From: a virus
Taxonomy: Duplodnaviria; Caudoviricetes
IMG/VR virus record: IMGVR_UViG_3300046733_000629
Strand: one strand, 5' to 3'
DNA length: 64,000 nucleotides
Part shown: piece after piece, positions 1 through 64,000 of the stretch
How positions within the stretch are numbered: the stretch's first letter is position 1
Layout: each line of letters begins with the position of its first letter
Position numbers and translations under genes: made by a program
The notes under the pieces: generated by a model
Told to the model about the DNA's origin: nothing
Database searches by the model: none
What the model saw: only the letters and a program-made list of their open reading frames with translations

Positions 1-2
1 TA

Positions 3-203
3 AAAGAGCCTACTAGCATTTACGTTGATAGTGATGGACACAATAGAAGTATTCAAAAGTTTATTGAAGATAATATTGATCTAACACCAAAAGCGATCAT
101 TGACAGATTTGATTTATTCAAGTATACTAAGTATAGTGAAAATTGTATTTACGGACACTTTGGTAATAAAGATGTTCCGTGGGAACAGATTGGATGGAAA
201 TAG
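3..203 (+). CDS. metK: S-adenosylmethionine synthetase, 3' end (partial at window edge)
   Basis: Frame-3 translation KEPTSIYVDSDG...IDLTPKAIIDRFDL...IYGHFGNKDVPWEQIGWK* matches the MetK C-terminal EPxSIxV...DLxPxxII...YGHFG...PWE pattern. Not in the ORF track. Confidence 0.9.
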   Translation, partial: KEPTSIYVDSDGHNRSIQKFIEDNIDLTPKAIIDRFDLFKYTKYSENCIYGHFGNKDVPWEQIGWK

Positions 204-211
204 GAGGAAAT

Positions 212-481
212 ATGATGGGTTGGTGGAACAAACTAGTACAACGTAAAAAAGCCGAAGAAGTAAGTGCTAAAGATAAAGCTACTGCTAAAGGCGAACCTTA
301 TGTAAAAGTACTAGAAGTTAAGTTTGATAAAGACAAACCAGGTGATGGTTACTTTGAATTAGAATGGAATCAAATATTTGTAAAACAATTACTTGAAGCA
401 GGCTATTCAGGTGCCGATGAAAATGAAATAGTTGATGCATGGTTTACCGGACTTTGCAGAACAATTGCAGACGAACAGTAA
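212..481 (+). CDS. Conserved-looking hypothetical phage protein
   Basis: ORF 179..481; GGAGG at 203-207 favours ATG 212/215. Confidence 0.75.
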   Translation: MMGWWNKLVQRKKAEEVSAKDKATAKGEPYVKVLEVKFDKDKPGDGYFELEWNQIFVKQLLEAGYSGADENEIVDAWFTGLCRTIADEQ

Positions 482-484
482 TAC

Positions 485-513
485 TTGACATTCCATTCGT
501 GGTGTGTTACAAT
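485..513 (+). promoter_or_regulatory. sigma70-type (early) promoter
   Basis: TTGACA 485-490, 17 nt, TACAAT 508-513. Confidence 0.75.
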
Positions 514-539
514 ATAAACTTAATAATTACAGGATCTTT

Positions 540-1541
540 ATGATGAGTTATATACTAGTAGACGCGGCTAATATGTTTTTCCGTGCTAGGCATGTAGTAC
601 AACGTGGTGCAGATATGTACACAAAAATTGGTATGAGTTATCATATCATGTTTAACAGTATTAATAAAGTATGGCGAGAGCAAAATGGTACACATGTTGT
701 ACTATGCTTGGAAGGCCGTAGTTGGCGTAAAGACGCATATGAACCTTACAAACGTAATAGGTCTGTTGCACGTGAAGCACTTAATGATAAAGATGCAGAA
801 GAAGATCGTGCATTTTGGGAAGCCTTTGATGAGCTTAAAACATTCTTTGAGAAACGTACAAATGTAACTGTATTACAACATGGCGAATGTGAAGCAGATG
901 ACTTTATTGCACGTTGGATACAGAATCATCCCGATGACAAGCATTGCATTGTAAGCAGTGATAGTGACTTTTATCAGTTACTTGCTCCTAATGTTAATCA
1001 GTACAATGGTATTACAGGACAACTTATTACAACTGAAGGCATCTTTAATGATAAGGGTAAACCTGTTATTGATAAGAAAACTAAAGAGCCTAAAGAAATA
1101 GGTGACCCACAGTGGTTGTTGTTTGAGAAGTGTATACGAGGCGACACTAGTGACAATGTGTTTAGTGCATGTCCAGGTGCTCGTAAGAAAGGCACTAAGA
1201 ACAAAGTAGGTATGTTAGAAGCATTTGCAGATAAAGATACTAAAGGTTATAATTGGAATAACTTTATGCTACAACGTTGGGTAGATCATGAGAACGTTGA
1301 ACATCGTGTGTTAGAAGATTACGAACGTAATAGACAAATTATTGATCTCACTATGCAACCCGATCATATTAAAACAAAGCTAGATGAAGCTATTGTAGAA
1401 CAAGTACAAAAAGAACAGAAGTCACAAGTAGGTATACACTTTATGAAGTTCTGTGGTAAATGGGATATGCAAAAGATTGTAGACAAAGCACAAGATCATT
1501 CTAATTATCTCAATAGGAGTTATGCAAGTGCCAAGGCCTAG
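540..1541 (+). CDS. T4-like RNase H / 5'-3' (flap) exonuclease
   Basis: ILVDAAN, EADDFIA, SSDSDFYQL, GDTSDNV motifs of the FEN/RNase H-T4 family; start moved to ATG 540 downstream of the promoter. Confidence 0.88.
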   Translation: MMSYILVDAANMFFRARHVVQRGADMYTKIGMSYHIMFNSINKVWREQNGTHVVLCLEGRSWRKDAYEPYKRNRSVAREALNDKDAEEDRAFWEAFDELKTFFEKRTNVTVLQHGECEADDFIARWIQNHPDDKHCIVSSDSDFYQLLAPNVNQYNGITGQLITTEGIFNDKGKPVIDKKTKEPKEIGDPQWLLFEKCIRGDTSDNVFSACPGARKKGTKNKVGMLEAFADKDTKGYNWNNFMLQRWVDHENVEHRVLEDYERNRQIIDLTMQPDHIKTKLDEAIVEQVQKEQKSQVGIHFMKFCGKWDMQKIVDKAQDHSNYLNRSYASAKA

Positions 1542-2262
1542 AGCATACGTTTTTGATGTAGATGGTACACTTACTGTAAGTAGAACTCTAATGGATCCAG
1601 AATTCAAAGAGTTCTTTACAAAATTCATAGAATATAATAAAGTATATATTGTAACAGGTAGTGACTATTCTAAAACATTAGAACAACTAGGCGAAGATAC
1701 AATGCATGCAGTAGAACGTTCATATAATTGCAGTGGAAATAGTGTATGGGAAAATGGTATTAACGTACATAATAACGAATGGAAGTTAGATGAAAAGCCT
1801 TGGAAGTATTTAGAATCTAAATTAATCCATAGTCACTTTGAACCAAAGACAGGATGGCATTTTGATGAACGACCAGGACTATTGAATTTTAGTATACTAG
1901 GTAGAAATGCAAAACCTCATCAAAGAGCAATGTATGAAGAGTTTGATATGAAACATAAAGAACGTGAATACATTGCATCTGAATTTAATTACCACTTTCA
2001 AAAAGAATATAAAATTGTTGCACAAGTTGCAGGTGCAACAGGTTTAGATATTATGCCTATAGGAAAAGACAAAAGGCAAATCTTAAAAGACTTTGACGAT
2101 ATGCATGTTACCTTCTTTGGTGACATGATGCAACCCGGAGGCAATGACGCTCCACTTAAAAATGCAATCACATCTAGGAACAATACTTCAGATAAAGTTA
2201 TTCAAGTAACTGATTGGCAACACACATACAATGAACTAAAGGAGATTACAAATGGTAATTGA
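1522..2262 (+). CDS. HAD-superfamily phosphomannomutase-like enzyme (PMM/HAD-IIB)
   Basis: FDVDGTLT, ERPGLLNFSILGRNA, GLDIMPIGKDK, FFGD..PGGND motifs typical of PMM-type HADs. Confidence 0.8.
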   Translation: MQVPRPRAYVFDVDGTLTVSRTLMDPEFKEFFTKFIEYNKVYIVTGSDYSKTLEQLGEDTMHAVERSYNCSGNSVWENGINVHNNEWKLDEKPWKYLESKLIHSHFEPKTGWHFDERPGLLNFSILGRNAKPHQRAMYEEFDMKHKEREYIASEFNYHFQKEYKIVAQVAGATGLDIMPIGKDKRQILKDFDDMHVTFFGDMMQPGGNDAPLKNAITSRNNTSDKVIQVTDWQHTYNELKEITNGN

Positions 2263-2518
2263 ACGAGAAGAACTACAAGCACTACTTCAAGAAAAGGTTA
2301 TGGAAGTTACCTTTACTAAAATTAATGGCGATAAACGTATCATGGAATGTACATTGCAAGCATCAGTTTTGCCACCAGCAAAAAAAGATGAACCAATTAC
2401 ACAGAAGAAAGTACGTGCAATTAATCCAGAAGTTATGAGTGTATGGGATACAAATGCAAATGGCTTTAGAAGTTTCCGTATGGCAAATATTTTGGAAGTA
2501 AAAGAAGTAACTGCATAA
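2252..2518 (+). CDS. Small SH3-like/WYL_2 (DUF2693-like) phage protein
   Basis: VTFTKINGDKRIMECTL...VWD..ANGFRSFR pattern seen in T4-like phage proteins. Confidence 0.6.
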   Translation: MVIEREELQALLQEKVMEVTFTKINGDKRIMECTLQASVLPPAKKDEPITQKKVRAINPEVMSVWDTNANGFRSFRMANILEVKEVTA

Positions 2519-2964
2519 TGTCATTAAAGATTAAAGAAATTATAAAAGATAAGTTTTGGATTGTAGAAGGACAGTATGGAAAGGCTGGAACACTACGAAA
2601 ACTTGATGATGGCTATGAATTCTTTGATCAGAATAATAACACAAAACAGCTATTAGATAGCCTTAAGAGCTTCAAACAAGCTAATACAGCGCCTATTACT
2701 GGTTCAGTGCAAGTATACAAGGGTCTTCCTACAAACACCGTAGAATTATACCCTGTTGAGCACGACACAATGCCATTGTTTAAGAAATCACTAAATGCTA
2801 AAACTACGTTTGTAGCAGGTTACTATATTTTAAAATATGAAGGAATGGGGTGGCAACATGCGTTCTGTCCTAAACTAGAAACAGTTGAAAAATATGAGAC
2901 AAGAGGTCCATATTTTACAGAATGGGATATGAACATAAATTTAAAGAAGGCGAGGAAAGAATGA
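2518..2964 (+). CDS. Hypothetical protein
   Basis: 148 aa ORF, TAATG-coupled to the upstream gene. Confidence 0.7.
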   Translation: MSLKIKEIIKDKFWIVEGQYGKAGTLRKLDDGYEFFDQNNNTKQLLDSLKSFKQANTAPITGSVQVYKGLPTNTVELYPVEHDTMPLFKKSLNAKTTFVAGYYILKYEGMGWQHAFCPKLETVEKYETRGPYFTEWDMNINLKKARKE

Positions 2965-3383
2965 AAATATTACAATATATTTTAATTGGTACATGCTGTC
3001 TTGCGTGGGTAGCATATGCTAAAGCACAAACAATTAACCCAGATGATATGTTAAACAATGATAATGGTACTATAGAAGCTCCGGCACCCAAAGTACCTGA
3101 ATCACAGCCAAAACTATCAAAAGAATGGGTAACACTAAGTCGTGGAGTACTATGTAATTCAATTGGTATGGTACGTGAGATGTTAAAAACTATGCGAGGA
3201 CAGACTACATGGGCCGCGGCGGCAAATCAAATGCAACCAGGTGATCCTTTTAATGCATTAATTATTGTTAGAAATCCAGAAACAAGGTCGTATTCAGTAA
3301 TACTAATGAGTACAGACAACAACATAGCATGTATTGTTTCAACAGGTATAGGTTTAGAACTGTTAGATAACGATCAAAACTAA
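2961..3383 (+). CDS. Hypothetical secreted/membrane-anchored protein
   Basis: ORF 2922..3383; GAGG RBS before ATG 2961; N-terminal signal-like hydrophobic segment. Confidence 0.65.
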   Translation: MKILQYILIGTCCLAWVAYAKAQTINPDDMLNNDNGTIEAPAPKVPESQPKLSKEWVTLSRGVLCNSIGMVREMLKTMRGQTTWAAAANQMQPGDPFNALIIVRNPETRSYSVILMSTDNNIACIVSTGIGLELLDNDQN

Positions 3384-3423
3384 GTTTCTAAAAGCCATTA
3401 AGTATAGTTTTTTCTTCGATATG

Positions 3424-3431
3424 TATAAATA
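3424..3431 (+). promoter_or_regulatory. T4-like late promoter motif TATAAATA
   Basis: Exact TATAAATA in the intergenic gap, followed by a GGAG RBS and ATG 3455. Confidence 0.6.
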
Positions 3432-3454
3432 CACATATAGGAGAAACAATAATA

Positions 3455-3757
3455 ATGGCAAGACCAAAACCCAACATTATACTTGATCAAGTTGATAAGA
3501 GTTATAATAGTGAACAGATACTAGAAGCAGATGCAATATACGCAGTATATTACGAAAACAAACCAATAAACCTAAGGACAATGAATACACTAGTAAATTA
3601 TCCAGGTCCAAAGTATAAGAAGGTAAGTTTCTCAAATAGCGGGCATGCATTTAATTTATCGGATAGACTAAACAAAAAGTTTAATACAAATAAATTTAAT
3701 GTGGTAAAATTGATAGATGGTGAAACAGTCACAAGAGATTCAAAAAATTCAAACTAA
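3455..3757 (+). CDS. Hypothetical phage protein
   Basis: 100 aa ORF with strong RBS; YPGPKYKKVSFSNSGHA segment. Confidence 0.75.
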   Translation: MARPKPNIILDQVDKSYNSEQILEADAIYAVYYENKPINLRTMNTLVNYPGPKYKKVSFSNSGHAFNLSDRLNKKFNTNKFNVVKLIDGETVTRDSKNSN

Positions 3758-4034
3758 AATTATAGATTTGATTAAAATTGAGTTGACACCAAAAATAGTA
3801 TTTAAAAACTCACATACCTTACGGTTAACAAAAACAGGTGAACGTGTGTTAAGCAAGCTATACGACAGTTATTCATTTGACCCACCAAAGTTAAATGGAC
3901 ATAATTTAATTAATTTATTAAGAAAAATGAGATATCCGTATTACATTGATAAGAAGAAGCTAGTTCTATTTACTGAACAAGATTCGTTTCTTGCAAAATT
4001 AGCCGGAGCACAAGGATGGTTAGATGGCAAATAG
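3717..4034 (+). CDS. Hypothetical protein
   Basis: 105 aa ORF in the operon; start uncertain. Confidence 0.6.
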   Translation: MVKQSQEIQKIQTKIIDLIKIELTPKIVFKNSHTLRLTKTGERVLSKLYDSYSFDPPKLNGHNLINLLRKMRYPYYIDKKKLVLFTEQDSFLAKLAGAQGWLDGK

Positions 4035-4233
4035 AATAAATGACTTTGATATACCAGAGTTAATATCAGTACACTGTACTGACAATGATCAAGATGTAGA
4101 AGTACAATACCTTTCACATCATAACAATACAATTAAAACAAGTTTACAAGGTATGAGATTAAACTTTGTACATTTAAAAAGGAACATTTACGTTGCTAAT
4201 TACTTAGGCCGCGAATTTGTAATGAAACTATGA
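4024..4233 (+). CDS. Hypothetical protein
   Basis: 69 aa ORF overlapping both neighbours. Confidence 0.6.
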   Translation: MANRINDFDIPELISVHCTDNDQDVEVQYLSHHNNTIKTSLQGMRLNFVHLKRNIYVANYLGREFVMKL

Positions 4234-4532
4234 AATTAGATTTACACGGAAATACAGTACATGCAGGCTGGAAAGTATTTACAGAACATGTAGCAGAATG
4301 TTATTTTAACAATATAAAAACAACAGAAATTATTACAGGACATGGCAAGATTGCTAAAGAGATTGAGTCCTGGGTACATGGAAATAGACATTGTACTGAA
4401 ATTCAACCTCACCCACAAAACACAGGGTCTTACTATGTAAAAATACGTAAGAACAAATTAAAGCAGAAACCTCAAAAAGTCAATACAAGTGTAGATTTAT
4501 CTCCACTATTAAAGAAATTTAATTCCTATTGA
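4230..4532 (+). CDS. Stand-alone Smr (small MutS-related) domain protein
   Basis: LDLHG...EIITGHG...GSYYV Smr motifs. Confidence 0.75.
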   Translation: MKLDLHGNTVHAGWKVFTEHVAECYFNNIKTTEIITGHGKIAKEIESWVHGNRHCTEIQPHPQNTGSYYVKIRKNKLKQKPQKVNTSVDLSPLLKKFNSY

Positions 4533-4557
4533 CAGTATGTACAAACTCGTATATTAT
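4529..4557 (+). promoter_or_regulatory. sigma70-type promoter
   Basis: TTGACA 4529-4534, 17 nt, TATTAT 4552-4557. Confidence 0.7.
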
Positions 4558-4588
4558 AACTTAAATCAACCAAGAAGAGAATGTATAA

Positions 4589-5038
4589 ATGTCAAATAAT
4601 AGTTTCGCTCAATTTGTACAACAGATAAACACTATGAATAAAGAACAAACAGAAGGCCAGGTAAAAATAAATCCTAAGGAAAATGCCAAGTGGTGGTATA
4701 AACTTAGTTTAGAAGAAAAACAAAAAGCATTTTATGCAGTAATCAGCACAATGTATAAAGCTGAAGTAGAAGACAGGGGTAATTTTAGACATTCAATTTA
4801 TGATGTATTTAAATTTGGCCCTGATATGTATGAAGCTACAATTGCTTCAGGATATGAAAAGTTGCATGATTTATTAGAAGAAGATGATATGTTTAAAGAT
4901 ATAAACAATATTCAGTTAGCAGATGAGTCGGGATCAATAAGCCTTGATATTAACGTCAACGGATTTGAAATTGATACAGTAGATAACGGCTACGGAAGCA
5001 AAACACTTAGAATTAAATTTACGCCAGACCCAGAGTAG
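4589..5038 (+). CDS. Hypothetical protein
   Basis: 149 aa ORF downstream of the promoter. Confidence 0.65.
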   Translation: MSNNSFAQFVQQINTMNKEQTEGQVKINPKENAKWWYKLSLEEKQKAFYAVISTMYKAEVEDRGNFRHSIYDVFKFGPDMYEATIASGYEKLHDLLEEDDMFKDINNIQLADESGSISLDINVNGFEIDTVDNGYGSKTLRIKFTPDPE

Positions 5039-5053
5039 AAGAGGATTAACCAA

Positions 5054-5719
5054 ATGTCAGTAAAGCTAGTAAGCTACACAACTCCATCTAATGAGTTCCA
5101 CGATAAGGGATTAGAAAATGTGCAAGACTTAGTTGCATTCTGTGCAAAAGTATCAAACCCTGCATCACAAATTAATAAAGAAACAAGTGAGAAGCTTATT
5201 AAGTATTTAATTAAGCACCAACATTGGAGTCCACTTGAGATGGCAAACGCTGTTTTAGAAATTGAAACTACCAGAGACATTGCACATCAAATTGTAAGAC
5301 ATAGAAGTTTTGCATTCCAAGAATTTAGTCAACGTTATGCAAACCCAAATGAAATGGGTGACATGTTTGTAATACGTGAAGCACGATTGCAAGATACTAA
5401 GAACAGACAGAACAGTGTAGAAGTTGATAGCGAATCAGATATTCATTATGCTTGGGCTTCTAAACAACAAGAAGTAATTGACAAAGCAAAAGAAGCATAC
5501 GATTGGGCGATAAATAATGGTATAGCCAAAGAACAAGCTAGAGCAGTATTACCAGAAGGAAATACAAAGACACGATTGTACATGAATGGTACAATTCGTA
5601 GTTGGGTACATTACATTGAATTACGAAGTGCTAATGGTACGCAAAAAGAACATATGGAGATTGCGATTGCTTGTGCTAAAGTAATAGCACAAATATTTCC
5701 AATCGCCAAGGAGTTGTAA
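5054..5719 (+). CDS. thyX: FAD-dependent thymidylate synthase
   Basis: HWSPLEM, RHRSFAFQEFSQRY signature, EQARAVLP. Confidence 0.95.
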   Translation: MSVKLVSYTTPSNEFHDKGLENVQDLVAFCAKVSNPASQINKETSEKLIKYLIKHQHWSPLEMANAVLEIETTRDIAHQIVRHRSFAFQEFSQRYANPNEMGDMFVIREARLQDTKNRQNSVEVDSESDIHYAWASKQQEVIDKAKEAYDWAINNGIAKEQARAVLPEGNTKTRLYMNGTIRSWVHYIELRSANGTQKEHMEIAIACAKVIAQIFPIAKEL

Positions 5720-6462
5720 TGAGAGTAAACAAAAAGATTGTAGCTGATTTAGCAAACTTTATCAAAATGCGTTATAATATTAGTGTAACAGAATTTGAAG
5801 AAACATACCCAGAACTATTTAAAACATTTATGAGAATGCAATTTTGGTTAGATGAAGTAACATTATCTAGATACTTTGGACCTAATCCAAATGCAGAAGA
5901 AGAAGGTACCTATTGGGTACAGCAATTAAAATGGGATACACGTAGAACTGGAAAACAGTTACTTGAAAAGATTAGAGACTTGCAAGATAATTACGAAGAC
6001 CCAATGAAGATTATTGATGTTGGCTGTGGTGAGAACGAGTGGAAAACACATTTAGGTGCTAGAGTAACAGGAATAGATCCACACCATCCAAATGCAGATT
6101 TTAAAATAGGCATCAATGAATATGCACAAGATCATTCAGATGAGTTTGATGTTGTGTTAGCACTAGGAAGTATTAACTTTGGCGATCAAAAAGAAATAGA
6201 AAGACAAGTAGCGAATGTAGTTAAGTTATGCAAATCCGGCGGCAAGATATTTTGGCGTTGTAATCCAGGCATTACACACGATAATCCACAAGCAAAATGG
6301 GTAGACTTTTTTGCTTGGTCAGAAGAGTTTTTGCGTGACATGGCAGAAAAAACTGGATGTACTATAGACGATTTTGATTGGGATCATCAATCAGATGAAG
6401 ATCCACGTTGGGGTAATCGACTATATTCTGAATGGACAAAAAATCCATTTAACACACTATAA
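5719..6462 (+). CDS. Class I SAM-dependent methyltransferase
   Basis: IIDVGCG motif I, VTGID acidic strand, FDVVLALGSINF, LCKSGG. Confidence 0.8.
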   Translation: MRVNKKIVADLANFIKMRYNISVTEFEETYPELFKTFMRMQFWLDEVTLSRYFGPNPNAEEEGTYWVQQLKWDTRRTGKQLLEKIRDLQDNYEDPMKIIDVGCGENEWKTHLGARVTGIDPHHPNADFKIGINEYAQDHSDEFDVVLALGSINFGDQKEIERQVANVVKLCKSGGKIFWRCNPGITHDNPQAKWVDFFAWSEEFLRDMAEKTGCTIDDFDWDHQSDEDPRWGNRLYSEWTKNPFNTL

Positions 6463-6543
6463 CTACTAACCTTTCGTAGATAAATACTATAGTTAGAAAG
6501 CAGAAGTTATTACTTTTCTGACAAACTCAGAAAAGGTGACTAT

Positions 6544-7836
6544 ATGTCTATAGACAATGGAATATTCAAAAACACACTAAAAGCTATTATTAAAATAGCG
6601 AAATACATACATTTAAAAATTAAGAAGTACTCAATTACGAGTGCTATCATTCTAGCAGTACTACTCAGTACTGTAATAAATTCCCATTACAGACCAATAC
6701 AAGAAAAGTTACATAATGGAATCAATTGGGTTTATGATATTAATGAACCAATTGGCGAAGCTCTGTACGAAGTTAATGGATTTATTTTAAATGGTAAATT
6801 CTTTGACCAAGAAAGAAAAGCAAAAAATGCTATATATGAATCGTATGGAAGTGTAGTTAGTATTGCAGTATCTTCAGATGATGACATACTAAACAGAACA
6901 CAAGCTGGTCGAGGAACTGGATTTATAATCAAAGTAACAGACGAATATGCTCTTGTTGCTACCAATCACCATGTTATAAATGCCGCAATAGACAGTGAAG
7001 CATTTAAAGTTAATATATCAACAGCAATGGACATGTGGCAATACGAAGCAGAAATCATTGGATATGATGAGATACTTGATGTTGCAGTTGTAAAAATATA
7101 CAAACAAGATAACGAAGATTGGACAGCATTAGAATTTTCAAATGATACTGATCTAGGTATTGGTGATCCCGTAGTTGTAATCGGACACGGTATGAGTATG
7201 CCATGGACAAGCACACAAGGACATGTTGTATACAAAGATAGATATGGAACAAGACCTTATTCATTAATGCTACAAGTTGATGCAGTAATTAACCAAGGTA
7301 ACAGCGGCGGCCCTATTATAGATATGAACGGTAAAGTAATTGGAATTGCACAAAGTATATACAGTCCTGGCAGAACAATACCTGGTTGGGATGGAGTTGG
7401 AATGGCAGTATCATCTAAGCAAGCACAACGTTCAATTGATTATATTTTAAGTCCACAATACAGTGCCAAAGGTTATGTGCCTTATGCAGAGTTTCCATTC
7501 AATCTTGGAACATTTGAACTAGCACAAGTTTTAGATATTAAGAAAGAAGATAGACGTTATGCTTATATTGATTATTCAAGTCTAAAACCAGATGCAGAAA
7601 AAACAGTTGGGCATGCTAGTGGATTATTACAAGATGATGTAATCATATCAATAAATGATGAACAAATTTATAATAGTTTTTATGTATTAAAACAAACTAT
7701 ATATGCATTTCCAGGAGACGAGTGGGATGTTGTAGTTAGACGTAATGATGAGATTGTTACTGTAAAAATTGCATTGCGTGAAATGAGTAGAGAAAAACTA
7801 TTAAACTCTGTAAAAGTGAGAACTGGCGGAAGGTGA
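6544..7836 (+). CDS. Membrane-anchored HtrA/DegP-like serine protease with PDZ domain
   Basis: ATNHHV (His), DVAVVK (Asp), NQGNSGGP (Ser); C-terminal GLLQDDVIISIND PDZ-like segment; N-terminal TM. ATAAATA at 6480-6486 upstream. Confidence 0.9.
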   Translation: MSIDNGIFKNTLKAIIKIAKYIHLKIKKYSITSAIILAVLLSTVINSHYRPIQEKLHNGINWVYDINEPIGEALYEVNGFILNGKFFDQERKAKNAIYESYGSVVSIAVSSDDDILNRTQAGRGTGFIIKVTDEYALVATNHHVINAAIDSEAFKVNISTAMDMWQYEAEIIGYDEILDVAVVKIYKQDNEDWTALEFSNDTDLGIGDPVVVIGHGMSMPWTSTQGHVVYKDRYGTRPYSLMLQVDAVINQGNSGGPIIDMNGKVIGIAQSIYSPGRTIPGWDGVGMAVSSKQAQRSIDYILSPQYSAKGYVPYAEFPFNLGTFELAQVLDIKKEDRRYAYIDYSSLKPDAEKTVGHASGLLQDDVIISINDEQIYNSFYVLKQTIYAFPGDEWDVVVRRNDEIVTVKIALREMSREKLLNSVKVRTGGR

Positions 7837-8051
7837 AGAATATATCACACTACGACCTACTAACCAAATATAAAGATAAACCAATAAAGCAATTTGCATG
7901 GTTTCCAAAGCGTATGACTGACGGAACTATAGCATTATTTTGTCATTATTACATACAAGTTCATGTAAAAAGTGCAGATCCTAAGCATATGTGGATGGAT
8001 TTTACATATCTCTCTGAAAAAGACTACTTCTTAGAAAAACTCAAAGGTTGA
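7833..8051 (+). CDS. Hypothetical protein
   Basis: 72 aa, GTGA overlap with the upstream stop. Confidence 0.55.
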   Translation: MKNISHYDLLTKYKDKPIKQFAWFPKRMTDGTIALFCHYYIQVHVKSADPKHMWMDFTYLSEKDYFLEKLKG

Positions 8052-8076
8052 CATTCTAGCCAAGATATCTTATAAT
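8048..8076 (+). promoter_or_regulatory. Consensus sigma70 promoter with palindromic spacer element
   Basis: TTGACA 8048-8053, 17 nt, TATAAT 8071-8076; CAAGA-TA-TCTTA at 8061-8072. Confidence 0.85.
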
Positions 8077-8109
8077 ATTTACTAATAAGTAAAACTTTAG
8101 GAGATATAA

Positions 8110-9399
8110 ATGAAAACCTTGAATATACTAATAGCTCTGCTATTTTTGTCAGCATGTCAAACTACAACTGGCACAGTAAATATTGATAAACCAATTGGCT
8201 TACATCCAAACACATTAACACAAATTAAAGTTGTAGACAATTGGGAACCTGTTGCTGATATGGATATTCTAAAATCTTATATGGGTAAATCCTATAATAT
8301 GAAAACTTACTCAATTGAATACGTACAAAAGAAAAATATCAATTGTATTGACAAATTTCAAAATGTACCTGCATTAAAGAACACCAGAGATAATAGCTCA
8401 TCAAGAGAATGGTTTAAGTGTCATCAATGGTTTCATGCAAAGTCACCGGATAATCCACAGATGCTTGCTGACATGTTATTGCATTGGGCAAACAATCCAG
8501 AGCAAATGAATATTAGACGAGGTGACTTATTGATGCAAGGTTATCAACTTCCTAGCACTATGGGAACGTTTGCTACTTTATATTCTATATGGTATAATGA
8601 TATAACATTTACTACAGAACAAAGAAACAAGGTAGACACATACTTAACTAACTGGCTAATGAAATACAATAGACCTGTTATTGATCCAGGTGAACGTAAA
8701 TGCAATATAAAGAATTACAAGTCTGTATTAAATGATAATGTAGATTCTAATACCTGTGGTAATAAAACTATTAGGATGGCAGTTGGCTCTATTATGTTTG
8801 GATTAAGAACTGAGAATCAAAACCTACTTGACCATGGACATGATCATTTATATGTAGTTTGGTCGCAAATTGATCCAGACGGTGTTTGGGTAAACAATGC
8901 GGCTAGAGGTAATCAGTCCTTTAGTTACTTGTTAGATAACATTGGACACTTTAGTTTCTTAGCAGAAGTATATCATAACTTAGGATATGATTTATTTGAA
9001 CATACACTTCCACATGGAGCAAAAGTAAAAGATGTATTAGCATGGAACTATGAATTTCTATCTGATTTTAAATTAGCAGGAAAATATGCAAAGTATAATG
9101 TAGGCTCAATGTGGACTACATGGAGTAAAATTAAAAACTTGTCACAGGCTCAGTTTATACAGTTAGACAATGCTACAAATTCTTACAACTATTCAGGTGG
9201 GTATAAGCAATGGAATGCTACACATGCACGTTATATGGCTAGATATCAACCTGAAAAATATGTAGAAGTAAAGCATTACAAAAAGCATGCAATTATAATC
9301 AACTCAGCTAATCCTGTACCATACAATGGAATGTATTATGGAAATGGATCAGAAAACGTAGTAGTTTCTTCAATCACACAACAATTACAGAGTCAATAA
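8110..9399 (+). CDS. Lipoprotein with alginate-lyase-like alpha/alpha domain
   Basis: Lipobox LSAC; C-terminal half resembles its neighbour (DPDG..VNNAARG..SFSY vs DDG.IDNNSFRG..SQWY). Confidence 0.5.
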   Translation: MKTLNILIALLFLSACQTTTGTVNIDKPIGLHPNTLTQIKVVDNWEPVADMDILKSYMGKSYNMKTYSIEYVQKKNINCIDKFQNVPALKNTRDNSSSREWFKCHQWFHAKSPDNPQMLADMLLHWANNPEQMNIRRGDLLMQGYQLPSTMGTFATLYSIWYNDITFTTEQRNKVDTYLTNWLMKYNRPVIDPGERKCNIKNYKSVLNDNVDSNTCGNKTIRMAVGSIMFGLRTENQNLLDHGHDHLYVVWSQIDPDGVWVNNAARGNQSFSYLLDNIGHFSFLAEVYHNLGYDLFEHTLPHGAKVKDVLAWNYEFLSDFKLAGKYAKYNVGSMWTTWSKIKNLSQAQFIQLDNATNSYNYSGGYKQWNATHARYMARYQPEKYVEVKHYKKHAIIINSANPVPYNGMYYGNGSENVVVSSITQQLQSQ

Positions 9400-10550
9400 T
9401 GATGCGTTTATTAACAGTCGTATTTCTTGTATTAGCATATGCAGATATGTCAAATGCAAATGAGATAAAGTTTCCTGGTAAATTTTATACTACAGAACTT
9501 AATACTTGTTCTGCATTAAATAAAGATGATACATTTAGGAACATGTCAACAATTAAAACAGTAAAAGGATTAATAGGATATGATTGGTCAAAGTATCATA
9601 CAGAAACTGGCACTTCACTAACTGTCAATCATGCTGTCATTACTGTACCTATTAAGAAAATGCTGACTGCAACACATCATGCAATTTCTGATGATGATCA
9701 AATGGAAATTAAAATTGCTACAGAATTACTAGTAGAGATAGCAGAAGCCAATACACTATATAATAGTATAGGACCTGTTGAATTAAGAAGTAAGCCTAAG
9801 TGCTGGCAAAACAGTGATCCATCTGCACCATGTTGGTTTCATGAATATGAGTTTGCCGCTGGTGTATTTTCTAACTATATGATAAGTGCTATATGGTTAA
9901 AAGATGAATTATCAAAAGAACAACACAAGATTGTTGATAGGTACATTAAAAAAATGTATGATAAGTTTTTCAAACCATTTGAAATGAAACCACGTGGACC
10001 AGGAATATATCAAATGGCAAATGGTGGACTATCAACATTAATATATGCATCTTGGACAAATGATAAGAAACTTGCACTAAAGGAAATCAAATACAGACTA
10101 AAAGTATTTGATAAAAGAATATTTGATGATGGATACATTGACAATAATTCATTTAGAGGATACAGATCACAATGGTATCATTCTTATGGATTAAATATTA
10201 TTCTTGGATATGTATATATTGCTGATTTATGGGGTATAACAATATCAGACAAACTACAACAAAAGTTAGTTAAATCTTCTAACTTAGTAAACTTAGCAAT
10301 TACTGATAAAGTTAAGTTCAGATCACGTGCAAAAACATTTACTGGAAAAACTAGAAACGCAATCAAAGATAAAAATAAAGCTATTCCACATACACACCAA
10401 ATGGCTATAGCTATTGATACATTAATGTTAGAAGTAACAGATGTAGTAATGCTAGAAGATCCTCTATATTTGTCAAAAAGAAAGTGGCATACTGTAGATG
10501 GAATTGACGATTTGATAGGTTTTAACCCAAATTGTATCAAAAAAAATTAA
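9399..10550 (+). CDS. Secreted alginate-lyase-like protein
   Basis: Signal peptide; ANGGL and DDGYIDNNSFRGYRSQWYHSYGL resemble the N-[HN]-G and RG..xxxYHxYxL motifs of the PL5/PL17-type alginate lyase fold. Confidence 0.6.
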   Translation: MMRLLTVVFLVLAYADMSNANEIKFPGKFYTTELNTCSALNKDDTFRNMSTIKTVKGLIGYDWSKYHTETGTSLTVNHAVITVPIKKMLTATHHAISDDDQMEIKIATELLVEIAEANTLYNSIGPVELRSKPKCWQNSDPSAPCWFHEYEFAAGVFSNYMISAIWLKDELSKEQHKIVDRYIKKMYDKFFKPFEMKPRGPGIYQMANGGLSTLIYASWTNDKKLALKEIKYRLKVFDKRIFDDGYIDNNSFRGYRSQWYHSYGLNIILGYVYIADLWGITISDKLQQKLVKSSNLVNLAITDKVKFRSRAKTFTGKTRNAIKDKNKAIPHTHQMAIAIDTLMLEVTDVVMLEDPLYLSKRKWHTVDGIDDLIGFNPNCIKKN

Positions 10551-10558
10551 ATTAATTT

Positions 10559-10587
10559 AAAAACCCTTGTTTTATAAGGGTTTTTTT
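10559..10587 (+). terminator. Rho-independent terminator
   Basis: AAAAACCCTTGT-TTT-ATAAGGGTTTTT hairpin with U-tract after the 9399..10550 stop. Confidence 0.8.
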
Positions 10588-10610
10588 ATGACTTTTTTTA
10601 ACTTATCTGG

Positions 10611-10639
10611 TTGACAGGTAAGACGTCTTACTGTATACT
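10611..10639 (+). promoter_or_regulatory. sigma70 promoter containing perfect palindrome GTAAGACGTCTTAC
   Basis: TTGACA 10611-10616, 17 nt, TATACT 10634-10639; palindrome at 10618-10631. Confidence 0.8.
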
Positions 10640-10672
10640 GTAAGTATAGTTAATAAAAAAGGAGTTATAAAA

Positions 10673-10870
10673 ATGAATACACTTTTAAATACAATAGGCG
10701 GATTACTAATAGCAGTAGGATTAATGGCTATGGCTGGATCTGCAAATGATTGTGATGGTGCTTGTGTTGAAACTGCAAATTCAATAAGCGAAATGCTAAC
10801 AGTAATGATTATGGGTTTAACGTCAATGGGTATTGGCGGATATCTTTTGTTCATTACAAATAACAAATAG
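10673..10870 (+). CDS. Small two-TM membrane protein
   Basis: GGAG RBS; two hydrophobic helices flanking a CDGAC loop. Confidence 0.75.
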   Translation: MNTLLNTIGGLLIAVGLMAMAGSANDCDGACVETANSISEMLTVMIMGLTSMGIGGYLLFITNNK

Positions 10871-10873
10871 GGG

Positions 10874-10902
10874 TTGACAAACTAAGTAAGACGTATTACT
10901 AT
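10874..10902 (+). promoter_or_regulatory. sigma70 promoter with the same palindromic element
   Basis: TTGACA 10874-10879, 17 nt, TACTAT 10897-10902; GTAAGACGTATTAC at 10886-10899. Confidence 0.7.
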
Positions 10903-10958
10903 AGTATTATATGCCAAAAAAGAAACAAATTTTACCACTAGAAGAAGGAAACGAAAAT

Positions 10959-12083
10959 ATGCAAACTGCGATATCAGAAGCAAGAACTGTAAAAATTAGT
11001 GAAGCAACGACTCTCATTACACGAGCTTTTAAAAAGAAGCGTCCTGTGTTTTTATGGGGTCCTCCAGGAATTGGTAAGTCAGAGCTAGTACAAGGTATTG
11101 GCGATTCAGGTGCATTGGGTAAGACCCTTGTAATTGATATGCGTCTTGCATTATTTGAGCCAACTGATTTACGTGGCTACCCTGTACCAAATATGGAAAC
11201 AGGTGTTATGCAATGGTTACCACCAGCAGATTTGCCTAGTGCAGAAGTTGCCGCACAATACGATACAGTTATCGTATTCCTAGACGAGATGAACTCAGCG
11301 GCACCAAGTGTACAAGCCGCAGGTTACCAGTTAATTCTTAACAGACGTATTGGACAATATGTACTACCAGATAACGTTGTAATGATTGCCGCAGGTAATC
11401 GTGAGACAGATAAAGGTGTTACATACAGAATGCCTAAGCCACTTGAGAACAGGTTTGTTCATTTTGAACTACGTGTTGATTTCCAAGATTGGTTAAATTG
11501 GGCTGTTGAAAAACAAGTTAACCCAGATGTAGTTGGTTACTTGTCATTTGCTAAAGGCGATCTTTATAACTTTGATCCACAATCAAGTTCACGTGGATTT
11601 GCTACACCAAGGGCTTGGACATTTACTTCAGAACTACTTGAAGATGAAGAAGACTTGTCAGATAGCTTGCAGACTGATATGGTTGCAGGTTGTGTTGGTG
11701 AAGGTATTGCAGTTAAGTTTATGGCACACCGTAAGATTGCAGGCGACCTTCCTGTTCCAGAAGATGTACTAGATGCTAAAGTTAAAAAAGTTGCTAATAC
11801 TGAAGTATCAGCTATGTATGCACTAGCTACATCATTATGTTATGAACTACGTGATAGACATATTGCTGGTGAAAAAGCAGGTGCTGATTCTAAAGAAATG
11901 AAAAAGTACCACAAGAGCTTTAGTAACTTTATTGGGTTCATGATGGATAACATGGAAACTGAGATGGTTGTAATGGCATCACGTATTGCAATGCAACAGT
12001 ACAAGTTGGTACCTAAGCAAAAAGAAATTGAACGTTTTGATGAATACTTTGGTCGTTATGGTAGACTCGTACTTGACGCCTAA
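10959..12083 (+). CDS. MoxR-like AAA+ ATPase
   Basis: Walker A GPPGIGKS, Walker B VFLDEMN, AAGNR, NRFVH; ATG 10959 preferred over 10911. Confidence 0.88.
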   Translation: MQTAISEARTVKISEATTLITRAFKKKRPVFLWGPPGIGKSELVQGIGDSGALGKTLVIDMRLALFEPTDLRGYPVPNMETGVMQWLPPADLPSAEVAAQYDTVIVFLDEMNSAAPSVQAAGYQLILNRRIGQYVLPDNVVMIAAGNRETDKGVTYRMPKPLENRFVHFELRVDFQDWLNWAVEKQVNPDVVGYLSFAKGDLYNFDPQSSSRGFATPRAWTFTSELLEDEEDLSDSLQTDMVAGCVGEGIAVKFMAHRKIAGDLPVPEDVLDAKVKKVANTEVSAMYALATSLCYELRDRHIAGEKAGADSKEMKKYHKSFSNFIGFMMDNMETEMVVMASRIAMQQYKLVPKQKEIERFDEYFGRYGRLVLDA

Positions 12084-12393
12084 ATTAAAAGAGGGAGAGA
12101 CAGTAGACCTCTCCCTTTATTCACCCCGAGAACGTACTAACATTCGTTTATACGGATTAGACTTTAAAGATTTTACACCACAAATGTTACATGAATACAA
12201 ACGTAAATGGGCACCAAATTGTGAGACAGTTACTATTAGAGGACAGTATTCAAAAGCCCAGAAATGGTGTAGAACACACTGTTTCCACCAAGATTTTGAA
12301 ATACAAAAATATGCAAATCCAGACGATAGTCATAGTGTTCACTTTAAAAATGCTGAAGAAGCTATGCTTTTTAGACTGTCGTTTACAGGTTGA
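12073..12393 (+). CDS. Hypothetical protein (start uncertain)
   Basis: Non-overlapping part of ORF 11986..12393; TTG at 12073 is the first plausible start. Confidence 0.55.
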   Translation: MTPKLKEGETVDLSLYSPRERTNIRLYGLDFKDFTPQMLHEYKRKWAPNCETVTIRGQYSKAQKWCRTHCFHQDFEIQKYANPDDSHSVHFKNAEEAMLFRLSFTG

Positions 12394-12418
12394 CAGTTAT
12401 AGTGTTTTATAGTATTAT
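12390..12418 (+). promoter_or_regulatory. sigma70-type promoter
   Basis: TTGACA 12390-12395, 17 nt, TATTAT 12413-12418. Confidence 0.7.
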
Positions 12419-12448
12419 AGTAATATAGTTAGAAATAAGGACGGTATA

Positions 12449-13621
12449 ATGATAAAAACTGCGGAAGAAAGAATTACACAGTCTAGGGTTAGGTTGCTAT
12501 TAACTAAGCCTTTCTTTGGACAACTGGCTGTTCGTTTAAAAATAGAAGATGCTAGTTCATGGATACCTACTGCCGCTACATGCGGTCGTAAGTTTATGTT
12601 TAATAGAGAGTTTGTAGACAGTTTATCAGATGATATGTTAGACTTTCTTGTAGGACATGAAGTGTTGCATTGTGTATTTGATCATATGCAAGCACGTGGA
12701 GACCGTGAACCGCAATTGTATAATGCGGCGGCTGATTACAATATTAATATGACACTAGTTGAACAAAACATTGGTAAGCCAATTTCAGAAGATAAACTAG
12801 GTGGCGGTAAGATATGCTTAGATTGGAAATACCAAGGTTGGAACAGTTATGAGATTTATGACGATTTGTTTGAAAATCGTAAAGATGCTAAAGGCATGGA
12901 TGTACACTTAGAAGAAGGTACAGAAGCAGGTGAAGATAAAGATGGTAAATCTACACCAGTTATGACAGAAGCAGAAAAGAAAGAATTAGCAGACGAAATT
13001 AAACAAGCTACAATACAAGCGGCACAGAGTGCAGGACAAGGTGTACCAGAAGCTATTAAGCGAATGATTAATGAACTTGTTGCTCCTAAAATGGATTGGA
13101 GAGATGTACTAAGAACACAATTAGAAAGTTCTATTAAAAATGATTTTACTTTTATGCGTCCAAGTAAACGAAGTGGTGATGTTTTATTTCCAGGCATGAA
13201 CAAAGATGAGATGTTGAATATTGCAGTTGCACTTGATACATCAGGTAGTATTAGTCAAGATATGTTACGTGACTTTTTAAGTGAAGTACAAGGCATTATG
13301 GATCAATACCAAAGTTACAAAGTACACATCTTTCAATTTGATACAGGTGTATACGGTGTAGAAGAATTTACCAGCGATGATGGTAGAACAATGGCAGACT
13401 ATGAACTAAAAGGTGGTGGCGGAACTGACTTTGATGTAGTATTTAATTACATGGAACAATACAATATTGAACCAGATCAATTAGTTATGTTCACAGATGG
13501 TTACCCTTGGGGTTCATGGGGCAATGCAGATTACTGTGATACATTATTTTGTATACACGGTGACAAAGAAAGAAGAATTACTGCACCATTTGGTGTAACA
13601 GTACATTATGAGGCGGCATAA
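12449..13621 (+). CDS. DUF2201-type metallopeptidase + VWA domain protein (MoxR partner)
   Basis: HEVLH zinc motif; MIDAS DTSGSI; GGGGTDF; FTDGY. Confidence 0.88.
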   Translation: MIKTAEERITQSRVRLLLTKPFFGQLAVRLKIEDASSWIPTAATCGRKFMFNREFVDSLSDDMLDFLVGHEVLHCVFDHMQARGDREPQLYNAAADYNINMTLVEQNIGKPISEDKLGGGKICLDWKYQGWNSYEIYDDLFENRKDAKGMDVHLEEGTEAGEDKDGKSTPVMTEAEKKELADEIKQATIQAAQSAGQGVPEAIKRMINELVAPKMDWRDVLRTQLESSIKNDFTFMRPSKRSGDVLFPGMNKDEMLNIAVALDTSGSISQDMLRDFLSEVQGIMDQYQSYKVHIFQFDTGVYGVEEFTSDDGRTMADYELKGGGGTDFDVVFNYMEQYNIEPDQLVMFTDGYPWGSWGNADYCDTLFCIHGDKERRITAPFGVTVHYEAA

Positions 13622-13628
13622 AAATAAG

Positions 13629-13931
13629 ATGAAAAATCAAATTAAAATTGTAAACAATGGCGGAAGCCTAAGTGAGACAGACTTGCAATTAATGCAAGGC
13701 ACAGAATTAGTAGTACAGATGATGAGAAATAGAATCATTGTCGTTACTAATAACAATGATATAGCATGGCAAGATCTGATGACAGATGTTAACGGGTTGT
13801 ATCATATTAGACATTTAGATAAGTCTAAGCAAATTTATCAACTATGGTTTGAGCTTGAAGTAGATATTAAGCAATTTGAGCGAAACCTTTATGTAAGCAA
13901 ATTAAGTAATACCGCACACGAGCCGGCATAA
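13629..13931 (+). CDS. Hypothetical protein
   Basis: ORF 13608..13931; second ATG avoids overlap. Confidence 0.6.
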   Translation: MKNQIKIVNNGGSLSETDLQLMQGTELVVQMMRNRIIVVTNNNDIAWQDLMTDVNGLYHIRHLDKSKQIYQLWFELEVDIKQFERNLYVSKLSNTAHEPA

Positions 13932-13974
13932 ATAAACATAGTAGTTAATTAATAACTCAATAGGAGAATATAAC

Positions 13975-14205
13975 ATGGCTAAAGAAGAAGCTAAAAATAC
14001 TGAAGTTGCATTGTCAATTCAAGACATTGTTCTTTCAGCTAACATTATTGATCTCGCTACACAACGTGGAGCCTTTAAAGCGGCAGAAGCAGGTCAAGTT
14101 GGTGCATGTTTTGAAAAGCTAGTTGCTTTTATCAAAGCTAATACACCAGAATCAGAAGAAAATAAAGAGGCGACAGCAACTAAAGCTGAGTCTCCAAAGG
14201 AGTAA
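13975..14205 (+). CDS. Small hypothetical phage protein
   Basis: AGGAG RBS; ATAAATA at 13928-13934 upstream. Confidence 0.75.
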   Translation: MAKEEAKNTEVALSIQDIVLSANIIDLATQRGAFKAAEAGQVGACFEKLVAFIKANTPESEENKEATATKAESPKE

Positions 14206-14209
14206 ACTT

Positions 14210-14845
14210 ATGTCATCAATGAATACTAAACATGTTGGAAAACTATCCAACACAGGAAAAAAATGTGTAGTTGTCTTTAGAGAACTACCAGACGATCCTA
14301 GCAATTGTCTAGTTGTAGATACGGATGCACTTCCAGATTGGATGCATGATGATATCATTAATGCAGTAGAAGCACCAGGTGCTCAAGCATCACATAACTT
14401 CTACGAGTATGCAGAACGTACTGTTCTTTCAGATGGTACTAACATGCTACAATCTCTTCATTCAACAGGTAAGCTACAAAAACAGCCTACAAATAATGTT
14501 GTACTAACACCTAACAACGAAGTTGCAGTAGGTCTTGAAGAAATTAATAAACTTGTTAGAGAGCAAACTGATGGTAAAGACGTAGTAGCACCACCAGCAG
14601 ACGAACGTCCAATGGTAGGTAAAGATACTACATCAGCTGAAGCACCAGTTATTACTGAAGCATCAGCACCAACATCAACACCAGATACACTTGACCCAGA
14701 TACTATGGCCAAGAATCTATTAGCTCAAGCTAAAACGTTTGAACAAGAAGCGAAAAACCTAAAGTCGCAAGCATACGAAATGGCTCCAGGTTTAAAACCA
14801 GGACCAAAAAAAGCTAGTAAAAAAGAAGCTATAGCTTCAGAGTAA
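14210..14845 (+). CDS. Hypothetical protein with low-complexity C-terminal linker
   Basis: AGGAG RBS 14198-14202 before ATG 14210. Confidence 0.75.
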   Translation: MSSMNTKHVGKLSNTGKKCVVVFRELPDDPSNCLVVDTDALPDWMHDDIINAVEAPGAQASHNFYEYAERTVLSDGTNMLQSLHSTGKLQKQPTNNVVLTPNNEVAVGLEEINKLVREQTDGKDVVAPPADERPMVGKDTTSAEAPVITEASAPTSTPDTLDPDTMAKNLLAQAKTFEQEAKNLKSQAYEMAPGLKPGPKKASKKEAIASE

Positions 14846-14859
14846 AGTAAGGGGCTATA

Positions 14860-15153
14860 ATGCCAATTGAGAGAAAAGACAGGTCCTTCGATCTGATCTT
14901 TGATCAAGTATCAATGGACCATATTCCGGCTGAATACATAAAGGAGATTATGGTTGATTTAGGTACTGGAGAAAGGATCACGTTGACTAAAGATGATTTA
15001 TTAATGATTAAAAATAAGTCAGCAGATGATATCATTGCCGCACTAACGGTTGACTCAATGTCTAACATTAGTTTGAAGCTTGACTATAGTGCAATTAAAT
15101 CTGATGTACTACGTGGAGTGACAGGATTTTTAGGACAACATTTTGACAAATAG
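14860..15153 (+). CDS. Hypothetical protein
   Basis: 97 aa ORF with GGGG RBS. Confidence 0.65.
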   Translation: MPIERKDRSFDLIFDQVSMDHIPAEYIKEIMVDLGTGERITLTKDDLLMIKNKSADDIIAALTVDSMSNISLKLDYSAIKSDVLRGVTGFLGQHFDK

Positions 15154-15817
15154 TAATAGTAATATCTGGCTATGCGGTATACCAGGATCTAGATGGAGCG
15201 GAATTGATATACAATTGCGTTCTGTCTTACCTTCTGATCGTTCAGATGAAACACCAGATAGAACACAATACCACAGAGCGTTTGATCCAAATGACCCTAA
15301 CAATGGGCATCGTGGTAGCTATTGGGGCCCTGGTATGGGCTGTGGCGAAGACTGGGTAGACTTTAACTTTTTAACAAAACATAAATTACAAGACGATATC
15401 AACAATGTATTTTCTGGAGAAGGTTATCGTATTATTAAAAGTCATTTCTTTGCAAGGCATTTTAACTTAGATTTTATATGGAATAACTTTCCAGGTGATA
15501 AAATCATACTAGTTTATAGAGAACCACAAAAAAGTTTTGCTTGGTGGAGTGAAGTTATGTGCTTTGATGAAACACATTATCCAGATTACCGTCCAGGCTA
15601 TAAAAACTACGATAGAATGTGGGAAATACTATGGCAAGAAAGTTCTAAGATTACAGACTTTGCACTTAGAAAGAATTTAAATTTCCACACCTTTGATCTT
15701 AATCTATTTAACGAATGGGAAGGATTTGACTTTGACACCGCACAACATTTCAATGGGATAAATACTGATAAGCATAAAGATGTTTATATAGCATCTGCTA
15801 CAATCCCGGAGAAGTAA
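15143..15817 (+). CDS. Sulfotransferase-fold (P-loop-like) protein
   Basis: N-terminal CGIPGSRWS loop, IIKSH and KIILVYREP resemble the 5'-PSB, KxH and 3'-PB motifs of sulfotransferases. Confidence 0.5.
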   Translation: MTNSNSNIWLCGIPGSRWSGIDIQLRSVLPSDRSDETPDRTQYHRAFDPNDPNNGHRGSYWGPGMGCGEDWVDFNFLTKHKLQDDINNVFSGEGYRIIKSHFFARHFNLDFIWNNFPGDKIILVYREPQKSFAWWSEVMCFDETHYPDYRPGYKNYDRMWEILWQESSKITDFALRKNLNFHTFDLNLFNEWEGFDFDTAQHFNGINTDKHKDVYIASATIPEK

Positions 15818-16522
15818 ATGACATCACCCTTTAAAACGCCTTGGCACTTTGACAAATTTAGAAAAGATGAAGAAGGCGAATACGTAAAGATTGTAGGAAT
15901 CTTAGATGTAGATACAGTTTCAGACATTGTTAAGGCTCGTAGCAAGACTATGCAAAATCAACCTTACAATGAACAAAGATATGAACATGCCGCTAATAAG
16001 AAAAGCGATAATCATATTGAAGAAGATAAAGAAAACCCAGATGGCAAACCAGATGCTACAATGTTTAGAAAAATAAACTTTGATAAGTATCCAGGAGAGT
16101 TTCCACAATTCACAAAAATAGTAGACTTTTTAGCATTTGATACAAGTGAAAAATTAACTTGTAAATTTAATGATCAATATCCTAATGACCAGCTGATGTG
16201 GCATATTGATAATTTACCAGGTAACCCACGTATGGATCGTGTTATTGGCAATCCAGAATTTAAGAAAGCAAGTGGGAATAAAATTAGATTTTTAATTACA
16301 TTAGAAGATTGGGAACCTGGACAGGTATTTCAGTTTGGTAATAGAGTATACACACAATGGAAAGCTGGTACAATATTTACATGGGAATGGAGTACACTAC
16401 CTCACCTAACATGGAATGGTAGTTGGACTAAAAGACCATGCTTACAATTAACAGGAACTGCAACAGACAAGACTTGGGAAATAGTAAGAAACGGATCAGC
16501 TGATCACACATACAAATTTTAA
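15818..16522 (+). CDS. Fe(II)/2OG oxygenase-like (cupin) protein
   Basis: MWHIDN (HxD), LPHLTWN (distal H), RPCLQLTG. Confidence 0.65.
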   Translation: MTSPFKTPWHFDKFRKDEEGEYVKIVGILDVDTVSDIVKARSKTMQNQPYNEQRYEHAANKKSDNHIEEDKENPDGKPDATMFRKINFDKYPGEFPQFTKIVDFLAFDTSEKLTCKFNDQYPNDQLMWHIDNLPGNPRMDRVIGNPEFKKASGNKIRFLITLEDWEPGQVFQFGNRVYTQWKAGTIFTWEWSTLPHLTWNGSWTKRPCLQLTGTATDKTWEIVRNGSADHTYKF

Positions 16523-16552
16523 TGCAGATAAATAACATTATAAGGAATAAAC

Positions 16553-17977
16553 ATGGCAGATAATAAACTACCAAGCGATACTTTTTGTATCCTACCTTGG
16601 ATTCACCTTTCAACAAGACCAGACGGCAGTATGCGTGTATGTTGTACGGCTAACGCATCAAGTGTTGGAGCAACCAACGACAAAGAACATGGCGGCAGAG
16701 TTGGTATTGTTAGAACAGAAGATGGAAGACCAGCAAACTTAAATAACAGCGATCTAAATAGTTCGTGGAATAATAGCTATATGAGAAGTGTCAGACAAAT
16801 GATGCTTAAAGGCGATAAGCCTGCTAGTTGTTTAAAATGTTATAAAGAAGAAGATGCAGGACACAGATCAAAAAGACAATGGGAAACAGATTACTGGATT
16901 AAAGACGGTATTGATGTAGAACAATTAGTAAAGGAAACTTACGAAGATGGAAGTACTGATAGTAAATTACGGTATATTGATATCCGTATGGGGACGAAAT
17001 GTCAGTTGGGGTGCGTTATGTGTTCTCCACATGATAGTTCCGGCTGGGTAAAAGATTGGAATAAATTATATCCACAAATTACAAACGAGTCATTAAAAGA
17101 AACTATGACTTGGGAAAACAAAGGTAAAGAATTTGGTGCTAGTTATAATTGGCACAAAGACAATCCTGTATTTTGGGAACAATTTTATGCACAGATTCCA
17201 TATATTAGACAATTATATTTTGCTGGTGGTGAATCAACTGTTATTGAAGAACATTACGATATCTTAGATAAAGTTATTGAAATGGGATATGCACATCAAA
17301 TCGAAGTGCGTTATAATAGTAATGGTATTGAAATTCCAGATAGACTATTAGAGCAGTGGAAACATTTTCAAAAAGTAAGATTCCATTATAGTGTAGATAG
17401 CATTGAAGGTATGAATGATTATATTAGATACCCAAGTGAATGGGAACATAATCTAAAACAGTTTGAACTACTAGATACTAGAACAAGTAATAATGTAGAA
17501 ATTACTATTGCTTGTGCAGTTAATGCATTAAACATTCATTATATTCCAGACTTCCTTAAATGGAAACTACAACATGGATTTAAGAAAACAAACATGTGGC
17601 CTTTTGGTGCAGGTGGTATTAACTATCATTTTGTATATTGGCCAGGACACTTAAATGTTAAAGTGCTACCAGATGAATTCCTAGATAAGACTGAAGCTAA
17701 GTACGAAGAATTTATTGAATGGTGGAAAGAAAATTGGGAACTAGGTGTTCCTAGTTGGCACAAAGGCAAAGTATCATACGAGAAATGGCTAGATGCTAGT
17801 TACGGAATTAAACGACTCAGAGGCATGATTAGTTTTGCCCGTAGTGAAGATTGGAGCAGAAGACTTCCTGAATTCAGAGAATACATTAATAAATTAGATG
17901 AATTAAGAGGCACAGACTTCCGTGCTACCTTCCCTGAAATGGCATATCTTCTCGATGAGCCAGATGAAAAGCTATAG
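16553..17977 (+). CDS. Radical SAM protein with N-terminal twitch-type domain
   Basis: FCILPW..MRVCC..CLKC at N-terminus; CQLGCVMC; FAGGE. ATAAATA at 16528-16534 upstream. Confidence 0.92.
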   Translation: MADNKLPSDTFCILPWIHLSTRPDGSMRVCCTANASSVGATNDKEHGGRVGIVRTEDGRPANLNNSDLNSSWNNSYMRSVRQMMLKGDKPASCLKCYKEEDAGHRSKRQWETDYWIKDGIDVEQLVKETYEDGSTDSKLRYIDIRMGTKCQLGCVMCSPHDSSGWVKDWNKLYPQITNESLKETMTWENKGKEFGASYNWHKDNPVFWEQFYAQIPYIRQLYFAGGESTVIEEHYDILDKVIEMGYAHQIEVRYNSNGIEIPDRLLEQWKHFQKVRFHYSVDSIEGMNDYIRYPSEWEHNLKQFELLDTRTSNNVEITIACAVNALNIHYIPDFLKWKLQHGFKKTNMWPFGAGGINYHFVYWPGHLNVKVLPDEFLDKTEAKYEEFIEWWKENWELGVPSWHKGKVSYEKWLDASYGIKRLRGMISFARSEDWSRRLPEFREYINKLDELRGTDFRATFPEMAYLLDEPDEKL

Positions 17978-18176
17978 CAATATAATACCAAACGTATCCT
18001 GGAAAGAAGTAAACTTTTTGTTCTTTTGTGTTAAAGGACATTTAATTCCAACAGAATATACAAACGAAGATATTAGAAGTATGTACGATAGTTACTTTAA
18101 AAGACTATGGGGCAACAACGAAAGAATGATTTATTGCAGAGATGAGTTTGAAGAATTATGGGGTATGAAAAACTAA
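17964..18176 (+). CDS. Small hypothetical protein
   Basis: Part of ORF 17922..18176; fills the gap between two rSAM genes. Confidence 0.55.
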   Translation: MKSYSNIIPNVSWKEVNFLFFCVKGHLIPTEYTNEDIRSMYDSYFKRLWGNNERMIYCRDEFEELWGMKN

Positions 18177-18180
18177 ACAT

Positions 18181-19431
18181 ATGGAACTTAGACCCAAAAC
18201 TGTTAGAGAAAAAATAGAAGAACTTCCAACAAAAAGTTATTGTGCATATGCATGGTCAGGTGCAGCAATAGGACCAACCGGTGATGTATTTCCATGTTGT
18301 AGATGGCAAGGACCTCACACTCAAGGTGACCCTAACGTTCCAAACATTAAAGATGGGTTAGTAGCAGCCAGAGAAGGAAAATATTTTTCTAGAATAAGAG
18401 AGCAAATGATCAATGGAGAATATCCTTCTGGTTGTGCTAAATGCTGGAGAATAGAAAAGAAAAGATTAGAAGAAGAAGATGCAGGAATTCCTAGCCCACA
18501 GGATAGTGTACCTAGAGTACAAATTGGTCACAGAATAAAAGTAACATCAACTAAACCTCAAACTGAAAAGATTAGATACTTAGAAACAGGTGTTAGTAAC
18601 TTGTGTAATATGGCATGTGTAATGTGTGGACCATTAGCAAGTAGTACAATATTTTCAATAAAAAATCCAGGTGTAAAAGTTCCCAAAGGCTTTCACCAAG
18701 ATAATACTAACATTGATGATGACTTATCAGAATTACGTTATTTAAAATTTGTAGGTGGTGAGCCTATGTTAGAAAAGAAACATGATGACTTACTAGAAAT
18801 GGTTATTAACCAAAACGCTGATCCTTCTCAACTAGAAATGGAATACCATACTAATGCAAGTGTATTTCCTAGTGAACGTGTTATAGCATGTTGGAAGAAA
18901 ATAAAACTAGTAAGAATTATTTTTAGTTTAGATGGAGTAGGTGACAAAGTTAAACTTCAAAGGCCAGGAAAATATGTTTGGCAAGATTTAGAAGATACTG
19001 TAGATAAGTATGTAGCTATAACTAATGAAGTCAATATAGAATTTTCATCCAATACAGTATTAACTTCATTGAATATAGGACAAGGAATTGATACAGTAAA
19101 ATGGCTTTATAAAAAAGTAGGTAAATGTACGTTAGGTTGGTTTAATGTTAACCCAGAAGTTATGCCAAAGGTATCATCAAAGTATTTAAATCATAGAAAC
19201 CTAAGTAAAGAAACTAAAGAAAGAATTAAAAAAGAAATAGCTGATTTTAAACAATCAGAACACCCGGCATTAAAGACACCAATTGCTAAAATTTTAGATA
19301 TTATTCTACATCACATAGATGAGCATGGTGACTTAGACGAAGACTTGACCAGAGAATTGATTTTAGAAAAACATACTAATAAAGATAGATGGAAACACTT
19401 TGGTGAAGAATTAAAAAATTTAGATATATAG
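18181..19431 (+). CDS. Radical SAM protein with N-terminal twitch-type domain
   Basis: YCAYAW..VFPCC..CAKC; CNMACVMC; FVGGEP. Confidence 0.92.
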   Translation: MELRPKTVREKIEELPTKSYCAYAWSGAAIGPTGDVFPCCRWQGPHTQGDPNVPNIKDGLVAAREGKYFSRIREQMINGEYPSGCAKCWRIEKKRLEEEDAGIPSPQDSVPRVQIGHRIKVTSTKPQTEKIRYLETGVSNLCNMACVMCGPLASSTIFSIKNPGVKVPKGFHQDNTNIDDDLSELRYLKFVGGEPMLEKKHDDLLEMVINQNADPSQLEMEYHTNASVFPSERVIACWKKIKLVRIIFSLDGVGDKVKLQRPGKYVWQDLEDTVDKYVAITNEVNIEFSSNTVLTSLNIGQGIDTVKWLYKKVGKCTLGWFNVNPEVMPKVSSKYLNHRNLSKETKERIKKEIADFKQSEHPALKTPIAKILDIILHHIDEHGDLDEDLTRELILEKHTNKDRWKHFGEELKNLDI

Positions 19432-19439
19432 GAAAGAAC

Positions 19440-19976
19440 ATGAAATACATTTTAGTTGCTCTCAAAGAAGAGCTACCAGACCATGATTTACCTTCATCAG
19501 AATTCCAAGTATGGTATACTGGTGTTGGAAAAGTAAACGCATCTATATTTGCTACGTTAGCATGTATACAAAAAGACTGTGAAGCTGTTATTAATTACGG
19601 AACAGCAGGTACATTAAAACCTGAACTAGCCGGACAGTTACTACAAATAGGTACAGTTAGACAACGTGATATGGATGCAAGACCACAAGCAGAATTAGGT
19701 GTTACACCTTTTGATAATTCAGGATTTGATGGTGATATAGAACTTAGTAACAGTGCATACATATTAAGCACAGGTGATAACTTTGTAACGTCAGCACCAG
19801 AACTTGAAAGTGATTGTGTTGATATGGAAGCATATGCAATTGCCAAAGTATGTAAACACTTTCAAAAGCCATTTATATGTTATAAATATATTAGTGATTT
19901 AGCTGATGAGAATGCAGCAAAGACTTGGGTCGAAAATCAATCTAAAGGAGCTGATGCTTTTATAGCAATGACATAA
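19440..19976 (+). CDS. mtnN: 5'-methylthioadenosine/S-adenosylhomocysteine nucleosidase (PNP_UDP_1 family)
   Basis: TGVGKVNA, INYGTAG, STGDNFV, VDMEAYAIA, KYISDLAD motifs. Confidence 0.85.
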   Translation: MKYILVALKEELPDHDLPSSEFQVWYTGVGKVNASIFATLACIQKDCEAVINYGTAGTLKPELAGQLLQIGTVRQRDMDARPQAELGVTPFDNSGFDGDIELSNSAYILSTGDNFVTSAPELESDCVDMEAYAIAKVCKHFQKPFICYKYISDLADENAAKTWVENQSKGADAFIAMT

Positions 19977-19977
19977 T

Positions 19978-21231
19978 ATGAGTGGATTCTGTGCATTACC
20001 ATTTGTTCAATATAGTACATACAACGGAGGTCGTTTTAGATTATGTTGTATGGCTAAAGAACCTACTGAACTTGTTAATCAAGAGAAGCTAGGTATTGAT
20101 GGTACATGGAATCACAAATATATAAAAGAAGTAAGACGTAAAATGACTGCTGGTGAGAAACTACCAGAGTGTATTGAATGTCATCATTTAGAGCGTAATG
20201 GAATAATGAGTTCACGCCAATGGGAAAACAAAGTATGGGCAGATGTTATTGATGATATAGTAGCAGATGCATCAGCTAATGATTGGAAAGTTGATCAGCC
20301 ATTACAATTTGATTTTAGACTTGGTAACTTATGCAATTTGCAATGCCAGATGTGCAACAAAGAAGCATCTCATTTAGTGAGTGTGGAACGTGCGGCAATG
20401 GTACAAAGCGGACTCGGAGCGAACCATCCTGATTGGGACGGCAATATTGCAAATAAAAAAGAAGCATTACTTCAACCAGGGATTGAATGGGAAAGTTTTG
20501 AAAGAATGTTACCTTATGCTCGTAAGATAAAACTGATAGGTGGCGAACCAACAGTAGCACAAGATATGTTTAAGTTGTTAGATATTGCAACAGAAAGTGG
20601 ACATGCTGAACATATTGAATTAAGTTTTTACACAAACATAACTAACATGCAAGACAAATGGCTTAATCAACTAGCTAAGTTTGAGAAAGTAATTGTTAAC
20701 TGTTCGTTAGAAGGAATGGGAGATATGAATGATTATTTACGTCCTCCATCTAAATGGGCAAGTGTTTGGAAGAATTTTGATAAATTAGTACAGTTTGCTG
20801 ATACTAAAGCAGGTAAGCGTATTAAGGTACGTGTTACTACAGTAAACCAAATGACCAACGCATTGCATATAACTAAGTTTTGGAAGTATATGCATGATTA
20901 CCAGATGACTAGTAATAGAGGCATTGGCATGAGTACCAATCAGTTAGTAGAGCCGGCATACTATAGCATGGCAAATGCTCCTGAATGGTTAAAGAAAGAA
21001 CAACGTGAACAGATTTTGGAATTTCTCAAAAGCATTGGCAATAGTCCGCATTTTGAGCAATATGAAGAACCTCTTATGGAGGTTGTTAATTTTAGTTTGG
21101 ATACTGAGCATAAGTATGATGCTGACATCATGCAACAGTATGTTCAAATCACAGAAAACTACGACAGATTCAGACAACACGATATTACCAAAGTGTCGCC
21201 CGAATTTGAAAGAATTAAAAGAGACCTCTGA
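19978..21231 (+). CDS. Radical SAM protein with N-terminal twitch-type domain
   Basis: FCALPF..FRLCC..CIEC; CNLQCQMC; LIGGEP. Confidence 0.92.
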   Translation: MSGFCALPFVQYSTYNGGRFRLCCMAKEPTELVNQEKLGIDGTWNHKYIKEVRRKMTAGEKLPECIECHHLERNGIMSSRQWENKVWADVIDDIVADASANDWKVDQPLQFDFRLGNLCNLQCQMCNKEASHLVSVERAAMVQSGLGANHPDWDGNIANKKEALLQPGIEWESFERMLPYARKIKLIGGEPTVAQDMFKLLDIATESGHAEHIELSFYTNITNMQDKWLNQLAKFEKVIVNCSLEGMGDMNDYLRPPSKWASVWKNFDKLVQFADTKAGKRIKVRVTTVNQMTNALHITKFWKYMHDYQMTSNRGIGMSTNQLVEPAYYSMANAPEWLKKEQREQILEFLKSIGNSPHFEQYEEPLMEVVNFSLDTEHKYDADIMQQYVQITENYDRFRQHDITKVSPEFERIKRDL

Positions 21232-21288
21232 TATAACTGAAGCAGAAACTTATCGTCAGTGGGATTGTAAATGGAGTATTGATTTTTA

Positions 21289-22434
21289 ATGAAGTATGGA
21301 TTTAACAGTTGGAATAGTTGGGATAGACTAAAAGAATGCATGGTTGGCAATGTATATCCTACAGATTTCTTTTCAGTATATAAAGATAAAAGAATAGGTG
21401 ATGCATTAGAAAAAGTAAATGAAGATTCTAGACAAGATATTGCCAACCTTATTAATATTTTAAAAAGTGCAAGTGTCAAAGTAATACAAACGCCTAGTAA
21501 GTTTATAGACAAACGAGGCAATACAATTGATGATGTAAATAAAAACATTGAATATAGTAATACAATTCAAAAACCAATGCTTAGTCCTAGAGATGATTTT
21601 ATTGTAATGGGTGATACACTAGTTAATACAAGTGCTAATCATGCATATAACACATGGGGACCGTGGCAAGGTTGTGATGACTATATTAATCTTACTCGTG
21701 ATTTTGATGAAAAGTGGAATGATCCAGAAATGACTAAGTTCAAGGAAACATTAATGACGGATGAGTTTGATGTAGATGCACCTTGTATTATGCGAGCAGG
21801 TAAAGATATACAAGTTGATATAAGCCATCATAACAAAGGAACTATGGAATTTGCTAATACTTGGTTACCTAAACATATGCCTAATTTTAGAGTAAACACA
21901 ATAGAAATGGGTGGACACAGTGATGCAGTTATTTGTTTAGTTAAGCCAGGATTAATTATAAGTCATAGAAAAGTTAATAATTATGATGAACTATATCCTG
22001 GATGGGAAGTAATATATGTAGACAGACCAATGGACGAATATATAGATGCATATTGGGAACAAAAGAATAATATACCTAGTGTAATTAATTACTGGATAGA
22101 TGGTCAAGAAAGTAATAATGTATTACATGAATTTATAGGCAAGTGGATGCAAGTAGGACATGTTTACGAAACACATTTTAATGTTAATTGTTTAAGCATA
22201 GACGAAAGTACACTTGTATGTAATTATTATGATAAAGAACTAGCACAGAAATTAAAAAAACATAATGTTGAATTAGTAGAAGCACCAATGAGACACAGAC
22301 ATTTTTGGGATTGTGGAGTACATTGTGCAACAGTTGATTTGATAAGAGAAGGTGAATGTAAGGATTATTTTCCAACTAGAAAACAAGGACAATTTTTTGG
22401 AAAGCCGTGGGGAAATAATGAGACAAGAAGATAA
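21289..22434 (+). CDS. Amidinotransferase (pentein; GATM/StrB1-like)
   Basis: NSWNSWDRLKE, SPRDD, GHSD, CGVHCAT with the catalytic Cys. Confidence 0.88.
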   Translation: MKYGFNSWNSWDRLKECMVGNVYPTDFFSVYKDKRIGDALEKVNEDSRQDIANLINILKSASVKVIQTPSKFIDKRGNTIDDVNKNIEYSNTIQKPMLSPRDDFIVMGDTLVNTSANHAYNTWGPWQGCDDYINLTRDFDEKWNDPEMTKFKETLMTDEFDVDAPCIMRAGKDIQVDISHHNKGTMEFANTWLPKHMPNFRVNTIEMGGHSDAVICLVKPGLIISHRKVNNYDELYPGWEVIYVDRPMDEYIDAYWEQKNNIPSVINYWIDGQESNNVLHEFIGKWMQVGHVYETHFNVNCLSIDESTLVCNYYDKELAQKLKKHNVELVEAPMRHRHFWDCGVHCATVDLIREGECKDYFPTRKQGQFFGKPWGNNETRR

Positions 22435-23641
22435 ATTTGGATTTAAAAGTTACAACAGTTGGGATCCATTAAAAAAAGTATTAATAGGAAGTACATTACC
22501 TAAAGACTTTTTTGCAGATTTTCCAGATAAAAAAGTAGCAGATGCTATGACCAAAGTAAATGAAGAAACACGTGAAGACTTGGATTACTTTGCAAAAGTT
22601 TTAGAAGAATCGTATGGTGTGCAAGTTTACAGAATGCCTGAAGCTTGTGTACTAAAAGACAGAAGATATAACAGTGTAGCAGAATTTATAGACTCTAATG
22701 GATATATTCCTAAACCATTTAATGCACCTAGAGACGATCAAATTATATTTGGTGAACATATGATTACAGGAACTACAAATCCTGTACATAGAATATTTCA
22801 CGGAACAAAAGAAGATACACATAATATATTCGACAACTATGCACCTTGGGCTGGCTGTAGTGATTTAATTGATATTGCTGATCCTCAACAAGAATTAAAC
22901 ATATTTGATGCAGTAGGTAAACCAGGCTTTACAATGAGTTGGCCTAGTATTATGAGAGCTGGCAAAGACATTATAATTGACATACACGACTTCAACGGTC
23001 CTACAAGACATTTAGCAGAAGCATGGGTAGATAAATTTAATGAGAAGTTTGGATATGATTTTAGAATAAACACAACAACAATGGGTGGTCATACTGATGC
23101 AGTTATGGCACTTGTAAAACCTGGACTTATAATAAGTCATACTAACGTAAACAAATATGAACAAACATTTCCTGGGTGGGATGTTATTAAAATACAACGA
23201 GCTCACAATGATCATACAACAGCATGGAATGACTTTCGTATATCTGAAAAAGATAAATGGAGAGGATCTAAAAAAAGACCTGTAGCAGATTATTGGATTG
23301 CTGGAGAAGAACATAATGTTGCATTAAATAAGTTTATTGATTTATATATGCATCCAAGCGTAGGTAGTTGCTTTGAAACTAACTTTGATGTTAATTGTTT
23401 AAGCATAGATGAGAATACAGTAGTTGCTAGTGGTCCTAGTAAAGTATTAGAGGACAAACTTGGCGAGCATAAGGTAGATGTAATTACTTGCAATATGCGT
23501 CATAGATTTTTCTGGGATGGCGGATTACATTGTGCAACTGTAGACTTATATCGCGAAGGCGATTGTGAAGATTATTTTCCAGAACGTACTACTGGTATTG
23601 ATTTTGGAAAACTATGGGGCAATAACGAACTACGCAGGTAA
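22418..23641 (+). CDS. Amidinotransferase (pentein), tandem paralog
   Basis: SYNSWDPLKK, APRDD, GHTD, GGLHCAT; ATG 22418 within ORF 22352..23641. Confidence 0.88.
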   Translation: MRQEDKFGFKSYNSWDPLKKVLIGSTLPKDFFADFPDKKVADAMTKVNEETREDLDYFAKVLEESYGVQVYRMPEACVLKDRRYNSVAEFIDSNGYIPKPFNAPRDDQIIFGEHMITGTTNPVHRIFHGTKEDTHNIFDNYAPWAGCSDLIDIADPQQELNIFDAVGKPGFTMSWPSIMRAGKDIIIDIHDFNGPTRHLAEAWVDKFNEKFGYDFRINTTTMGGHTDAVMALVKPGLIISHTNVNKYEQTFPGWDVIKIQRAHNDHTTAWNDFRISEKDKWRGSKKRPVADYWIAGEEHNVALNKFIDLYMHPSVGSCFETNFDVNCLSIDENTVVASGPSKVLEDKLGEHKVDVITCNMRHRFFWDGGLHCATVDLYREGDCEDYFPERTTGIDFGKLWGNNELRR

Positions 23642-23709
23642 AACTAATAGTTAATCATTACATTCTCTGAAATAAATATAATAAAGACAAATTCTATAGG
23701 AGATTAATT

Positions 23710-25122
23710 ATGGCACAAAAAGCGTTTATGGCAGATGCTGGAGTTCGTTTAAACGATTGGACTATCGTAGAATTAGCAAATGGCGATCTGCAAGTTTCAA
23801 ATATGCATACAATATCAGGCTCACAACGAATGTTTAGAGTTGATAAAGGATTACGTATTGGTGATTGGAGAATGACTATTGACGGTAACGGAGATATGTT
23901 ATTATCAGAGACTGCAATAACAGGATCGCAAAGACCTTTTATAGCAGATGGCGGAGTTAAGATTGGTGATTGGACATTACATCAAACACCAGACGGTGAT
24001 CTACATGCAGAAAAAGATGCAGTATCAATAAACTATAGCTTATCGTGCGATTATTCAACAGTTAATGAAGGTGGTACAGTTACCATAACGTTAACAACAA
24101 CAGGCGTAGCCAATGGAACTACCTTGCCATATACAATTACAGGAGTTGCTAGTGCAGATATTGATAATGCTAGCCTTACAGGAAACTTTGTAACTGGAAC
24201 AACTGATTCCATAACTTTAAACATTACAGCTGATACTACTACAGAAGGAACAGAAACTTTACAAATAGCATTAGATAATGGCAACGCAAGTAAGAGTGTT
24301 ACAATTAATGATACATCAACAACACCAGCTACTCAAGACGCTTCTGATTTTAATTGGAGCGTAACAACAACAATTGATCATTCTACTAATGGTGCTAATA
24401 CTATCAGCAGTAGTAATTATGACGATGCAAATTATCAGGCGCAATTAGCAGAAGGTGATACTATGACATGGACAGCAACAACAAATGCACCAAATGGAAC
24501 TACAGTATATTTCACTACTGTTTCAACATATTATGGTAGCTATGATTCAGCTGGTGATCCAAATTGGAATGACATATCAGGTAATCCTGGAACAAGTGGA
24601 ACTCTAACAGTTTCAAACGGACAAGTTAGTGCTACTATAACTGCGATAAGTGATAACACCGCAGAAGATGGCGAACTGAGACAAGTTTGGTTAATGAAAC
24701 AAGCAGGTGATTATAGTAATGTTCTTTCTAAATCACAATGGTTCCATATTGCTGATCCATCACAAAACTGGACTGCTCCATCGTCAGGTGAAACATTTAC
24801 AGGTGGTGAATACTACATGGACTCAGGCTCATCACAAGCACAATGGTATACAGCAGCTGACGGTTCAAATGGAAACGCACAAGTCCGTATTAGAATAGAT
24901 GAAGGACACGATCATGACTTACGCCGTGATATTAACTATGTTCTAGATAACTTATCAACAGGTGATACATTCTATGTTGGTACAACATCAGGAACTTCAA
25001 TGACAGTAACAGGTAATATTACTAAGACTCAAATCAGTGGCGATTATTATGATTATTACTTTGATGTAAGTGTAGCACCATCAAGTACAACATACTTTTA
25101 CGAATATACAGTAGTAGCATAA
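23710..25122 (+). CDS. Putative virion structural/fibre protein with N-terminal repeats and Calx-beta/Ig-like Thr-rich domains
   Basis: Three ~33-aa repeats (DxGvrigDWt...GDl); VNEGGTVTITLTTTGVANGTTLPYTITG...ADTTTEGTETL domain; ATAAATA 23672-23678 plus GGAG RBS. Confidence 0.6.
   Translation: MAQKAFMADAGVRLNDWTIVELANGDLQVSNMHTISGSQRMFRVDKGLRIGDWRMTIDGNGDMLLSETAITGSQRPFIADGGVKIGDWTLHQTPDGDLHAEKDAVSINYSLSCDYSTVNEGGTVTITLTTTGVANGTTLPYTITGVASADIDNASLTGNFVTGTTDSITLNITADTTTEGTETLQIALDNGNASKSVTINDTSTTPATQDASDFNWSVTTTIDHSTNGANTISSSNYDDANYQAQLAEGDTMTWTATTNAPNGTTVYFTTVSTYYGSYDSAGDPNWNDISGNPGTSGTLTVSNGQVSATITAISDNTAEDGELRQVWLMKQAGDYSNVLSKSQWFHIADPSQNWTAPSSGETFTGGEYYMDSGSSQAQWYTAADGSNGNAQVRIRIDEGHDHDLRRDINYVLDNLSTGDTFYVGTTSGTSMTVTGNITKTQISGDYYDYYFDVSVAPSSTTYFYEYTVVA
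23722..24010 (+). repeat. Three degenerate ~99-bp coding tandem repeats
   Basis: Units AFMADAGVRLNDWT / GSQRMFRVDKGLRIGDWR / GSQRPFIADGGVKIGDWT. Confidence 0.75.
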
Positions 25123-25130
25123 TAAATAGA

Positions 25131-25961
25131 TTATAGATTTATAATTCTTTTAGCCATGCATAGGTCAGGCTTAACCAAGCTCTCATTTAATATATCAGCT
25201 TCAAAACATTGTAGCTTTGTACCAAACACAATTTGATGTGTTATCCATTGTGCATTAAAGAACCAAATGTCACCTGGATTAAAAGTAATATAATGTAATG
25301 GGTGGTGAAATTGATCCCATTGTTGTTCATTCCAAACACATCTATTACGCATTTCAGTAATAAATGTATGTATATCGTTTTTGTTTAACTCACCTAAATT
25401 AAATTCATCTTTATAATCATAGTACATTTTTTCTAAGTCAGGTCCAAAAGATAACACTCTAGGACGTTTCTTATCTAGTTGTACAAACATACGTATCTGT
25501 TGTTCATTGCCTGTATGTTGTTCATCTAGTTCGTCTAGGTGTAGTTTATTTTCTACTAATGTATTGTATCTGTGACTGAGCATACGTTCGGTTGTTTTGT
25601 AATGTGGGAATAGCATATCAAATACTTCGTTCCAACCTTGTTGTGATTGTTTATGCTTCTTATGAAACAAGTCTATTTGTTCCTCAGACCAATTACGTTC
25701 ATCTCTTAATCTATTACGTTTTTTGATATGGCTGTTATACCATGGCATAATCCATTTATTATCGGGGATAGTCCAATCTGGTAAGTCGTTATAATAATCA
25801 TAATCAAGTTGTGGAATAGTTAAGTTCTTAATAACCACTGGCCATCCGCTCTCAAATGCTTCGTATACCTTATAATTATCTGTTAAATCTTCTTTCTTTG
25901 CGTCAAACACATTGACAACAAAGTCGTCTCCTGCTATAATATCTTTAGCGATTCGGGTCAT
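25131..25961 (-). CDS. Kdo-hydroxylase (KdoO)-like Fe(II) oxygenase
   Basis: KLHLDE...IRMFVQLDKKRPRV and FNPGDIWFFNAQWITHQIVFG resemble KdoO LHVD...LRVFTNINP..PRVW and FPPG..W...HA..SG (recalled alignment); GGAG RBS before ATG 25961. Confidence 0.55.
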   Translation of the reverse strand: MTRIAKDIIAGDDFVVNVFDAKKEDLTDNYKVYEAFESGWPVVIKNLTIPQLDYDYYNDLPDWTIPDNKWIMPWYNSHIKKRNRLRDERNWSEEQIDLFHKKHKQSQQGWNEVFDMLFPHYKTTERMLSHRYNTLVENKLHLDELDEQHTGNEQQIRMFVQLDKKRPRVLSFGPDLEKMYYDYKDEFNLGELNKNDIHTFITEMRNRCVWNEQQWDQFHHPLHYITFNPGDIWFFNAQWITHQIVFGTKLQCFEADILNESLVKPDLCMAKRIINL

Positions 25962-25983
25962 ATGTACTCCATTATATATGTAG

Positions 25984-25997
25984 ATAAATATATTTAT
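25984..25997. promoter_or_regulatory. Palindrome ATAAATATATTTAT (late-promoter-like motif on both strands)
   Basis: Perfect 14-bp inverted repeat in the only divergent junction inside the cluster. Confidence 0.5.
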
Positions 25998-26676
25998 GAC
26001 AGTTGATAATGGTACATATGCTGGTTTAAATATAAATTTTATGCGAGTTGGCAGAAGATTTAATGTTGATGCTAGTACCAGATGTAATTTATTATGCCCA
26101 GGTTGTACAAGAACACAAGACATGGCGGCTGGAAATCGTAATTGGGATATAACAGATTTAAAACTTGAATACTTACAAGCATTGTTACATCCTAGAAATA
26201 GAATTAGTTGTGTTACTTATAATGGTGCTCTTAGCGATCCAATATACAGTGGTACAATGACAGAACAATTGGAATATATTAATACTTTAGAATTTAGACC
26301 CAGAGTAATTATTTCAACTAATGGCAGTGGACGTAATGAAAAGTGGTGGAAACATTTTTCTAGTTTATTAAGAAAACAAGATTGGCTACAATTTAGCATT
26401 GACGGATTAGAAGATACTAATCACATATATAGAGTCAATGCAAGATGGAATAGTATTATGGCAGGAGTAAAAACTGTCAGAGAAAATTGGAATGGAAGTC
26501 TATGGTGGAGATACGTAGTGTTTGAACACAATTATCATCAAGTAGGTAAAGCTAAACAATTAGCTGAGGAGTTGGGATTTGATAAATTTCAACCAATGGT
26601 TGGTGATAGAAGAACTCCGGCACATATGTTATTAAAAAGTGCAACATGGCAAGAGATATTAAATGATATATCCTAG
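25996..26676 (+). CDS. Radical SAM core domain (no C-terminal SPASM)
   Basis: CNLLCPGC; STNGS; FSIDG; VFEHNYHQ. Confidence 0.88.
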   Translation: MTVDNGTYAGLNINFMRVGRRFNVDASTRCNLLCPGCTRTQDMAAGNRNWDITDLKLEYLQALLHPRNRISCVTYNGALSDPIYSGTMTEQLEYINTLEFRPRVIISTNGSGRNEKWWKHFSSLLRKQDWLQFSIDGLEDTNHIYRVNARWNSIMAGVKTVRENWNGSLWWRYVVFEHNYHQVGKAKQLAEELGFDKFQPMVGDRRTPAHMLLKSATWQEILNDIS

Positions 26677-27016
26677 ATGCAAAGTAGTAGGACCAAACGC
26701 TAACTCAGAAGCAATGTCAATGAGATTTGACGGCTATGTTGTTCCATGTTGTCATATGAATAGTCAACATGCAATGGATAAGTTATCATTGTTCTTGGGT
26801 AAAGATGTAAAAAATATACACATTACAAGTGGACATAGTATAGATGAAATAAATACTAGCAAAGAATATAAACGTATTGAAGATAGTTGGAACACACCTA
26901 CACCTTTTTCAATTTGTAAAAGTGCATGTGGTAGACCAGGTGAAATAGGTCCAGACATACATCGCACAGGAACACAATTCGTTCAAAAGACTTTAAACAA
27001 GGATACACATGAATAA
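26663..27016 (+). CDS. Stand-alone SPASM/twitch-type Fe-S domain
   Basis: YPRC...GYVVPCCH...ICKSACG. Confidence 0.75.
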   Translation: MIYPRCKVVGPNANSEAMSMRFDGYVVPCCHMNSQHAMDKLSLFLGKDVKNIHITSGHSIDEINTSKEYKRIEDSWNTPTPFSICKSACGRPGEIGPDIHRTGTQFVQKTLNKDTHE

Positions 27017-28076
27017 ATCAGTAAATGCATGGAGCGAGTTTCAACCGCTAAAAAAAGTAGTGCTTGGCGCTCCGTTTCCACCTGAAACATTTGATTGGCA
27101 TAAGGACAAAGAGACTCGTGATGTTATGCGTCAGATCTTTACAGAAACAGCAGAGGACTTACAAGTGCTGGAGGGGATATTAAAGGGCAAAGGTATTGAA
27201 GTAATACGTCCAAAGAATATATTTACAATCACAGGTGAAGAACAGATTCAATTACCATGGATGCATTGTGGTTTTCCAAACCACCCATTAATGCCACGTG
27301 ATACATTAATGCCATATGGTAATAGTATTTTTGAACTGTTTACAGGTAGCGATAATCGCTACTTTGAAAATCTCGCATATTACGATCATTGTAGTAAATG
27401 GTTTCGTGAAGGTGCAGATTGGGTTAGTATGCCAGGAGTACTAGTAGAGAGTGGTAAAAAATACGACCACTTTGTAAAAAACGATCGACTGCTTTATCAT
27501 GCGGCTAATATGATAAAGTGTGGACGCCACGTTTTGTTTAGCCAACCTTACGAGGGAGACAATAAACGAGGCAGAGGAACGGCACTGGGCCGCGAATGGA
27601 TTCAACGTGAAATAAAGTTGCGATATCCAGACACCCAATTTTTGGACATACCAGTAGGAGGACACATCGACGGAAAAATAGCTCTACTAAAACCTGGCGT
27701 ACTGATGACCTGGAATAAAAACTGGGTACCAGAAGAAATGAAAAACTGGACTATTATTGAAGTAGATGATGACTTTGATATGCCCGAAGACTTTCAACAA
27801 ACTCGTAAGCGTAGATTTCATAAAGAATATGTAAGCAAGTGGTTAGAGCATTGGGTAGGTTGTCCAGATGAAAGTGTGTTTGATGTTAATGTATTATCAT
27901 TAGATGAAAGCACAGTTATTTGTACAGGAAAAAACGAACAAGCATTTGCTGAAATGGAAGCACACGGCATTGAACCAATTTACTGGAATTTTAGACATCA
28001 GTATTTTTGGGATGGTGGCATTCACTGTTTAACAAGTGATATAGTTAGAGAAGGAGATTGTGAGAGTTATGTATAA
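27009..28076 (+). CDS. Amidinotransferase (pentein), third paralog
   Basis: NAWSEFQPLKK, MPRDT, GHIDG, GGIHCLT. Confidence 0.9.
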   Translation: MNKSVNAWSEFQPLKKVVLGAPFPPETFDWHKDKETRDVMRQIFTETAEDLQVLEGILKGKGIEVIRPKNIFTITGEEQIQLPWMHCGFPNHPLMPRDTLMPYGNSIFELFTGSDNRYFENLAYYDHCSKWFREGADWVSMPGVLVESGKKYDHFVKNDRLLYHAANMIKCGRHVLFSQPYEGDNKRGRGTALGREWIQREIKLRYPDTQFLDIPVGGHIDGKIALLKPGVLMTWNKNWVPEEMKNWTIIEVDDDFDMPEDFQQTRKRRFHKEYVSKWLEHWVGCPDESVFDVNVLSLDESTVICTGKNEQAFAEMEAHGIEPIYWNFRHQYFWDGGIHCLTSDIVREGDCESYV

Positions 28077-28413
28077 TCATTTAAAAAATTACATTGGAAT
28101 ATATCTATTAGCAATGGTATGTTTTCTAATATATGCATCTGAACCAACAGATGAAATACCAGTTTGGATATGGTATCTTTTCATTCCAGTAGTTTTATGG
28201 AAAACGCCACCGTTTAATATTGGTGATTGGTTTTGGGGTAAAGTAGCAAGTTTTTGGATGTGGATATTGAAACCATTTACAAGATGGCAAAACACTTGGC
28301 CTACATGGGTAAAGTATGTGTTTGGTATTGTACTTATTATATTGTTTGAAGAATATATTTTAAAGCCAGCAGGCTACACAATGTATCCTTGGAGAATAGA
28401 TTTTAATGGCTGA
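28060..28413 (+). CDS. Small membrane protein
   Basis: Several Trp-rich hydrophobic segments. Confidence 0.6.
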   Translation: MRVMYNHLKNYIGIYLLAMVCFLIYASEPTDEIPVWIWYLFIPVVLWKTPPFNIGDWFWGKVASFWMWILKPFTRWQNTWPTWVKYVFGIVLIILFEEYILKPAGYTMYPWRIDFNG

Positions 28414-29467
28414 TATAATGGAATGGCATAAAAATGTTACTTCATTGCAGTTTGACATTAGTAGTCATTGCAATGCACGTTGCGGTGCATGTGTAAGAAA
28501 CAAAGATGGCGGGGAAACTGAATCAAATTTAGAACTAGCACATTTTGATTTTGACTTATGGAAACGTATAGCATATGAAGATACTAAACGTTGGTATATA
28601 CATAGACTAAATCTAAATGGAAATTGGGGCGATCCAATGATGCATCCAAAATTAGTAGAAATGATGGAAGTATGGTTAGATGCACACCCAAGAAGTACAC
28701 CATCAATTGCAACAAATGGAAGTATGAGAGGACCAAAGTTTTGGCATGACTTAGCTAGTGTAATGCATCACTTTCCAAATCATAAAGTAGACTTCTCAAT
28801 TGATGGAATGGGAGACACACATAGCATATATCGTAGACGTACAGACTTTAATAAAATTTGTGAAAATGTAAAATCGTTTTCCGAAGCAGGCGGGCATGCT
28901 ACAATACAATTTACAATGTTTGAACATAACGAACATCAGCATAAAGAAGTTGAAGATTTAGCAAGGTCGTTAGGAGCAATGCAACTTGTTAAACGTAGAA
29001 GTCATTCTTCAAATATGGTTATAAAAGATAAAGATGAAGAATATAAAATAACAGCAACTGAAGGTATTCCAGAAGAAAGAATAAAATTAAAAGATGATAG
29101 AATTGAAAGTACAAATCCACACAAAGTACATATATTAGAAGCAAGTGATATGTATGATACTTATTTGAACACTTCAGAAAAACAAAAAACAAAATGTCCT
29201 TGGTACAATGCACAAGAGATTCAAATTGATCCTTGGGGTACAGTTTGGCCATGTTGTCATGTTAGTCTATTTGGAGTTCATTTAGAAAAGCATAATATTG
29301 CTAATGAAGTAGATGAAACATTTGTACAGGCTAGAAAAGATAATAATTTAAAAGATAGTTCTTTGTATGATATATTAAAGTCTGATTGGTATAACGAACA
29401 TGTTAAGTTAAGCGTCAAAGGCGCAAAATGGAAAACATGTCAACGAACATGTGGAGTTGAAGCATAA
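28406..29467 (+). CDS. Radical SAM protein with C-terminal SPASM/twitch domain
   Basis: CNARCGAC; NWGDP; C-terminal KCPW..GTVWPCCH..CQRTCG. Confidence 0.92.
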   Translation: MADIMEWHKNVTSLQFDISSHCNARCGACVRNKDGGETESNLELAHFDFDLWKRIAYEDTKRWYIHRLNLNGNWGDPMMHPKLVEMMEVWLDAHPRSTPSIATNGSMRGPKFWHDLASVMHHFPNHKVDFSIDGMGDTHSIYRRRTDFNKICENVKSFSEAGGHATIQFTMFEHNEHQHKEVEDLARSLGAMQLVKRRSHSSNMVIKDKDEEYKITATEGIPEERIKLKDDRIESTNPHKVHILEASDMYDTYLNTSEKQKTKCPWYNAQEIQIDPWGTVWPCCHVSLFGVHLEKHNIANEVDETFVQARKDNNLKDSSLYDILKSDWYNEHVKLSVKGAKWKTCQRTCGVEA

Positions 29468-30717
29468 TGTATAAAAATCCTATGTTAGATGATCATAGAT
29501 TCCCTACATGTTTAGCACCATGGAACGCATTAACTATTAAGTGGGGCGGTGCAGTATTGCCTGACATTATTTACAATGGCAAGTTTGGAAACATTACAAG
29601 ACAAACATTACCAGAGATATTAAACAGTGAAGAAGCAGTAGCATTGCGTAAGTCGCATGCAAGTAGAATAGTTCCAGAAGCATGTTTAGCATGTACCAAA
29701 AAAGAACAAAGCGGTAAAAGTCGTAGAATGTATTTTTGGGATAAACTTGATGTCGATGTTAAAAAAGGAAGTATTAAGAACACAGCAAACAGTAAGCCTG
29801 ACATACGTTATTTAGATTTTACAATCAGTAATAAATGTAATTTAGCATGCATACATTGTAATCCTTTTGTAAGTACAGGGTGGACCAAAGATGGAAAGAA
29901 ACTAAACAAAGAAAAGCCAGACTATTGGAAACAAGCACAAATAGGATATCACGGTGTAGAAGATATGACATTCCTTGATAACTTGTTTGCTGATCCAGAC
30001 TATTTTCGTAACCTACAGTGGGTAGCATTAAGAGGCGGAGAGCCATTGTATGATGAGAGTTGTAAAGCAATATTACAGTGGTTTATTGATCAAGGACTAG
30101 CAAAGAATATTATGCTAGACATTAGTACAAATGCTACAGTTTTCGATGATGACTTTCAGGAGATATTTAAACACTTTAAGCATATTGAATTGCTTATCAG
30201 TATTGAAGCAGTAGATGAATTATACAGTGTAGTACGAGGAGGATCGTATACATTTAAAGAATTAGAAGAAAACATAGAAAAGTTTTATACATATCCTAAC
30301 ATTGAAGTTGTGTTTGCAGTAACAGTTATGTTAACAAACGTATTTGGGTTAGACAAAGTATGGGACTGGTTTAAAGAAAAACACATGCATAGAGCAAGTA
30401 TAAGCATGAGTAATGTTGTAGTTAATCCTACATATTTAAATATTGCATACATGCCAGATGTGTTAAAATATATTATGTATGATAAGCTATTGTCTATTCC
30501 AGATCAAAGCATTTGGCCTAAAGGCAGTTATCATGTAGACGAAATACATTACCAAACTGGAATACATGCTATCAGAGATGGATTACAAGTTGAGGTAAAC
30601 GAAAAAGAACAAGAAAAGCAATGGGATTGGTTTGTCAAGTATACAAAAGACTTAGACAGATTACGTGGAACAAACACGTTTGAATTAATAAAGGAGTTAA
30701 AATTATATGAACAGTAA
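29467..30717 (+). CDS. Radical SAM protein with N-terminal twitch-type domain
   Basis: TCLAPW..CLAC (the CC pair is replaced by PD); CNLACIHC; LRGGEP. Confidence 0.9.
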   Translation: MYKNPMLDDHRFPTCLAPWNALTIKWGGAVLPDIIYNGKFGNITRQTLPEILNSEEAVALRKSHASRIVPEACLACTKKEQSGKSRRMYFWDKLDVDVKKGSIKNTANSKPDIRYLDFTISNKCNLACIHCNPFVSTGWTKDGKKLNKEKPDYWKQAQIGYHGVEDMTFLDNLFADPDYFRNLQWVALRGGEPLYDESCKAILQWFIDQGLAKNIMLDISTNATVFDDDFQEIFKHFKHIELLISIEAVDELYSVVRGGSYTFKELEENIEKFYTYPNIEVVFAVTVMLTNVFGLDKVWDWFKEKHMHRASISMSNVVVNPTYLNIAYMPDVLKYIMYDKLLSIPDQSIWPKGSYHVDEIHYQTGIHAIRDGLQVEVNEKEQEKQWDWFVKYTKDLDRLRGTNTFELIKELKLYEQ

Positions 30718-31645
30718 CCCAGATTTTGGTACCAGTGGCAACAGCGTCTGGAATCAACAATATTTTGATTTTTTAAATGAAACATTCTTTCCTAAAATTG
30801 ATATCACTACAATTGCTGATGAATCAAATATTATGCTTGATAGATATCAAGGATGGATAGAAAGTAGTACATTAAATAAATTTAAAGGACTAGACGCATT
30901 TCCAATGCGTTATGCAAGCGTTGGTACTACGCAAGCGTTAGATTGGTGGCATTATTATTGTGCAGTTAACAACATGGATCTAAAAATGTTTAGAGGAGAG
31001 TACCCATATCATAGAGATGCATACTTACAAACTCATTTGGGTTGGGATGATTGTATTGAAGATTGTGGATTAATTGCAGGTGATGCAGTTGTAGTAAGTG
31101 TTCCATTTAGTGCAACAGGCAGACTTCCAATACAATGGGAAGACTTAATGAAAACATGTAACAGACTAAAGATTCCAGTGTTTGTTGATTGTGCATGGTT
31201 TGGAACTTGCTTTGGTATTACTGTTAACTTAGATGAACCATGTATTAAAATGGTTGCATTTAGTACAACAAAAGGACTTAGTTGTGGTAACTGGCGTGCA
31301 GGTATTGTGTTTAGTAAAGTAAACGAAAAAGACTTTAAACGTGCTACTGATGGTAGCTTAGAAACACAAACAGATTGGAATCATGGTAATCATCTTAATA
31401 CTGCTATTGCTAACAGATTAATGGCAGAGTTTTCACCAGATACTATTCCTAAAAAATATATGGCATCGCACATGGCAGTATGTAAACATTATGGATTAAT
31501 TCCTACACAAACTGTACATATTGCAGAAGGTGCTCGTGGAACTGAATGGGACGTATTTCATAGAGATGAAACATACAATAGAATTAATATTTCAAAAGCA
31601 TTGAAGCGACACAAGAACAAGGGAAACTTTTATGACAACATATGA
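30707..31645 (+). CDS. PLP-dependent (fold type I, class I/II aminotransferase-like) enzyme
   Basis: VFVDCAW (DxA) and FSTTKGLSCGNWRAG (S-x-x-K...R-x-G Schiff-base motif). Confidence 0.75.
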   Translation: MNSNPDFGTSGNSVWNQQYFDFLNETFFPKIDITTIADESNIMLDRYQGWIESSTLNKFKGLDAFPMRYASVGTTQALDWWHYYCAVNNMDLKMFRGEYPYHRDAYLQTHLGWDDCIEDCGLIAGDAVVVSVPFSATGRLPIQWEDLMKTCNRLKIPVFVDCAWFGTCFGITVNLDEPCIKMVAFSTTKGLSCGNWRAGIVFSKVNEKDFKRATDGSLETQTDWNHGNHLNTAIANRLMAEFSPDTIPKKYMASHMAVCKHYGLIPTQTVHIAEGARGTEWDVFHRDETYNRINISKALKRHKNKGNFYDNI

Positions 31646-32084
31646 TGATCCTATTAACATAACAACTAAAGGACAATATCCAATTAGAGCCCATATGGTA
31701 TTTAATAACATGGGTCCAGAAAACTGTGAAGATATCCTTTGGCAGAATGTAATAGATTCAACAAGTAATCTTGAAGGAAACGAAATAGGTGTAAGTGTAA
31801 CACAGAGTTATCAATATACAAAGTTAAATGACGATCCAACTATTATGGTTAGATGGCAAGGTATTAAGACTACAAATGGTAATGAATTTAGAATTGGTCT
31901 AGGAAAAGGAATACCAGCAGATAAAAGAACACCACCTATAATGTCTGGCAATATGAAAACCGGAGTGCAAGTCAATAGTACACTATCTATACAATCAGTA
32001 AAACTAGGTTGTGTAAATGGAGAGTTTGCAATTGAAAAAGATGGCAAATGGTATGCTATTCAAATAGGAGAAGCGATTGAATAA
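31632..32084 (+). CDS. Hypothetical protein (beta-rich)
   Basis: 150 aa ORF coupled to both neighbours. Confidence 0.6.
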   Translation: MTTYDDPINITTKGQYPIRAHMVFNNMGPENCEDILWQNVIDSTSNLEGNEIGVSVTQSYQYTKLNDDPTIMVRWQGIKTTNGNEFRIGLGKGIPADKRTPPIMSGNMKTGVQVNSTLSIQSVKLGCVNGEFAIEKDGKWYAIQIGEAIE

Positions 32085-33213
32085 ACTTCCTAGTAATGCT
32101 TGTGTGTATCCATTCAAAGCTGAAATGCTTATGCATGGACAACCTGCGACTCCTTGTTGTAGGTTTCATACTAGATTTTTAAAAGGAAAAGGTTTTAACG
32201 AAATACGTGAAACTATGATGCGTAATGAATGGCACCCAGGTTGTTATAAATGTAAATCAGATGAAGAAGTTAAAGGTAGCAGTATGAGAACTGAGGCTGA
32301 CGAATTCTTTGATGACTTTACAGACACTGTACGTTTAGAGTACTTAGAAATAACAGTGGGTAGACTTTGCAATTTAGCATGTTTAAGTTGTGGAAGTGAA
32401 TTCAGTCATACATGGGACAAAGACGAAATAGCATTGGGAATAAGTAGCGAAGACAAAATTAAAAAATTAAAAGAAGTACAAGAATATGATTTAGATAATT
32501 TAGATTTAAATAATTTAAAGCATGTTAAATTTATTAAAGTAACAGGTGGTGAACCATTTTTACACAAACAGTTTTTAAATCTTATAGTTAGGTTAGCGGA
32601 CAGTGAACTAGCAGGACAAATTAGCTTAGAGATATTTACAAATTGTACATGGTATCCAGCCAAACTTGAACTAGATGCATTAATGAAATTTAAACATATA
32701 CAACTAAGTCCTAGCATAGATGGTGTAGGTAGTACAAATGACTTACTACGTTACCCATCTAAGTGGGAAAAAATAGAAGCTACACTTGACAAGTGGATTG
32801 AACTTAGAGACGCTACAGGACGCTTAAATATAGCTACAGCCACCACTGTAAGCGTTATTAACGCTCCACAGCTACATGAGTTTATACATTGGGCAAGAGT
32901 GCATAAAGGAATAGGAGTTATACTACAGACGGTATATGAGCCACACTATATGAGTGTAGAGCATTGGCCAGATTGGTATAAACAAACATTAGATATGATT
33001 GTTGAACAGCAATTTTCAGGGTTCAACAAAAATGCAGGTAAATTTAAGACTGCATATAAACTTTTAAAGAAGCTATGCAAATCGCATAGTAAAAAAGACA
33101 ATAGTATTATGTATAAGACAGAACTAAAACATATACTGAAACACCGAGGCCAAGACATTAGTATGGCACCAAAATTTAAGAATATATTAGAGTATCATGA
33201 TAAACAAGGATAA
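32077..33213 (+). CDS. Radical SAM protein with N-terminal twitch-type domain
   Basis: ACVYPF..TPCC..CYKC; CNLACLSC; VTGGEP. Confidence 0.92.
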   Translation: MNKLPSNACVYPFKAEMLMHGQPATPCCRFHTRFLKGKGFNEIRETMMRNEWHPGCYKCKSDEEVKGSSMRTEADEFFDDFTDTVRLEYLEITVGRLCNLACLSCGSEFSHTWDKDEIALGISSEDKIKKLKEVQEYDLDNLDLNNLKHVKFIKVTGGEPFLHKQFLNLIVRLADSELAGQISLEIFTNCTWYPAKLELDALMKFKHIQLSPSIDGVGSTNDLLRYPSKWEKIEATLDKWIELRDATGRLNIATATTVSVINAPQLHEFIHWARVHKGIGVILQTVYEPHYMSVEHWPDWYKQTLDMIVEQQFSGFNKNAGKFKTAYKLLKKLCKSHSKKDNSIMYKTELKHILKHRGQDISMAPKFKNILEYHDKQG

Positions 33214-34456
33214 ACTAAAGAAAAGCAAAACATTCTGCATGCTACCGTTTATGCATATTTACGGAACAGCAGGCGGAGACATTGTGCCGTGTTGTGAGGC
33301 ACAAGAAATCCCATTGAATAAACCAGGGGAGACAGCTCTTGAAAGCTGGAATAACGAAAACTATAAAGAGCTAAGACGGGCTTTGGCAGAGGACGAAAGA
33401 CCAGAACGTTGTAATGTGTGCTGGCACTTAGAGGATAGCGGCATTGTAAGCAACCGTCAACAATGGGAAAAAGACAACTGGAAAGACTTCAGTGACAAAG
33501 TTAAAGTCAATGATGATTTCAGTGTTGATAATAAACCTATGTGGGTAGAACTTAAAGTAAGTAACTTTTGCAATTTAAAATGTATTATGTGCAGTACACA
33601 TAGTAGTTATAAACGTGTAAAAGACTTAGATATTATTAAGAAGTATACAAAAGATGGCTACGAAACTAGACTTTTACGACCTACGGATTTATTCGCAAGT
33701 TTAAATGAATGGCCTGATCTATGGGATAATGTTCACACACTACAATTTACAGGGGGTGAACCAATCATTAATCAAGAGCATTATGACTTACTAGAAGGAA
33801 TACCCACAGAAGTTAAATCAAAAATTAAATTACGTTATGCAACAAATATAAGTCATATTAAATTTAAAAAATACGACTTAGTTGAAATGTGGAGACAATT
33901 TAAACATGTTAACATTAAAGTAAGCATGGATGGCGTTGAAGAAGTATACAATTATATTAGACAAGATGGTGATTGGGATACAGTATATAACAATATGCTT
34001 GTTCTTAATGCAGAACCAACAATAGATCTTGCTGTTGGTATAACAGTGCAATCTCATAACATTTATCATATGCCAGAGTTTTATCAATTTTGGAAAGAAA
34101 GTCCAATTGAATTAAAGTTTATTACAGCCAACGTATTACAAACGCCAAAGTATCTAAGACCAAACTTATGGCCTCAACCATATAGAACTAAAATAATTGA
34201 TAGACTAAGAGAAGCATATGAATGGTATCCAGAAATGGAAAGGTTTATAACGTACATGGAAAATAATCCACCAGATGAATTAAACTATACCAAGATGAGA
34301 AAATATACTAGAGATCTTGAAAACAGGTATCCCAAAGATACTACACTAAAGTCAATGATAAAAGATCATTTAGGAATAAAACTGGAAGGAATGGACGAGG
34401 TCGATCAGCGAGTGAAAGATCAAGAAGCAGCATTTTTTAAAGGATTCAAACGATGA
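33197..34456 (+). CDS. Radical SAM protein with N-terminal twitch-type domain
   Basis: FCMLPF..IVPCC..CNVC; CNLKCIMC; FTGGEP. Confidence 0.92.
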   Translation: MINKDKLKKSKTFCMLPFMHIYGTAGGDIVPCCEAQEIPLNKPGETALESWNNENYKELRRALAEDERPERCNVCWHLEDSGIVSNRQQWEKDNWKDFSDKVKVNDDFSVDNKPMWVELKVSNFCNLKCIMCSTHSSYKRVKDLDIIKKYTKDGYETRLLRPTDLFASLNEWPDLWDNVHTLQFTGGEPIINQEHYDLLEGIPTEVKSKIKLRYATNISHIKFKKYDLVEMWRQFKHVNIKVSMDGVEEVYNYIRQDGDWDTVYNNMLVLNAEPTIDLAVGITVQSHNIYHMPEFYQFWKESPIELKFITANVLQTPKYLRPNLWPQPYRTKIIDRLREAYEWYPEMERFITYMENNPPDELNYTKMRKYTRDLENRYPKDTTLKSMIKDHLGIKLEGMDEVDQRVKDQEAAFFKGFKR

Positions 34457-34593
34457 AAAATAAATTGCTAACAGAAATTAAAAATTTGGAACAAGTAATA
34501 TATATTTCAGAACTAGAAAAAGTTTCAGATAAAACTATGACTAACCTTAGAAATAAATTAACAAAATTACAAAAACAGGCAGAGAATGATTAA
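34453..34593 (+). CDS. 46-aa helical small ORF
   Basis: MKNKLLTEIKNLEQVIYISELEKVSDKTMTNLRNKLTKLQKQAEND; ATGA overlap upstream and 8-nt overlap downstream; below the ORF-track cutoff. Confidence 0.55.
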   Translation: MKNKLLTEIKNLEQVIYISELEKVSDKTMTNLRNKLTKLQKQAEND

Positions 34594-35863
34594 AGGCCAA
34601 AAAGATTGGGATTATCAATTTGTAAGTGACTGTGAAATAGTAAATGTGTTTATACCAAAAAACACACATCTCAGCGAACACGAAGAATTGAAACAAAAGC
34701 TACTGTTATTGCAACAAGTAGAATGTGATAATCACTTGACATCAAGCATAGTTAACTTGTATAATACTAGTAGTATTGACTGGATTAACCATGTTAGAAA
34801 AATGGGACACAAATATGTTGCATTTTGGTTTGATGGCTGTTGGCCTAAAACAGAAGGTATTGAGAAAAAGATACTAACCTATATAACTAGATTAGAAAAG
34901 AAAGATTGGATAACCGCAGTACATCCAAAATACTTAGATAGTTTAATGTTACTGAATATAGACGAATTTATTGCATGGCCTGCTAAAGCACCTAACTTTG
35001 GAAACTATAAGTTTTGGGCAGAGAATTGGATAAGTGACTGTACAGTAGAATTAAGTAAAACCATAGAAAGAAACATAGTAGTGGGTGCACCACAAACAGA
35101 TCCAGAGAACTTTTTAAATGGACTAATGAATGAGAAATATACAGATCATACTATTTCAAGAGGTGCAAGAGTAATTATAAAACGTAAAAATATACCAAGT
35201 AGTCCTGTATATTTTGTTAATACAGAGCCACTAGATGTTGACATTATTGAGCAAAATAAGGGTAAAATATACCAACAATATGTGGGTACAACTGCAGGTT
35301 TTAAACTGCTATATAACGCATATAACTACGGTTTTGATTTACACAGTACAAAGTTCGTCTGGTACGATTTCGACGCACACAGCCTCAAATTTAAGCGTCT
35401 AATGGTGGAAAATTGGGACGGAATTGACTATCCAGCGTTTGTTGAACAGTTTTGTAGCAAGTATCCAGAAGCAAACTCATTATTGCTAAAAGATGCTAAA
35501 AAGCAATGGGCAAGTATTCTTGAACACTTTGGCGGAGAAAACAATTGGCTAGATTTTTGGTGTCAAGTTGGATGTATGGAACACGAATTTATTGAAGTAG
35601 ATTTAATCAGCGGACACAAGCAAATAACAGACAAATTAGATAACGTTAGTACATTCTTTTGGACAAGCAACATATACAGTTATGTATTGCTAAAAGTAAT
35701 GAGCGAACCATTTAAGTTAGAACGTAGTTTTGCTGACTTAGTAACAAGATTACAAGAGATTGATAACTGTTGGTTCTTTGGAACAGATCCAAATGATAAT
35801 AACTTAAATTGCAATGTAAAATCTATATTAGGTTATAGTACAAACGAAAGTATAGGAACGTAA
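34586..35863 (+). CDS. Unknown two-domain protein, paralog of the next gene
   Basis: YVAFWFDGCWP, YFVNTEP, WYDFD, FIEVDLI, WTSNIYSY; similar motifs in 35863..37263. Confidence 0.7.
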   Translation: MIKGQKDWDYQFVSDCEIVNVFIPKNTHLSEHEELKQKLLLLQQVECDNHLTSSIVNLYNTSSIDWINHVRKMGHKYVAFWFDGCWPKTEGIEKKILTYITRLEKKDWITAVHPKYLDSLMLLNIDEFIAWPAKAPNFGNYKFWAENWISDCTVELSKTIERNIVVGAPQTDPENFLNGLMNEKYTDHTISRGARVIIKRKNIPSSPVYFVNTEPLDVDIIEQNKGKIYQQYVGTTAGFKLLYNAYNYGFDLHSTKFVWYDFDAHSLKFKRLMVENWDGIDYPAFVEQFCSKYPEANSLLLKDAKKQWASILEHFGGENNWLDFWCQVGCMEHEFIEVDLISGHKQITDKLDNVSTFFWTSNIYSYVLLKVMSEPFKLERSFADLVTRLQEIDNCWFFGTDPNDNNLNCNVKSILGYSTNESIGT

Positions 35864-37263
35864 TGAAAATATTTATAAGAAGAAAAGAAATATGTCATAT
35901 ATCAGTCAGTGGTGTATTATGTAAAGAGTTAGAAGAAAAAGCATCTGACGATTATATTTCTATCTTAAAAACAGCAACTAATATAAATCTAAACCTTAGT
36001 ACTGAATCGTCTTATATACATGATATTGAAGTGGACGCAGTATGGGATGCGTTTGAAAATTTAAGAGATCTTGGATTTAAAGTAGCAGTGTTATGGGCTG
36101 AAGGTAGTTGGCCTTGTGATCCTGATATAGATGATCAAATATTAGAATCAGTTGAGGAATGGGACAAAGAAGAATGGGGTTGTGCAGGACATATTTTAGA
36201 TAGACCTGGAAAACGCAAGCCTACATTCCATCATCAGTGTGTTATTGTTAATTTACAAAAACAAACAGAAAGTATTCAATGTAGGATTCGTGAGTATGAA
36301 GCAAGTACAGAACACTTTCACGATGACTACACACCTAAATGGATTAAACCAACAGGAGCTTCTAACTTATATGAATATGTTCCTTCTAGTAGTTGGAGTT
36401 ACGAAGAAGCAAAGAAACCATATAACTTGTTTAATTGTATATTGAGAACATCTCTAAAAAAAGGTTTAAAAGTTTTTAATATAGGATATAATATACGTAA
36501 TTGTAAAGTATGTACATACCCTGAAGATGATATTAAATGGACAGAAGAACAATTATTTAAAGAATACAGTGATCCAAAGATTATATATGATATAAAAGAA
36601 AACTATCCAGACAAGTTTTGTTTACTTGAAGCTAAGGTAATGTCTGAAACTTCTTTATATATTCTCAACACAGAATCAGTACCACATGTAATACAAGATG
36701 ATATACAAGTAATGGTATGTCCGTGTAGTGGGTTACATCAATTTAAATTTATAGAAAATAGTTTAGAGGTAATGGAAAAAGTTATTTGGGCAGACTATAG
36801 TTCTTATGCAGTTAAGTGGATGGAAATACTAATCAACGAATGGAATGGGAAAGACTTTCATGACTTCTTTGAAACTAACAAACATAGACTTGATTATGAT
36901 GGAATGTATGTATATGGACATGGTACATGGGAAAAGTTTTTAGATAGTTTTGATAGCAAAGAACAGTGGTTAAGTGTGTGGAATAAGATAAGAAATTTAG
37001 AGCATGATTTTAATGTAATAAATATTGTTAATGAAAGTAATAAAATAATAGAACTAATCCCACATGATAAGAATGTGTTATTACAATGTAGTAATATCTT
37101 CATGTATGAATCAAATTATTTTAACAAAGGATTAGATACAACATTTAATTCTATATCATATGTAAGAAGTGTACAAAACATTTCAAACAAAGTTTACTTG
37201 AATGGTGATTTTAATGGAAATTTTTATGATATGGTAAACATAGGTAGGAGAAAATTTATATGA
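35863..37263 (+). CDS. Unknown two-domain protein, paralog of the previous gene
   Basis: VAVLWAEGSWP, YILNTES, IWADYS, FNVINIV, QCSNIFMY. Confidence 0.7.
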   Translation: MKIFIRRKEICHISVSGVLCKELEEKASDDYISILKTATNINLNLSTESSYIHDIEVDAVWDAFENLRDLGFKVAVLWAEGSWPCDPDIDDQILESVEEWDKEEWGCAGHILDRPGKRKPTFHHQCVIVNLQKQTESIQCRIREYEASTEHFHDDYTPKWIKPTGASNLYEYVPSSSWSYEEAKKPYNLFNCILRTSLKKGLKVFNIGYNIRNCKVCTYPEDDIKWTEEQLFKEYSDPKIIYDIKENYPDKFCLLEAKVMSETSLYILNTESVPHVIQDDIQVMVCPCSGLHQFKFIENSLEVMEKVIWADYSSYAVKWMEILINEWNGKDFHDFFETNKHRLDYDGMYVYGHGTWEKFLDSFDSKEQWLSVWNKIRNLEHDFNVINIVNESNKIIELIPHDKNVLLQCSNIFMYESNYFNKGLDTTFNSISYVRSVQNISNKVYLNGDFNGNFYDMVNIGRRKFI

Positions 37264-38033
37264 CAATGGTAGATATACGAGAGTATAGAAAATTACATAT
37301 GTTTAAGCCAGTTGATGAAAGAACACAAGAACATTTCTCAGCATGGGAAGATGTTAAAAAGAATCCAGCATTGGCTGACGAAATACAATTACAACCAAAA
37401 GAAGACGATGCAGATTTTATTAGAGATAATACTAAAGTGCCTTGGGTTGAAATTAAATCAAAAGTATTTTTTCCAGCACCTAGTATAAAAGCTGAAGCAC
37501 AACAACTATTACGTACAGAATGTTTTACATCTCATAGAGCAGATAATTCAGGAGGCTGGATGAGCTTGTGTGTTTATGGAATGAGTAGTGTACATACAAA
37601 TAGTACACACGATTATCAACTGCCAGAGTTTGCAGAAAGAGATCTAAGTGACTGGACAGACATTGCAAAGTTTTGCCCTATTACAAAAGACTGGCTAGAA
37701 AATAATGGACTGTATGATAGATATACACGTGTTCGTTTTGTAGTAGTATTGCCCGGCGGCTGGATAAGTCCACATGCAGATGTAGATAGTAAAGTAGGAC
37801 TTGGTGCTACTAATGTATCATTAAACAATCCAGACGGATGTGGATTAGTAATGGAAGAATACGGAAAAATGCCATTTGAAGATGGTAACATATTTAAGAT
37901 TAATACTGGATACGAACATGCAGTATACAATAACTCAGGGATGCCTAGATTTCATATGATATTAGATGGCGATGTGAGTGATTATCAAAGAAATGAAATA
38001 GACAAGAATTATGCCAAAATGTTTGATGTTTAA
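37260..38033 (+). CDS. Aspartyl/asparaginyl beta-hydroxylase-like Fe(II)/2OG oxygenase
   Basis: RVRFVVVLPGGWISPHAD (HxD), NTGYEHAVYNNSGMPRFHMI. Confidence 0.8.
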   Translation: MTMVDIREYRKLHMFKPVDERTQEHFSAWEDVKKNPALADEIQLQPKEDDADFIRDNTKVPWVEIKSKVFFPAPSIKAEAQQLLRTECFTSHRADNSGGWMSLCVYGMSSVHTNSTHDYQLPEFAERDLSDWTDIAKFCPITKDWLENNGLYDRYTRVRFVVVLPGGWISPHADVDSKVGLGATNVSLNNPDGCGLVMEEYGKMPFEDGNIFKINTGYEHAVYNNSGMPRFHMILDGDVSDYQRNEIDKNYAKMFDV

Positions 38034-39063
38034 ACACGGAGTAACAATAGGTCCTGTCGGAAACGTCAGACCTTGTTGTATGTACATGAATCAAGATTTA
38101 GACAAGCGTTATAATGACGAAGGCTGGCGAGAAGAGTTTGACCAACTATATGAAGAAAGTCTTACTAAATGGTTGCCCAATTGTTACGAGTGTAAAGCAG
38201 AAGAAGACAGAGGCGAAAATAGTTTACGTATGGATGCTAACAGATGGTTTGAAGGCACAGAAGGAATTCAGTATTGGGATTTAAAATTGCATAACACATG
38301 CAATTTAACTTGTGTTATGTGCAATCCTGTTAGCAGTAGTAAGTGGCAAACACTAGTAAACAATAACCCTGAAGAAGAATGGCTTGGTGTTGTTAAAAAA
38401 GAAGCACAAATGAAAACTGGTTGGCATAAAGATATATTGCCACTAATGATGGAACAACTTTATGATACAAAATATTTAAAATTTACAGGTGGCGAACCAT
38501 TAATGATTCCACATGTAAGAAAGATTATTAAAAAATTATATGACGAGGAAGTATCACCAGCGGTGCGTCTAAGTATTATTACTAATGGAACAATTCCATT
38601 AGATGCTGAAATGCTTAAAATGCTATTAACATTTAAGCGTGTACTGTTTATTGTAAGTGTTGACGGACTAGGCGAGAGATTTGAATATATCAGACAAGGA
38701 TCAAATTGGCAAGAAGTTGAAAAGAATCTTCAACAGTTTAAAAAAATTGAAACAATGCACAACAACTTTGGATTGAAAATTAACTTCCTTCCAATGGCAG
38801 TTAATGCTGCTCAGCATGATGAGGCAGAACAATGGGCTAAGAAGAATAAATATGAATTTAGTCATAGTGTTGAAATATATAGACCAAAGTATTTGACATA
38901 TGCTAGTTTAAATGCTAAACTAAGAGATAGATATAATATAACTTCGCATTACGAATATGACGAAGAACAATACCAACAGCTATTAAAACATATGGCTATA
39001 AAAGATAAGTTATCAGGCACTAACTTTAAGAGTGCTTGTCCGGAGTTTTTTGAAGATGAGTAA
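38011..39063 (+). CDS. Radical SAM protein with N-terminal twitch-type domain
   Basis: KCLM..VRPCC..CYEC; CNLTCVMC; FTGGEP. Confidence 0.92.
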   Translation: MPKCLMFKHGVTIGPVGNVRPCCMYMNQDLDKRYNDEGWREEFDQLYEESLTKWLPNCYECKAEEDRGENSLRMDANRWFEGTEGIQYWDLKLHNTCNLTCVMCNPVSSSKWQTLVNNNPEEEWLGVVKKEAQMKTGWHKDILPLMMEQLYDTKYLKFTGGEPLMIPHVRKIIKKLYDEEVSPAVRLSIITNGTIPLDAEMLKMLLTFKRVLFIVSVDGLGERFEYIRQGSNWQEVEKNLQQFKKIETMHNNFGLKINFLPMAVNAAQHDEAEQWAKKNKYEFSHSVEIYRPKYLTYASLNAKLRDRYNITSHYEYDEEQYQQLLKHMAIKDKLSGTNFKSACPEFFEDE

Positions 39064-40273
39064 AAAATTACCAAGTGATACATTTTGTGTATTACCATTC
39101 ATGCATGCCGCGGTTAATCCTGGCGGCGGGTTTCGTGTTTGTTGTAACAGTAATCCTGCTAACAATAAAGTACTAAAGGATGATGGAAGTGGCAAAGCGT
39201 ATAGAATATTTAAAGATGATATCAACGATGCATGGAATAGTAAATGGTATAAAAATATTCGTAAGCAGTTTATTAACGGAGAACGTCCTGAAACATGTCA
39301 AAGATGTTTCCGTGAAGAAGATGCAGGCATAAGAAGTCCACGTACAGGATATAATGAAAAATGGTATAAAGATGATGTTAATGTAGCTGAAGAAATACCA
39401 TTGGATATACGTTATGTAGATTTGCGTTTAGGTAATTTATGTAATTTAAAATGTAGAATGTGTAATCCATGGAGTAGTAGTATGTGGGTTAAAGACTGGA
39501 ACAAAGTAACAGGACTTGCAGAACTTACACCAAACGATCCATTAAGTGATGAAGAACTAGATTATATGGAAGTTATGAAAGTATGGCCTGATCGTAAACA
39601 AACAGGATTAAACTTTGTAGAGATTGCAGGAACTATTGAAGAAATTTATTTAACAGGCGGTGAACCTACGTTAGCAACAAGTCAATATGCATTATTTGAT
39701 TATTGTATTGAAAACGATTTAGCAAGTGGTATTAAATTAAAGTATAACACAAACTTAACAAATATACCACAAAAGATGATTGACTATTGGAGTCACTTCA
39801 AAGGTGTACAACTTAATACAAGTATTGACGCAACAGGTGACAGAGATAGATATGTTAGATATCCAAGTAGTTGGCCAAAAATAGAACAAACATTTGACAA
39901 GCTGTTAGCATTACCAAATGTAGCAATTCAGGTACATTGTACAGTACAAGTATTAAATATGTGTGCTATGAGTGAATTGTTTGATTGGACTAGAAGTAAA
40001 GGCATACCTGACAAAGACATATATTTAAATATTCTTAATCATCCAGAAATGTACAACATTCGTACATTACCTAAAGAATTAAAACAACTAGCAGAACAGC
40101 GTTTACAACCATATTTAGACATACCAAAAGTAGCAGATACAATTAAGTATATGTGGGCTGAGGATTGGCACGAAAAACGTTGGAAGGAATTTGTTGATTT
40201 TAATATGAAAACAGATGAATTACAAAAAGGTGACTTACTAACAGTAGCCCCAGAATTTAAGAATTTTGTTTAG
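39056..40273 (+). CDS. Radical SAM protein with N-terminal twitch-type domain
   Basis: FCVLPF..FRVCC..CQRC; CNLKCRMC; LTGGEP; close paralog of 16553..17977 (KLPSDTFC). Confidence 0.92.
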   Translation: MSKKLPSDTFCVLPFMHAAVNPGGGFRVCCNSNPANNKVLKDDGSGKAYRIFKDDINDAWNSKWYKNIRKQFINGERPETCQRCFREEDAGIRSPRTGYNEKWYKDDVNVAEEIPLDIRYVDLRLGNLCNLKCRMCNPWSSSMWVKDWNKVTGLAELTPNDPLSDEELDYMEVMKVWPDRKQTGLNFVEIAGTIEEIYLTGGEPTLATSQYALFDYCIENDLASGIKLKYNTNLTNIPQKMIDYWSHFKGVQLNTSIDATGDRDRYVRYPSSWPKIEQTFDKLLALPNVAIQVHCTVQVLNMCAMSELFDWTRSKGIPDKDIYLNILNHPEMYNIRTLPKELKQLAEQRLQPYLDIPKVADTIKYMWAEDWHEKRWKEFVDFNMKTDELQKGDLLTVAPEFKNFV

Positions 40274-40306
40274 CCATAAATAGTGCTATAACAAGGAGAC
40301 AATACA

Positions 40307-40972
40307 ATGGATAAATGGAGTGATATAATTTCTGCGAGAAGTACAACCTTTAGTTGGACTGATGAATTAATACCAAAAGAAGTAATACAAGAAGTATGTG
40401 AGGAAGTACATTTATTTTGCCCTAGTAAAAATAGAAAGATACCTTACATTGTAAACGTAATTAGAAATACAGATTACGATCAGCGTAAAGCCCTACACAC
40501 AGGCTGTCATAGAAATACTGATCGTACTATAGAAGAAGACGGTGGTAACCCACAAGTGCTTGCTCCAACATTATTGGTGTTTAGTAAGCGTGACGTAACT
40601 GAAGCTGAAACAAAGTTTCAAACTATAGAAAAAAGAGTTGAAGATGGCATTGCTAATACAGATAACATTGAAATTGGTATGGCAGCATTATCATTCTTAT
40701 ACGGCTTAACATCAAGAGGATGGGATACAGGTTTGTGTCAGTGTGTTAGAAGTCGTAGTGGAACAGCAAGATTACTTGGAACCAACGGCTCTACTGATTT
40801 AATTATTGGTGTAGGTAAACGTAACACAGTAGATTCAGAAACAGGTGAAACAACAACTTGGCCTAAGTATATGGATCCACGTAACGATAAGCATCGTAAA
40901 ATTCCATACCCATATGGAATTAGTCCTTATCCTAAACCAAACTTTGACGATATATATAAAATAGAATTTTAA
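40307..40972 (+). CDS. Nitroreductase-family flavoprotein
   Basis: IISARSTTFSW..E.IPKE, CPSKN, GWDTGLCQC, IIGVG; ATAAATA 40276-40282 and GGAG RBS. Confidence 0.7.
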   Translation: MDKWSDIISARSTTFSWTDELIPKEVIQEVCEEVHLFCPSKNRKIPYIVNVIRNTDYDQRKALHTGCHRNTDRTIEEDGGNPQVLAPTLLVFSKRDVTEAETKFQTIEKRVEDGIANTDNIEIGMAALSFLYGLTSRGWDTGLCQCVRSRSGTARLLGTNGSTDLIIGVGKRNTVDSETGETTTWPKYMDPRNDKHRKIPYPYGISPYPKPNFDDIYKIEF

Positions 40973-40985
40973 GTAAGTGAGATAA

Positions 40986-41549
40986 ATGAAAATAATCGCA
41001 ACCGGTAATCCAGAATTTGGTGTTGCAAAAGCAATTGCTGAACGGTTTCCTGAAACAACCTTTGTCAATAGAACTGACTGGGGATATGATTTATGTCAAG
41101 ATTCATATAAAAAGAAACTAGCAGAAAAGGCTCTTAATTATGACGTCTTTATTAACTGTTCCGCACTATGGCAGTATCATCAAACTATGCTACTAGATGT
41201 AGTCTACAAAAATGCTTTAAAGAACCTTAAACGACTACATATCGTGTCTTTGGGTAGTACAACTGACAGAGCCACCAAAGGTAGCGACTGGCATTATCAA
41301 CAAGAAAAGAAGGCATTGCGTAGTACAAGCAATGCATTGGGCTTAAAAAGCATATGGGCTGGTGGACCAAAAGTAAGTTATGTTACATTTGGAACACTGG
41401 AAAATAATGCACATAAGCATCCAGGAAGAACAGTAATGAAACTAAACGAAGCCGTAGATATGATAGAATATGTAATTAATATGCCTTATCATTTAAACGT
41501 TAACGAACTAAGCATTGACCCAATGCAAACGGATTGGCCAAATGAATAA
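40986..41549 (+). CDS. Short-chain dehydrogenase/reductase-like protein
   Basis: IIATGNPEFGVAKA, DVFINCS, YQQEK (YxxxK), KVSYVTFG. Confidence 0.7.
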   Translation: MKIIATGNPEFGVAKAIAERFPETTFVNRTDWGYDLCQDSYKKKLAEKALNYDVFINCSALWQYHQTMLLDVVYKNALKNLKRLHIVSLGSTTDRATKGSDWHYQQEKKALRSTSNALGLKSIWAGGPKVSYVTFGTLENNAHKHPGRTVMKLNEAVDMIEYVINMPYHLNVNELSIDPMQTDWPNE

Positions 41550-42717
41550 ATTTTGCTACATGCCTTGGCATGCAATCACGTTGAGTGCAAATGGTGATAT
41601 TAAGCCATGCTGTCAATTTAGTAATAAAGGTCGTTTACCTAATACACAACATGAAACTATTATGGAAAACTTTAATAGTGAACGTATGCAAGAACTACGT
41701 AAAGACTTTCTAAAAGGTGTACAACCTAGTGCTTGCAATAGTTGTTGGGAGAGAGAAGATTTAGTAGGACAAAGTAGACGCCTGTGGTTTAATAAAAAGT
41801 TTATGAAGTTTGATGCTGATTTTATAAATGGCAATACACCTGATACATATGATGTACCAAATCCAAAGTTCTATCAAGCAGATATTAACTTATCAAATGT
41901 GTGTAATTTAAAATGCCGTATGTGTGGAAGTTGGGCAAGTAACAGTTGGTTCGAAGAAGAAATAGCGTTAGCTAAAATAGACAAGCGTTATGAAAAGAAT
42001 GAAAGAGCAGTTCCATTACAACAATATGGATTAGAAGACTTACGCAATATGCTACCTCATTTAAAAGATGTAAAGCGTATAGACTTTAAAGGCGGAGAGC
42101 CTATGATGGCTAAACATCATAATCAATTCTTACAATGGTTGATTGATGAAGATATGACTAACATTGAATTATTTTACACAACAAACGGAACAGTACAAAA
42201 TCCTAAAATACTGAACTTGTTAAAACAGTTTAAACGTGTTAGTATATGTTTTAGTATAGAAGGTACTGGAGAACTATATAGATATATTAGAGGTGGCAAA
42301 TACGAACTAGAAGATTTTGAATTCACACTATCAGAATATGATAAGTTACCAAATGTACAAATTATGTTTAATGTAACATTACAAAATTATAATGTATTTA
42401 ACTTACCAGACTTGCATTTTTTCTTGCATGAAATGGAAGATAAATACGAGAGAGTAAGTGCTAACAGTAGTTTCACTACTATCTGTAACAAACCAGCATA
42501 TTTAAGTCCAATGAACTTGCCAGATGATTTACGAGATAAAGCAATTAAAAACTTATCCTTGTTTGAAGATTTTGACAAGTTAGTTGAGAGTATGAAAGCT
42601 AGAACATTTAATCCTGAACTATGGGATACATTTATTAACTTTACAAACGACTTAGATAAAATGCGAGGAGATAGTGTAGTTAAAGCTGTACCTCAACTAA
42701 AGGAATATTTTAAATGA
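41542..42717 (+). CDS. Radical SAM protein with N-terminal twitch-type domain
   Basis: FCYMPW..IKPCC..CNSC; CNLKCRMC; FKGGEP. Confidence 0.92.
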   Translation: MNKFCYMPWHAITLSANGDIKPCCQFSNKGRLPNTQHETIMENFNSERMQELRKDFLKGVQPSACNSCWEREDLVGQSRRLWFNKKFMKFDADFINGNTPDTYDVPNPKFYQADINLSNVCNLKCRMCGSWASNSWFEEEIALAKIDKRYEKNERAVPLQQYGLEDLRNMLPHLKDVKRIDFKGGEPMMAKHHNQFLQWLIDEDMTNIELFYTTNGTVQNPKILNLLKQFKRVSICFSIEGTGELYRYIRGGKYELEDFEFTLSEYDKLPNVQIMFNVTLQNYNVFNLPDLHFFLHEMEDKYERVSANSSFTTICNKPAYLSPMNLPDDLRDKAIKNLSLFEDFDKLVESMKARTFNPELWDTFINFTNDLDKMRGDSVVKAVPQLKEYFK

Positions 42718-43436
42718 GAAAACTTGTAGGTATTGAAGATAATCATGCACCTAAGGATGAGTTACTACGAGTAGAATGGAATTTAGGAAAACGTTGTAAT
42801 TACAATTGTAGTTACTGTGGTAACGAACTACATAATAAAACAAGCGAGCATATGCCTTGGGAAGTTTATACTAATACAATAGATAAAATTGTAGAAGCAG
42901 CAATGGGCAAAAAGATTAAAATTAGTTTTACAGGCGGTGAGCCATTTGTACATCCAAAGTTTATTGATATGTTAAAGTATGCTAAAGAAAATGGTGTATA
43001 TAGATGTAGTGTTACAACAAACGGAAGTCCACCACCTAAGATATATAAGAAAGCATTGCCATATTTACATTATGTTGTAATCAGTTATCATTTTGAATTT
43101 GCATATCATGAGAAAGTTATTAATAACATTACAGGTATGTGGAAAGAGATACAAGAATATAGAGCTAAAGATGATTACAAAGGCATGCATGTTCATATTA
43201 TGGCTTTACCAGGACACTTGCCACAATGGAAAGAAATCATAGACGAATTAAAAGAATGTGGAGTTGAGTATACTATAAGAAAAATTAGACCACGTGTTAA
43301 CATGGATCGTACAGGTTGGAATAAACCATATGCTGACGGTATGTTAGGGCAACATCCTAAACACGAAGAAACAGAAAAGTTTGCAGGACAATATTATAGT
43401 AATGAAGAAGAGGAGTGGTTAAAAGTAAATGCCTGA
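42714..43436 (+). CDS. Radical SAM core domain (N-half of a split rSAM-SPASM)
   Basis: WNLGKRCNYNCSYC; SFTGGEP; paralog of the N-terminal part of 48391..49566. Confidence 0.9.
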   Translation: MRKLVGIEDNHAPKDELLRVEWNLGKRCNYNCSYCGNELHNKTSEHMPWEVYTNTIDKIVEAAMGKKIKISFTGGEPFVHPKFIDMLKYAKENGVYRCSVTTNGSPPPKIYKKALPYLHYVVISYHFEFAYHEKVINNITGMWKEIQEYRAKDDYKGMHVHIMALPGHLPQWKEIIDELKECGVEYTIRKIRPRVNMDRTGWNKPYADGMLGQHPKHEETEKFAGQYYSNEEEEWLKVNA

Positions 43437-44736
43437 TACTAATTATCATAGAGACATATACACCAGAAAACGAAAAGTTAAAGAATGGATGGCTGAACCT
43501 GGAAATAATTTTTGTGCATTGCCGTTTATTCATATGGCAATTGAAGCAGATGGGCAGGTAAGACCTTGTTGTATGGGAGATCCTTTTGACAATATTAATG
43601 TTTCAGGCGGTACAATAGAGAGTGCATATAATCACCCTGAAAGACAAGAATTTGTACAAGCATTTAAAGACAACAAACAACATCCAAAGTGTAATGTATG
43701 TTGGAATGCATCATATAGTATACGTAGTAGATATTCATCAAATGACATGTCTATAAAATTTACTGAATCAGTAATGGAAGGCAATACCCCAGAAGCATCA
43801 TTAAAATGGTTAGAAATTAAACCCGGAAACAGATGTAATTTAAAATGTAGAATATGTGGGATACACAATAGCAGTACATGGACAAAAGATCATCATATTC
43901 TAAAAGAACACAAGAGCGTAAAATTTAAAGATTCATTTGCATTTAAATATACACAAAAATGTAATTGGGTCGATGATCCTAACTTCTGGAATGATATAAA
44001 TCAGTTAGATGAAATACAAGATTTACACTTTATGGGTGGTGAACCTTTTATGGTATTAGAGCATTTTCAGTTACTTGAGAAATTAGTAGCTAGTCGAGAT
44101 TGTAGTGATATCACTATTAGATATAATACAAATGGTACTTATTATCCAACAGCAGAACAATGGAAATTGTATGAGAATTTTAGACAAGTAAAATTTCAAG
44201 TAAGTATTGATGATGTTGGTCCAAGATTTGAGTACGCTCGTAAAGAAGCAAAGTGGGATCTAGTAAAAGAAAATCTAAGAAAGTTTAGAGAAGCAAAACT
44301 ATTATGCGAAGTTAAAGCAAAAAATGATCCCATCAATTATCCAGTAACAAAAGTTAGAGCAAATTTAGACCCAACAGTAAGTATGTTTAATATATTTTAC
44401 TTAGATGTTATTGAAGAAGAATTTAATAACATGGGTTGGCCTTTGGGAAGTCATGCAGATCATTATGTCTATAATGGACCAAATAATATAAGAAACTTGC
44501 CAGATGAATATAAACATATAATAACTGAAAAATATAAAGACACTAAAAGTACTTGGATACCAATGGCAGTAGATTATATGTGGACAGCCAAAAGTGATTA
44601 TGAACAGTGGATGATGTTTGTAAAACAGACTAAAGAAACAGACACAGTAAGAAATGAAAGTTTTAGTGATGTATATCCTGAATTTTATAATCTTATAAAA
44701 AGTGAATATGATAGGTATGAACCAATAGATGAATAA
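43429..44736 (+). CDS. Radical SAM protein with N-terminal twitch-type domain
   Basis: FCALPF..VRPCC..CNVC; CNLKCRIC; FMGGEP. Confidence 0.92.
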   Translation: MPDTNYHRDIYTRKRKVKEWMAEPGNNFCALPFIHMAIEADGQVRPCCMGDPFDNINVSGGTIESAYNHPERQEFVQAFKDNKQHPKCNVCWNASYSIRSRYSSNDMSIKFTESVMEGNTPEASLKWLEIKPGNRCNLKCRICGIHNSSTWTKDHHILKEHKSVKFKDSFAFKYTQKCNWVDDPNFWNDINQLDEIQDLHFMGGEPFMVLEHFQLLEKLVASRDCSDITIRYNTNGTYYPTAEQWKLYENFRQVKFQVSIDDVGPRFEYARKEAKWDLVKENLRKFREAKLLCEVKAKNDPINYPVTKVRANLDPTVSMFNIFYLDVIEEEFNNMGWPLGSHADHYVYNGPNNIRNLPDEYKHIITEKYKDTKSTWIPMAVDYMWTAKSDYEQWMMFVKQTKETDTVRNESFSDVYPEFYNLIKSEYDRYEPIDE

Positions 44737-45094
44737 TTTTAAAAATATAATAACACATTACAGTGATGGTACAAGTGAAGAAGATAATGTAAATAATGTA
44801 ATGGCACGAGATGAAAATGATTTCCGTGGTTGGGAATGTTGGGCTGGTGTACAAAATATTACAATAAGCAATACAGGTGATGTGTATAGAGCAATATGCA
44901 AAGTAGGAGGCAAACTAGGAAACATATATGATGGATTTGAAATGCCACTTGAAACAATTATTTGTAACAAGCCTAGATGTATATGTGCCGCTGATGTACA
45001 ACTATCAAAAGCACAACCAGAGCATGTTACAAAATTAAGAGTAGGAAAAGATTGGATGGACGATGTTTATAGTTCGGGTATAAAAGATGAGTAA
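44729..45094 (+). CDS. Stand-alone SPASM-type domain (C-half of the split rSAM)
   Basis: FRGWECWAG..GDVYRAIC..LGNI..CNKPRCICAAD matches the C-terminus of 48391..49566. Confidence 0.82.
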   Translation: MNNFKNIITHYSDGTSEEDNVNNVMARDENDFRGWECWAGVQNITISNTGDVYRAICKVGGKLGNIYDGFEMPLETIICNKPRCICAADVQLSKAQPEHVTKLRVGKDWMDDVYSSGIKDE

Positions 45095-46394
45095 ACAAAG
45101 CAATTATGAAAAGTTCTACGAGAACGCTATAGGAAAAATTGGCAAACTGCCAGTGGATAAAGAATCATTTTGTCCATTGCCATTTGTACATGTAAGCACT
45201 ATGCCGCATGGAGAAGTTAAACTATGTTGTAGAGCACAACCACCAAAGAATGGAAAAAATCCAAATGTTAAAGATGAAGATTTTAATCTAAAAGATTATT
45301 GGCACAGTGAGTATATGAATGAGATACGAGATTCCTTAATCACAGGTGAGAAACATCATCAGTGTAAAAATTGTTGGAAGATGGAAGATAATAACATTGT
45401 TAGTTTACGTATGAATAGATTAACAGATTTAATGGAAACTCCATCAACCAGAAATGCAGTTGAAAAATATTTAGTAGATAGAGAAGTAGATTTTAAAATT
45501 CCACTGATAGAACTTAAACTAAGCAACGTATGTAATTTTAAATGTCGTATGTGTTGGCCAAAAGACAGTTCAAAGTGGATGCAAGATTGGGATAAAGTAA
45601 AACAATTCTATAATAAAAATGACAGAGAATATGTAGATGAAATTGTAGACAGTAATGATTTACGTAAATCTAGAGTAATGAACTTGTATGAAAAAGATGA
45701 ACATTTTGTTCCACAATTATTAGAAGTAATGGAAACTGTAGAAGAGATTGAATTTGCAGGCGGTGAGCCACTTATGGATCCTATTCATTATCGTGTATTA
45801 GACAGTATTCCACATCCAGAAAACGTTACATTAAAATACAGTACAAACCTAAGTATTATGAAAATGGGTAAACATAGTGTTATTGACTTATGGAAAAAAT
45901 TTAAAAGCATTAAACTAACAATCAGTATTGATGGACACAAAGAGCTTAATGCTAAAATAAGAAGAGGGTCTGATTGGGAACTATTAAAAAGTAACATTAA
46001 CTTAGTTAAGAAAGAATTAACTAATATTGATGTTATCAAAGGAACTACATGTATTAGCGGAATGAATGCAAAAGAACTAGGCGAAACAGCTGAAGCTATT
46101 GTATTCGAATTAGGTATACACTGGCATACAAGCCGTGTACAATGGCCTGATTTCTTACATGCTAACGTATTACGCCCAACGGAGCTTCAAGGTGGAATAG
46201 ACGGCTTAAAACGGGTATTTGATAGCTTAAACCTACCAGAAAGACGTATGGTAGGTAGACGCTTTATGTTTGAAACACATTTAAATGGTGCTATGCATTG
46301 GCTACAATCTTGTATTGACAATAACAAGCACGAAGAAAAATACGAAGCATTTTGTAAGTTTAATCAGACAATTACGGACATTGATGATGACTAA
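45087..46394 (+). CDS. Radical SAM protein with N-terminal twitch-type domain
   Basis: FCPLPF..VKLCC..CKNC; CNFKCRMC; FAGGEP. Confidence 0.92.
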   Translation: MSKQSNYEKFYENAIGKIGKLPVDKESFCPLPFVHVSTMPHGEVKLCCRAQPPKNGKNPNVKDEDFNLKDYWHSEYMNEIRDSLITGEKHHQCKNCWKMEDNNIVSLRMNRLTDLMETPSTRNAVEKYLVDREVDFKIPLIELKLSNVCNFKCRMCWPKDSSKWMQDWDKVKQFYNKNDREYVDEIVDSNDLRKSRVMNLYEKDEHFVPQLLEVMETVEEIEFAGGEPLMDPIHYRVLDSIPHPENVTLKYSTNLSIMKMGKHSVIDLWKKFKSIKLTISIDGHKELNAKIRRGSDWELLKSNINLVKKELTNIDVIKGTTCISGMNAKELGETAEAIVFELGIHWHTSRVQWPDFLHANVLRPTELQGGIDGLKRVFDSLNLPERRMVGRRFMFETHLNGAMHWLQSCIDNNKHEEKYEAFCKFNQTITDIDDD

Positions 46395-47433
46395 GAAGTT
46401 AGCAATATTTGGTAATAGCTTTGGAACGCAACTCGCAGACCCTGCAAAAAGAGTATGGGAGTTAATGCCAAGCAAAGAGAGAAAAATAGAATTTAGAAAA
46501 GCATGGTATAATGAAATGCCTAGCTGGATTAGAATGCTTAAAAATGAATATGATGTAGTGCATACATTTGCTGTTGGCAATACAGGTATAGATTATAGTT
46601 ACTTACAATTTTTAAGATATCACAATGAGTATGATACTGTAATATTCATAACAACACGAGCATGGACTCATTCACATATACAATATGGTAATCAAGTAGA
46701 GGAATGGCGAGGCGAAGCTTCTATACATGATATTGATTTTATAAGACCCGAATGGATGTTAGATGAAAGACCAATTAATTGTTACAAAAAGTTCGCTGAA
46801 AAAATACTTAAATCAAATAATAAACCAACTGGTCCTGAAATGCCTATATATGATGAAGATGCAATAAACTTAATGAAAGTATATGTTGACTACGGTACAC
46901 ATGTTGTTCCCAAATTTCCATTTAGAGATCTGTTACAATGGGCATCAATGATTGATAATATAATTAGAACTAGACCAGATGTTAAAATGATAAACACTAG
47001 TCCAGAAGAGTTTAATGATCTTGGAATTAAAATACCAATTGGAAAAATACAAACTTTACATAGAATGGAAAATGATATTTTACTAGGCAAACATGCAGAG
47101 TATGAATTTAGAAAAGCTCAGGGTTTACCGTTAGATGAAGATGGGAAACTTGTTGCTGGATTAGATGATGCATTGCAACAGATGCCTGTTTTAAAATTGT
47201 ACAGTGATGCTAGAGTAGGACACTTATCAACAGAAGCACATAGGTTAATATATGCTGAAGTAAAAGATTTATTAGCATCCAACAATACTTGGTTAGATTT
47301 TGATTTAGATGCTATGGTTAAAAAACTTATGGAAATGAATTTAGATAAAAAGAGATATTTTGTTGCAGAACACAAAGACATTAAATCATGGGCTAAATAT
47401 AATAACTTATGGATTGATGAGGAAGTAAAATGA
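46387..47433 (+). CDS. SGNH/GDSL-like hydrolase or acyltransferase
   Basis: Block I IFGNSF; AVGNTG; C-terminal DARVGHLSTEAH (DxxxxH variant). Confidence 0.6.
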   Translation: MTKKLAIFGNSFGTQLADPAKRVWELMPSKERKIEFRKAWYNEMPSWIRMLKNEYDVVHTFAVGNTGIDYSYLQFLRYHNEYDTVIFITTRAWTHSHIQYGNQVEEWRGEASIHDIDFIRPEWMLDERPINCYKKFAEKILKSNNKPTGPEMPIYDEDAINLMKVYVDYGTHVVPKFPFRDLLQWASMIDNIIRTRPDVKMINTSPEEFNDLGIKIPIGKIQTLHRMENDILLGKHAEYEFRKAQGLPLDEDGKLVAGLDDALQQMPVLKLYSDARVGHLSTEAHRLIYAEVKDLLASNNTWLDFDLDAMVKKLMEMNLDKKRYFVAEHKDIKSWAKYNNLWIDEEVK

Positions 47434-48401
47434 GTATAGGAATTTTTGGCGATAGTTTTGCAAGGTGTAAAGTTCCATTAATGCATCCTTTAGACCCAAG
47501 TAATATTAAAACAGTAATACATACAAATGATGAATATATTAACTTCCAACAAAAAGTAGAAGCACTGATGCCAACTTGGGCTAAGTTATTACCAGATACT
47601 ACAAATTTTGCAGCAGGCGGTACAGATTTATCTTGGAGTTTTTTAAAGTTTTTAGAACACCATGAAAAGTATGATAACATTATTTTTGTAGTTACATCGC
47701 CAAAAAGAATAACACTAAATGCTCCTCATATGTATGTGCCAAGTGACAGAGGAAGTAAATTTGGAGTAAATTTGATAACATCAGTAAGTGCTAATCAATC
47801 ACTTCTTAAAAAAGAAAAGTTTTGTAATTCTGTAAATGAAGAACATCTATATGTACGTGATGCTTACGATGCAATTAACAAATGGCAGACTCATATTCAA
47901 CCAGAGTTTCCTGAAAGAGATTTCTTACATTACGGAATATTAATTAATGAGTTGCAACGTATAAGACCAGATATTAAATTAATAAAAGCATTTTGTCACC
48001 CTACAGCAGATGATGAATGGAAGATGAAAGATTTTGGCAAAAAAAATTACTATCCATACAAGCATTTTGATAATATTCCACTTGACAATAAAGCTGAATA
48101 CCTGCATAATATAGTAAAAGTTGAAGATTCTAATTATTTTGAAGAACAAATAGCACAACCTAATAAATGGCATGATTGCAGATCAGGACATATAAGTATT
48201 ACTTCGCATGTAATATTATATAAAATAATAACAAAGTGGTTAAAAACTAATGATACATGGCTTAACTTTGATATAGAAGAATTTAAAAATAATAAAGTAG
48301 ATGCAAATGATAGCTTTATGGATAAAAGTAAATCGTTACCAGAATGGCAAGATGCATTCCTACAAAGACGTATTAATGATGGAAAAATAAATGGAAGATA
48401 A
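47430..48401 (+). CDS. SGNH/GDSL-like hydrolase or acyltransferase
   Basis: IFGDSF; AAGGTDL; DCRSGHISITSH; paralog of the previous gene. Confidence 0.65.
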   Translation: MSIGIFGDSFARCKVPLMHPLDPSNIKTVIHTNDEYINFQQKVEALMPTWAKLLPDTTNFAAGGTDLSWSFLKFLEHHEKYDNIIFVVTSPKRITLNAPHMYVPSDRGSKFGVNLITSVSANQSLLKKEKFCNSVNEEHLYVRDAYDAINKWQTHIQPEFPERDFLHYGILINELQRIRPDIKLIKAFCHPTADDEWKMKDFGKKNYYPYKHFDNIPLDNKAEYLHNIVKVEDSNYFEEQIAQPNKWHDCRSGHISITSHVILYKIITKWLKTNDTWLNFDIEEFKNNKVDANDSFMDKSKSLPEWQDAFLQRRINDGKINGR

Positions 48402-49566
48402 AGATTTAAAATGGAGTGAATATGATTTCACTAAAACACCGTACGATAAACTAGTACGTGTTGGACAACGAAATATGTTGTATAGAGACATGTTTACTGT
48501 TAGCTGGTTAATAGGAAGATTTTGTAATTACAATTGTAGTTATTGTTGGCCTTATGCTAGAAGTAGTAGAAAAGATCATAGACCAACTGAACTTAATTTA
48601 AAAACAATTGATGAGATTAAGCGTCAAGCACGTGAAAGAGGATTCAATAGTTTTCACTTTAGTTTAAGTGGGGGTGAGCCTACATTCCATCCTGGCTATT
48701 TAGATATGTTAAAACATTTAAGTGATGATGCACATAATACAAATTATACAAGTGTGCATATGACTTCAAACTGTAGTCGTAATATGAAATGGTTTCAAAC
48801 ATATTGTGATTATGCTAGTAAGTTTCACAGAGCAAGTATAACAGCAAGTTTACATGTTGAACACGTAAACACACCTGAAAAAATGCAAGACCTTGCAGAC
48901 AAATTAATACTATGTCAAGAGCATGATGTACAAGTAACAATTAATATGGTTATGGTACCTGCATTATTTGATGAATATTATGACAACGCATTATTCTTCC
49001 ATAATCAAGGAATCAATGTTACACTAAAACCTCAATCAGATCCAACAGCAAGTAGAATTGTTGATGGTTATACAGATGAAATGAAAAGAAAATTACACAA
49101 TGGTATGCCACAACGTAGTTACACTGAAGCTAAAGCACAACAAAAGCAATTAGTAACTAGACCTAAGCCTACATTTAAAATTGACCCTGATGATCATTTC
49201 CGTAAACAGACAGCATCAGTTCCGTGGAACATGCAGGTGGAATTTAGAGATGATAAAGGTGATCCGTGGTATATGGATCAAGCTGAAAGATTTAATGCAT
49301 TTAATTTTAATCAATTTGAAGGTTGGGAATGTAGTAGTGGATATCGTAGTATAATTATACGTGAACCAGATGGATCAGTTAAAAGGTCTTACTCATGTCA
49401 TGATCAACCTTTAGGTAATATTGAAACTGGATTTAAATTGTTTGATGGTCCAAAAGTATGTACTACAAAATCTTGTGTATCAAGTGCTGATAGTAAAATA
49501 CCAAAACGAGCACCAGGAACAGCTATGCCCCTTTGGCCCGGTGATGATACTTTCTTTGAAGATTAA
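48391..49566 (+). CDS. Radical SAM protein with C-terminal SPASM-type domain
   Basis: CNYNCSYC; SLSGGEP; FEGWECSSG..KRSYSC..LGNI..CTTKSCVSSAD. Confidence 0.92.
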   Translation: MEDKDLKWSEYDFTKTPYDKLVRVGQRNMLYRDMFTVSWLIGRFCNYNCSYCWPYARSSRKDHRPTELNLKTIDEIKRQARERGFNSFHFSLSGGEPTFHPGYLDMLKHLSDDAHNTNYTSVHMTSNCSRNMKWFQTYCDYASKFHRASITASLHVEHVNTPEKMQDLADKLILCQEHDVQVTINMVMVPALFDEYYDNALFFHNQGINVTLKPQSDPTASRIVDGYTDEMKRKLHNGMPQRSYTEAKAQQKQLVTRPKPTFKIDPDDHFRKQTASVPWNMQVEFRDDKGDPWYMDQAERFNAFNFNQFEGWECSSGYRSIIIREPDGSVKRSYSCHDQPLGNIETGFKLFDGPKVCTTKSCVSSADSKIPKRAPGTAMPLWPGDDTFFED

Positions 49567-50019
49567 TTATTTGATATTAGCCCAATGCTTTTTAGCATTT
49601 CCTGTATGATGAGCCCAACGTATAAACAGTCCTACTTCGCGACCGTTAGCCTCAATTTCCCAAGGTAGATCCCAATAGTCTGTTGTTTCTGGAACAAGTG
49701 TATCTTTCCATTTATAAAACTTTTTTTGTATTGCCGTATCACTCATTTCGTTACGAGCGTATTGCTTAACATGTACCATTTCGTGTGCAACAGTTTCAAG
49801 CATTCTACGCAACCCAACAGTATGATCAATTTCTAATTCATACTCGCGAGCAGATTCACGTAGACAATAACCGTCGGCATCTGATCCTAATTTTTTGAGT
49901 TTAACTACTATGTCAAGAGTTTGCATTCGCGGCATTAATTTCTTTATGCAGAATTCAACCATAGAACGTGCATATTCTTGTTTGGCTTTCGTGCCGCCTG
50001 TAATTTCAATGTCGTTCAT
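49567..50019 (-). CDS. Putative zinc metallopeptidase (SprT-like, HExxH)
   Basis: TVAHEMVHVKQ and PWEIEAN. Confidence 0.7.
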   Translation of the reverse strand: MNDIEITGGTKAKQEYARSMVEFCIKKLMPRMQTLDIVVKLKKLGSDADGYCLRESAREYELEIDHTVGLRRMLETVAHEMVHVKQYARNEMSDTAIQKKFYKWKDTLVPETTDYWDLPWEIEANGREVGLFIRWAHHTGNAKKHWANIK

Positions 50020-50030
50020 GTTACTAACCT

Positions 50031-50324
50031 TTACTGGCCCAAATAATCTTTTTTCAGTACTTCTAACTGTTCTTCTGCATTTGGGTATTTTTGTAACAAA
50101 TCAAGTTCTAACTGTTCTTTACTTTCAACTGCATTTTCAGATTCAATCTTATCAGCAATATCATTAAACGCTTCGTAAAAATCGTTGTTGCTACGATATA
50201 AATTGTGAACATCCATATATGCATCAGCATCAACAAAATTCCAGTTTATTGAACCGTCTTCGTTTTTGTTCTCATCTAACTCAATTGCTGATCTCATTGT
50301 TGACTCTAATATTGCATTAATCAT
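50031..50324 (-). CDS. Hypothetical protein
   Basis: 97 aa acidic ORF directly downstream of a consensus promoter. Confidence 0.7.
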   Translation of the reverse strand: MINAILESTMRSAIELDENKNEDGSINWNFVDADAYMDVHNLYRSNNDFYEAFNDIADKIESENAVESKEQLELDLLQKYPNAEEQLEVLKKDYLGQ

Positions 50325-50355
50325 AGTGTATACCTTTTTGTTAACTTATACATAC

Positions 50356-50384
50356 ATTATAGCAAGAACTCTTGGTAATGTCAA
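50356..50384 (-). promoter_or_regulatory. Consensus sigma70 promoter with palindromic spacer element
   Basis: Minus strand TTGACA (50384-50379), 17 nt, TATAAT (50361-50356); CAAGA-AC-TCTTG at 50363-50374. Confidence 0.85.
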
Positions 50385-50398
50385 CCTTTTTGTTCAAC

Positions 50399-50424
50399 AA
50401 AAAACCCTTGTATTACAAGGGTTT
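50399..50424 (-). terminator. Rho-independent terminator
   Basis: AAACCCTTGT-3nt-ACAAGGGTTT perfect stem with a U-tract on the minus strand. Confidence 0.8.
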
Positions 50425-50457
50425 ATAAATTAAATGCATATTTATTTAGCTGATTAT

Positions 50458-50556
50458 TTAAATTAAGTCGTTTTTAAGACAGTATATCCATGCCCTAGCT
50501 TGTTGTTTTGTGTATCCTTCTTTACGCATTAGTCTGTAAATACTTGGATAACACAT
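50458..50556 (-). CDS. Possible 32-aa small ORF
   Basis: MCYPSIYRLMRKEGYTKQQARAWIYCLKNDLI, starting 3 nt after the upstream stop. Confidence 0.35.
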   Translation of the reverse strand: MCYPSIYRLMRKEGYTKQQARAWIYCLKNDLI

Positions 50557-50559
50557 TTT

Positions 50560-51084
50560 CTACTGAGGATTGTCTGGATCTGAGTGTATTTCGTTAATAA
50601 TACGTTGATCAACCCCTTGCAATTTAAGTGCTTTTCGTTTGGGAGGTAAGCTATCTCGTCTAATATTATCAAATGTAAATTCTTGTATATTAGTTAATAA
50701 CCCATTTTTTTGCTCTGTTTCTTTAAATACTCCAGTGGCTGGTTTTCCATTTTCTGCTTGTTCACCCATAGTTTGCATCTTACGTGCATTGCTCTTTGAA
50801 TAAGGCATTGTATAGTACTGTGGTTGAGGCTCACCAACATGTCTAACTAGATAGTAAATGTGAGGCTTTTGAACTTCTGCCCATAGTACTTCTACTTCTC
50901 CTTTTGGTAAACTATTAACTGGAGTTCCTTGTAATGCATATATTGAATAACCTGTATATAAGCTACTTACTAGTACCAAAGGAATTAATAAAAATACAAG
51001 AATTCTGTTTTTGTTAGTTTGTATAATAGCATACGTTGTTAGTACTGCTAAACAAAAAAGTAAAATTGTGGCTATATAAATCAT
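50560..51084 (-). CDS. Membrane protein (two N-terminal TMs plus soluble domain)
   Basis: Two hydrophobic helices; coupled to the ExbD/MotB-like gene. Confidence 0.7.
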   Translation of the reverse strand: MIYIATILLFCLAVLTTYAIIQTNKNRILVFLLIPLVLVSSLYTGYSIYALQGTPVNSLPKGEVEVLWAEVQKPHIYYLVRHVGEPQPQYYTMPYSKSNARKMQTMGEQAENGKPATGVFKETEQKNGLLTNIQEFTFDNIRRDSLPPKRKALKLQGVDQRIINEIHSDPDNPQ

Positions 51085-51683
51085 TATTGAACTGCTCCAT
51101 TTGATGGCACTATATCTCTGAAGTGCTGAAATATTTCTGTAACTTTACCATCTTTATCTACATTGAAAGCTGGCAATCTTTGTACTTCTCTGAAACGAAG
51201 TAAGTTTCCAGTTATACTATAAACTTGTCTAAATGGGTTTACTTTCATTACAGTAACAGTATAATCAATTACATCTTCTTTCTTTGAATAAGCATGCACC
51301 GATACATAATAATCGCCCGGAACAATACCTCTTATTGTAGTCATTTCTCTGTTTGATTTTAAAGTACGTGTTACACCATCAATAAGAACTACATCATTTG
51401 TTGTACCTAAATCATCTCTGTCTAAGTGTAATGGCGTTAATTCTCTGTTTGCAAAACCTACAGGTTTGTTGCTATCGTGTTGTACCCATAAATCAACATC
51501 ATCTACTGATTCTTGTTCCCATTCGAGTATAATAATAAACTCTGCTTTAACAGGTATATCTGCTTTTTTAGTAATAGGATTAATCAATAGAAAAGCAATA
51601 ACGAATAGCATTACAAATCCAATAAGGACATTGAAAAGCAAGTCGTTGAATGCTAGGTTGGAAGTGGTTCTTCTGTTAGGCAT
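51084..51683 (-). CDS. MotB/ExbD-like single-TM protein with extracytoplasmic domain
   Basis: LAFNDLLFNVLIGFVMLF helix with the conserved Asp; DVDLWV, RDDLG, PGDYYVSVHAY domain. Confidence 0.6.
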   Translation of the reverse strand: MPNRRTTSNLAFNDLLFNVLIGFVMLFVIAFLLINPITKKADIPVKAEFIIILEWEQESVDDVDLWVQHDSNKPVGFANRELTPLHLDRDDLGTTNDVVLIDGVTRTLKSNREMTTIRGIVPGDYYVSVHAYSKKEDVIDYTVTVMKVNPFRQVYSITGNLLRFREVQRLPAFNVDKDGKVTEIFQHFRDIVPSNGAVQ

Positions 51684-52119
51684 TAGACTTTTGTTCTTGT
51701 ACCATTACTTGAACTTTTACAAATAAACTTGCAACCAATCCACATAATGTTGTTAGTAGAGCGGTGCTCATGCCCGCCGCCATGTCAATAATGACTTGCC
51801 TCATACTTTCAATATCGCCTGGATCAATTTGTGAGAAGCTACTGCCTAGCATAAGCATGAAACCTATGACGGTTCCAACCATACCAACAGTCATGCACGA
51901 CTCACCAATAAACCATGCCATATCGTTATCGTCTATTTGTTTGTAACTTCTATAACCAACTAAACCTGAGGCAATTGTAAACATACCTAGGATAGCAAAG
52001 CTAAGTTTTGTAGAATCATTTTCTATAAGAAATTGGATCGCTCCGAAGTAAAAAGCAATGCCGAGTGCGATAGTTTGCATCACTGCAACTAGCCACCAAA
52101 TTAAGAATTTTTTATTCAT
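51676..52119 (-). CDS. MotA/TolQ/ExbB proton-channel family protein
   Basis: GMVGTVIGFM...GMSTALLTTLCGL hairpin; ATAAATA (minus) at 52150-52144 upstream. Confidence 0.8.
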   Translation of the reverse strand: MNKKFLIWWLVAVMQTIALGIAFYFGAIQFLIENDSTKLSFAILGMFTIASGLVGYRSYKQIDDNDMAWFIGESCMTVGMVGTVIGFMLMLGSSFSQIDPGDIESMRQVIIDMAAGMSTALLTTLCGLVASLFVKVQVMVQEQKSNA

Positions 52120-52139
52120 GGAATACTTCCCTTTATATT

Positions 52140-52385
52140 TTAGTATTTATCTATATTAGAAGATAAACGTAGAAGCATTGCCTGTTTTGGTTCAAACAGT
52201 AAATATACCTCAACGAACGTAGAATCACATTCTTCTAATTTAGTTGCTTTGCTATTGTTAACAAAGATAGTTCTTTTTGGTTGATATTTCATTACTATTT
52301 GCTTTACGTCTTCAAGGGTTCCTGAGACTTTGAAAGATATTAATTCACCTATATACTCTAGGCCATGTTTAAATTTTGATTTCAT
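52140..52385 (-). CDS. Hypothetical protein
   Basis: 81 aa ORF in the operon. Confidence 0.55.
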   Translation of the reverse strand: MKSKFKHGLEYIGELISFKVSGTLEDVKQIVMKYQPKRTIFVNNSKATKLEECDSTFVEVYLLFEPKQAMLLRLSSNIDKY

Positions 52386-53295
52386 TACATAATATCTCTG
52401 TTAAAAAGTCGCTTTTAGTAAGTGTCTTTAGTCTTACGTAATCGTCTTTGATTAACAAGTTATTATATAATTGCTCGTATAGTACATCATTACTTGTAAT
52501 GTGTAACGAATTACACATGTATTTATAGTAATCAGTACTGGTCGTTTTATTAGTAGAAAATAAAGTTTTTAAATCAAACACAATATTTTCAATTGGTAAT
52601 AATTCATCTTCTTGTAGATCTACAACATTAAGAAATTGTTCTGTAAACTTGTGTGTTCCTTCTTCTATTGCATATTCTAGCCCTTGTTCTCTTGCCATAG
52701 TTATTAGTGCCGCTGGTTTATCTTTCATCCATTCTATTACTGTAGATACATTTTTTGGATCAATTTCTTCTGCAAGTATATTAGTTAAATGTTCTATAGA
52801 ACTAGCTTCTGGTAAGTTGAACCAATTTTTAAATCTCCCAATTTTCTTACCATCCATAACAGCAATGTTTCCATGTTGATATCGATGATTAGTATCAAAT
52901 ATTCTATATGCTTTTGGTTGATTAACAAAGTATATTTTTTGTTCAGTGTCTAATAAATTACCTATTGATATACTAGAAGGTAAACACCATTTAAAATCAG
53001 ATTCTAATATTGGTTCGTTTTCAATATCTCTAAAATCTTGTAATGAGTTTTTTATATGATCTAAGTAGTTTGGAGATTTATGAAAGTTTCTAAAATCATC
53101 ACTTATCTCAGGTAATCCACCAACTTCTCTTGTATAGTCAGCACCCTGTCTAATATAATAATTATTATAAGTTAGTTCATCAATTGGTTTAGGAAATATA
53201 CCAGTGTCTGGTGAGTATGTTAGTATATGTTGAAATATACTTGACTGTCCAACATGGTCTTCAAAGTTGACGTTAAGTAATAAATTATTTAGCAT
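52369..53295 (-). CDS. Hypothetical protein
   Basis: ORF 52369..53310; ATG 53295 minimises overlap. Confidence 0.6.
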   Translation of the reverse strand: MLNNLLLNVNFEDHVGQSSIFQHILTYSPDTGIFPKPIDELTYNNYYIRQGADYTREVGGLPEISDDFRNFHKSPNYLDHIKNSLQDFRDIENEPILESDFKWCLPSSISIGNLLDTEQKIYFVNQPKAYRIFDTNHRYQHGNIAVMDGKKIGRFKNWFNLPEASSIEHLTNILAEEIDPKNVSTVIEWMKDKPAALITMAREQGLEYAIEEGTHKFTEQFLNVVDLQEDELLPIENIVFDLKTLFSTNKTTSTDYYKYMCNSLHITSNDVLYEQLYNNLLIKDDYVRLKTLTKSDFLTEILCNEIKI

Positions 53296-54214
53296 TAAGT
53301 GTTCTTGCAATTTCTATCATTGTAGCACTTAGATTAATTTCTGGATCTGCTACCTGAGTATGTTTAATCATACCCTCTCTTATTGCTAGTACACAACTAT
53401 CGTATGTAAAATCGTCGTTTGTATATAAATCTAAATTCTTGTATAACCAAGTAAAAATTTCATTGTATTCATCAGCTCTTGCACTCTTAACAATTAGTTT
53501 ACGTGCATCTTGAATCTTGCCAGCCTTAAACAGTTCTACCATATTAATACGCCATTCGCTTGTACTACCGCCATCTTCTGGTAGTAACAATTTGTTATCT
53601 ACAATAGTCATTTGTACTGTATTAATAGTCTTACGTAAATCAGGATAATTAGCACGAACCATTGCATCTAATGTATCAATGTCAAACTCTACTGCATTGT
53701 CTGCAAGTATTTCGCCTACTCTTACTGTAAAATCTGTTTGATCTAATTGTTCAATATGAAAACCTTGACATCTACTATGCAATGCAGGAATAATCATGTT
53801 AGGATAATTGCAAGTTAAAATAAATCTTACACTTGCATGATACTGTTCCATTACTCCACGTAATGCCGCTTGTCCTTCAGGACTAATATGATCTGCCTCA
53901 TCAAGTAGAATAACTTTAAATTCACCCCAAGGCATAGTTTCACTAAACGCACTAATACGTTTGCGAATCATTTCAACGCCATTATCTCTTGATGCGTTAA
54001 TGTATAAAACATCAGCATTCTCAACATTAAGTTCTTTGATTAATACTTTTGCTAGTGTAGTTTTACCTGTGCCAGGACTACCGCTGAATAACAAATGTGG
54101 AATACCACCATCGTCAATCCAGTTCTGCACTTGTTTACGTTGTGCATCATCTCTAAACACATAAGTACCAACCGTTTCAGGACGATACTTTTCTACCCAT
54201 AATTCTTTAGCCAT
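53285..54214 (-). CDS. Clamp loader, RFC small subunit / T4 gp44-like
   Basis: WVEKYRP, GSPGTGKTT, INASRDNG, ILLDEAD, SRC motif. Confidence 0.93.
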   Translation of the reverse strand: MAKELWVEKYRPETVGTYVFRDDAQRKQVQNWIDDGGIPHLLFSGSPGTGKTTLAKVLIKELNVENADVLYINASRDNGVEMIRKRISAFSETMPWGEFKVILLDEADHISPEGQAALRGVMEQYHASVRFILTCNYPNMIIPALHSRCQGFHIEQLDQTDFTVRVGEILADNAVEFDIDTLDAMVRANYPDLRKTINTVQMTIVDNKLLLPEDGGSTSEWRINMVELFKAGKIQDARKLIVKSARADEYNEIFTWLYKNLDLYTNDDFTYDSCVLAIREGMIKHTQVADPEINLSATMIEIARTLNAK

Positions 54215-54236
54215 TAGTCTTCCTTATTAAAGTTAT

Positions 54237-54265
54237 ATTATACTTGGTTTTCATTAAAAAGTCAA
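54237..54265 (-). promoter_or_regulatory. sigma70-type promoter
   Basis: Minus strand TTGACT (54265-54260), 17 nt, TATAAT (54242-54237). Confidence 0.7.
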
Positions 54266-54269
54266 CTTG

Positions 54270-54503
54270 TTACTTGATAATGCCATTTTCCCAATTCTCT
54301 GCACAATCTTCTGCATAACGTTTACTGTGTCCAACAATTGGTCTCTCTTCAACCAATGTGTTGTCTTGATACATCTTAACAACGTAATGTGTCTCTTCAA
54401 CAATCTCTGCATGTCTATTATTTGTTGTTTTTGAAAAACCTATTGTACTATCAGCCACTGCTTGTAGCTTACTAGCTCTTTTTCCTTTTCTTCCGGTTGC
54501 CAC
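54270..54503 (-). CDS. Hypothetical protein
   Basis: 77 aa ORF ending HSKRYAEDCAENWENG. Confidence 0.6.
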   Translation of the reverse strand: MATGRKGKRASKLQAVADSTIGFSKTTNNRHAEIVEETHYVVKMYQDNTLVEERPIVGHSKRYAEDCAENWENGIIK

Positions 54504-54756
54504 TTTGTTCTCCTTTTATTTCTTTTGGATTTAATAGATTAACTGCGTTTGGGAATATTTTATCCGTGAGGTCTAAAACTAATATTAGCATTAATACTCC
54601 CCAACCTAACGGACCTGCGAAAAACAGCCAGCATATAATATGCCAATCTTTAGCTTCCTTGCCAACTGTATATTTTGCTAATGCCATAACTGCTATAAAC
54701 CATAGTAGCATTACTACTATAGAAACTGCGACATCAATAAAAAACATGTAATTCAT
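54472..54756 (-). CDS. Small membrane protein
   Basis: Two hydrophobic helices. Confidence 0.6.
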   Translation of the reverse strand: MNYMFFIDVAVSIVVMLLWFIAVMALAKYTVGKEAKDWHIICWLFFAGPLGWGVLMLILVLDLTDKIFPNAVNLLNPKEIKGEQSGNRKKRKKS

Positions 54757-54759
54757 ATT

Positions 54760-54972
54760 TTACCACCATCCTAATGTTCTGCCATTTCCTGCAATAATTA
54801 GACAACATGTTAATACATGCAATACTATCCAGAACGTTCTGAAAGCTAGTGCCTTCACTACATCTGATTGTGTAATTGGCAAAAATTCAGGCTTATCATC
54901 ATCATTGAGACCAATTGGCATTCCAACTGTTCTCGCCCAAACTTTTAAAAATCTTCTTTGTCCACTCATCAA
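54760..54972 (-). CDS. Small membrane-associated hypothetical protein
   Basis: 70 aa, ATGA-coupled to prs; C-terminal hydrophobic helix. Confidence 0.6.
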
Positions 54973-55916
54973 ATTTTATGTGTAAACAAACTGCTTACAC
55001 TTTCTTCATTACTGACACGTCTAATAGCTTCACCAAACATAGTTGATACACTTACTACTCGTGTCTTTTTACAATCATCTGGACAAGAAAATTTAATGCT
55101 ATCTGTAATAACAAGTTCTTCCAATACACTATTCTCAACTTTATGACATGCTTCGCCAGTTAGTACTCCATGTGTAATATATGCTCGTACACTTAATGCA
55201 CCAGCGTCCATGATTGCTTTTGCGGCGTTACATAGTGTTCCACCACTGTCAATAATATCGTCAACTAGAATTGCATGACAACCTTTAACATCACCAATAA
55301 GTCCCATTACTTCACTTTCGCCTGCTTTGGGTCTACGTTTGTCCACAATAGCAATATCGCCTCCAAACATATCAGCAAATTTTCTAGCACGTACTGTACC
55401 ACCTGCGTCTGGTGAAACAAATACTGTACCTTTTTCTATTTCTACATTATACTTAATATCTTTTGCAAACGCAATACGACTTGTTAAGTCATCAACAGGA
55501 ATATCAAAAAAGCCTTGTATCTGTCCTGCATGTAAATCCATTGTAAGGATTCTATCTGCACCTGCTTGTGTAATAAGATTTGCAACTAGTTTTGCAGTAA
55601 TTGGTGTACGGCTAGCACTCTTACGATCTTGTCGTGCATAACCAAAGTATGGAATAACTGCCGTAATACGACTGGCACTGCTACGCTTAGCCGCATCAAT
55701 CATAATCATTAATTCCATTAAATTGTCGTTCACAGGTGTGCTTGTGCTTTGTATAATAAAAACATCTTCGCCACGTATATTTTCTAAAAATTCTACACTA
55801 CATTCGCCATCAGCAAAAGTTTTAATTTCAGCAGGTACAATTGTAGCAAAACAATGAGAAGCAATTTTCTCTGCCATTTCAGTATTACTATTTCCTGCAA
55901 TAATCTTCATCTTCAT
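54969..55916 (-). CDS. prs: Ribose-phosphate pyrophosphokinase (PRPP synthetase)
   Basis: [46 protein letters not shown]. Confidence 0.97.
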
Positions 55917-55984
55917 CTAGTCTCCAACTCTTGATTAATAATTATATATACTTAATATATATTAGAATTCATAAAAAGTCAACA

Positions 55985-56368
55985 TTAAATTTTAAGCATT
56001 AATGCCATTATGTCAATAACATCGCTTGGTCTCGCATAGTACTCTTTTTCTATCCATCCTTGTTTAACACTTATTTCAGGACAGTCAAATGAGTGATCAC
56101 CATTTCCGTTATTAAAAGTACAGTAATTCCATACTCTGCATACAACTGGTAAGTGTGTCATTCCCATTCGAGGTAAGAGATATATTCTATGATTGCCCGT
56201 GTCTAGTCTAACTTTACGACTGTAAACTCCTACGCCTAATATTATGGGTTCTAAAATTCCATTTTTCGAAATGTCTTCCATTAAAGCAAGATCATCATTT
56301 GGGCTAGGCGTAGGGTTTTTCCATTGTGTTAAGAGTTGTACAGGCATTTGCTGTATGAACTCTTTCAT
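55985..56368 (-). CDS. ParB/Sulfiredoxin-like domain protein
   Basis: LMEDISKNGILEPII...LDTGNHR...THLPV. Confidence 0.6.
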   Translation of the reverse strand: MKEFIQQMPVQLLTQWKNPTPSPNDDLALMEDISKNGILEPIILGVGVYSRKVRLDTGNHRIYLLPRMGMTHLPVVCRVWNYCTFNNGNGDHSFDCPEISVKQGWIEKEYYARPSDVIDIMALMLKI

Positions 56369-56369
56369 C

Positions 56370-57008
56370 TTAATATGTGTCTACGATTTGATCTGCAATG
56401 CCGTGCTTCACTGCTTCTTCGGCTGTTAACCAAACATCTTGTGCTGGTAACAATATTTCACGGATTTTCTTTTCTGTTAAACCAGTACATCTTTTATAAT
56501 GTTCTAGCATACGTTCACTTGAAAGTTCAAACTCTTTAATACGAGCAAATAGTTCGTGTTCTTTACCACCTGATCCCCAACTGTATTGATGTGATAAGAT
56601 ACTTGTGTTTCTAGTTAGTACACGTTTACCTTTTTCACCTGCCATAAATGCAAGTACACCACATGAAGCAATCATACCAAGTCCTACTGTTCTAACTGGA
56701 ATAGCAGAACCTTTCATAGTATCAATTAAACCAAATGCGGCATGTACACTTCCACCTGGACTGTTGATAATAAGTGTAAGTTCCTTTGGTCTTTCACTGT
56801 CTGGTAATAAATTCTTTTCAATAATCCAGTTGACAATTGGTTTTGTTGTTTCGTATGTAAAAGCTTCAGCAAAGTAATGTACACCTGCATCCCACATCAT
56901 TTGTCCTGGTTGTTTTGGTGGGCCCATTGGTGGTCCCTTTGGTGATGCATTTTCTTCTAATGCGGCACCCATTTCTCCTATCGCCTTTTGTAATTTATCG
57001 ATATTCAT
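56370..57008 (-). CDS. ClpP-like serine protease subunit
   Basis: LIINSPGGSV, GMIASCG (Ser), ILSHQ (His), DVWLTAEEAVKHGIAD. Confidence 0.88.
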   Translation of the reverse strand: MNIDKLQKAIGEMGAALEENASPKGPPMGPPKQPGQMMWDAGVHYFAEAFTYETTKPIVNWIIEKNLLPDSERPKELTLIINSPGGSVHAAFGLIDTMKGSAIPVRTVGLGMIASCGVLAFMAGEKGKRVLTRNTSILSHQYSWGSGGKEHELFARIKEFELSSERMLEHYKRCTGLTEKKIREILLPAQDVWLTAEEAVKHGIADQIVDTY

Positions 57009-57033
57009 TTTAATTTATTTCCTTAATATTTAA

Positions 57034-57411
57034 TTATAGTTTGTGTCTAGTCGTGTCATTGGATGGACGTTTTGGAATTGATTTAGCATATACTTCAAGA
57101 CTTTTATCGTCTCTTGGATCAGTATCTGATAATGCTAAACAATCTTTATTGTCAAGTAGGTAAATTTTTTCTTCATTGCCTACATCCATACCATTGCTCC
57201 ATCGTCCGTGATCAACAAGGACGAAATTGTCTTTTTGTATCCAATCGATTCCTTCACCAACACTGTACACTTTAAACCAACGTGGTCTAACTGCGGCTTC
57301 TGTTGCATCTTTTTCAGTAATAATAATTCCACCTGCTGTAGTTTTTTCAGTGCCAGGCTTATCAATCATTTCTGCCAGAATCTTATTTTTCATTGCTCTA
57401 ATAGTTCTCAT
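57034..57411 (-). CDS. GroES-like co-chaperonin
   Basis: EKTTAGGIII, VYSVGEG, YLLDNKDCLA. Confidence 0.75.
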   Translation of the reverse strand: MRTIRAMKNKILAEMIDKPGTEKTTAGGIIITEKDATEAAVRPRWFKVYSVGEGIDWIQKDNFVLVDHGRWSNGMDVGNEEKIYLLDNKDCLALSDTDPRDDKSLEVYAKSIPKRPSNDTTRHKL

Positions 57412-57419
57412 TATATTTC

Positions 57420-57812
57420 CTATTTTGCTTCGATGTCTTCCATACTTCCGTCACTATACTCAACTTCAAAATATTGAGTGCCGTCTTCTCTAGTACGAGC
57501 TTTACGACCAACTTCAGTTACTTTAGGCTTCTTGGGTTTTTCCTGTTTGTCAACAGGCTCTTTAGTTTCAATGTTGACATGTTGTTTCTCATCTTCTTTG
57601 ATACTAATATTTTTGCTGTCTGCACCTGGTACATTATCTTTGTAGAATTCTTTTGCAATTTTTTCTCGAGGAATTGTTACTTGGTTTCTATTGTCAATAA
57701 TATCACCACGAGCATTCAAGTTCATATTACTTACTGCTCTTGTTTTTTCGTGTTTTGCCGCAAGTGCCGCCATATCTAATGTACGCCCTTTGGCTGTTTT
57801 TACTGTTTTCAT
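57420..57812 (-). CDS. Hypothetical phage protein
   Basis: 130 aa; AVSNMNLNARGDII segment. Confidence 0.7.
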   Translation of the reverse strand: MKTVKTAKGRTLDMAALAAKHEKTRAVSNMNLNARGDIIDNRNQVTIPREKIAKEFYKDNVPGADSKNISIKEDEKQHVNIETKEPVDKQEKPKKPKVTEVGRKARTREDGTQYFEVEYSDGSMEDIEAK

Positions 57813-58315
57813 TTTAAAAACTCCTTGATATCAAGTTCATATTTAATGCTATCTATACGATGTATACCTAGCAAGTATAGACAGTAGCTAGCTACACTAC
57901 TACCTCTTCCTACTCCTAGTACAATGTTATGTTGTTCACATATGTTTGCTAAGTAAAGCAAGAATTTCAGCACTATTATCATACCTCGCTTATCGTATTC
58001 AATAAGCTCTTTATATACCCTGTCACGTTGTTGTGCTGAACTACAACGTTCCATTAACCATTCATGGATATTTATGTCGTAATATTCTGACGGCATATTC
58101 CATTTATTTAGGCAATCTTCTACATATGTATCACTGTTACTTTCGTAACTAGCTTTGATTATTCTATCTAAATCGAATGTTTGACACCATTCGTTATATG
58201 TATTTATGGGCTCTATATCGTCCATTATTACATTATCAAATTGTTTGCCAGTTAATACCCCATGCACTAAGTCTTCTTCAGTCATAACGTATTGTTTATT
58301 TTTATTCATATGCAT
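57809..58315 (-). CDS. DNA polymerase III alpha (DnaE)-like fragment
   Basis: RVYKEL...LGVGRGSSVASYCLYLLGIHRIDSIKY..EFL matches DnaE GPGRGS..GSL..Y.LGIT.IDP....FERFL; the ORF is only 168 aa. Confidence 0.75.
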   Translation of the reverse strand: MHMNKNKQYVMTEEDLVHGVLTGKQFDNVIMDDIEPINTYNEWCQTFDLDRIIKASYESNSDTYVEDCLNKWNMPSEYYDINIHEWLMERCSSAQQRDRVYKELIEYDKRGMIIVLKFLLYLANICEQHNIVLGVGRGSSVASYCLYLLGIHRIDSIKYELDIKEFLK

Positions 58316-58321
58316 CCTACT

Positions 58322-58350
58322 ATTATATTACTTTTTCTTGTAAAAGTCAA
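58322..58350 (-). promoter_or_regulatory. sigma70-type promoter
   Basis: Minus strand TTGACT (58350-58345), 17 nt, TATAAT (58327-58322). Confidence 0.7.
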
Positions 58351-58636
58351 GCATTTCATCTATTGATTCCGTCGGAGGTGGTAAGTCTAAATCACCTATT
58401 TCTAATGATGTTCCATCTTCCTCCATTTTACCATCTTTTGATTTTAGTAATGCTGTCTGTGATAACTGCATTTTATGATCTCTAATCAAATCAATAAACA
58501 AATTAATCTGATCAAGTATTCCACCACTCATTTGAGCTTTACTAGCCGCTAGTACTTTTTTAAGCATTTGTTTTTCAAACTCAATAGTTTCTTCTAACGT
58601 AAGCTGTTCTAATGGTTTACCTTGATAGTCAATCAT
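58328..58636 (-). CDS. Hypothetical protein
   Basis: 102 aa ORF. Confidence 0.65.
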   Translation of the reverse strand: MIDYQGKPLEQLTLEETIEFEKQMLKKVLAASKAQMSGGILDQINLFIDLIRDHKMQLSQTALLKSKDGKMEEDGTSLEIGDLDLPPPTESIDEMLDFYKKK

Positions 58637-59082
58637 CTCAACATATCCACACGTTCTTGATGTCTACCACCTTCAAATTTAGTGGTAAAAAATTTAGTAA
58701 TAATTTTTTTAGCTTTAGGCAAACTAGTGAAGTCTGCACCTAAACAAAGTATATTTGCATCGTTGTGTAGTCTAGACATTTCAGCTTCTTTTTCTGTTCT
58801 ACATACAACAGCTCTACAACGTGGTACTCGGTTGGCTGCGATTGATACACCATAACCTGATCCACAAATTATTATTCCAGTATTCATCAATTTACTAGAA
58901 ATATCTCTGGCTACAATTGATGCTATTTTTGGATAGTCAACTTTTTTATTTTCATATGGACCGCTATCAGCAAATACTGATATATCAAATCTTGGGTCCT
59001 TGTCAATTGGTGTTAACCATTTAGATATTTCATTTTTTAATTCATATCCTCTATGGTCTGATCCAATTACTAGATCGATCAT
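58633..59082 (-). CDS. rpiB: Ribose-5-phosphate isomerase B
   Basis: IGSDHRG, DYP, ICGSGYGVSIAANRV, HNDANILCLG, FEGGRHQERV. Confidence 0.93.
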   Translation of the reverse strand: MIDLVIGSDHRGYELKNEISKWLTPIDKDPRFDISVFADSGPYENKKVDYPKIASIVARDISSKLMNTGIIICGSGYGVSIAANRVPRCRAVVCRTEKEAEMSRLHNDANILCLGADFTSLPKAKKIITKFFTTKFEGGRHQERVDMLR

Positions 59083-59501
59083 ATATCACCGTCTTTTCTA
59101 TTCTCACTATAATGAGCATCAAATGATCCACCTGGGTAACGTTTTTCAAGTTTTTTAACATTTTCTGCAATAACTTCATTAGGGTCAATTCCTAATGCAC
59201 TACAACTGTTCATCCAATACCACATAATATCGCCAAGCTCTCGCATAGCGTGATACTGTGTGTCTTCATCCATAGGCTTACCTTGGAATACACACTTCTT
59301 TACAATTTCCATAAACTCGCCACCTTCAGCACTGATGCCAATAGCACCTGTCATAAGTTGTGCCATGTTTACTTTCATTTTGCTTTCAGTTGTTTCAATC
59401 TCAACAATACGATTATACATCTGCATACTTGAGAGTGATTCATTGCTTGTTACTTCTCGTACAAAATCTTTGTACTTGTTTAGATCAATCTGCTTGGTCA
59501 T
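59079..59501 (-). CDS. MazG-like nucleotide pyrophosphohydrolase
   Basis: EGGEFMEIVKK, ELGDIMWY, NVKKLEKRYP. Confidence 0.88.
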   Translation of the reverse strand: MTKQIDLNKYKDFVREVTSNESLSSMQMYNRIVEIETTESKMKVNMAQLMTGAIGISAEGGEFMEIVKKCVFQGKPMDEDTQYHAMRELGDIMWYWMNSCSALGIDPNEVIAENVKKLEKRYPGGSFDAHYSENRKDGDI

Positions 59502-59510
59502 TTTACTTCC

Positions 59511-59909
59511 TTAATTTTTTGTTGCGTCAGTTACTTCTGGTAATTTAAATGCGTTTGCATTTTCTTCTACTTTTTCCATGTCAAAGTTAATGCTTTCTCC
59601 ACAACCACAACTACTTGCCGCTGATGGATTAACAATTTCTAACATAGTACCCATAAGGTCTTGTTTAAGTTCAAGTGTTGTGCCTACTAAAAACATAATA
59701 CTTGAGCTGTCAACTGCCATCTTTTTTCCGTTATCCATAATTATAACATGATCTGCTTTCGTGTCAAGTTCTGATTCTTCTTTTAGTTTCCATTCGTAAC
59801 TAAAACCTGCACACCCACCTCCACGTAAACCTAATACTGGAATCTTATTATCATTTGATTCACTTATACCTGTTAAGTGATTCATAGCTTTTTCTGTAAT
59901 TTTAATCAT
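59511..59909 (-). CDS. A-type Fe-S carrier (IscA/SufA/ErpA, HesB family)
   Basis: GGGCAGFSY and NPSAASSCGCGES. Confidence 0.92.
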   Translation of the reverse strand: MIKITEKAMNHLTGISESNDNKIPVLGLRGGGCAGFSYEWKLKEESELDTKADHVIIMDNGKKMAVDSSSIMFLVGTTLELKQDLMGTMLEIVNPSAASSCGCGESINFDMEKVEENANAFKLPEVTDATKN

Positions 59910-60433
59910 TCTTTTGCTCCGTACAATTGGACCACGGGTAAATTATCGAGGCCCTTGTTGAGATATTCCAAGTTAACAAGTGTTACTGCCCCAATAACTT
60001 GGGCACCTGTTTGCTCAACCAATCTCTTAGTAGCTAACATGCTACCTCCGGTTGCTATTAGGTCATCTGCAATTAATACTCTGCTAGTATGACCAAGTAT
60101 ACCTTCTTGTAATGTTAGTGTATCACTTCCATATTCAAGTTCGTATGTTTCTTCTAATAGTACTCCTGGGTATTTAGCACCTTTTTTACGAACCATTGTA
60201 AAAGGTAATAACATTTCTTGAGCAAGTGCTGAACCTATTACAAATCCTCTACTCTCAATACCCACAATATGAGTAATGTACGACCCATCAAAATCTTCTT
60301 CGCATTGTGTTGCTAGAGATCTTACACAATCTCCCCATACGTTACTACTAAACAAACTATTTAAGTCGTAAAAGTTTATACCTTCGACAGGATAATCTGG
60401 TACTGTTCTTATAAAATTTTTAATCTGTTTCAT
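59906..60433 (-). CDS. apt: Adenine phosphoribosyltransferase
   Basis: IRTVPDYP..GINFYD, GIESRGF, VRKKG, LEYGSD, IADDLIATGGS. Confidence 0.93.
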   Translation of the reverse strand: MKQIKNFIRTVPDYPVEGINFYDLNSLFSSNVWGDCVRSLATQCEEDFDGSYITHIVGIESRGFVIGSALAQEMLLPFTMVRKKGAKYPGVLLEETYELEYGSDTLTLQEGILGHTSRVLIADDLIATGGSMLATKRLVEQTGAQVIGAVTLVNLEYLNKGLDNLPVVQLYGAKE

Positions 60434-60704
60434 CTATTGTATCCACATGTATTCCTTTTACCCAATGATACCACTCACGCCATTTACGTTTTGCACTTAC
60501 ATGGGTTGGGTCTTTTGCCCAGTCTGCGACATCTTCTCTACTCTTCCAAGTCGTAATTGTAATTTCAATGTCGCCAATTTCTTCACTTGTTAAACTAATA
60601 AAACCAGGATGCTTTTCACCCAAGTCTCTAACTCTAGTTACGTAGTCTTTATATTCGTCATTAAAGTTTTTAATTTTTGCTATAAAGAATACTTTTACTG
60701 CCAT
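60420..60704 (-). CDS. ABM (antibiotic biosynthesis monooxygenase)-domain protein
   Basis: HPGFIS...ITTWKS.EDV..W..DPTH..AK..W..WY pattern. Confidence 0.7.
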   Translation of the reverse strand: MAVKVFFIAKIKNFNDEYKDYVTRVRDLGEKHPGFISLTSEEIGDIEITITTWKSREDVADWAKDPTHVSAKRKWREWYHWVKGIHVDTIDETD

Positions 60705-60889
60705 TACATTACATGCTTTTTAAGTTTATCCATAATAGCACTGAACTCAGAAATCTCTTCGTTTAGTTCAGCAATTTCTTCATTAAGATCAGCAATACGA
60801 ATTTCGCTGTCTTCAATTTTACGCTGTCTATCACGTACCTTACGTTCTCTATCACGAATCTTTTTCTTATATGTATTTAACTCTGCCAT
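60704..60889 (-). CDS. Small coiled-coil protein
   Basis: Heptad-rich charged 61 aa ORF. Confidence 0.55.
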   Translation of the reverse strand: MAELNTYKKKIRDRERKVRDRQRKIEDSEIRIADLNEEIAELNEEISEFSAIMDKLKKHVM

Positions 60890-60891
60890 AA

Positions 60892-61236
60892 TTACTCCTG
60901 TTCCGGTGGATGAAAATCGTCTTCATTTGGAAAATCATAATACCCACTAGGGTCTGAAGTGTAGTATGGATCGTTATACATAGGATCGTCTTCACTTGTA
61001 ACACCTTTAATTTCAGGAATGAAATGCATTAGTGTTGACTCAACACCTTGTTTAAGTGTTTCAGTACTACTAGCACAACCACTACAACTTCCACTCATCT
61101 GAGTGTGAAGAATTCCTGTTTCTTCATTAAAGTTAATTATATTAATTTGCCCACCATGTTGTGCTACATTTGGATTAATATATTCTTCCATAACTTTATC
61201 AATTTGTTCAAGCAACTCTTCTTTAGACTTACTCAT
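60892..61236 (-). CDS. NifU C-terminal (Nfu) domain Fe-S carrier
   Basis: INPNVAQHGG...MSGSCSGCASSTETLKQGVE. Confidence 0.9.
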   Translation of the reverse strand: MSKSKEELLEQIDKVMEEYINPNVAQHGGQINIINFNEETGILHTQMSGSCSGCASSTETLKQGVESTLMHFIPEIKGVTSEDDPMYNDPYYTSDPSGYYDFPNEDDFHPPEQE

Positions 61237-61381
61237 ATTTGTACCTCGTTTTTCTAATATCCATCATATGGATACTACGTTCAATTTTATCTTCTTTACG
61301 TCTAGCAAATTTGTAACCAGCAAAAAAAGATAGTGCCATTACTGCTCCAATAGCTAGCAAGTGCCATACTAAAAATGTCAT
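61229..61381 (-). CDS. 50-aa single-TM small protein
   Basis: MTFLVWHLLAIGAVMALSFFAGYKFARRKED...; ATGA overlap upstream; below the ORF-track cutoff. Confidence 0.6.
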   Translation of the reverse strand: MTFLVWHLLAIGAVMALSFFAGYKFARRKEDKIERSIHMMDIRKTRYKYE

Positions 61382-61545
61382 ACTGTTTCTCCTTTGGTTA
61401 TCACCTCTTCAATTCGGTGATGTGGATATGCCTTCGGGCGTATCTCTTTAATCTTTTCTAAATATTTCTGTGCTTCTGTTTCTGAATGAAATCGTGCAAC
61501 AGAAATTTCGTCGTGTATTCTAGGTGTATAAATTATATCGTACAT
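61378..61545 (-). CDS. Small hypothetical protein
   Basis: AAGGA RBS before ATG 61545. Confidence 0.55.
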   Translation of the reverse strand: MYDIIYTPRIHDEISVARFHSETEAQKYLEKIKEIRPKAYPHHRIEEVITKGETV

Positions 61546-61555
61546 ATTATTTCCT

Positions 61556-62119
61556 TTATAAAACGTGTTCATGTTCAATGATATGCCAATACATTAATGC
61601 TTCATAGCCAAACCATAATCCAAATACTAAAAATGCAAAACGTGTAACTTTAAATAACACATGAGCTGATACTTTATTTTTAATTAATGGAAACATTCCA
61701 ACGACTATTGCAATTGCAACTGATGCAGACATCCAACTGTATAGTGTATTGTTACTTGCCATAAACATAAACATAAATATCTCAGAACTTTCTCTAGCAA
61801 AAATAACAAAGATTGTAACTAATGCGGCGATACTAGTACCTGATCCCATTTTTTGAATACTATCAACAATTTGCTGTCCCATTGTGTGTGAAGTAAAATA
61901 TAAGTAAATCATCATTGCTGATAAAAACCCATACATTAACCATTCATAAGGTTCTAGCAAGTTTCCTAGTTGCCAACCTAATACAAATCCTACAATAATT
62001 CCAGCAATAGCAGATGCATACATGCTCCAATTTAATTTGATGAATGTTGTAATCATCAATGTTATAAACATTATCTCTAATGCTTCTCTTCCTACTAATA
62101 TAAACGGTGCAATAAGCAT
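61556..62119 (-). CDS. FTR1/EfeU-family iron permease
   Basis: Two RExxE motifs (GREALE, ARESSE) in a polytopic membrane protein; GGAGA RBS before ATG 62119. Confidence 0.85.
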   Translation of the reverse strand: MLIAPFILVGREALEIMFITLMITTFIKLNWSMYASAIAGIIVGFVLGWQLGNLLEPYEWLMYGFLSAMMIYLYFTSHTMGQQIVDSIQKMGSGTSIAALVTIFVIFARESSEIFMFMFMASNNTLYSWMSASVAIAIVVGMFPLIKNKVSAHVLFKVTRFAFLVFGLWFGYEALMYWHIIEHEHVL

Positions 62120-62120
62120 G

Positions 62121-62465
62121 TTAATCTCCTTCTCCTGGTTTTTCAGATAGTAATTCACGTTTGTTTGGTTTATCTTTCCATTCTGCAGCATCTGCAGGTG
62201 GATCTTTCATTGTAGTTATGTTTGGCCATTTTTCAGACATATCGGTATTGACTTTCATCCAATAGGCTAGTTCTGTGCCTTCGATAGCACCATCAGCAAC
62301 AATTGCATCTACTGGACATTCGGGTTCACATACACCACAGTCAATACATTCATCTGGATTTATTACTAGAAAGTTTTCACCTTCATAGAAACAATCAACA
62401 GGACAAACTTCAACGCAGTCAGTATGTTTACATTTAATACAATTTTCTGTTACTAAATATGTCAT
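62121..62465 (-). CDS. fdxA: 7Fe/8Fe ferredoxin, FdxA type
   Basis: [23 protein letters not shown]...[12 protein letters not shown]. Confidence 0.93.
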
Positions 62466-62762
62466 TTATACTCCTAAAATTAATCTTGTATCTTCGCTCA
62501 TTTTATCTGGTCCAAAAGGCGGATCAAATGTTATTTTAACATCGCATGTTTCGACGTTATCTACTTTTGTTACTGCTTCGTGGACTTCCGCTATGATCTC
62601 GTCTGCGGCAGGACAGAACGCACTAGTTAATGTCATAACAATATCAACGTGTGCTTTATTAATATTTATTTCATAAATTAAACCCAAATCATATACGTTT
62701 ATACTGATCTCTGGGTCATATACTACTTTTAAATTTTCAATAATCTTTTCTTTATCTATCAT
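62466..62762 (-). CDS. DUF59 / SufT-like Fe-S assembly protein
   Basis: VYDPEISINVYDLGLIY, MTLTSAFCP, TFDPPF. Confidence 0.9.
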   Translation of the reverse strand: MIDKEKIIENLKVVYDPEISINVYDLGLIYEININKAHVDIVMTLTSAFCPAADEIIAEVHEAVTKVDNVETCDVKITFDPPFGPDKMSEDTRLILGV

Positions 62763-63739
62763 ATATTTTCTATTAGTGGTTTTATTCTTTTCTTTAATTG
62801 TTTCGCCCATAACACATGGCCTTTTTCATTAAGGTGATTACATTTACATTGATGCGACATAGATATTGGTCCATCAACTTGTAGCCATCCTCCTTCATCG
62901 GATGTTCCATCAAGACAATTAAGTCGTTCTCTTATTGATTGATCAAAGTTAATAAGGTGATCAAATAATGTACTAGTATCACCTAGCATCATTTTTCCAA
63001 TCTTGTACCAAATACTTCTAGCATCAAGTGATTCCCATAAAAATTCTACACCAGAACTGACAGCTATGTTTTTAATAGCTTCTATCTTTATCAGATCATC
63101 TAAACAAGCCGCTGGCCCCATTCCATCAAGTATGTGTACTTGTTTATAAGTGTCTAATATTTTTTTAGCATATGCTATCTCACTAGGAGTTAATGGATGC
63201 TCTAAAGGTTGCCAAAACTTCTTTGTTACACCTCTTCTCCAATCCTGCATACTAGCAGATTGATATAATGCATTGCATATATCATTATCACCCCAATGAT
63301 CAACTAGACCTCTGCCCCAACGTTCATTTAGTTGTAAATAAGATTCCAATGAAGCTCTACCAAATTGATTATTACTACCTGTTTTTGGGTCAGTAAATAC
63401 ATAAGGTCTATTAGCAACAGAATTATAAGGTACTGCACTTTGTCCATTAAGAAGTCTAGCTTCTAATACCATTAATTTACAGTTTGGATCTTTAAGTACA
63501 CCTCTAGTAACCAACTCGTTTGTTGCTTGTAATAGTTCTGAGTTATTACACCCAGGTAAACCTATCTTAATACATTCTAATCCTAGTTGTTGAGCTACCT
63601 GTTCGTGAGCAGTTTTTCCACTTATTACGCCGTCCTCATAATCGTCACAACATCCAAAAGTGTGACTAGTACCTAATGCTACCATAAACGGCTTATTAGG
63701 TACTACCAAAGGTGGTTTATTGTCTAGCTTTCTACTCAT
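62759..63739 (-). CDS. SGNH/GDSL-like protein
   Basis: ALGTSHTFG, IGLPGCNN, CNHLNEKGHVLWA. Confidence 0.6.
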   Translation of the reverse strand: MSRKLDNKPPLVVPNKPFMVALGTSHTFGCCDDYEDGVISGKTAHEQVAQQLGLECIKIGLPGCNNSELLQATNELVTRGVLKDPNCKLMVLEARLLNGQSAVPYNSVANRPYVFTDPKTGSNNQFGRASLESYLQLNERWGRGLVDHWGDNDICNALYQSASMQDWRRGVTKKFWQPLEHPLTPSEIAYAKKILDTYKQVHILDGMGPAACLDDLIKIEAIKNIAVSSGVEFLWESLDARSIWYKIGKMMLGDTSTLFDHLINFDQSIRERLNCLDGTSDEGGWLQVDGPISMSHQCKCNHLNEKGHVLWAKQLKKRIKPLIENI

Positions 63740-63999
63740 TATTGAGAACTTGGTGAGTAGATAGCACTGTTTGCACCATGCTCACTACACTCTGCTGATT
63801 CACACCAGCAACGATCATCACTCATTTCTCGTATAAGTTTATCTGCAAATGCCCATGCATGTTCTGCAAACTTTTCTGCACCAACTCCGTCAAACAATCT
63901 AATTTCTGCTAAGTTCATAGCATCAAGTTCTTTGAACTTCTCAAGATGGGGATCGTTTTTGTCTAAGCATAATTTATGATCAAAATGATCTTCAAGCCA
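63739..63999 (-). CDS. 6-pyruvoyl-tetrahydropterin synthase / QueD-like protein, 3' end (partial)
   Basis: Minus-strand translation WLEDHFDHKLCLDKNDPH...VGAEKFAEHAW...ECSEHGANSAIY*; not in the ORF track. Confidence 0.75.
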   Translation of the reverse strand, partial: WLEDHFDHKLCLDKNDPHLEKFKELDAMNLAEIRLFDGVGAEKFAEHAWAFADKLIREMSDDRCWCESAECSEHGANSAIYSPSSQ

Positions 64000-64000
64000 T

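Follow-up and report, generated by a model that had tools for sequence, protein, structure and literature searches.

Phages are known to carry gene sets that back a particular pathway, such as folE, queD and queE with DpdA for 7-deazaguanine DNA. In large myoviruses, prs is found alongside NAD salvage genes.

Radical SAM (rSAM) enzymes are inhibited by 5'-deoxyadenosine (PMC8102628). The nucleosidase Pfs is needed against inhibition by 5'-deoxyadenosine, MTA and SAH, of which SAH is also a substrate of the canonical enzyme, and it salvages adenine as well (PMC10986504). We analysed a 64,000-nucleotide stretch of viral DNA (IMGVR_UViG_3300046733_000629, referred to as the window) in which an rSAM cluster is accompanied by genes for these functions. 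A set of genes supporting rSAM enzymes, rather than a closed loop, is a plausible and partly supported description of this locus.

Results

A radical SAM cluster in a marine jumbo phage

The window is derived from an uncultured marine jumbo phage, belonging to a clade with complete genomes of ~330-340 kb. Pfam searches and a motif scan revealed 15 ORFs with a Radical_SAM domain, of which 14 showed the plain CxxxCxxC motif in the motif scan; the Radical_SAM score of one ORF (25996-26676) was below the Pfam cut-off. Ten rSAM proteins were tested with the N-terminal-twitch (N-twitch) model NF033640, and six exceeded its cut-off (200-413 bits, cut-off 170); the N-twitch and other rSAM enzymes of the cluster are the presumed consumers of SAM. 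The larger part of the cluster also contains genes resembling those for an aminotransferase and an Asp/Asn hydroxylase, one weak match to nitroreductases, and unknowns (Table 1). The product of rSAM1 is 82-91% identical among relatives, and in most of them the gene lies directly upstream of the nucleosidase gene MTAN, while in the window another rSAM gene (18181-19431) intervenes. Metatranscriptome contigs identical to the window covered rSAM2-MTAN, mazG-iscA, rpiB and fdxA-sufT, and one with a single mismatch covered iscA-apt, carried-over DNA being a possible source of such contigs in RNA libraries.

Table 1. Features of the window, with coordinates, strand and supporting matches.
Feature	Coordinates	Strand	Evidence
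metK (SAM synthetase), last 66 codons, rest before window edge	3..203	+	PF02773 E 1e-11; TIGR01034 positions 303-367
rSAM1, N-twitch radical SAM enzyme	16553..17977	+	NF033640, 413 bits vs cut-off 170
N-twitch radical SAM enzyme upstream of MTAN	18181..19431	+	NF033640, 208 bits; PF04055 + SPASM
MTAN, short (178 aa) MTA/SAH/5'-deoxyadenosine-type nucleosidase	19440..19976	+	PNP_UDP_1, PF01048 E 3e-17
N-twitch radical SAM enzyme downstream of MTAN	19978..21231	+	NF033640, 302 bits
Remaining rSAM cluster, 12 further rSAM genes	25996..49566	+	Pfam, motif scan, NCBIfam
prs, ribose-phosphate diphosphokinase (PRPP synthase)	54969..55916	-	NF002320, 458 bits vs 297; PF13793 E 1e-53
rpiB, ribose-5-phosphate isomerase B	58633..59082	-	PF02502 E 8e-47; TIGR00689, 150 vs 88.3
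MazG-like nucleotide pyrophosphohydrolase, between iscA and rpiB	59079..59501	-	PF03819 E 2e-7
IscA/ErpA-type Fe-S carrier	59511..59909	-	TIGR00049, 71 bits vs 58.8
apt, adenine phosphoribosyltransferase	59906..60433	-	NF002636, 161 bits vs cut-off 125
NifU/NfuA-type Fe-S carrier domain	60892..61236	-	PF01106 E 1e-21
FdxA-type ferredoxin	62121..62465	-	NF045490, 160.7 bits vs 135
SufT/DUF59-type Fe-S assembly protein	62466..62810	-	PF01883 E 6e-17; TIGR02945 E 9e-33, below cut-off

A short nucleosidase placed between radical SAM genes

An earlier note on this DNA had assigned metK, MTAN, apt, prs and rpiB, and profile matches bore out all five genes at their coordinates. The chemistry that it invoked, in which Pfs/MtnN clears inhibitory 5'-deoxyadenosine and frees adenine for salvage, is sound (PMC10986504, PMC8102628). 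MTAN is also embedded between two rSAM genes as the note had described, starting 8 nt past the stop of the upstream gene and ending one base before the start of the downstream gene.

Among NCBIfam models, the MTAN protein scored best with NF004168 'nucleosidase', at 92.5 bits against a cut-off of 129, and it fell under every NCBIfam equivalog cut-off (NF004079, 72 against 169; TIGR01704, 55 against 73.8). By these scores, the protein appears to be a divergent short form. We compared its catalytic residues with Glu12, Met173-Glu174 and Ser196-Asp197 of the E. coli enzyme. When aligned with the PDB entry (chain 1jys), the phage protein has M129-E130 at the ME motif and S152-D153 at the SD motif of E. 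coli MTAN, and E11 (KEE, residues 9-11) was set opposite E. coli E12 (N-terminal MEEE) by eye, the printed alignment starting at query residue 17. Sixteen phage homologues showed no variation at E11, M129, E130 or D153. An AlphaFold model (pLDDT 87.5) predicted a PNP_UDP_1 alpha/beta fold like that of solved MTANs, and the top 50 Foldseek matches to this model in the PDB were all MTAN-family nucleosidases (TMq 0.68-0.82, mostly 0.77-0.82). Membership of this family, which is present on 489 IMG/VR contigs, suggests that 5'-deoxyadenosine is a substrate.

The slot formed by rSAM1, MTAN and rSAM3 is conserved in at least 20 IMG/VR loci, although much of the synteny represents common ancestry inside one clade and is not independent evidence. 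In one group of loci (L096-L105), rSAM1 is 86-88% identical, whereas MTAN is merely 45-47% identical and falls in its own clade; the divergent MTAN clade beside a conserved rSAM1 therefore suggests replacement in place. Other arrangements were also seen, with 7-8 rSAM genes followed by MTAN (L112, L126) or MTAN followed by a small rSAM gene (L009, L101), and in the complete genome G037, an rSAM gene and metK lie 849 bp and ~3 kb from MTAN, respectively. Twenty-six of 67 distinct phage MTANs adjoin an rSAM gene, and on the MTAN tree this adjacency requires at least 5-7 changes and is found in at least 5 separate lineages. For ~40% of distinct phage MTANs no rSAM gene was present within 10 kb, and in the complete genome G039 the single rSAM gene is 52 kb away from MTAN.

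A position test in 7 genomes gave a marginal result for the nearness of MTAN to rSAM genes (Fisher p ~0.06). Taken with the recurrence of rSAM adjacency on the tree, the placement of MTAN by rSAM genes is weakly above chance. In this test metK, apt, prs and rpiB were no nearer to rSAM genes than random positions (p > 0.4 for each), and the result for fdxA and the Fe-S genes was also null. Of the five loop genes, MTAN alone is repeatedly tied to rSAM genes in related phages. In addition, FdxA adjoins MTAN in at least 4 phage lineages other than that of the window.

Supply genes outside the cluster

The metK gene is present in all 11 related rSAM-cluster contigs, where it is syntenic with the cluster and heads the same gene block, in which thyX is also located. 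Full-length metK in syntenic relatives encodes 366-399 aa and scores ~415-430 bits (cut-off 309); the window fragment is 72-84% identical to the same-position gene in most relatives and 49% identical in G004. In the closest long relative, G002, sufE overlaps the metK start. More widely, metK occurs in 132 GenBank phage records, mainly small Streptococcus prophages.

The apt product has the PRPP-binding loop VLIADDLIATGGS and scores below the cut-off of TIGR01090 (151 bits, cut-off 185.85). Its stop codon overlaps the iscA start (ATGA). Flanking of apt by NifU/FdxA and IscA was seen in 11 loci, and in 5 loci apt lies 2.5-3 kb upstream of metK; the gene is mobile between the Fe-S/ferredoxin module and the metK neighbourhood. 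None of 89 loci had apt within 10 kb of MTAN. In phage C48C1 (156 kb), the two genes overlap and the pair follows nrdAB, in a genome with one rSAM gene and without metK. FdxA is a candidate electron donor for rSAM clusters. The Fe-S and ferredoxin genes lying among apt and rpiB had been overlooked in the earlier note.

Both domains of Prs are present (PF13793, PF14572), and the protein also matches TIGR01251 (372, cut-off 113). RpiB barely passes TIGR01120 (138.9, cut-off 138.65), and the rpiB start overlaps the mazG stop (ATGA). Together with apt, mazG, clpP, a co-chaperonin-like gene and a clamp loader, prs and rpiB form one mixed block. We found rpiB restricted to the window, L069, G002 and one distant case, and prs, which occurs in 266 GenBank phage records, missing from three relatives, two with complete genomes and one estimated to be 91% complete. 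A second phosphoribosyltransferase in these genomes is another possible user of PRPP.

Steps left to the host

The five genes had been proposed to form one coherent, closed loop. This was overstated: a search of 5 relatives, including two complete genomes, gave no adenylate kinase above cut-off, and MtnA of the 5-deoxyribose branch was not found in the relatives. With neither adenylate kinase nor a 5-deoxyribose pathway found there, the loop has to rely on the host. The full set of five was seen in just three places, namely the window, G002 and the L069 fragment, which form a shallow sub-lineage. G014 and G041 are without rpiB, and three genomes with 8-14 rSAM genes (G035, G036 and G037) are yet without prs and rpiB, while G039, with one rSAM gene, is without metK, apt, prs and fdxA. 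Further, metK, the apt-MTAN pair and MTAN alone are also found in one-rSAM phages or in small prophages, the latter unscanned for rSAM content. As a set, the five genes do not follow rSAM expansions across related phages. We conclude that the SAM/5'-deoxyadenosine loop is not closed by phage genes, and that the five-gene set is confined to few close relatives.

Discussion

On balance, we favour the interpretation that host-like helper genes keep phage rSAM chemistry running in the infected cell, in a cycle that the phage itself does not close. MetK would remake SAM, and the short MTAN would hydrolyse 5'-deoxyadenosine, and probably SAH and MTA too. Hydrolysis of 5'-deoxyadenosine would relieve product inhibition and free adenine, which Apt could convert back to AMP. 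The neighbouring convergent block may provide the Fe-S carriers IscA, NifU and SufT, and its FdxA ferredoxin is a candidate reductant. The general supply of PRPP would be boosted by Prs and RpiB, which would serve other phosphoribosyltransferases and nucleotide synthesis as well; they are probably lineage-specific genes acquired late, not components dedicated to this chemistry. The host would be left to convert AMP to ATP and to deal with 5-deoxyribose. A more tentative proposal is that SufE-MetK, short MTAN, FdxA, the Fe-S carriers and Apt make up a modular, mobile life-support kit for rSAM enzymes in marine jumbo phages, with parts shuffled between the rSAM cluster and the neighbouring block and selected with N-twitch rSAM expansions, and with MTAN repeatedly recruited or replaced in one slot. 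If this were true, clearance of 5'-deoxyadenosine and the supply of SAM, electrons and Fe-S clusters would be rate-limiting for phage radical chemistry in streamlined marine hosts.

It is possible, though rather unlikely, that there is no dedicated loop, and that five independent auxiliary metabolic genes of common types, supplying nucleotides and serving general uses of SAM in DNA replication and methylation, have gathered in the accessory-gene islands that a very large phage carries, their nearness to rSAM genes reflecting lineage history. The GenBank counts for prs and for metK, with its many small Streptococcus prophages, would fit this, as would the apt-MTAN pair behind nrdAB in a one-rSAM phage without metK, the mixed apt-prs block, thyX within the metK block, the lack of positional enrichment for metK, apt, prs and rpiB, and the limitation of the full set to the window, G002 and L069. 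However, MTAN recurs inside differently arranged rSAM runs, a divergent MTAN fills the same slot, and pairing of MTAN with ferredoxin is seen in at least four lineages. The wedging of apt among Fe-S carriers, where stop and start codons overlap, the overlap of metK by sufE, and the absence of metK, apt, prs and fdxA from the one-rSAM genome G039 also argue against independence.

Two further alternatives concern the nucleosidase itself. That MTAN and MetK chiefly serve SAM-dependent methyltransferases, with SAH rather than 5'-deoxyadenosine being removed and the rSAM neighbourhood secondary, appears improbable: in the window, 15 rSAM genes contrast with a single weak methyltransferase match, neither LuxS nor another SAH-recycling gene was found in relatives, and the recurrent neighbours of MTAN are rSAM genes and ferredoxin, not methyltransferases. 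Points in its favour are the cleavage of SAH by canonical Pfs (PMC10986504), the class-I methyltransferase-like gene at 5719-6462, which is below Pfam cut-offs and has paralogues scattered in relatives, the location of apt among such paralogues in two loci (L158, L160), and an FkbM methyltransferase 2 kb from MTAN in another (L014). We regard as more improbable still a role as a pathway step, in which an rSAM enzyme attaches a 5'-deoxyadenosyl group to its substrate and the nucleosidase then strips adenine from the intermediate. MqnE and HpnH attach such a group, and MqnB, HpnG and aminofutalosine nucleosidase remove adenine from such intermediates; a PNP_UDP_1 nucleosidase acts next in both known adenosylating rSAM routes. 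This precedent, the packing of MTAN into a biosynthetic-looking cluster with an rSAM gene on either side, its weak matches to the models for HpnG (E 6e-13) and for futalosine hydrolase (E 2e-10), and the presence among its fold matches of H. pylori MTAN, which doubles as aminofutalosine nucleosidase, are in line with such a step. The adjoining rSAM genes, however, belong to the N-twitch family and show no match to the MqnE or HpnH models. In addition, very similar MTANs, away from any rSAM gene, adjoin genes for ferredoxin or thymidine kinase, or apt, an arrangement that a general housekeeping role fits better.

The role we propose for the phage MTAN, as part of host-like support for rSAM chemistry, is that published for E. 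coli Pfs/MtnN, namely removal of inhibitory SAM by-products with release of adenine (PMC10986504). The phage protein is predicted to share the fold of that enzyme (EC 3.2.2.9), which supports BioB, LipA and other SAM enzymes, and keeps its catalytic Glu, Met-Glu and Ser-Asp motifs. However, at 178 aa as against ~232 aa, it is missing ~50 residues of canonical MtnN and is without the N-terminal hairpin and an internal segment.

The steps of bacterial adenine salvage, from Pfs to Apt, which forms AMP with PRPP made by Prs, are the same in the phage, with MetK regenerating SAM. Unlike in bacteria, adenylate kinase was not found in the phage relatives, leaving ATP regeneration to the host, and the phage genes lie in two convergent blocks rather than one operon. 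The MtnK/MtnA/aldolase branch of the bacterial DHAP shunt for 5-deoxyribose was not found in the relatives either, and the sugar is therefore not recycled.

A search for a NadV-type gene on five large related contigs gave no match. As in the pathway-backing gene sets of other phages, in which prs is a frequent member, genes for cofactor and precursor supply are carried in the window along with the enzymes that use them. In contrast to the 7-deazaguanine and NAD-salvage sets, the function supported here would be the supply of SAM, Fe-S clusters and electrons, together with by-product removal, for a large rSAM expansion.

Layout of the window and its relatives

All five genes that the earlier note had named as parts of one closed loop (metK, a PNP_UDP_1 nucleosidase referred to here as MTAN, apt, prs and rpiB) proved to be real. 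The window has a G+C content of 34% and consists of a plus-strand block of genes (1-49,566) and a minus-strand block (49,567-64,000), which converge at about 49.57 kb. A megablast search with 20 kb of the window gave no DNA match among GenBank phages. Protein-guided searches recovered the same gene order in a large family of marine IMG/VR contigs, and the exact DNA of the window was found in many seawater metagenomes. The longer related fragments represent 20-40% of a genome (CheckV), and two relatives, of 338 and 328 kb, are complete and carry terminal repeats. A literature search for marine jumbo phages with radical SAM (rSAM) genes gave no hits. Relatives carry many paralogues of the class-I methyltransferase-like gene that lies near the left end of the window.

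Coordinates of features in the window
Feature	Position	Strand	Remark
metK	3-203		last 66 codons
thyX, class-I methyltransferase-like gene, DegP-like trypsin/PDZ protease, two alginate-lyase-like genes	5054-10550		consecutive run
MoxR-like AAA ATPase and DUF2201 metallopeptidase/VWA protein	10911-13621		conserved pair; identity in relatives 80-92%; lies upstream of rSAM cluster
MTAN (PNP_UDP_1 protein)	19440-19976	+	178 aa
rSAM core	25996-26676	+	Radical_SAM match under Pfam's cut-off
SPASM domain	26663-27016		separate ORF, overlaps rSAM core
Small MotA/ExbB-family proton-channel-like gene	51676-52119	-	E 4e-7; kept in relatives
prs	54969-55916	-	
rpiB	58633-59082	-	
IscA/ErpA-type carrier	59511-59909	-	
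apt	59906-60433	-	
NifU domain	60892-61236	-	
FTR1-like iron permease piece	61556-62191	-	
FdxA ferredoxin	62121-62465	-	over curated cut-off
SufT/DUF59 protein	62466-62810	-	

Radical SAM genes

A Radical_SAM domain was detected in 15 ORFs, all in the plus-strand block; a plain CxxxCxxC motif is present in 14 of them. Ten rSAM proteins from 16553-49566 were tested against NF033640, the curated model for rSAM proteins with an N-terminal twitch, and six passed. In the same region Pfam placed the SPASM/twitch domain ahead of the rSAM core, which is an unusual order. To our knowledge, the function of the NF033640 family is uncharacterised. One rSAM core is separated from its SPASM domain, and as two further loci (L004 and L008) show the same split, the region probably holds either two genuine genes or a frameshift that has been conserved.

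The initial profile search overlooked an rSAM gene of 227 aa adjoining MTAN in the related contig G009 (L009:10537-11220), which direct hmmscan scored at 38 bits. Its zero rSAM counts on small contigs are therefore unreliable, and local rSAM genes were counted with a purpose-built rSAM-core HMM, trained mostly on the window's own rSAM genes, so that distant rSAM types may escape it.

Identity of the nucleosidase

MTAN starts 8 nt past one rSAM gene, and a single base separates its stop from the start of the next. Among solved structures, bacterial MTANs are nearest to it in sequence, and its Met-Glu and Ser-Asp motifs align with theirs; by eye, its N-terminal KEE pairs with the MEEE that contains the catalytic Glu12. 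Residues E11, M129-E130 and D153 are invariant in 16 phage homologues. A structural model built from the alignment of these homologues (pLDDT 87.5) had only MTAN-family nucleosidases among its 50 best PDB fold matches. The protein is a short form, about 50 residues under the length of MtnN, and does not reach any of the NCBIfam equivalog cut-offs; it scores best against NF004168, the short 'nucleosidase' model.

According to PMC10986504, with reference to Choi-Rhee and Cronan (2005) and to Challand et al. (2009), Pfs/MtnN has SAH, MTA and 5'-deoxyadenosine as substrates, is required to avert their inhibitory accumulation and serves adenine salvage. Inhibition of rSAM enzymes by 5'-deoxyadenosine has been documented (PMC8102628). 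On these published data, the chemistry invoked earlier, in which a nucleosidase of the Pfs/MtnN kind clears an inhibitor of rSAM enzymes, is correct.

Neighbourhoods of MTAN

Relatives of the short MTAN were found in 489 viral contigs. Among 67 distinct MTANs analysed, 26 have an rSAM gene within 300 nt and 6 more within 10 kb; FdxA is the neighbour of 9, and the remaining 26 have neither. On the MTAN tree, adjacency to rSAM genes requires at least 5-7 changes and adjacency to FdxA at least 4. The arrangements differ: MTAN may occupy a slot between the first and third rSAM genes, close a series of 7-8 unrelated rSAM genes, precede a small rSAM gene, or lie between a clamp-loader gene and FdxA. 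In seven loci (L096, L098, L099, L102-L105), the rSAM gene upstream shares 86-88% identity with that of the window (region 16553-19976 compared), but identity drops to 45-47% for the MTAN occupying the same slot, which belongs to a separate, well-supported clade. This pattern suggests that MTAN was replaced in place.

MTAN lies 13-146 nt from the FdxA ferredoxin gene in L016-L019, L022, L097, L106, L107, L111, L114 and L118, loci drawn from four or more distinct lineages on the MTAN tree. MTAN often follows a clamp-loader gene in such loci, most of which lack an rSAM gene within 10 kb. In one MTAN lineage (L014:9173-9793), a Vut_1/YhhQ-type queuosine-precursor transporter gene lies upstream of MTAN and an FkbM methyltransferase gene 2 kb downstream.

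When gene positions were tested in seven genomes, the high density of rSAM genes left MTAN with only a borderline signal (Fisher p about 0.06), and metK, apt, prs, rpiB, fdxA and Fe-S genes gave none. Among the helper genes, MTAN alone shows repeated and differently arranged links to rSAM genes.

metK, apt and the iron-sulfur genes

Full-length metK heads the same block in each of the 11 contigs in which the rSAM cluster recurs; this synteny is strong, yet represents a single lineage. In G002, the closest long relative, the start of metK is overlapped by a SufE-family gene (L035:1129-1524; PF02657, E 5e-24), and the same gene is likely to sit just beyond the window's left edge. G003, G004 and G011 likewise have a SufE homologue next to metK.

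The minus-strand block around apt and rpiB contains many Fe-S and electron-supply genes that had been left out of the earlier list. The order SufT, FdxA, NifU, Apt, IscA is preserved in 11 related loci, and ATGA overlaps join the apt stop to the iscA start and the mazG stop to the rpiB start. The Fe-S and electron-supply run (59511-63739) continues into a Cys-rich 326-aa protein without a family match. Genes for clpP, a co-chaperonin-like protein and a gp44-like clamp loader lie in the same block, which is thus a mixed accessory block rather than a pure support operon. Between 48.5 and 64 kb, promoter-like sites showed no excess (76 versus 70 expected from shuffled sequence), and terminator-like sites were somewhat enriched (15 versus 6.2).

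None of 89 MTAN-centred loci had an apt gene within 10 kb of the nucleosidase gene. apt and MTAN are paired only in the 156-kb phage C48C1, where apt overlaps MTAN downstream of nrdAB; this phage has one rSAM gene and lacks metK. Across 43 loci, apt was placed between NifU/FdxA and IscA in 11, downstream of the clamp loader at a distance of a few kb in 6, 2.5-3 kb upstream of metK in 5, and inside the block downstream of metK in another 5.

prs, rpiB and closure of the loop

Helper genes were compared with rSAM number in four genomes. G037 (complete, 14 rSAM genes) carries an rSAM run, MTAN, metK and SufT within about 15 kb, with apt elsewhere. MTAN lies within the rSAM run of G036 (estimated 91% complete, 9 rSAM genes), which has apt and lacks metK; metK and MTAN are the only helpers in G035 (complete, 8 rSAM genes), and MTAN the sole one in G039 (complete, one rSAM gene). 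These four genomes, a small sample uncorrected for phylogeny, fit a trend of more helpers with more rSAM genes. prs and rpiB are both absent from G037 despite its 14 rSAM genes.

Closure of the loop was not borne out. A search of five relatives, including two complete genomes, turned up neither MtnA nor LuxS and no adenylate kinase scoring above cut-off; the step from AMP to ATP is therefore left to the host. 5-Deoxyribose cannot become ribose-5-phosphate and is not recycled by the phage genes; RpiB and Prs supply fresh ribose-5-phosphate to PRPP, and no cycle is closed.

prs occurs in the window's clade and two others, as well as in 266 GenBank phage records, and is missing from G035, G036 and G037. 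It lies 3-5 kb from metK in G005 and G007, flanked by metK and a second phosphoribosyltransferase gene, which was present on all five large related contigs searched. NAD salvage was rejected as a client of prs, since no gene of the NAPRTase/NadV family was found on five such contigs. rpiB was seen only in the window, L069 and G002, apart from a copy with 51% identity that lies near apt in L143. Prs and RpiB are best read as generic PRPP-supply genes acquired in a shallow sub-lineage, and should not be taken for dedicated parts of a SAM loop.

Metatranscriptome matches

Marine metatranscriptome libraries from several studies contain contigs matching the window. An identical 2.2-kb contig covers the end of the first rSAM gene, the second and most of MTAN; further identical contigs cover mazG-iscA, rpiB and fdxA-sufT, one over iscA-apt differs by a single mismatch, and there is hardly any coverage of prs. 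These contigs agree with transcription, as records of presence only, carrying neither strand nor level and open to DNA carry-over.

Discussion

We lean, with some reserve, towards a reading in which MTAN, MetK (with SufE in relatives), Apt, the Fe-S carriers and ferredoxin plausibly sustain phage radical chemistry and would together keep the phage rSAM enzymes running. The recurrent placement of MTAN beside rSAM genes and the published substrates of Pfs/MtnN are consistent with it. The mixed content of the apt/rpiB block could also be accommodated by islands in which unrelated accessory genes have collected; we regard this as unlikely, though the most serious competitor, and the varied rSAM arrangements of MTAN sit less easily with it.

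SAH is itself a substrate of Pfs/MtnN, and the helpers might thus serve methyltransferases through its removal, which appears improbable beside the adjacency of MTAN to rSAM genes. Slightly more improbable still is a nucleosidase that belongs to the pathway itself and has an adenosylated intermediate as its substrate, although the position of MTAN between rSAM genes would suit it.

If the helpers truly sustain the rSAM enzymes, the virus supplies the upkeep of a demanding enzyme family beyond the enzymes themselves: synthesis of the cofactor, disposal of by-products, and a source of Fe-S clusters and electrons. Its helpers would then also flag which steps are limiting for radical SAM chemistry in marine hosts. 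For reconstituting the uncharacterised N-twitch rSAM enzymes and finding the product of the cluster, the natural choice of co-expression partners is the short phage MTAN together with FdxA and the Fe-S carriers.

Follow-up and report, generated by a model that had tools for sequence, protein, structure and literature searches.

Phage modules with several radical SAM (rSAM) enzymes have been mentioned in passing in 2010, 2017 and 2020 (PMC2853527, PMC5332604, PMC7029224). The module of Campylobacter phage CP220 combines five rSAM genes with genes for an amidinotransferase, two GT-A proteins and a PAP2 protein (PMC2853527). In cyanophage S-SCSM2R, the order of the cluster is glycosyltransferase (GT), GT25, GT, sugar-aminotransferase-like, rSAM, GT, 2OG oxygenase, amidinotransferase and GT2. 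Here, we analysed a 64,000-nucleotide stretch of viral DNA (the window), which carries a 34-kb cluster of 35 ORFs at 15143-49566, named below by their first coordinates. We see an even chance that this cluster decorates a sugar-type molecule, be it a glycan, a cyclitol or a sugar linked to a nucleotide or lipid, through many oxygen-independent radical steps.

As originally predicted, the genes are nearly all co-oriented, with 34 of the 35 ORFs on the + strand, and 22 of the 34 junctions are overlaps. No convincing + strand terminator was found within the cluster, and 5' of the rSAM core ORF 25996, positions 25912-25940 match a sigma-70-type promoter perfectly. The phage origin of the DNA was borne out by the phage genes that flank the cluster, by relatives in IMG/VR and by near-identical cluster DNA in 16 seawater runs, viromes among them; the owner is an abundant, uncultured marine jumbo phage. 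Metatranscriptome libraries hold contigs 100% identical to the cluster. In the synteny comparison proposed earlier as a check, the cluster is kept in at least 20 IMG/VR loci, and its genes show dN/dS values of 0.04-0.3 at a dS of about 1. From these sequence comparisons, we infer that the cluster functions as a conserved island for biosynthesis or tailoring. Upstream, the syntenic neighbours on the + strand (8110-13621) encode two alginate-lyase-like proteins, a MoxR-type ATPase and a DUF2201/VWA protein, according to matches to PF05426 (alginate-lyase-like), phrog_1297, phrog_1314 and DUF2201_N plus DUF2201. The synteny of the MoxR and VWA genes is kept in the related loci L018-L022, and the tie of these neighbours to the cluster is uncertain.

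The predicted count of 15 rSAM ORFs with a CxxxCxxC motif was reproduced. All 15 match Pfam Radical_SAM (E <= 5e-6), three of them with scores slightly below the gathering score. By sequence, they divide into 11 paralogues with an N-terminal twitch domain and four classical rSAM/SPASM proteins, two of the latter being divided between separate ORFs. The 11 deeply diverged paralogues all fit NCBIfam NF033640 (N_Twi_rSAM), an architecture with the auxiliary-cluster "twitch" domain N-terminal to the radical SAM core, at 200-413 bits, above the curated cut-off of 170 bits; we found no characterised member of this family. All on the + strand, they lie at 16553-17977 (413 bits), 18181-19431 (208 bits, with an N-terminal SPASM match followed by Radical_SAM), 19978-21231 (302 bits), 29467-30717 (254 bits), 32077-33213 (219 bits), 33197-34456 (319 bits), 38011-39063 (200 bits), 39032-40273 (381 bits), 41515-42717 (317 bits), 43429-44736 (266 bits, located between the halves of a split classical rSAM) and 45087-46394 (302 bits). 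Orthologues of 16553 with 56-63% identity occur at about 30 Bdellovibrionota loci (clade support 100/100), and orthologues of the pair at 38011-40273 form over 120 clusters in metagenomes. In the alignment, the CC pair of the twitch motif is missing from 29467, whose dN/dS is 0.04-0.05.

Such a set of paralogues could also consist of independently acting radical enzymes, serving host takeover, counter-defence or the production of viperin-like nucleotide analogues, and kept together in one variable region rather than forming one pathway. The N_Twi paralogues are indeed anciently diverged, and in the tree they are interspersed among members from bacteria and other phages; the rSAM paralogues show weak viperin-family matches, relatives differ in gene content cassette by cassette, and a related contig carries 18 N_Twi genes above the cut-off, at four further places outside the main cluster. 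We nevertheless regard this explanation as improbable: the overlapping, almost single-strand layout and the lack of a convincing terminator described above speak against it, chemically complementary enzymes (an aminotransferase, then an amidinotransferase) are co-located, and the combination of N_Twi, 28406-type, 48391-type, PLP-like, SDR-like and amidinotransferase genes recurs in Bdellovibrionota and other phages.

Among the four classical enzymes, all on the + strand, 28406-29467 carries Radical_SAM and a C-terminal SPASM domain (Pfam) and has relatives at 28 Bdellovibrionota loci and in CP220. The first split enzyme consists of a core at 25996-26676 (Pfam Radical_SAM; 28% identical to 28406) and a free SPASM ORF at 26663-27016 (Pfam SPASM, 25.1 bits). 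In the second, the core (42714-43436) is separated from its C-terminal domain (44729-45094), which has no Pfam match and resembles the C-terminus of 48391-49566 (BLASTP 1e-9). The two free SPASM-type ORFs of the original prediction were thus recovered, one by Pfam and one by BLASTP. The 42714 and 44729 halves match a single 353-aa Bacteriovoracaceae chromosomal protein (30% and 47% identity), and their predicted complex scores 0.87, against 0.17 for the best control. The last cluster gene, 48391-49566, encodes a classical rSAM (E 8e-14; dN/dS 0.04-0.09) with a C-terminal Cys domain; its orthologues (55-64%) adjoin the 16553 orthologue in 29 Bdellovibrionota loci.

A second component of the cluster is provided by the three predicted amidinotransferases on the + strand, comprising the tandem paralogues 21289-22434 and 22352-23641, which are 41% identical to each other, and 27009-28076. 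Their profile matches HsvA, SxtG, AGAT and StrB1 (E 3e-24 to 4e-15); none of the three varies in the catalytic His and Cys motifs, and from their sequences all three appear to be catalytically intact. Orthologues of 27009 are 89-91% identical (dN/dS 0.06-0.08), and homologues (40-46%) adjoin an rSAM core at two Bdellovibrionota loci. HsvA, SxtG, AGAT and StrB1 act on small-molecule amines, a property of the closest solved relatives that was counted in favour of a sugar substrate.

The cluster also encodes the predicted MTA/SAH (5'-deoxyadenosine) nucleosidase (19440-19976, + strand; PNP_UDP_1 63 bits, E 2.7e-17), which aligns with solved MTA/SAH nucleosidases (E 1e-11), retains the GDxF, EMEAxAIA and ISDxAD motifs and scores under the NCBIfam equivalog cut-offs. 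Nucleosidases of this type remove 5'-deoxyadenosine, an inhibitory by-product of radical SAM enzymes. Further support genes lie on the - strand of the window, encoding an A-type carrier (59511-59909, PF01521), Nfu (60892-61236, PF01106), a fragment of an FTR1-like iron permease (61556-62191, PF03239), a 7Fe ferredoxin (62121-62465, Fer4 plus DUF3470) and a SufT/PaaD-like protein (62466-62810, PF01883). The A-type carrier is also found in four of five related contigs, and MetK is encoded near the cluster in relatives. Judged by these family matches, the cluster is accompanied by phage-encoded Fe-S and SAM support genes.

The nearest solved structures found by Foldseek point in two directions. 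The model of an N_Twi enzyme (AlphaFold2 model of 39032, pLDDT 94.4) is closest to the peptide-modifying CteB, SkfB, anSME and SuiB and to BlsE, MoaA and viperin, which act on sugars or nucleotides, with TM-scores of only 0.3-0.45 throughout. The best matches, to sactipeptide and streptide maturases and anSME, together with weak NCBIfam matches of the rSAMs to many RiPP maturases, are consistent with enzymes that cross-link, epimerise or oxidise residues of an unrecognised precursor or of one of the phage's structural proteins, while the hydroxylase and GT-A-like proteins would hydroxylate and then glycosylate it. Such a sequence has precedents: LH3, a lysyl hydroxylase/glycosyltransferase, and Mimivirus R699 hydroxylate and then glycosylate collagen. 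Two paralogous two-domain proteins, 34586 and 35863 (34586-37263, + strand), combine an N-domain resembling GT-A enzymes with a C-domain resembling class I methyltransferases, and members of their family are known from viruses only. In the model of 34586 (pLDDT 86.5), the N-domain reaches Z 9-9.7 to glycosyltransferases and resembles R699, LH3 and GlyE (PMC9546862), and the C-domain reaches Z 12.3 to PDB 6ulo and Z 9-9.7 to EgtD and NNMT. The conserved DxD motif is absent from both GT-A-like domains; the predicted fold of 34586 was counted for sugar tailoring. A viral cluster of 688-aa PF05118 proteins that neighbours 34586 in a language-model atlas (score 0.83) provides a lead towards protein modification, as does 37260-38033 (+ strand), an Asp/Asn beta-hydroxylase-family Fe(II)/2OG oxygenase (PF05118, Asp_Arg_Hydrox, E 1.6e-11) whose start overlaps the upstream gene through ATGA. 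Substrates of this family are mostly proteins or lipid A. The 37260 family, the peptide-modifying enzymes near the N_Twi model and the unrelated contexts of distant N_Twi members were counted against a sugar substrate.

A candidate protein substrate lies within the cluster itself, the Ser/Thr-rich, fibre- or adhesin-like, non-enzymatic 23710-25122 (+ strand), with three visible N-terminal repeats and homologues bearing Mtd_N (PF18454), Calx-beta, Reeler and cupredoxin domains; a Peptidase_S74 fibre gene also stands beside a Bdellovibrio island. However, 23710 is present in L020-L022 and missing from the otherwise syntenic L018 and L019. Among the cluster ORFs we recognised no RRE/PqqD domain, in line with the original prediction, and no leader peptidase, exporter or conserved small precursor-like ORF. 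The amidinotransferases resemble enzymes for small-molecule amines, and the GT2-rich bacterial contexts suit a polysaccharide better than a peptide or protein. We therefore consider protein or peptide modification unlikely.

Several of the accessory enzyme assignments are weak. The predicted Fe(II) oxygenases were upheld for 37260; 15818-16522 (+ strand, dN/dS 0.08-0.11) was called from an HxD motif and a local match (39%) to gene 308 of S-SCSM2R, an annotated 2OG-Fe(II) oxygenase that adjoins the amidinotransferase of that phage. The sole - strand cluster gene, 25131-25961, presumably the third of the predicted oxygenases, with its start set at the second Met by reading of the sequence, is conserved (69-78%, dN/dS 0.05-0.15), gave no family match in profile and database searches and is possibly cupin/2OG-like. 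The PLP-dependent (fold type I)-like enzyme 30707-31645 (+ strand) has a weak Pfam match that is yet over the cut-off (Aminotran_1_2, 25.1 versus 19.7 bits), and homologues (33-44%) in Bdellovibrionota rSAM islands. The nitroreductase-like flavoenzyme 40307-40972 (+ strand), with a counterpart located elsewhere in L020-L022, falls below its own cut-off (PF00881, 21.3 versus 23.5 bits). The sulfotransferase-like and SDR-like calls come from motifs read by eye. The former, 15143-15817 (+ strand; GxPGSRWSG-type and R-x-P-x-x-S-type motifs; conserved 70-76%, dN/dS 0.19), has no match in Pfam, NCBIfam, PHROG or PDB; the latter, the Rossmann protein 40986-41549 (+ strand; Gly-rich N-terminus, YxxxK), has no HMM match, orthologues at 90-92% (dN/dS 0.05-0.07) and homologues at 25-39% in Bdellovibrionota islands. 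The two predicted SGNH proteins, 46285-47433 and 47430-48401 (+ strand), are paralogues (24% identical) with no Pfam match, and their SGNH/GDSL-like identity comes from the closest clusters of a language-model atlas, viral DUF6071 and Lipase_GDSL. Two small + strand ORFs complete the set: 28060-28413, read by eye as a Trp-rich hydrophobic, perhaps membrane, protein (97% identical in L021, dN/dS 0.085), and the 150-aa 31632-32084, variable in presence, 70% identical in L003 and L019 and without database matches.

Sugar or aminocyclitol tailoring is favoured over peptide modification, DNA modification and independent paralogues, at about even confidence. Each rSAM would abstract hydrogen from an unactivated C-H bond, and the twitch cluster could accept the second electron, as it does in BtrN and anSME, to give ketones or other rearranged intermediates. 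The PLP enzyme may then aminate the ketones and the amidinotransferases turn the amines into guanidines, with further decoration by the oxygenases and the methyltransferase-like/GT-A-like, SGNH-like, SDR-like and sulfotransferase-like enzymes. The product would probably be displayed on a surface glycoconjugate, either of the host envelope or of a protein of the phage fibre or virion, 23710 being one candidate. The phage cluster contains no unambiguous glycosyltransferase and no nucleotide-sugar genes, and a search beyond it, suggested with the original prediction and covering as much as 184 kb of sequence from related phage contigs, found no GT2.

The acceptor might instead be a base of the phage genome, on which the cluster would make or attach a complex side chain. 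The window also has ThyX, PRPP synthase, phosphoribosyltransferase, MazG and RpiB genes, and rSAM and PLP enzymes have a precedent in thymidine hypermodification (PMC8989533). Yet among the cluster ORFs we recognised nothing that looks like a DNA glycosylase, a kinase or a DNA-binding protein, and the homologous islands of Bdellovibrionota chromosomes lie amid GT2 and GT-C genes. We also know of no DNA modification pathway with amidinotransferases of the 21289, 22352 or 27009 type, and consider DNA or nucleotide hypermodification very improbable.

Gene context in these bacteria supports sugar tailoring. Core genes of the cluster have orthologues with 55-64% identity in Bdellovibrionota chromosomes, surrounded by GT2, GT-C and GNAT genes, and 27009-like amidinotransferase, 37260-like and 35863-like genes are also present at some of these loci. 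In Bdellovibrio sp. HCB2-146, 58% identical orthologues of 16553 and 48391 lie amid five GT2 genes and one gene each of the GT7C-like, GNAT and SDR types, adjoined by the fibre gene with the Peptidase_S74 domain. A complete Bacteriovoracaceae chromosome carries 10 rSAM genes of the same families as in the phage cluster with 30707-like and 40986-like genes, bordered by a PMT_2 GT-C gene and three GT2 genes, and in Mangrovivirga an N_Twi gene adjoins a PMT GT-C gene. These contexts and the glycosyltransferases of the CP220 and S-SCSM2R modules support the originally predicted glycan or aminocyclitol tailoring, which is weakened by the lack of a clear glycosyltransferase in the phage cluster itself. 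The novelty first claimed for the cluster was somewhat overstated, since multi-rSAM phage modules were already in the literature; as the sequences indicate, the rSAM toolkit is not phage-specific and is common to phages and Bdellovibrio-like bacteria.

The cluster (15143–49566) comprises 35 ORFs, named here by their start coordinates, with 34 of the 35 on the plus strand. Overlaps of 1–128 nt are found at 22 of the 34 junctions, the longest of them probably reflecting over-long start calls. The window is AT-rich (GC 0.31–0.37), and its GC skew, positive to ~50 kb and negative beyond, agrees with gene strand. The flanks encode a T4-type clamp loader, an exonuclease, ThyX, a prohead-protease-like ClpP, PRPP synthase and a MoxR/VWA pair. 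A megablast search of the window flank against cultured phages returned no match, and neither did a search for Gp23, for which the controls were likewise silent. A syntenic cluster is present in at least 20 IMG/VR loci, where gains and losses occur by whole cassette. The largest related contig, G001 (IMGVR_UViG_3300009126_000404), spans 184 kb at a CheckV completeness of 51%, and homologues of the Ser/Thr-rich ORF 23710 lie on contigs of 227–330 kb; we therefore assign the window to a jumbo phage lineage.

Several other genes around the cluster were identified. The ORF at 6544–7836 codes for an HtrA/DegP-like protease of trypsin fold that carries a PDZ domain. Directly upstream of the MoxR/VWA genes and the cluster, two tandem paralogues (8110–10550) carry a C-terminal Alginate_lyase (PF05426) match, forming a putative polysaccharide-acting pair. 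The conserved ORF immediately preceding the cluster (14123–14845; phrog_15894, function unknown) has a low-complexity C-terminal half rich in Pro, Thr, Ser and Ala; such linkers are typical O-glycosylation sites, a connection that is speculative here. Beyond the cluster, a nucleotide-precursor set on the minus strand (54969–60433), consisting of PRPP synthase, RpiB, a phosphoribosyltransferase and MazG, adjoins the ClpP-like protease and small DNA-polymerase-like ORFs.

All 15 cluster ORFs with a CxxxCxxC motif, which the original prediction had counted as radical SAM (rSAM) enzymes, match the Pfam Radical_SAM model. In 11 of the 15 (16553, 18181, 19978, 29467, 32077, 33197, 38011, 39032, 41515, 43429 and 45087), a SPASM-like match is located ahead of the radical SAM core and not after it, the Pfam SPASM match falling at residues 12–97. 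These paralogues match the full-length NCBIfam model NF033640 (N_Twi_rSAM, with an auxiliary-cluster "twitch" domain ahead of the core) at 199.8–413.1 bits, all 11 exceeding the curated cut-off of 170 bits. They share with the family the end-to-end match, an N-terminal four-Cys auxiliary domain, the CxxxCxxC and GGEP motifs and a C-terminal extension. NF033640 is a subfamily model, from whose other members the phage differs by extreme expansion, with 11 copies in 34 kb and ~18 per related contig.

The 11 paralogues are only 21–31% identical to one another. Nevertheless, C137, C141 and C144, together with the GGE SAM-binding motif (G209-G210-E211), are invariant in 50 N_Twi sequences. In the auxiliary domain, C89 and C92 are invariant in both N_Twi alignments, C19 is invariant among the 11 paralogues, and C37 and C38 are kept in at least 90% of N_Twi sequences. 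The C37/C38 pair is missing from 29467 (29467–30717), whose auxiliary cluster may have an open coordination site; with dN/dS of 0.04–0.05, this gene is among the most constrained. The predicted N_Twi model (pLDDT 94.4) has CteB, SkfB, anSME, BlsE, SuiB, viperin and MoaA as Foldseek neighbours, at TM values of 0.3–0.45 against solved structures, with CteB, SkfB, anSME and BlsE ranking best (TM 0.33–0.43); these neighbours are generic, and the search did not tell peptide and sugar enzymes apart. No characterised NF033640 or N-terminal-twitch member, and no known substrate, was found in the literature.

The family is large, comprising at least 8,282 clusters at 50% identity (E ≤ 1e-30), and its distant members occur in unrelated gene contexts. 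It includes tandem fusions with two or three units per polypeptide (770–1,400 aa; P0203–P0229 of the protein library). One such fusion, a 916-aa open frame, is located at 19460–22159 of G001, a contig on which 18 N_Twi genes pass the cut-off and rSAM-type matches number 25. In the N_Twi tree, the branches of the 11 paralogues are mixed with those of family members from bacteria and from Vibrio and Ralstonia phages, Vibrio phage K566 having its own four-copy cassette; only 16553 has a well-supported Bdellovibrionota sister. The paralogues are ancient lineages, and their deep, interleaved branches led us to reject a recent phage-specific duplication burst.

The four remaining rSAMs (25996, 28406, 42714 and 48391) are of the classical type. 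While 28406 has a C-terminal SPASM domain and 48391 a C-terminal Cys-rich domain, the other two are split. The core 25996 is followed by a free SPASM ORF (26663), and the core 42714 is separated from its C-terminal-domain ORF 44729 by a complete N_Twi gene, 43429, within 42714–45094, with 8-nt overlaps at both junctions. In locus L008, a related phage locus, the gap of this second split is filled by a different sequence of ~1 kb, and in a Bacteriovoracaceae chromosome the same type is a single protein of 353 aa. The halves 42714 and 44729 are predicted to bind each other: their modelled complex scored 0.87, a mark reached by 51/78 solved complexes and 2/108 mismatched pairs, compared with 0.17 for the best control. 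Contact agreement between runs was at least 67%, and the partner pLDDT at least 78.

Among the accessory ORFs, three amidinotransferases and an MTA/SAH nucleosidase had been proposed, and both assignments were borne out. The amidinotransferases 21289, 22352 and 27009 gave profile matches to the pentein-fold enzymes HsvA, SxtG, AGAT and StrB1 (E 3e-24 to 4e-15) in two stretches covering most of the protein; Pfam's own amidinotransferase model matched none of the three. Their invariant H219, D221, H339 and C340 (GGHxD and HCAT motifs) align with the HID and HCAT motifs of HsvA and SxtG, making this a firm assignment by sequence. ORF 19440 is likewise firmly assigned, as a short MTA/SAH nucleosidase (MtnN/Pfs). 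It matches PNP_UDP_1 at 63 bits, aligns with PDB entries at E 1e-11 and keeps the GDxF, EMEAxAIA and ISDxAD catalytic motifs; its length of 178 aa is below the norm, and it does not reach the NCBIfam equivalog cut-offs. Enzymes of this kind clear 5'-deoxyadenosine, an inhibitory radical SAM by-product. A third firm assignment is 37260, an oxygenase of the Asp/Asn-hydroxylase family.

Weaker calls were made for a PLP fold-type-I-like ORF just over the Pfam cut-off (30707), a 2OG oxygenase-like ORF (15818), two SGNH-like ORFs (46285 and 47430) and a nitroreductase-like ORF under the cut-off (40307), as well as for sulfotransferase-like 15143 and SDR-like 40986, both recognised by eye from motifs only. 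PHROGs had no match for nine accessory ORFs and NCBIfam none for ten. A PDB sequence search returned nothing for 35863, 23710, 25131 (minus strand), 15143, 30707 or the 34586-family profile. ORF 23710 is a non-enzyme. Its sequence is repetitive and rich in Ser and Thr, and the domains present in its homologues (Mtd_N, Calx-beta, Reeler and cupredoxin) mark it as fibre- or adhesin-like; the language-model atlas gave nothing useful for it.

The two-domain paralogues 34586 and 35863 have no sequence matches. In the model of 34586 (pLDDT 86.5), the N-terminal domain (residues 14–203) appears to adopt a GT-A Rossmann-like fold, with moderate Z scores of 9–9.7 to the Leptospira glycosyltransferase 6p61, GlyE, LARGE1, SpsA and R699, and the C-terminal domain resembles class I methyltransferases (Z 12.3 to 6ulo; Z 9–9.7 to EgtD and NNMT). 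The N-domain of the pair has no conserved DxD, its only conserved charged residues being K36, K38, E46 and H50, and glycosyltransferase activity is therefore unproven.

Downstream of the cluster, a minus-strand set at 59511–62810 encodes an A-type Fe-S carrier, an Nfu domain protein, an FTR1-like iron permease fragment, a 7Fe ferredoxin (Fer4 + DUF3470) and a SufT/PaaD-like DUF59 protein, which together probably service the many Fe-S enzymes. Related phage contigs encode the A-type carrier and MetK. The MetK gene is found at 41917–42318 of G001, ~17.7 kb upstream of the 16553 orthologue, and likewise in three further related contigs (G002, G004 and G005); by synteny, it would lie just ahead of the start of this window.

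Two objections raised with the original prediction, that the contig is cellular and that the paralogues are under relaxed selection, both fail. A cellular origin was rejected because of the phage flanks, the IMG/VR relatives and the virome runs, and relaxed selection is refuted by dN/dS values of 0.04–0.31 at dS ~1 in every cluster gene with an orthologue at least 60% identical. Near-identical DNA was found in 16 seawater runs from ~15 studies, viromes among them. This strong purifying selection, the wide spread in seawater and the phage-encoded Fe-S, ferredoxin, MetK and by-product clearance functions together imply that the chemistry of the cluster must matter for infection.

Evidence on expression timing is thin. 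Metatranscriptome libraries from three studies include contigs that match many cluster genes at 100% identity, a hint of transcription that is suggestive only, since DNA carry-over is possible. Scans for promoters and plus-strand terminators gave no excess over shuffled controls except for three perfect sigma-70-type (TTGACA/TATAAT) sites, at 25912–25940 (+), 34736–34765 (+) and 50384–50356 (−). The first precedes 25996 in a divergent region, and the last precedes the minus-strand block and adjoins a 10-bp terminator hairpin. No convincing internal plus-strand terminator was found in the cluster, and the window as a whole is poor in the T4 late motif TATAAATA, which occurs at 4 sites where 13.6 would be expected.

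The decisive lead to the substrate class came from Bdellovibrionota genomes. Orthologues of 16553, 56–63% identical, are present in ~30 of these genomes, on contigs of up to 3 Mb, and in 29 loci they lie beside orthologues of 48391 (55–64%). In Bdellovibrio sp. HCB2-146 (L091), the genes interleaved with the four rSAMs are five GT2s, one that is GT7C-like, a GNAT and an SDR. The complete Bacteriovoracaceae chromosome OZ242254 (L092) has ten rSAM genes of the same families with 30707-like and 40986-like genes; on their flanks stand three GT2 genes, a GT-C of the PMT_2 type and a flavoprotein. Other loci add 27009-like amidinotransferases (40–46%), 37260-like hydroxylases and 35863-like proteins. 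The islands thus share with the phage the 16553 (58–63% identical in these two islands), 48391, 28406-type, 42714/44729-type, 30707-like and 40986-like genes and sometimes an amidinotransferase or hydroxylase. However, they interleave GT2 and GT-C genes and expand the classical rSAM-SPASM type, whereas in the phage cluster it is the N_Twi type that has multiplied, and no gene is clearly a glycosyltransferase. In L091, the immediate neighbour of the rSAM/GT2 island (17278–21377) encodes a fibre-type protein of very large size that includes a Peptidase_S74 chaperone domain, an arrangement reminiscent of the phage cluster with its own fibre-like ORF, 23710.

Because of these GT2/GT-C islands and the contexts of related modules in phages CP220 and S-SCSM2R and in pelagimyophages, we favour the tailoring of a carbohydrate-type substrate, a reading from gene context that we hold with middling confidence. 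The original prediction of glycan or aminocyclitol tailoring is thus backed by the glycosyltransferase-rich surroundings in Bdellovibrionota, CP220 and S-SCSM2R, and sits less well with the phage cluster itself. The proposed search for glycosyltransferases elsewhere in the genome yielded no GT2 in related contigs of up to 184 kb and a single GT-B ~30 kb upstream of the cluster. The lack of a clear glycosyltransferase in the cluster and of a GT2 in these contigs, the generic structural neighbours of the N_Twi model and the unrelated contexts of distant family members all weaken the carbohydrate reading; the scaffold may therefore be supplied by the host or by another part of the phage genome. 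On such a scaffold, the rSAM enzymes would carry out radical oxidation or rearrangement, to be followed by PLP-dependent amination, then by amidination, and finally by hydroxylation, methylation and the handling of acyl and sulfate groups.

A serious rival, which we nonetheless consider improbable, is that the target is a protein, for example through glycosylation or other modification of a fibre. The cluster does contain fibre-like 23710. Against this rival, the predicted absence of PqqD/RRE domains holds for all 35 ORFs, none of which matched these families. No RiPP precursor, leader peptidase or exporter was recognised in the small ORFs or gaps, where precursors are hard to exclude. General Pfam and NCBIfam scans likewise revealed no 5-hmdU kinase, DNA-glycosylase-fold transferase or other DNA-acting component in a cluster with several unassigned ORFs.

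Within the favoured carbohydrate reading, a bolder version is possible, if doubtful: the phage might run a radical factory that is self-sufficient in SAM synthetase, 5'-deoxyadenosine clearance, Fe-S assembly and ferredoxin, and use it to make a new class of sugar or cyclitol decoration, heavily functionalised at C-H bonds and guanidinylated more than once, for a phage fibre or for the envelope of the host. In this version, the 11 N_Twi enzymes would each perform a distinct undescribed transformation. If true, the family, with its more than 8,000 sequence clusters, would gain its first function. Should the product be a surface glycoconjugate, it would have a bearing on how phages recognise their hosts and on superinfection exclusion in the ocean, besides adding new radical enzymology. 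The system is approachable by experiment, since Bdellovibrio, which has close relatives of these genes, is genetically tractable, and cultured phages of Vibrio, Ralstonia and Campylobacter carry small cassettes.

Compared with known pathways, the cluster recalls butirosin and streptomycin logic (BtrN/anSME, StrB1) in combining auxiliary-cluster rSAMs with a PLP enzyme and StrB1/AGAT-family amidinotransferases, and anSME is among the nearest solved folds to the N_Twi model. However, the auxiliary domain is C-terminal in BtrN/anSME and N-terminal in the phage enzymes, and the top 50 Foldseek hits do not include BtrN; neither the position of the twitch domain nor the fold fits the BtrN-like dehydrogenases. 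We saw no genes for an inositol-phosphate synthase, a kinase or resistance/export, and we know of no aminoglycoside pathway with nearly as many rSAMs.

With 15 rSAM genes in 34 kb and ~25 per related contig, the cluster has the most among the virus records compared. Multi-rSAM phage modules were noticed, without analysis, in 2010, 2017 and 2020 (PMC2853527, PMC5332604, PMC7029224). The T4-like phages CP220 and CPt10, for which the figure is 11–12 against 15 rSAM genes here, carry an interchangeable module with five rSAMs and a glycine-amidinotransferase-like gene (PMC2853527), and 27009 and 28406 detect genes of the CP220 module by tblastn. That module is far smaller, at 10–12 genes, and differs further in its two GT-A-like genes and PAP2 phosphatase (PMC2853527), and no N_Twi-type rSAMs were detected in it with queries from this cluster. 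The large marine T4-like genome TARA_ERS488813_N000010 has 12 rSAM genes with an A-type Fe-S carrier and PaaD, support genes of the same kinds as in this window; its rSAMs were merely counted as Fe-S proteins, with no account of cluster anatomy, family or function (PMC5332604). Pelagimyophage rSAM cassettes lie in a host-recognition island with fibres and glycosyltransferases (PMC7029224). In cyanophage S-SCSM2R, an amidinotransferase, a 2OG oxygenase, an rSAM and a PLP sugar-aminotransferase-like gene stand side by side, and its virion proteome is reported to include an amidinotransferase and a hydroxylase (PMC12801897). ORF 15818 and the amidinotransferases match this "antibiotic synthesis genes" cluster, which differs in having only one rSAM, set among five glycosyltransferases. 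The finding is real and unusual, but the cluster is one instance of a recurring uncharacterised toolkit rather than a unique phage invention.

Follow-up and report, generated by a model that had tools for sequence, protein, structure and literature searches.

Why would a phage carry eleven different radical SAM enzymes of a single type, and what would they act upon? The question is posed by the DNA analysed here (the window; 64 000 nt, IMG/VR record IMGVR_UViG_3300046733_000629), in which an earlier note had picked out, between 16553 and 46394, eleven paralogous genes with an auxiliary cysteine domain ahead of the radical SAM core. The carrier of the array is an uncultured marine jumbo phage. 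We scored the copies against the NCBIfam model NF033640 (N_Twi_rSAM, twitch domain-containing radical SAM protein), which has a curated cut-off of 170 bits.

16553..17977, plus strand: copy 1, N-twitch radical SAM; 474 aa; NF033640 413 bits; has KLPSDTFC and SSxWxxDWxK
18181..19431, plus strand: copy 2, N-twitch radical SAM, the most divergent; 416 aa; NF033640 208 bits; has CAYAW
19978..21231, plus strand: copy 3, N-twitch radical SAM; 417 aa; NF033640 302 bits
29467..30717, plus strand: copy 4, N-twitch radical SAM, auxiliary-site Cys-to-Asp variant; 416 aa; NF033640 254 bits
32077..33213, plus strand: copy 5, N-twitch radical SAM; 378 aa, TTG start; NF033640 219 bits
33197..34456, plus strand: copy 6, N-twitch radical SAM; 419 aa; NF033640 319 bits
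38011..39063, plus strand: copy 7, N-twitch radical SAM, the shortest; 350 aa; NF033640 200 bits; has CLMFK
39056..40273, plus strand: copy 8, N-twitch radical SAM; 405 aa; NF033640 381 bits
41542..42717, plus strand: copy 9, N-twitch radical SAM; 391 aa; NF033640 317 bits
43429..44736, plus strand: copy 10, N-twitch radical SAM; 435 aa; NF033640 266 bits
45087..46394, plus strand: copy 11, N-twitch radical SAM; 435 aa; NF033640 302 bits

A check of the window ORFs found all eleven intact at these starts; the ATG starts at 39056 and 41542 are nested in longer GTG/TTG ORFs and are backed by orthologues. The N-terminal-twitch family to which the earlier note had pointed is indeed the family at hand, as every copy exceeds the cut-off (200-413 bits, E-values from 7e-59 to 1e-123) and aligns with the model over nearly its full length (model positions 1-5 to 360-398 of 398), twitch domain first and CxxxCxxC core after it. 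Run over the window's six-frame ORFs, an HMM built from the copies retrieved these eleven and no other full-length member, besides four weaker radical SAM genes from other families. Pfam Radical_SAM matches all the copies (ten reach the gathering score of 29.5 bits; 16553 scores 29.4), while Pfam SPASM matches at the N-terminus at or above the gathering score in eight, with a ninth (16553) 0.2 bits under. The motif pattern and the NF033640 matches are far beyond chance, and they are best explained if all eleven genes belong to the family and are functional. NF033640 is already catalogued, with no function assigned in the family model, and we found no characterized member in the literature and databases searched. 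What the phage adds to the model is the Cys-to-Asp subfamily and the arrays themselves, with 5-18 distinct subfamilies in partial genomes of one jumbo-phage lineage.

The cysteine order C...C(C)...CxxC...CxxxCxxC is kept in all copies save for the CC pair missing from 29467. The observation of the earlier note is thereby confirmed, with some variation in its motifs. The initial C-x-x-P-[FW] is present in nine of the eleven copies and absent from 18181 (CAYAW) and 38011 (CLMFK); the CC pair is found in ten, with the described G-x4-CC spacing in nine and G-x5-CC in 32077. The remaining motif claims proved accurate: 29467 has no CC pair, C-x-x-C followed by CxxxCxxC occurs in every copy, SSxWxxDWxK is shared by 16553, 39056 and 45087, and KLPSDTFC by 16553 and 39056.

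SPASM and twitch domains are normally C-terminal. Here the twitch-like domain occupies residues 1 to ∼100, ahead of the core, and a profile of this domain searched against the whole PDB had as its top match (E-value 2e-6) BtrN, the 2-deoxy-scyllo-inosamine dehydrogenase of butirosin biosynthesis (4M7S/4M7T). In the profile alignment C11, C29, C81 and C84 of the copies fall on the auxiliary-cluster ligands C169, C187, C232 and C235 of BtrN, with near-identical spacing. This alignment supports the premise of the earlier note, an auxiliary cysteine domain, and the N-terminal cysteines are probably cluster ligands; the four are 95-100% conserved among 195 family members. The second cysteine of the CC pair (92% conserved in the same set) is additional to the BtrN four, and BtrN has Phe in its place. 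No further conserved cysteine was seen in the N-terminal domain, either in the copy alignment or among the 195 members. The truncated SPASM motif (C-x9-15-G-x4-C ... C-x2-C) is present at the level of sequence, with Asp at the second position in the 29467 subfamily; of the seven-cysteine motif of a full SPASM domain with two auxiliary clusters (a motif that includes C-x2-C-x5-C-x3-C) the copies have, after the first pair, only C-x2-C. On this alignment the N-terminal domain is homologous to the twitch domain of BtrN, and the best explanation of the pattern is one auxiliary [4Fe-4S] cluster, predicted on Cys-x17-Cys...Cys-x2-Cys and preceding the CxxxCxxC core. Since the auxiliary domain is N-terminal, and thus permuted relative to the C-terminal domain of BtrN, the copies would work in a twitch-like manner, yet they are not strict members of the BtrN family; the cores are only distantly related.

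The earlier note had proposed a phage-borne expansion. As duplication within the phage this could not be upheld. Window copies are 23-32% identical to one another, no two of them are sisters in a tree with bacterial sequences, nine of the eleven fall into well-supported clades with bacterial sequences and apart from the other copies, and monophyly of the window copies is rejected (AU test p 8e-85, delta lnL 891). The tree shows these nine to be distinct, ancient orthogroups that are also present in Bdellovibrionota; 18181 and 38011 are long branches of uncertain placement. A family of exclusively phage origin is not supported either, as there is a large cellular reservoir, some Bdellovibrionota genomes having 10-19 copies. 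The other part of the proposal, that phages are the source of many environmental sequences, is plausible: neighbour clusters in the ESM Atlas are 87-100% viral, and related IMG/VR phages carry 5-18 copies in partial genomes. We found 2289 metagenomic homologues altogether.

Copies 3, 5, 6 and 11 form clades with sequences of Bdellovibrionota (of Pseudobdellovibrionaceae for copy 3) with SH-aLRT of 97, 99, 99 and 98, respectively; copy 3 is 88-92% identical in phage relatives. Copy 1 groups with MAG sequences at 63-65% identity. Copy 8 has orthologues in 15 IMG/VR contigs (62-93% identical) and counterparts in MAG sequences (45-50%), and copy 9 has a Bdellovibrionia orthologue, 44% identical, in shared microsynteny. 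The Asp that replaces a ligand cysteine in copy 4 is found likewise in its phage and Bdellovibrionota orthologues. Orthologues of copy 2 in relatives are only ∼53% identical, with none in relative G004. The slot of copy 10, with one half of a split radical SAM gene on either side, is variable across relatives, its occupant being 47-53% identical or substituted.

Eight copies were compared with phage orthologues, and all eight are under purifying selection: dN/dS is 0.05-0.16 in seven (0.055 for 29467, 0.115 for 32077, 0.08 for 33197, 0.137 for 38011 and 0.109 for 45087) and 0.30 in 43429. One-to-one orthology and purifying selection are consistent with the view of the earlier note that the paralogs may differ in the position or substrate that they serve on a single scaffold.

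The copies are interspersed with other genes, as follows.

19440..19976, plus strand: PNP_UDP_1 nucleosidase-like gene, candidate 5'-deoxyadenosine/MTA nucleosidase (Pfam PF01048, E 2.7e-17)
25996..29467, plus strand: other radical SAM genes with C-terminal SPASM, a split pair (25996-26676/26663-27016) plus 28406-29467 (Pfam Radical_SAM, SPASM)
27009..28076, plus strand: amidinotransferase, conserved (PDB phmmer matches)
30707..31645, plus strand: fold-type I PLP enzyme, aminotransferase-like (weak Pfam Aminotran_1_2 match; AF2 pLDDT 88)
35863..38033, plus strand: 466-aa protein (35863-37263) and Asp/Asn beta-hydroxylase-family oxygenase (37260-38033; Pfam PF05118, E 1.6e-11)
42714..45094, plus strand: small radical SAM (42714-43436) whose Cys-rich C-terminal piece is detached (44729-45094), by blastp to the unsplit paralog 48391-49566

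The nucleosidase-like gene lies inside the array, is 56-79% identical in relatives and occurs also in contig L017. The amidinotransferase at 27009, with paralogs at 21289-22434 and 22352-23641, matches HsvA (5e-25), SxtG (7e-20) and inosamine-phosphate amidinotransferase (1.6e-16); it is 89-91% identical in relatives and 45% against a bacterial locus. Foldseek places the PLP enzyme with class I/II aminotransferases (E 2e-9, TM 0.5-0.62), GntC of enduracididine biosynthesis being among the structural matches; D161, S186 and K189 are invariant. The 466-aa protein and the oxygenase have bacterial forms that are fused or adjacent (678- and 740-aa proteins); an Atlas match to the fused form (score 0.82) is a lead only. 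The C-terminal-SPASM genes match the copy-built HMM weakly. An acidic Thr/Ser/Asn-rich repeat protein is encoded at 23710-25122 within the block.

These accessory families recur across 80 bacterial loci, the small radical SAM with its tail being the commonest array partner (32-35 loci) and the PLP enzyme being present at 15. A Bdellovibrionia cluster (MAG contig JAUICP010000002.1, ∼745-785 kb), adjoining rpoD/dnaG, matches eight window paralogs with genes 30-45% identical to them and shares the accessory families and the local order 41542-42714-44729-45087. This array differs in being cellular and in that no copy separates the small radical SAM from its tail, the two pieces being adjacent. The paralog set travels with shared accessories (amidinotransferase, PLP enzyme, oxygenase and its partner, small radical SAM and tail, nucleosidase); between jumbo phages and Bdellovibrionota it moves in the company of the amidinotransferase, the PLP enzyme and the oxygenase. 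A set common to phage and predatory bacteria points to a large, multi-step radical tailoring pathway.

What might such a pathway make? On our best reading, on which we are evenly poised, the copies would be a BtrN-like hydrogen-abstracting battery that tailors a carbohydrate or small-molecule scaffold. Each paralog would use the 5'-deoxyadenosyl radical to take one particular hydrogen from a common scaffold, be it a carbohydrate, a cyclitol or another small molecule. The electron could then pass to the auxiliary cluster, giving a BtrN-like oxidation of alcohol to ketone, or else a hydrogen could be given back by the extra conserved cysteine, giving epimerization. Ketones would go on to the PLP aminotransferase and the amidinotransferases (oxidize, aminate, amidinate), with inhibitory 5'-deoxyadenosine cleared by the nucleosidase. 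In the BtrN pathway an aminotransferase acts after BtrN, and amidinotransferases are known in related aminocyclitol pathways. The phage would use the module in infection, making or remodelling a glycan-like or guanidinylated product. We regard as distinctly unlikely the boldest version, in which the eleven enzymes with the amidinotransferases, PLP enzyme, hydroxylases and other radical SAM genes would be one complete, horizontally mobile pathway that passes as a unit between predatory Bdellovibrionota and marine jumbo phages. During infection such a pathway would build a guanidinylated product, either aminocyclitol-like or a glycan, bearing heavy radical tailoring; if true, it would be a virus-run pathway at the scale of secondary metabolism, to which each orthogroup would contribute a new radical chemistry of its own.

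A non-protein substrate is favoured by the resemblance of the amidinotransferases to small-amine enzymes (HsvA, SxtG, StrB1) and by the genes that lie beside bacterial arrays. Of 129 non-radical-SAM neighbours, 14 belong to glycosyltransferase family 2, which outnumbers every other Pfam family there by a wide margin, and several other Bdellovibrionota arrays have AsnB, UDP-glucose dehydrogenase and glycosyltransferases on their flanks. Still, no glycosyltransferase was found within ∼40 kb of the closest bacterial counterpart (G007) or by profile searches of the window block, so the glycan context is taken from other arrays of the family, which weakens a carbohydrate or small-molecule reading. 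It is weakened too by the PLP enzyme, which is of the amino-acid (class I/II) and not the sugar (DegT) type, by the PF05118 oxygenase and by structure. The core of the copy 8 model (AF2, pLDDT 80) ties between the sugar enzymes BlsE and DesII and the peptide enzymes SkfB, anSME and SuiB (VIA; Z 11-12, rmsd 4-6 A over ∼200-220 residues). A partial TIM-barrel core is common to the copies and to BlsE (7VOB), DesII, anSME, SkfB, SuiB and MoaA, in all of which auxiliary domains are C-terminal; Foldseek gave no close solved relative (TM 0.33-0.38).

Modification of a protein or ribosomal peptide stays in contention as a serious rival of the small-molecule reading, unlikely as we judge it: RiPP-like or post-translational cross-links, epimerizations or hydroxylations, one residue or site per paralog, with the Asp/Asn hydroxylase acting on the same protein. 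Most characterized SPASM/twitch enzymes have peptide or protein substrates, and PF05118 enzymes are classically protein hydroxylases. A paper of 2026 (PMC13692751) shows an entire Cys-rich protein being cross-linked by a SPASM enzyme. The structural tie noted above and the repeat protein at 23710-25122 could be read the same way. However, that repeat protein is missing from close relatives that retain the array, a single auxiliary cluster is predicted rather than a full SPASM domain, and the relatives of the amidinotransferases act on small amines. SuiB and CrpC carry an RRE; in the copies no Pfam or NCBIfam match to PqqD/RRE was detected (a remote or trans-acting RRE would escape), and in the copy 8 model only helices follow the barrel. 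The intergenic gaps yielded no conserved short ORF that could encode a precursor (a distant substrate gene would escape), and no RRE, peptide-export or leader-protease family is among the 25 commonest neighbour families listed.

It is improbable that the product is a free amino-acid-derived guanidino compound (toxin, signal or antibiotic-like) with no carbohydrate. Such a product would agree with three amidinotransferases, a PLP enzyme of class I/II type that has GntC among its structural matches, the oxygenases, and the lack of a glycosyltransferase in the phage block and the closest bacterial cluster; it fits poorly with the many arrays of the family that sit amid glycosyltransferases and with a cyclitol/sugar enzyme as the nearest twitch domain, and NRPS, ATP-grasp or exporter genes were not recognized in the block.

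Phage pathways of thymidine hypermodification use radical SAM and PLP enzymes, and the array might similarly tailor a base-linked sugar or side chain against host restriction. Timms et al. 2010 (PMC2853527) described the Campylobacter phages CP220/CPt10, whose genomes have 11-12 radical SAM genes; five of these sit with a glycine amidinotransferase in an exchangeable module, a combination like ours in a phage genome. The CP220 radical SAM genes, however, are not N-twitch and fall outside the family (≤31 bits against NF033640). Moreover, the Bdellovibrionota chromosomal orthogroups and accessories adjoin housekeeping or glycan genes, not DNA-modification genes, and profile searches found no DNA-binding or base-exchange enzyme in the block; we consider DNA or nucleotide hypermodification very improbable. 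Redundancy or decay of the copies, as duplicates with no separate functions, at which the long branches of 18181 and 38011 and the variable 43429 slot might hint, is so improbable as to be negligible, being already contradicted by the dN/dS values and by one-to-one orthologues across phages and bacteria, with all ORFs intact and catalytic cysteines complete.

With nine distinct orthogroups, a permuted BtrN-type twitch domain and a shared mobile set, what was a catalogue of look-alike genes thus becomes a defined pathway that can be put to the test, with roughly a dozen potentially different reactions. Radical SAM enzymes carry out chemically hard reactions and the NF033640 family is abundant in ocean metagenomes; what use a costly, oxygen-sensitive enzyme set is to a phage in surface seawater is a question that the array raises. 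A cultured entry point to the family is the Vibrio phage K566, which like K567 has been cultured (both ∼255 kb) and which carries a small side-by-side array, with two copies above the NF033640 cut-off and three at 133-155 bits. The copies in these phages are fewer and only 21-25% identical to a window copy, their neighbours are annotated as hypothetical proteins, and K567 has a match by tblastn only.

All eleven plus-strand ORFs reported in the earlier note (named here by their start coordinates: 16553, 18181, 19978, 29467, 32077, 33197, 38011, 39056, 41542, 43429 and 45087) were found, with reading frames intact. Each of them carries C-x-x-C followed by the CxxxCxxC radical SAM motif, and ten carry the CC pair; its claimed absence from copy 29467 was seen in that sequence. 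The C-x-x-P-[FW] start ascribed to every copy holds for nine, with 18181 (CAYAW) and 38011 (CLMFK) departing from it; the shared segments occur as described, SSxWxxDWxK in 16553, 39056 and 45087 and KLPSDTFC in both 16553 and 39056. An HMM built from the copies and run against the six-frame ORFs of the window returned exactly these eleven as full-length members; four further radical SAM genes, which are of different types (25996/26663, 28406, 42714/44729 and 48391), matched more weakly. The N-terminal-twitch family named in the earlier note is the right one: in NCBIfam scoring all the copies reach 200-413 bits against NF033640 (N_Twi_rSAM; cut-off 170 bits), aligning nearly end to end. In Pfam terms SPASM comes first and Radical_SAM behind it; the N-terminal SPASM match scores above gathering in eight copies and in a ninth (16553) falls short by 0.2 bits.

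We searched a profile of the N-terminal domain (first ~75-110 residues of each copy) against all PDB sequences. The best match was the C-terminal twitch domain of BtrN (E-value 2e-6): C11, C29, C81 and C84 (copy 39056 numbering) align with BtrN C169, C187, C232 and C235, the four auxiliary-cluster ligands of that enzyme. Among 195 family members these Cys are conserved at 99%, 95%, 100% and 100%, respectively; the second Cys of the CC pair, which stands opposite a Phe in BtrN, is present in 92%. Since C-x5-C-x3-C is absent from the N-terminal domain of the family, this domain is, as judged from sequence, a one-cluster twitch and not a full SPASM domain. The 29467 subfamily has Asp at the second ligand position, in phage orthologues and Bdellovibrionota orthologues alike; this is therefore a subfamily trait and not decay, and the Asp may itself be a ligand or the iron site may be left open. 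Structural neighbours of the AF2 model of copy 39056 (pLDDT 80) were all distant: Foldseek gave TM 0.33-0.38, VIA-align left BlsE, SkfB, anSME, SuiB, DesII and MoaA effectively tied (Z 10-12), and the 50 VIA-align matches listed did not include BtrN. Neither search separated sugar-acting from peptide-acting enzymes.

The 'phage-borne expansion' proposed in the earlier note, in the sense of duplication within the phage, was not borne out by phylogeny, which assigns nine of the copies to distinct orthogroups also present in Bdellovibrionota. Identity of the copies to copy 39056 is 23-32%. In a tree of 195 sequences no two window copies are sisters; each pairs with a phage orthologue first and with bacterial sequences next. 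A 43-sequence IQ-TREE placed nine copies in clades with bacterial sequences (SH-aLRT at least 95), the placement of 18181 and 38011, both on long branches, being uncertain. Monophyly of the eleven was rejected by the AU test (delta lnL 891, p 8e-85), and with it we rejected duplication within the phage. Compared with orthologues in two related phages, seven copies have dN/dS of 0.05-0.16 and 43429 has 0.30, at dS of ~1-2. The copies are an ancient, mobile set of distinct orthogroups, common to phage and Bdellovibrionota.

Accessory and neighbouring genes of the window (19440, 25996/26663, 27009, 28406, 30707, 42714 and 44729 are on the plus strand)
6544-7836: trypsin-like protease with PDZ domain, upstream of the block
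8110-9399 and 9399-10550: two alginate-lyase-domain proteins, upstream of the block
10911-12083 (scanned) and 12449-13621: two 390-aa AAA ATPase-like genes, upstream of the block
19440-19976: PNP_UDP_1 nucleosidase-like gene, 178 aa, between two N-twitch genes
21289-23641 (two) and 27009-28076: three paralogous amidinotransferases (PDB matches HsvA 5e-25, SxtG 7e-20, inosamine-phosphate amidinotransferase 1.6e-16)
23710-25122: acidic 470-aa protein, 56 D+E versus 19 K+R, Thr/Ser/Asn/Gly-rich
25996-26676 and 26663-27016: radical SAM ORF and SPASM ORF with a 14-nt overlap, together like the intact neighbour 28406-29467
42714-43436: small radical SAM, matching the N-terminal part of the unsplit paralog 48391-49566
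44729-45094: Cys-rich 121-aa ORF, matching the C-terminal part of the same unsplit paralog
46285-47433 and 47430-48401: paralogous pair, 24% identical, both starting IFG[ND]SF[GA]
30707: PLP enzyme of fold type I, modelled at pLDDT 88, matching class I/II aminotransferases, with Asp, Ser and Lys invariant
Asp/Asn-hydroxylase-family oxygenase (PF05118) and its partner protein without assigned family
Nitroreductase-like gene (weak match)

Each prokaryotic species, represented by one genome, was scanned with two peptide patterns from one subfamily, toward which the scan is biased. Of the 80 loci obtained, 72 are from Bdellovibrionota MAGs, and many are on chromosomal contigs of 0.9-3 Mb; in five genomes 10-19 copies passed the cut-off, and tandem runs were frequent. 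When Bdellovibrionota were sampled evenly, the family was present in 14 of 81 genomes (1-16 matches each), and in 0 of 14 control genomes. The closest bacterial counterpart of the phage block, a Bdellovibrionia cluster on MAG contig JAUICP010000002.1, adjoins rpoD/dnaG and contains counterparts of eight window paralogs, along with two Asp/Asn-hydroxylase genes, a 678-aa partner protein, an amidinotransferase, a PLP enzyme and a 187-aa protein. Its order N-twitch, small radical SAM, 118-aa tail, N-twitch is that of window genes 41542-42714-44729-45087 without the inserted 43429. Given the counterparts, accessories and gene order in common, the phage block and the Bdellovibrionia cluster are versions of one multi-gene module.

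The closest relatives of several window genes outside IMG/VR are on a few short contigs (L017/L099, which is NZGL01000008.1, 108 kb; L016; L033; L043) binned as Gammaproteobacteria, Crocinitomicaceae, Neisseriaceae and Rickettsiales MAGs, e.g. relatives of 48391 at 74% and of 16553 at 63-65% identity. These contigs also carry nucleosidase, TauD and 2OG oxygenases, and may be phage DNA mis-binned into MAGs. A 1.27 Mb Candidatus Parcubacteria MAG contig (L103) has ten radical SAM genes in a run, seven of them full-length N-twitch-like by the copy HMM, with GT1, GT28 and a 533-aa fusion of radical SAM and GT2 on its flanks; such a fusion would tie the N-twitch enzyme class physically to a glycosyltransferase.

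No cultured phage matched a 24-kb part of the window by megablast. The window clamp loader shares 52% identity with its counterpart in Pseudomonas jumbo phage PA5oct, and there are genes for an exonuclease, thymidylate synthase and PRPP synthetase and a head-protease-like gene; on these grounds the source of the window is an uncultured jumbo phage. Orthologues of copy 39056 were found on 15 IMG/VR contigs (62-93% identity). Five of these records, genome fragments judged 28-51% complete, have 18, 15, 13, 11 and 5 copies above the cut-off, some far from the main block. Gene order across the block, which spans about 15.1-49.6 kb, is kept among the relatives with two exceptions: what lies between 42714 and 44729 varies, and the 41542-45094 segment is missing in more distant relatives. 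In the upstream part, relatives differ in whether they have the acidic repeat protein (23710) and the split 25996/26663 gene; of the three amidinotransferases two are similarly patchy, and only 27009 is kept in all close relatives examined.

Cultured phages with detectable homologues amount to only seven records. One of them, Vibrio phage K566 (255 kb, OZ196521.1), has five N-twitch-like genes side by side, at about 161.5-168.3 kb and 177.9-178.9 kb, annotated just as radical SAM or hypothetical proteins; two exceed the NF033640 cut-off and the other three score 133-155 bits. K566 is a possible laboratory model.

NF033640 is an already catalogued family; its array arrangement and the host range seen here were not found in print. 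Literature searches returned no paper on the function or arrays of NF033640, and searches on N-terminal twitch arrays, Bdellovibrio radical SAM/SPASM and jumbo-phage radical SAM returned no description of this family's arrays. Campylobacter phages are known to have 11-12 radical SAM genes, with an exchangeable module of five such genes and an amidinotransferase (Timms et al. 2010, PMC2853527); however, the genes of these CP220-type phages score at most 31 bits against NF033640, and we rejected their modules as members of the same family. Radical SAM cassettes in a hypervariable region were mentioned in passing in a pelagimyophage study (PMC7029224), and a cyanophage paper described a trio of radical SAM, aminotransferase and inosamine amidinotransferase (PMC12801897).

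As to function, we see about an even chance that the copies are a battery in which each enzyme abstracts one H from a carbohydrate, cyclitol or other small-molecule scaffold, because the twitch domain is of BtrN type, the amidinotransferases are of small-amine type and RRE was not detected. Among 129 non-radical-SAM neighbours of bacterial arrays, a random sample from 57 loci, glycosyltransferase family 2 was by far the commonest Pfam family (n=14), and none of the 25 Pfam families listed was an RRE or peptide-export family; single bacterial loci contain AsnB, UDP-glucose dehydrogenase, GT1/GT2/GT28, a methyltransferase and a PMT-type transferase. The steps would be to oxidise, then aminate, then amidinate. 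The gene at 19440-19976, conserved in related phages and present in contig L017, is a candidate 5'-deoxyadenosine/MTA nucleosidase that could clear 5'-deoxyadenosine, relieving radical SAM product inhibition.

Against a simple glycan reading, no recognisable glycosyltransferase is present in the phage block or in its closest bacterial counterpart, and the PLP enzyme is of amino-acid type. PF05118 enzymes are classically protein-acting, and most characterised SPASM/twitch enzymes have peptides or proteins as substrates. Their substrate range includes a whole Cys-rich protein (PMC13692751). These points leave modification of a protein or peptide by the copies as a real rival, one that we nevertheless hold to be rather unlikely. 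A free guanidino metabolite as the product appears improbable, and DNA hypermodification more improbable still.

The acidic repeat protein 23710 has three N-terminal repeats of about 22 aa (G-[VL]-[RK]-[IL]-x-D-W) and Calx-beta-like segments; as a common substrate it was rejected, being missing from close relatives with the array. The N-twitch gene 43429 is situated between the 42714 and 44729 pieces, which are adjacent in a Bdellovibrionia cluster; related phages have in its slot an N-twitch gene 47-53% identical or a different radical SAM gene. The pair 25996/26663, missing from several relatives, represents either a gene in two pieces or a gene with a frameshift. Genes 23710, 34586, 46285, 47430, 14123, 15143 and 15818 and the minus-strand gene 25131-26123 gave nothing in Pfam, NCBIfam, PHROGs, PDB phmmer or Atlas, and the unsplit radical SAM 48391 had no PDB sequence match. 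By its residues, the IFG[ND]SF[GA] start of 46285 and 47430 is reminiscent of a GDSL/SGNH hydrolase motif. With regard to the alginate-lyase-domain proteins upstream of the block, an Ulvan_lyase_N protein was observed beside one Bdellovibrionales array (L096).
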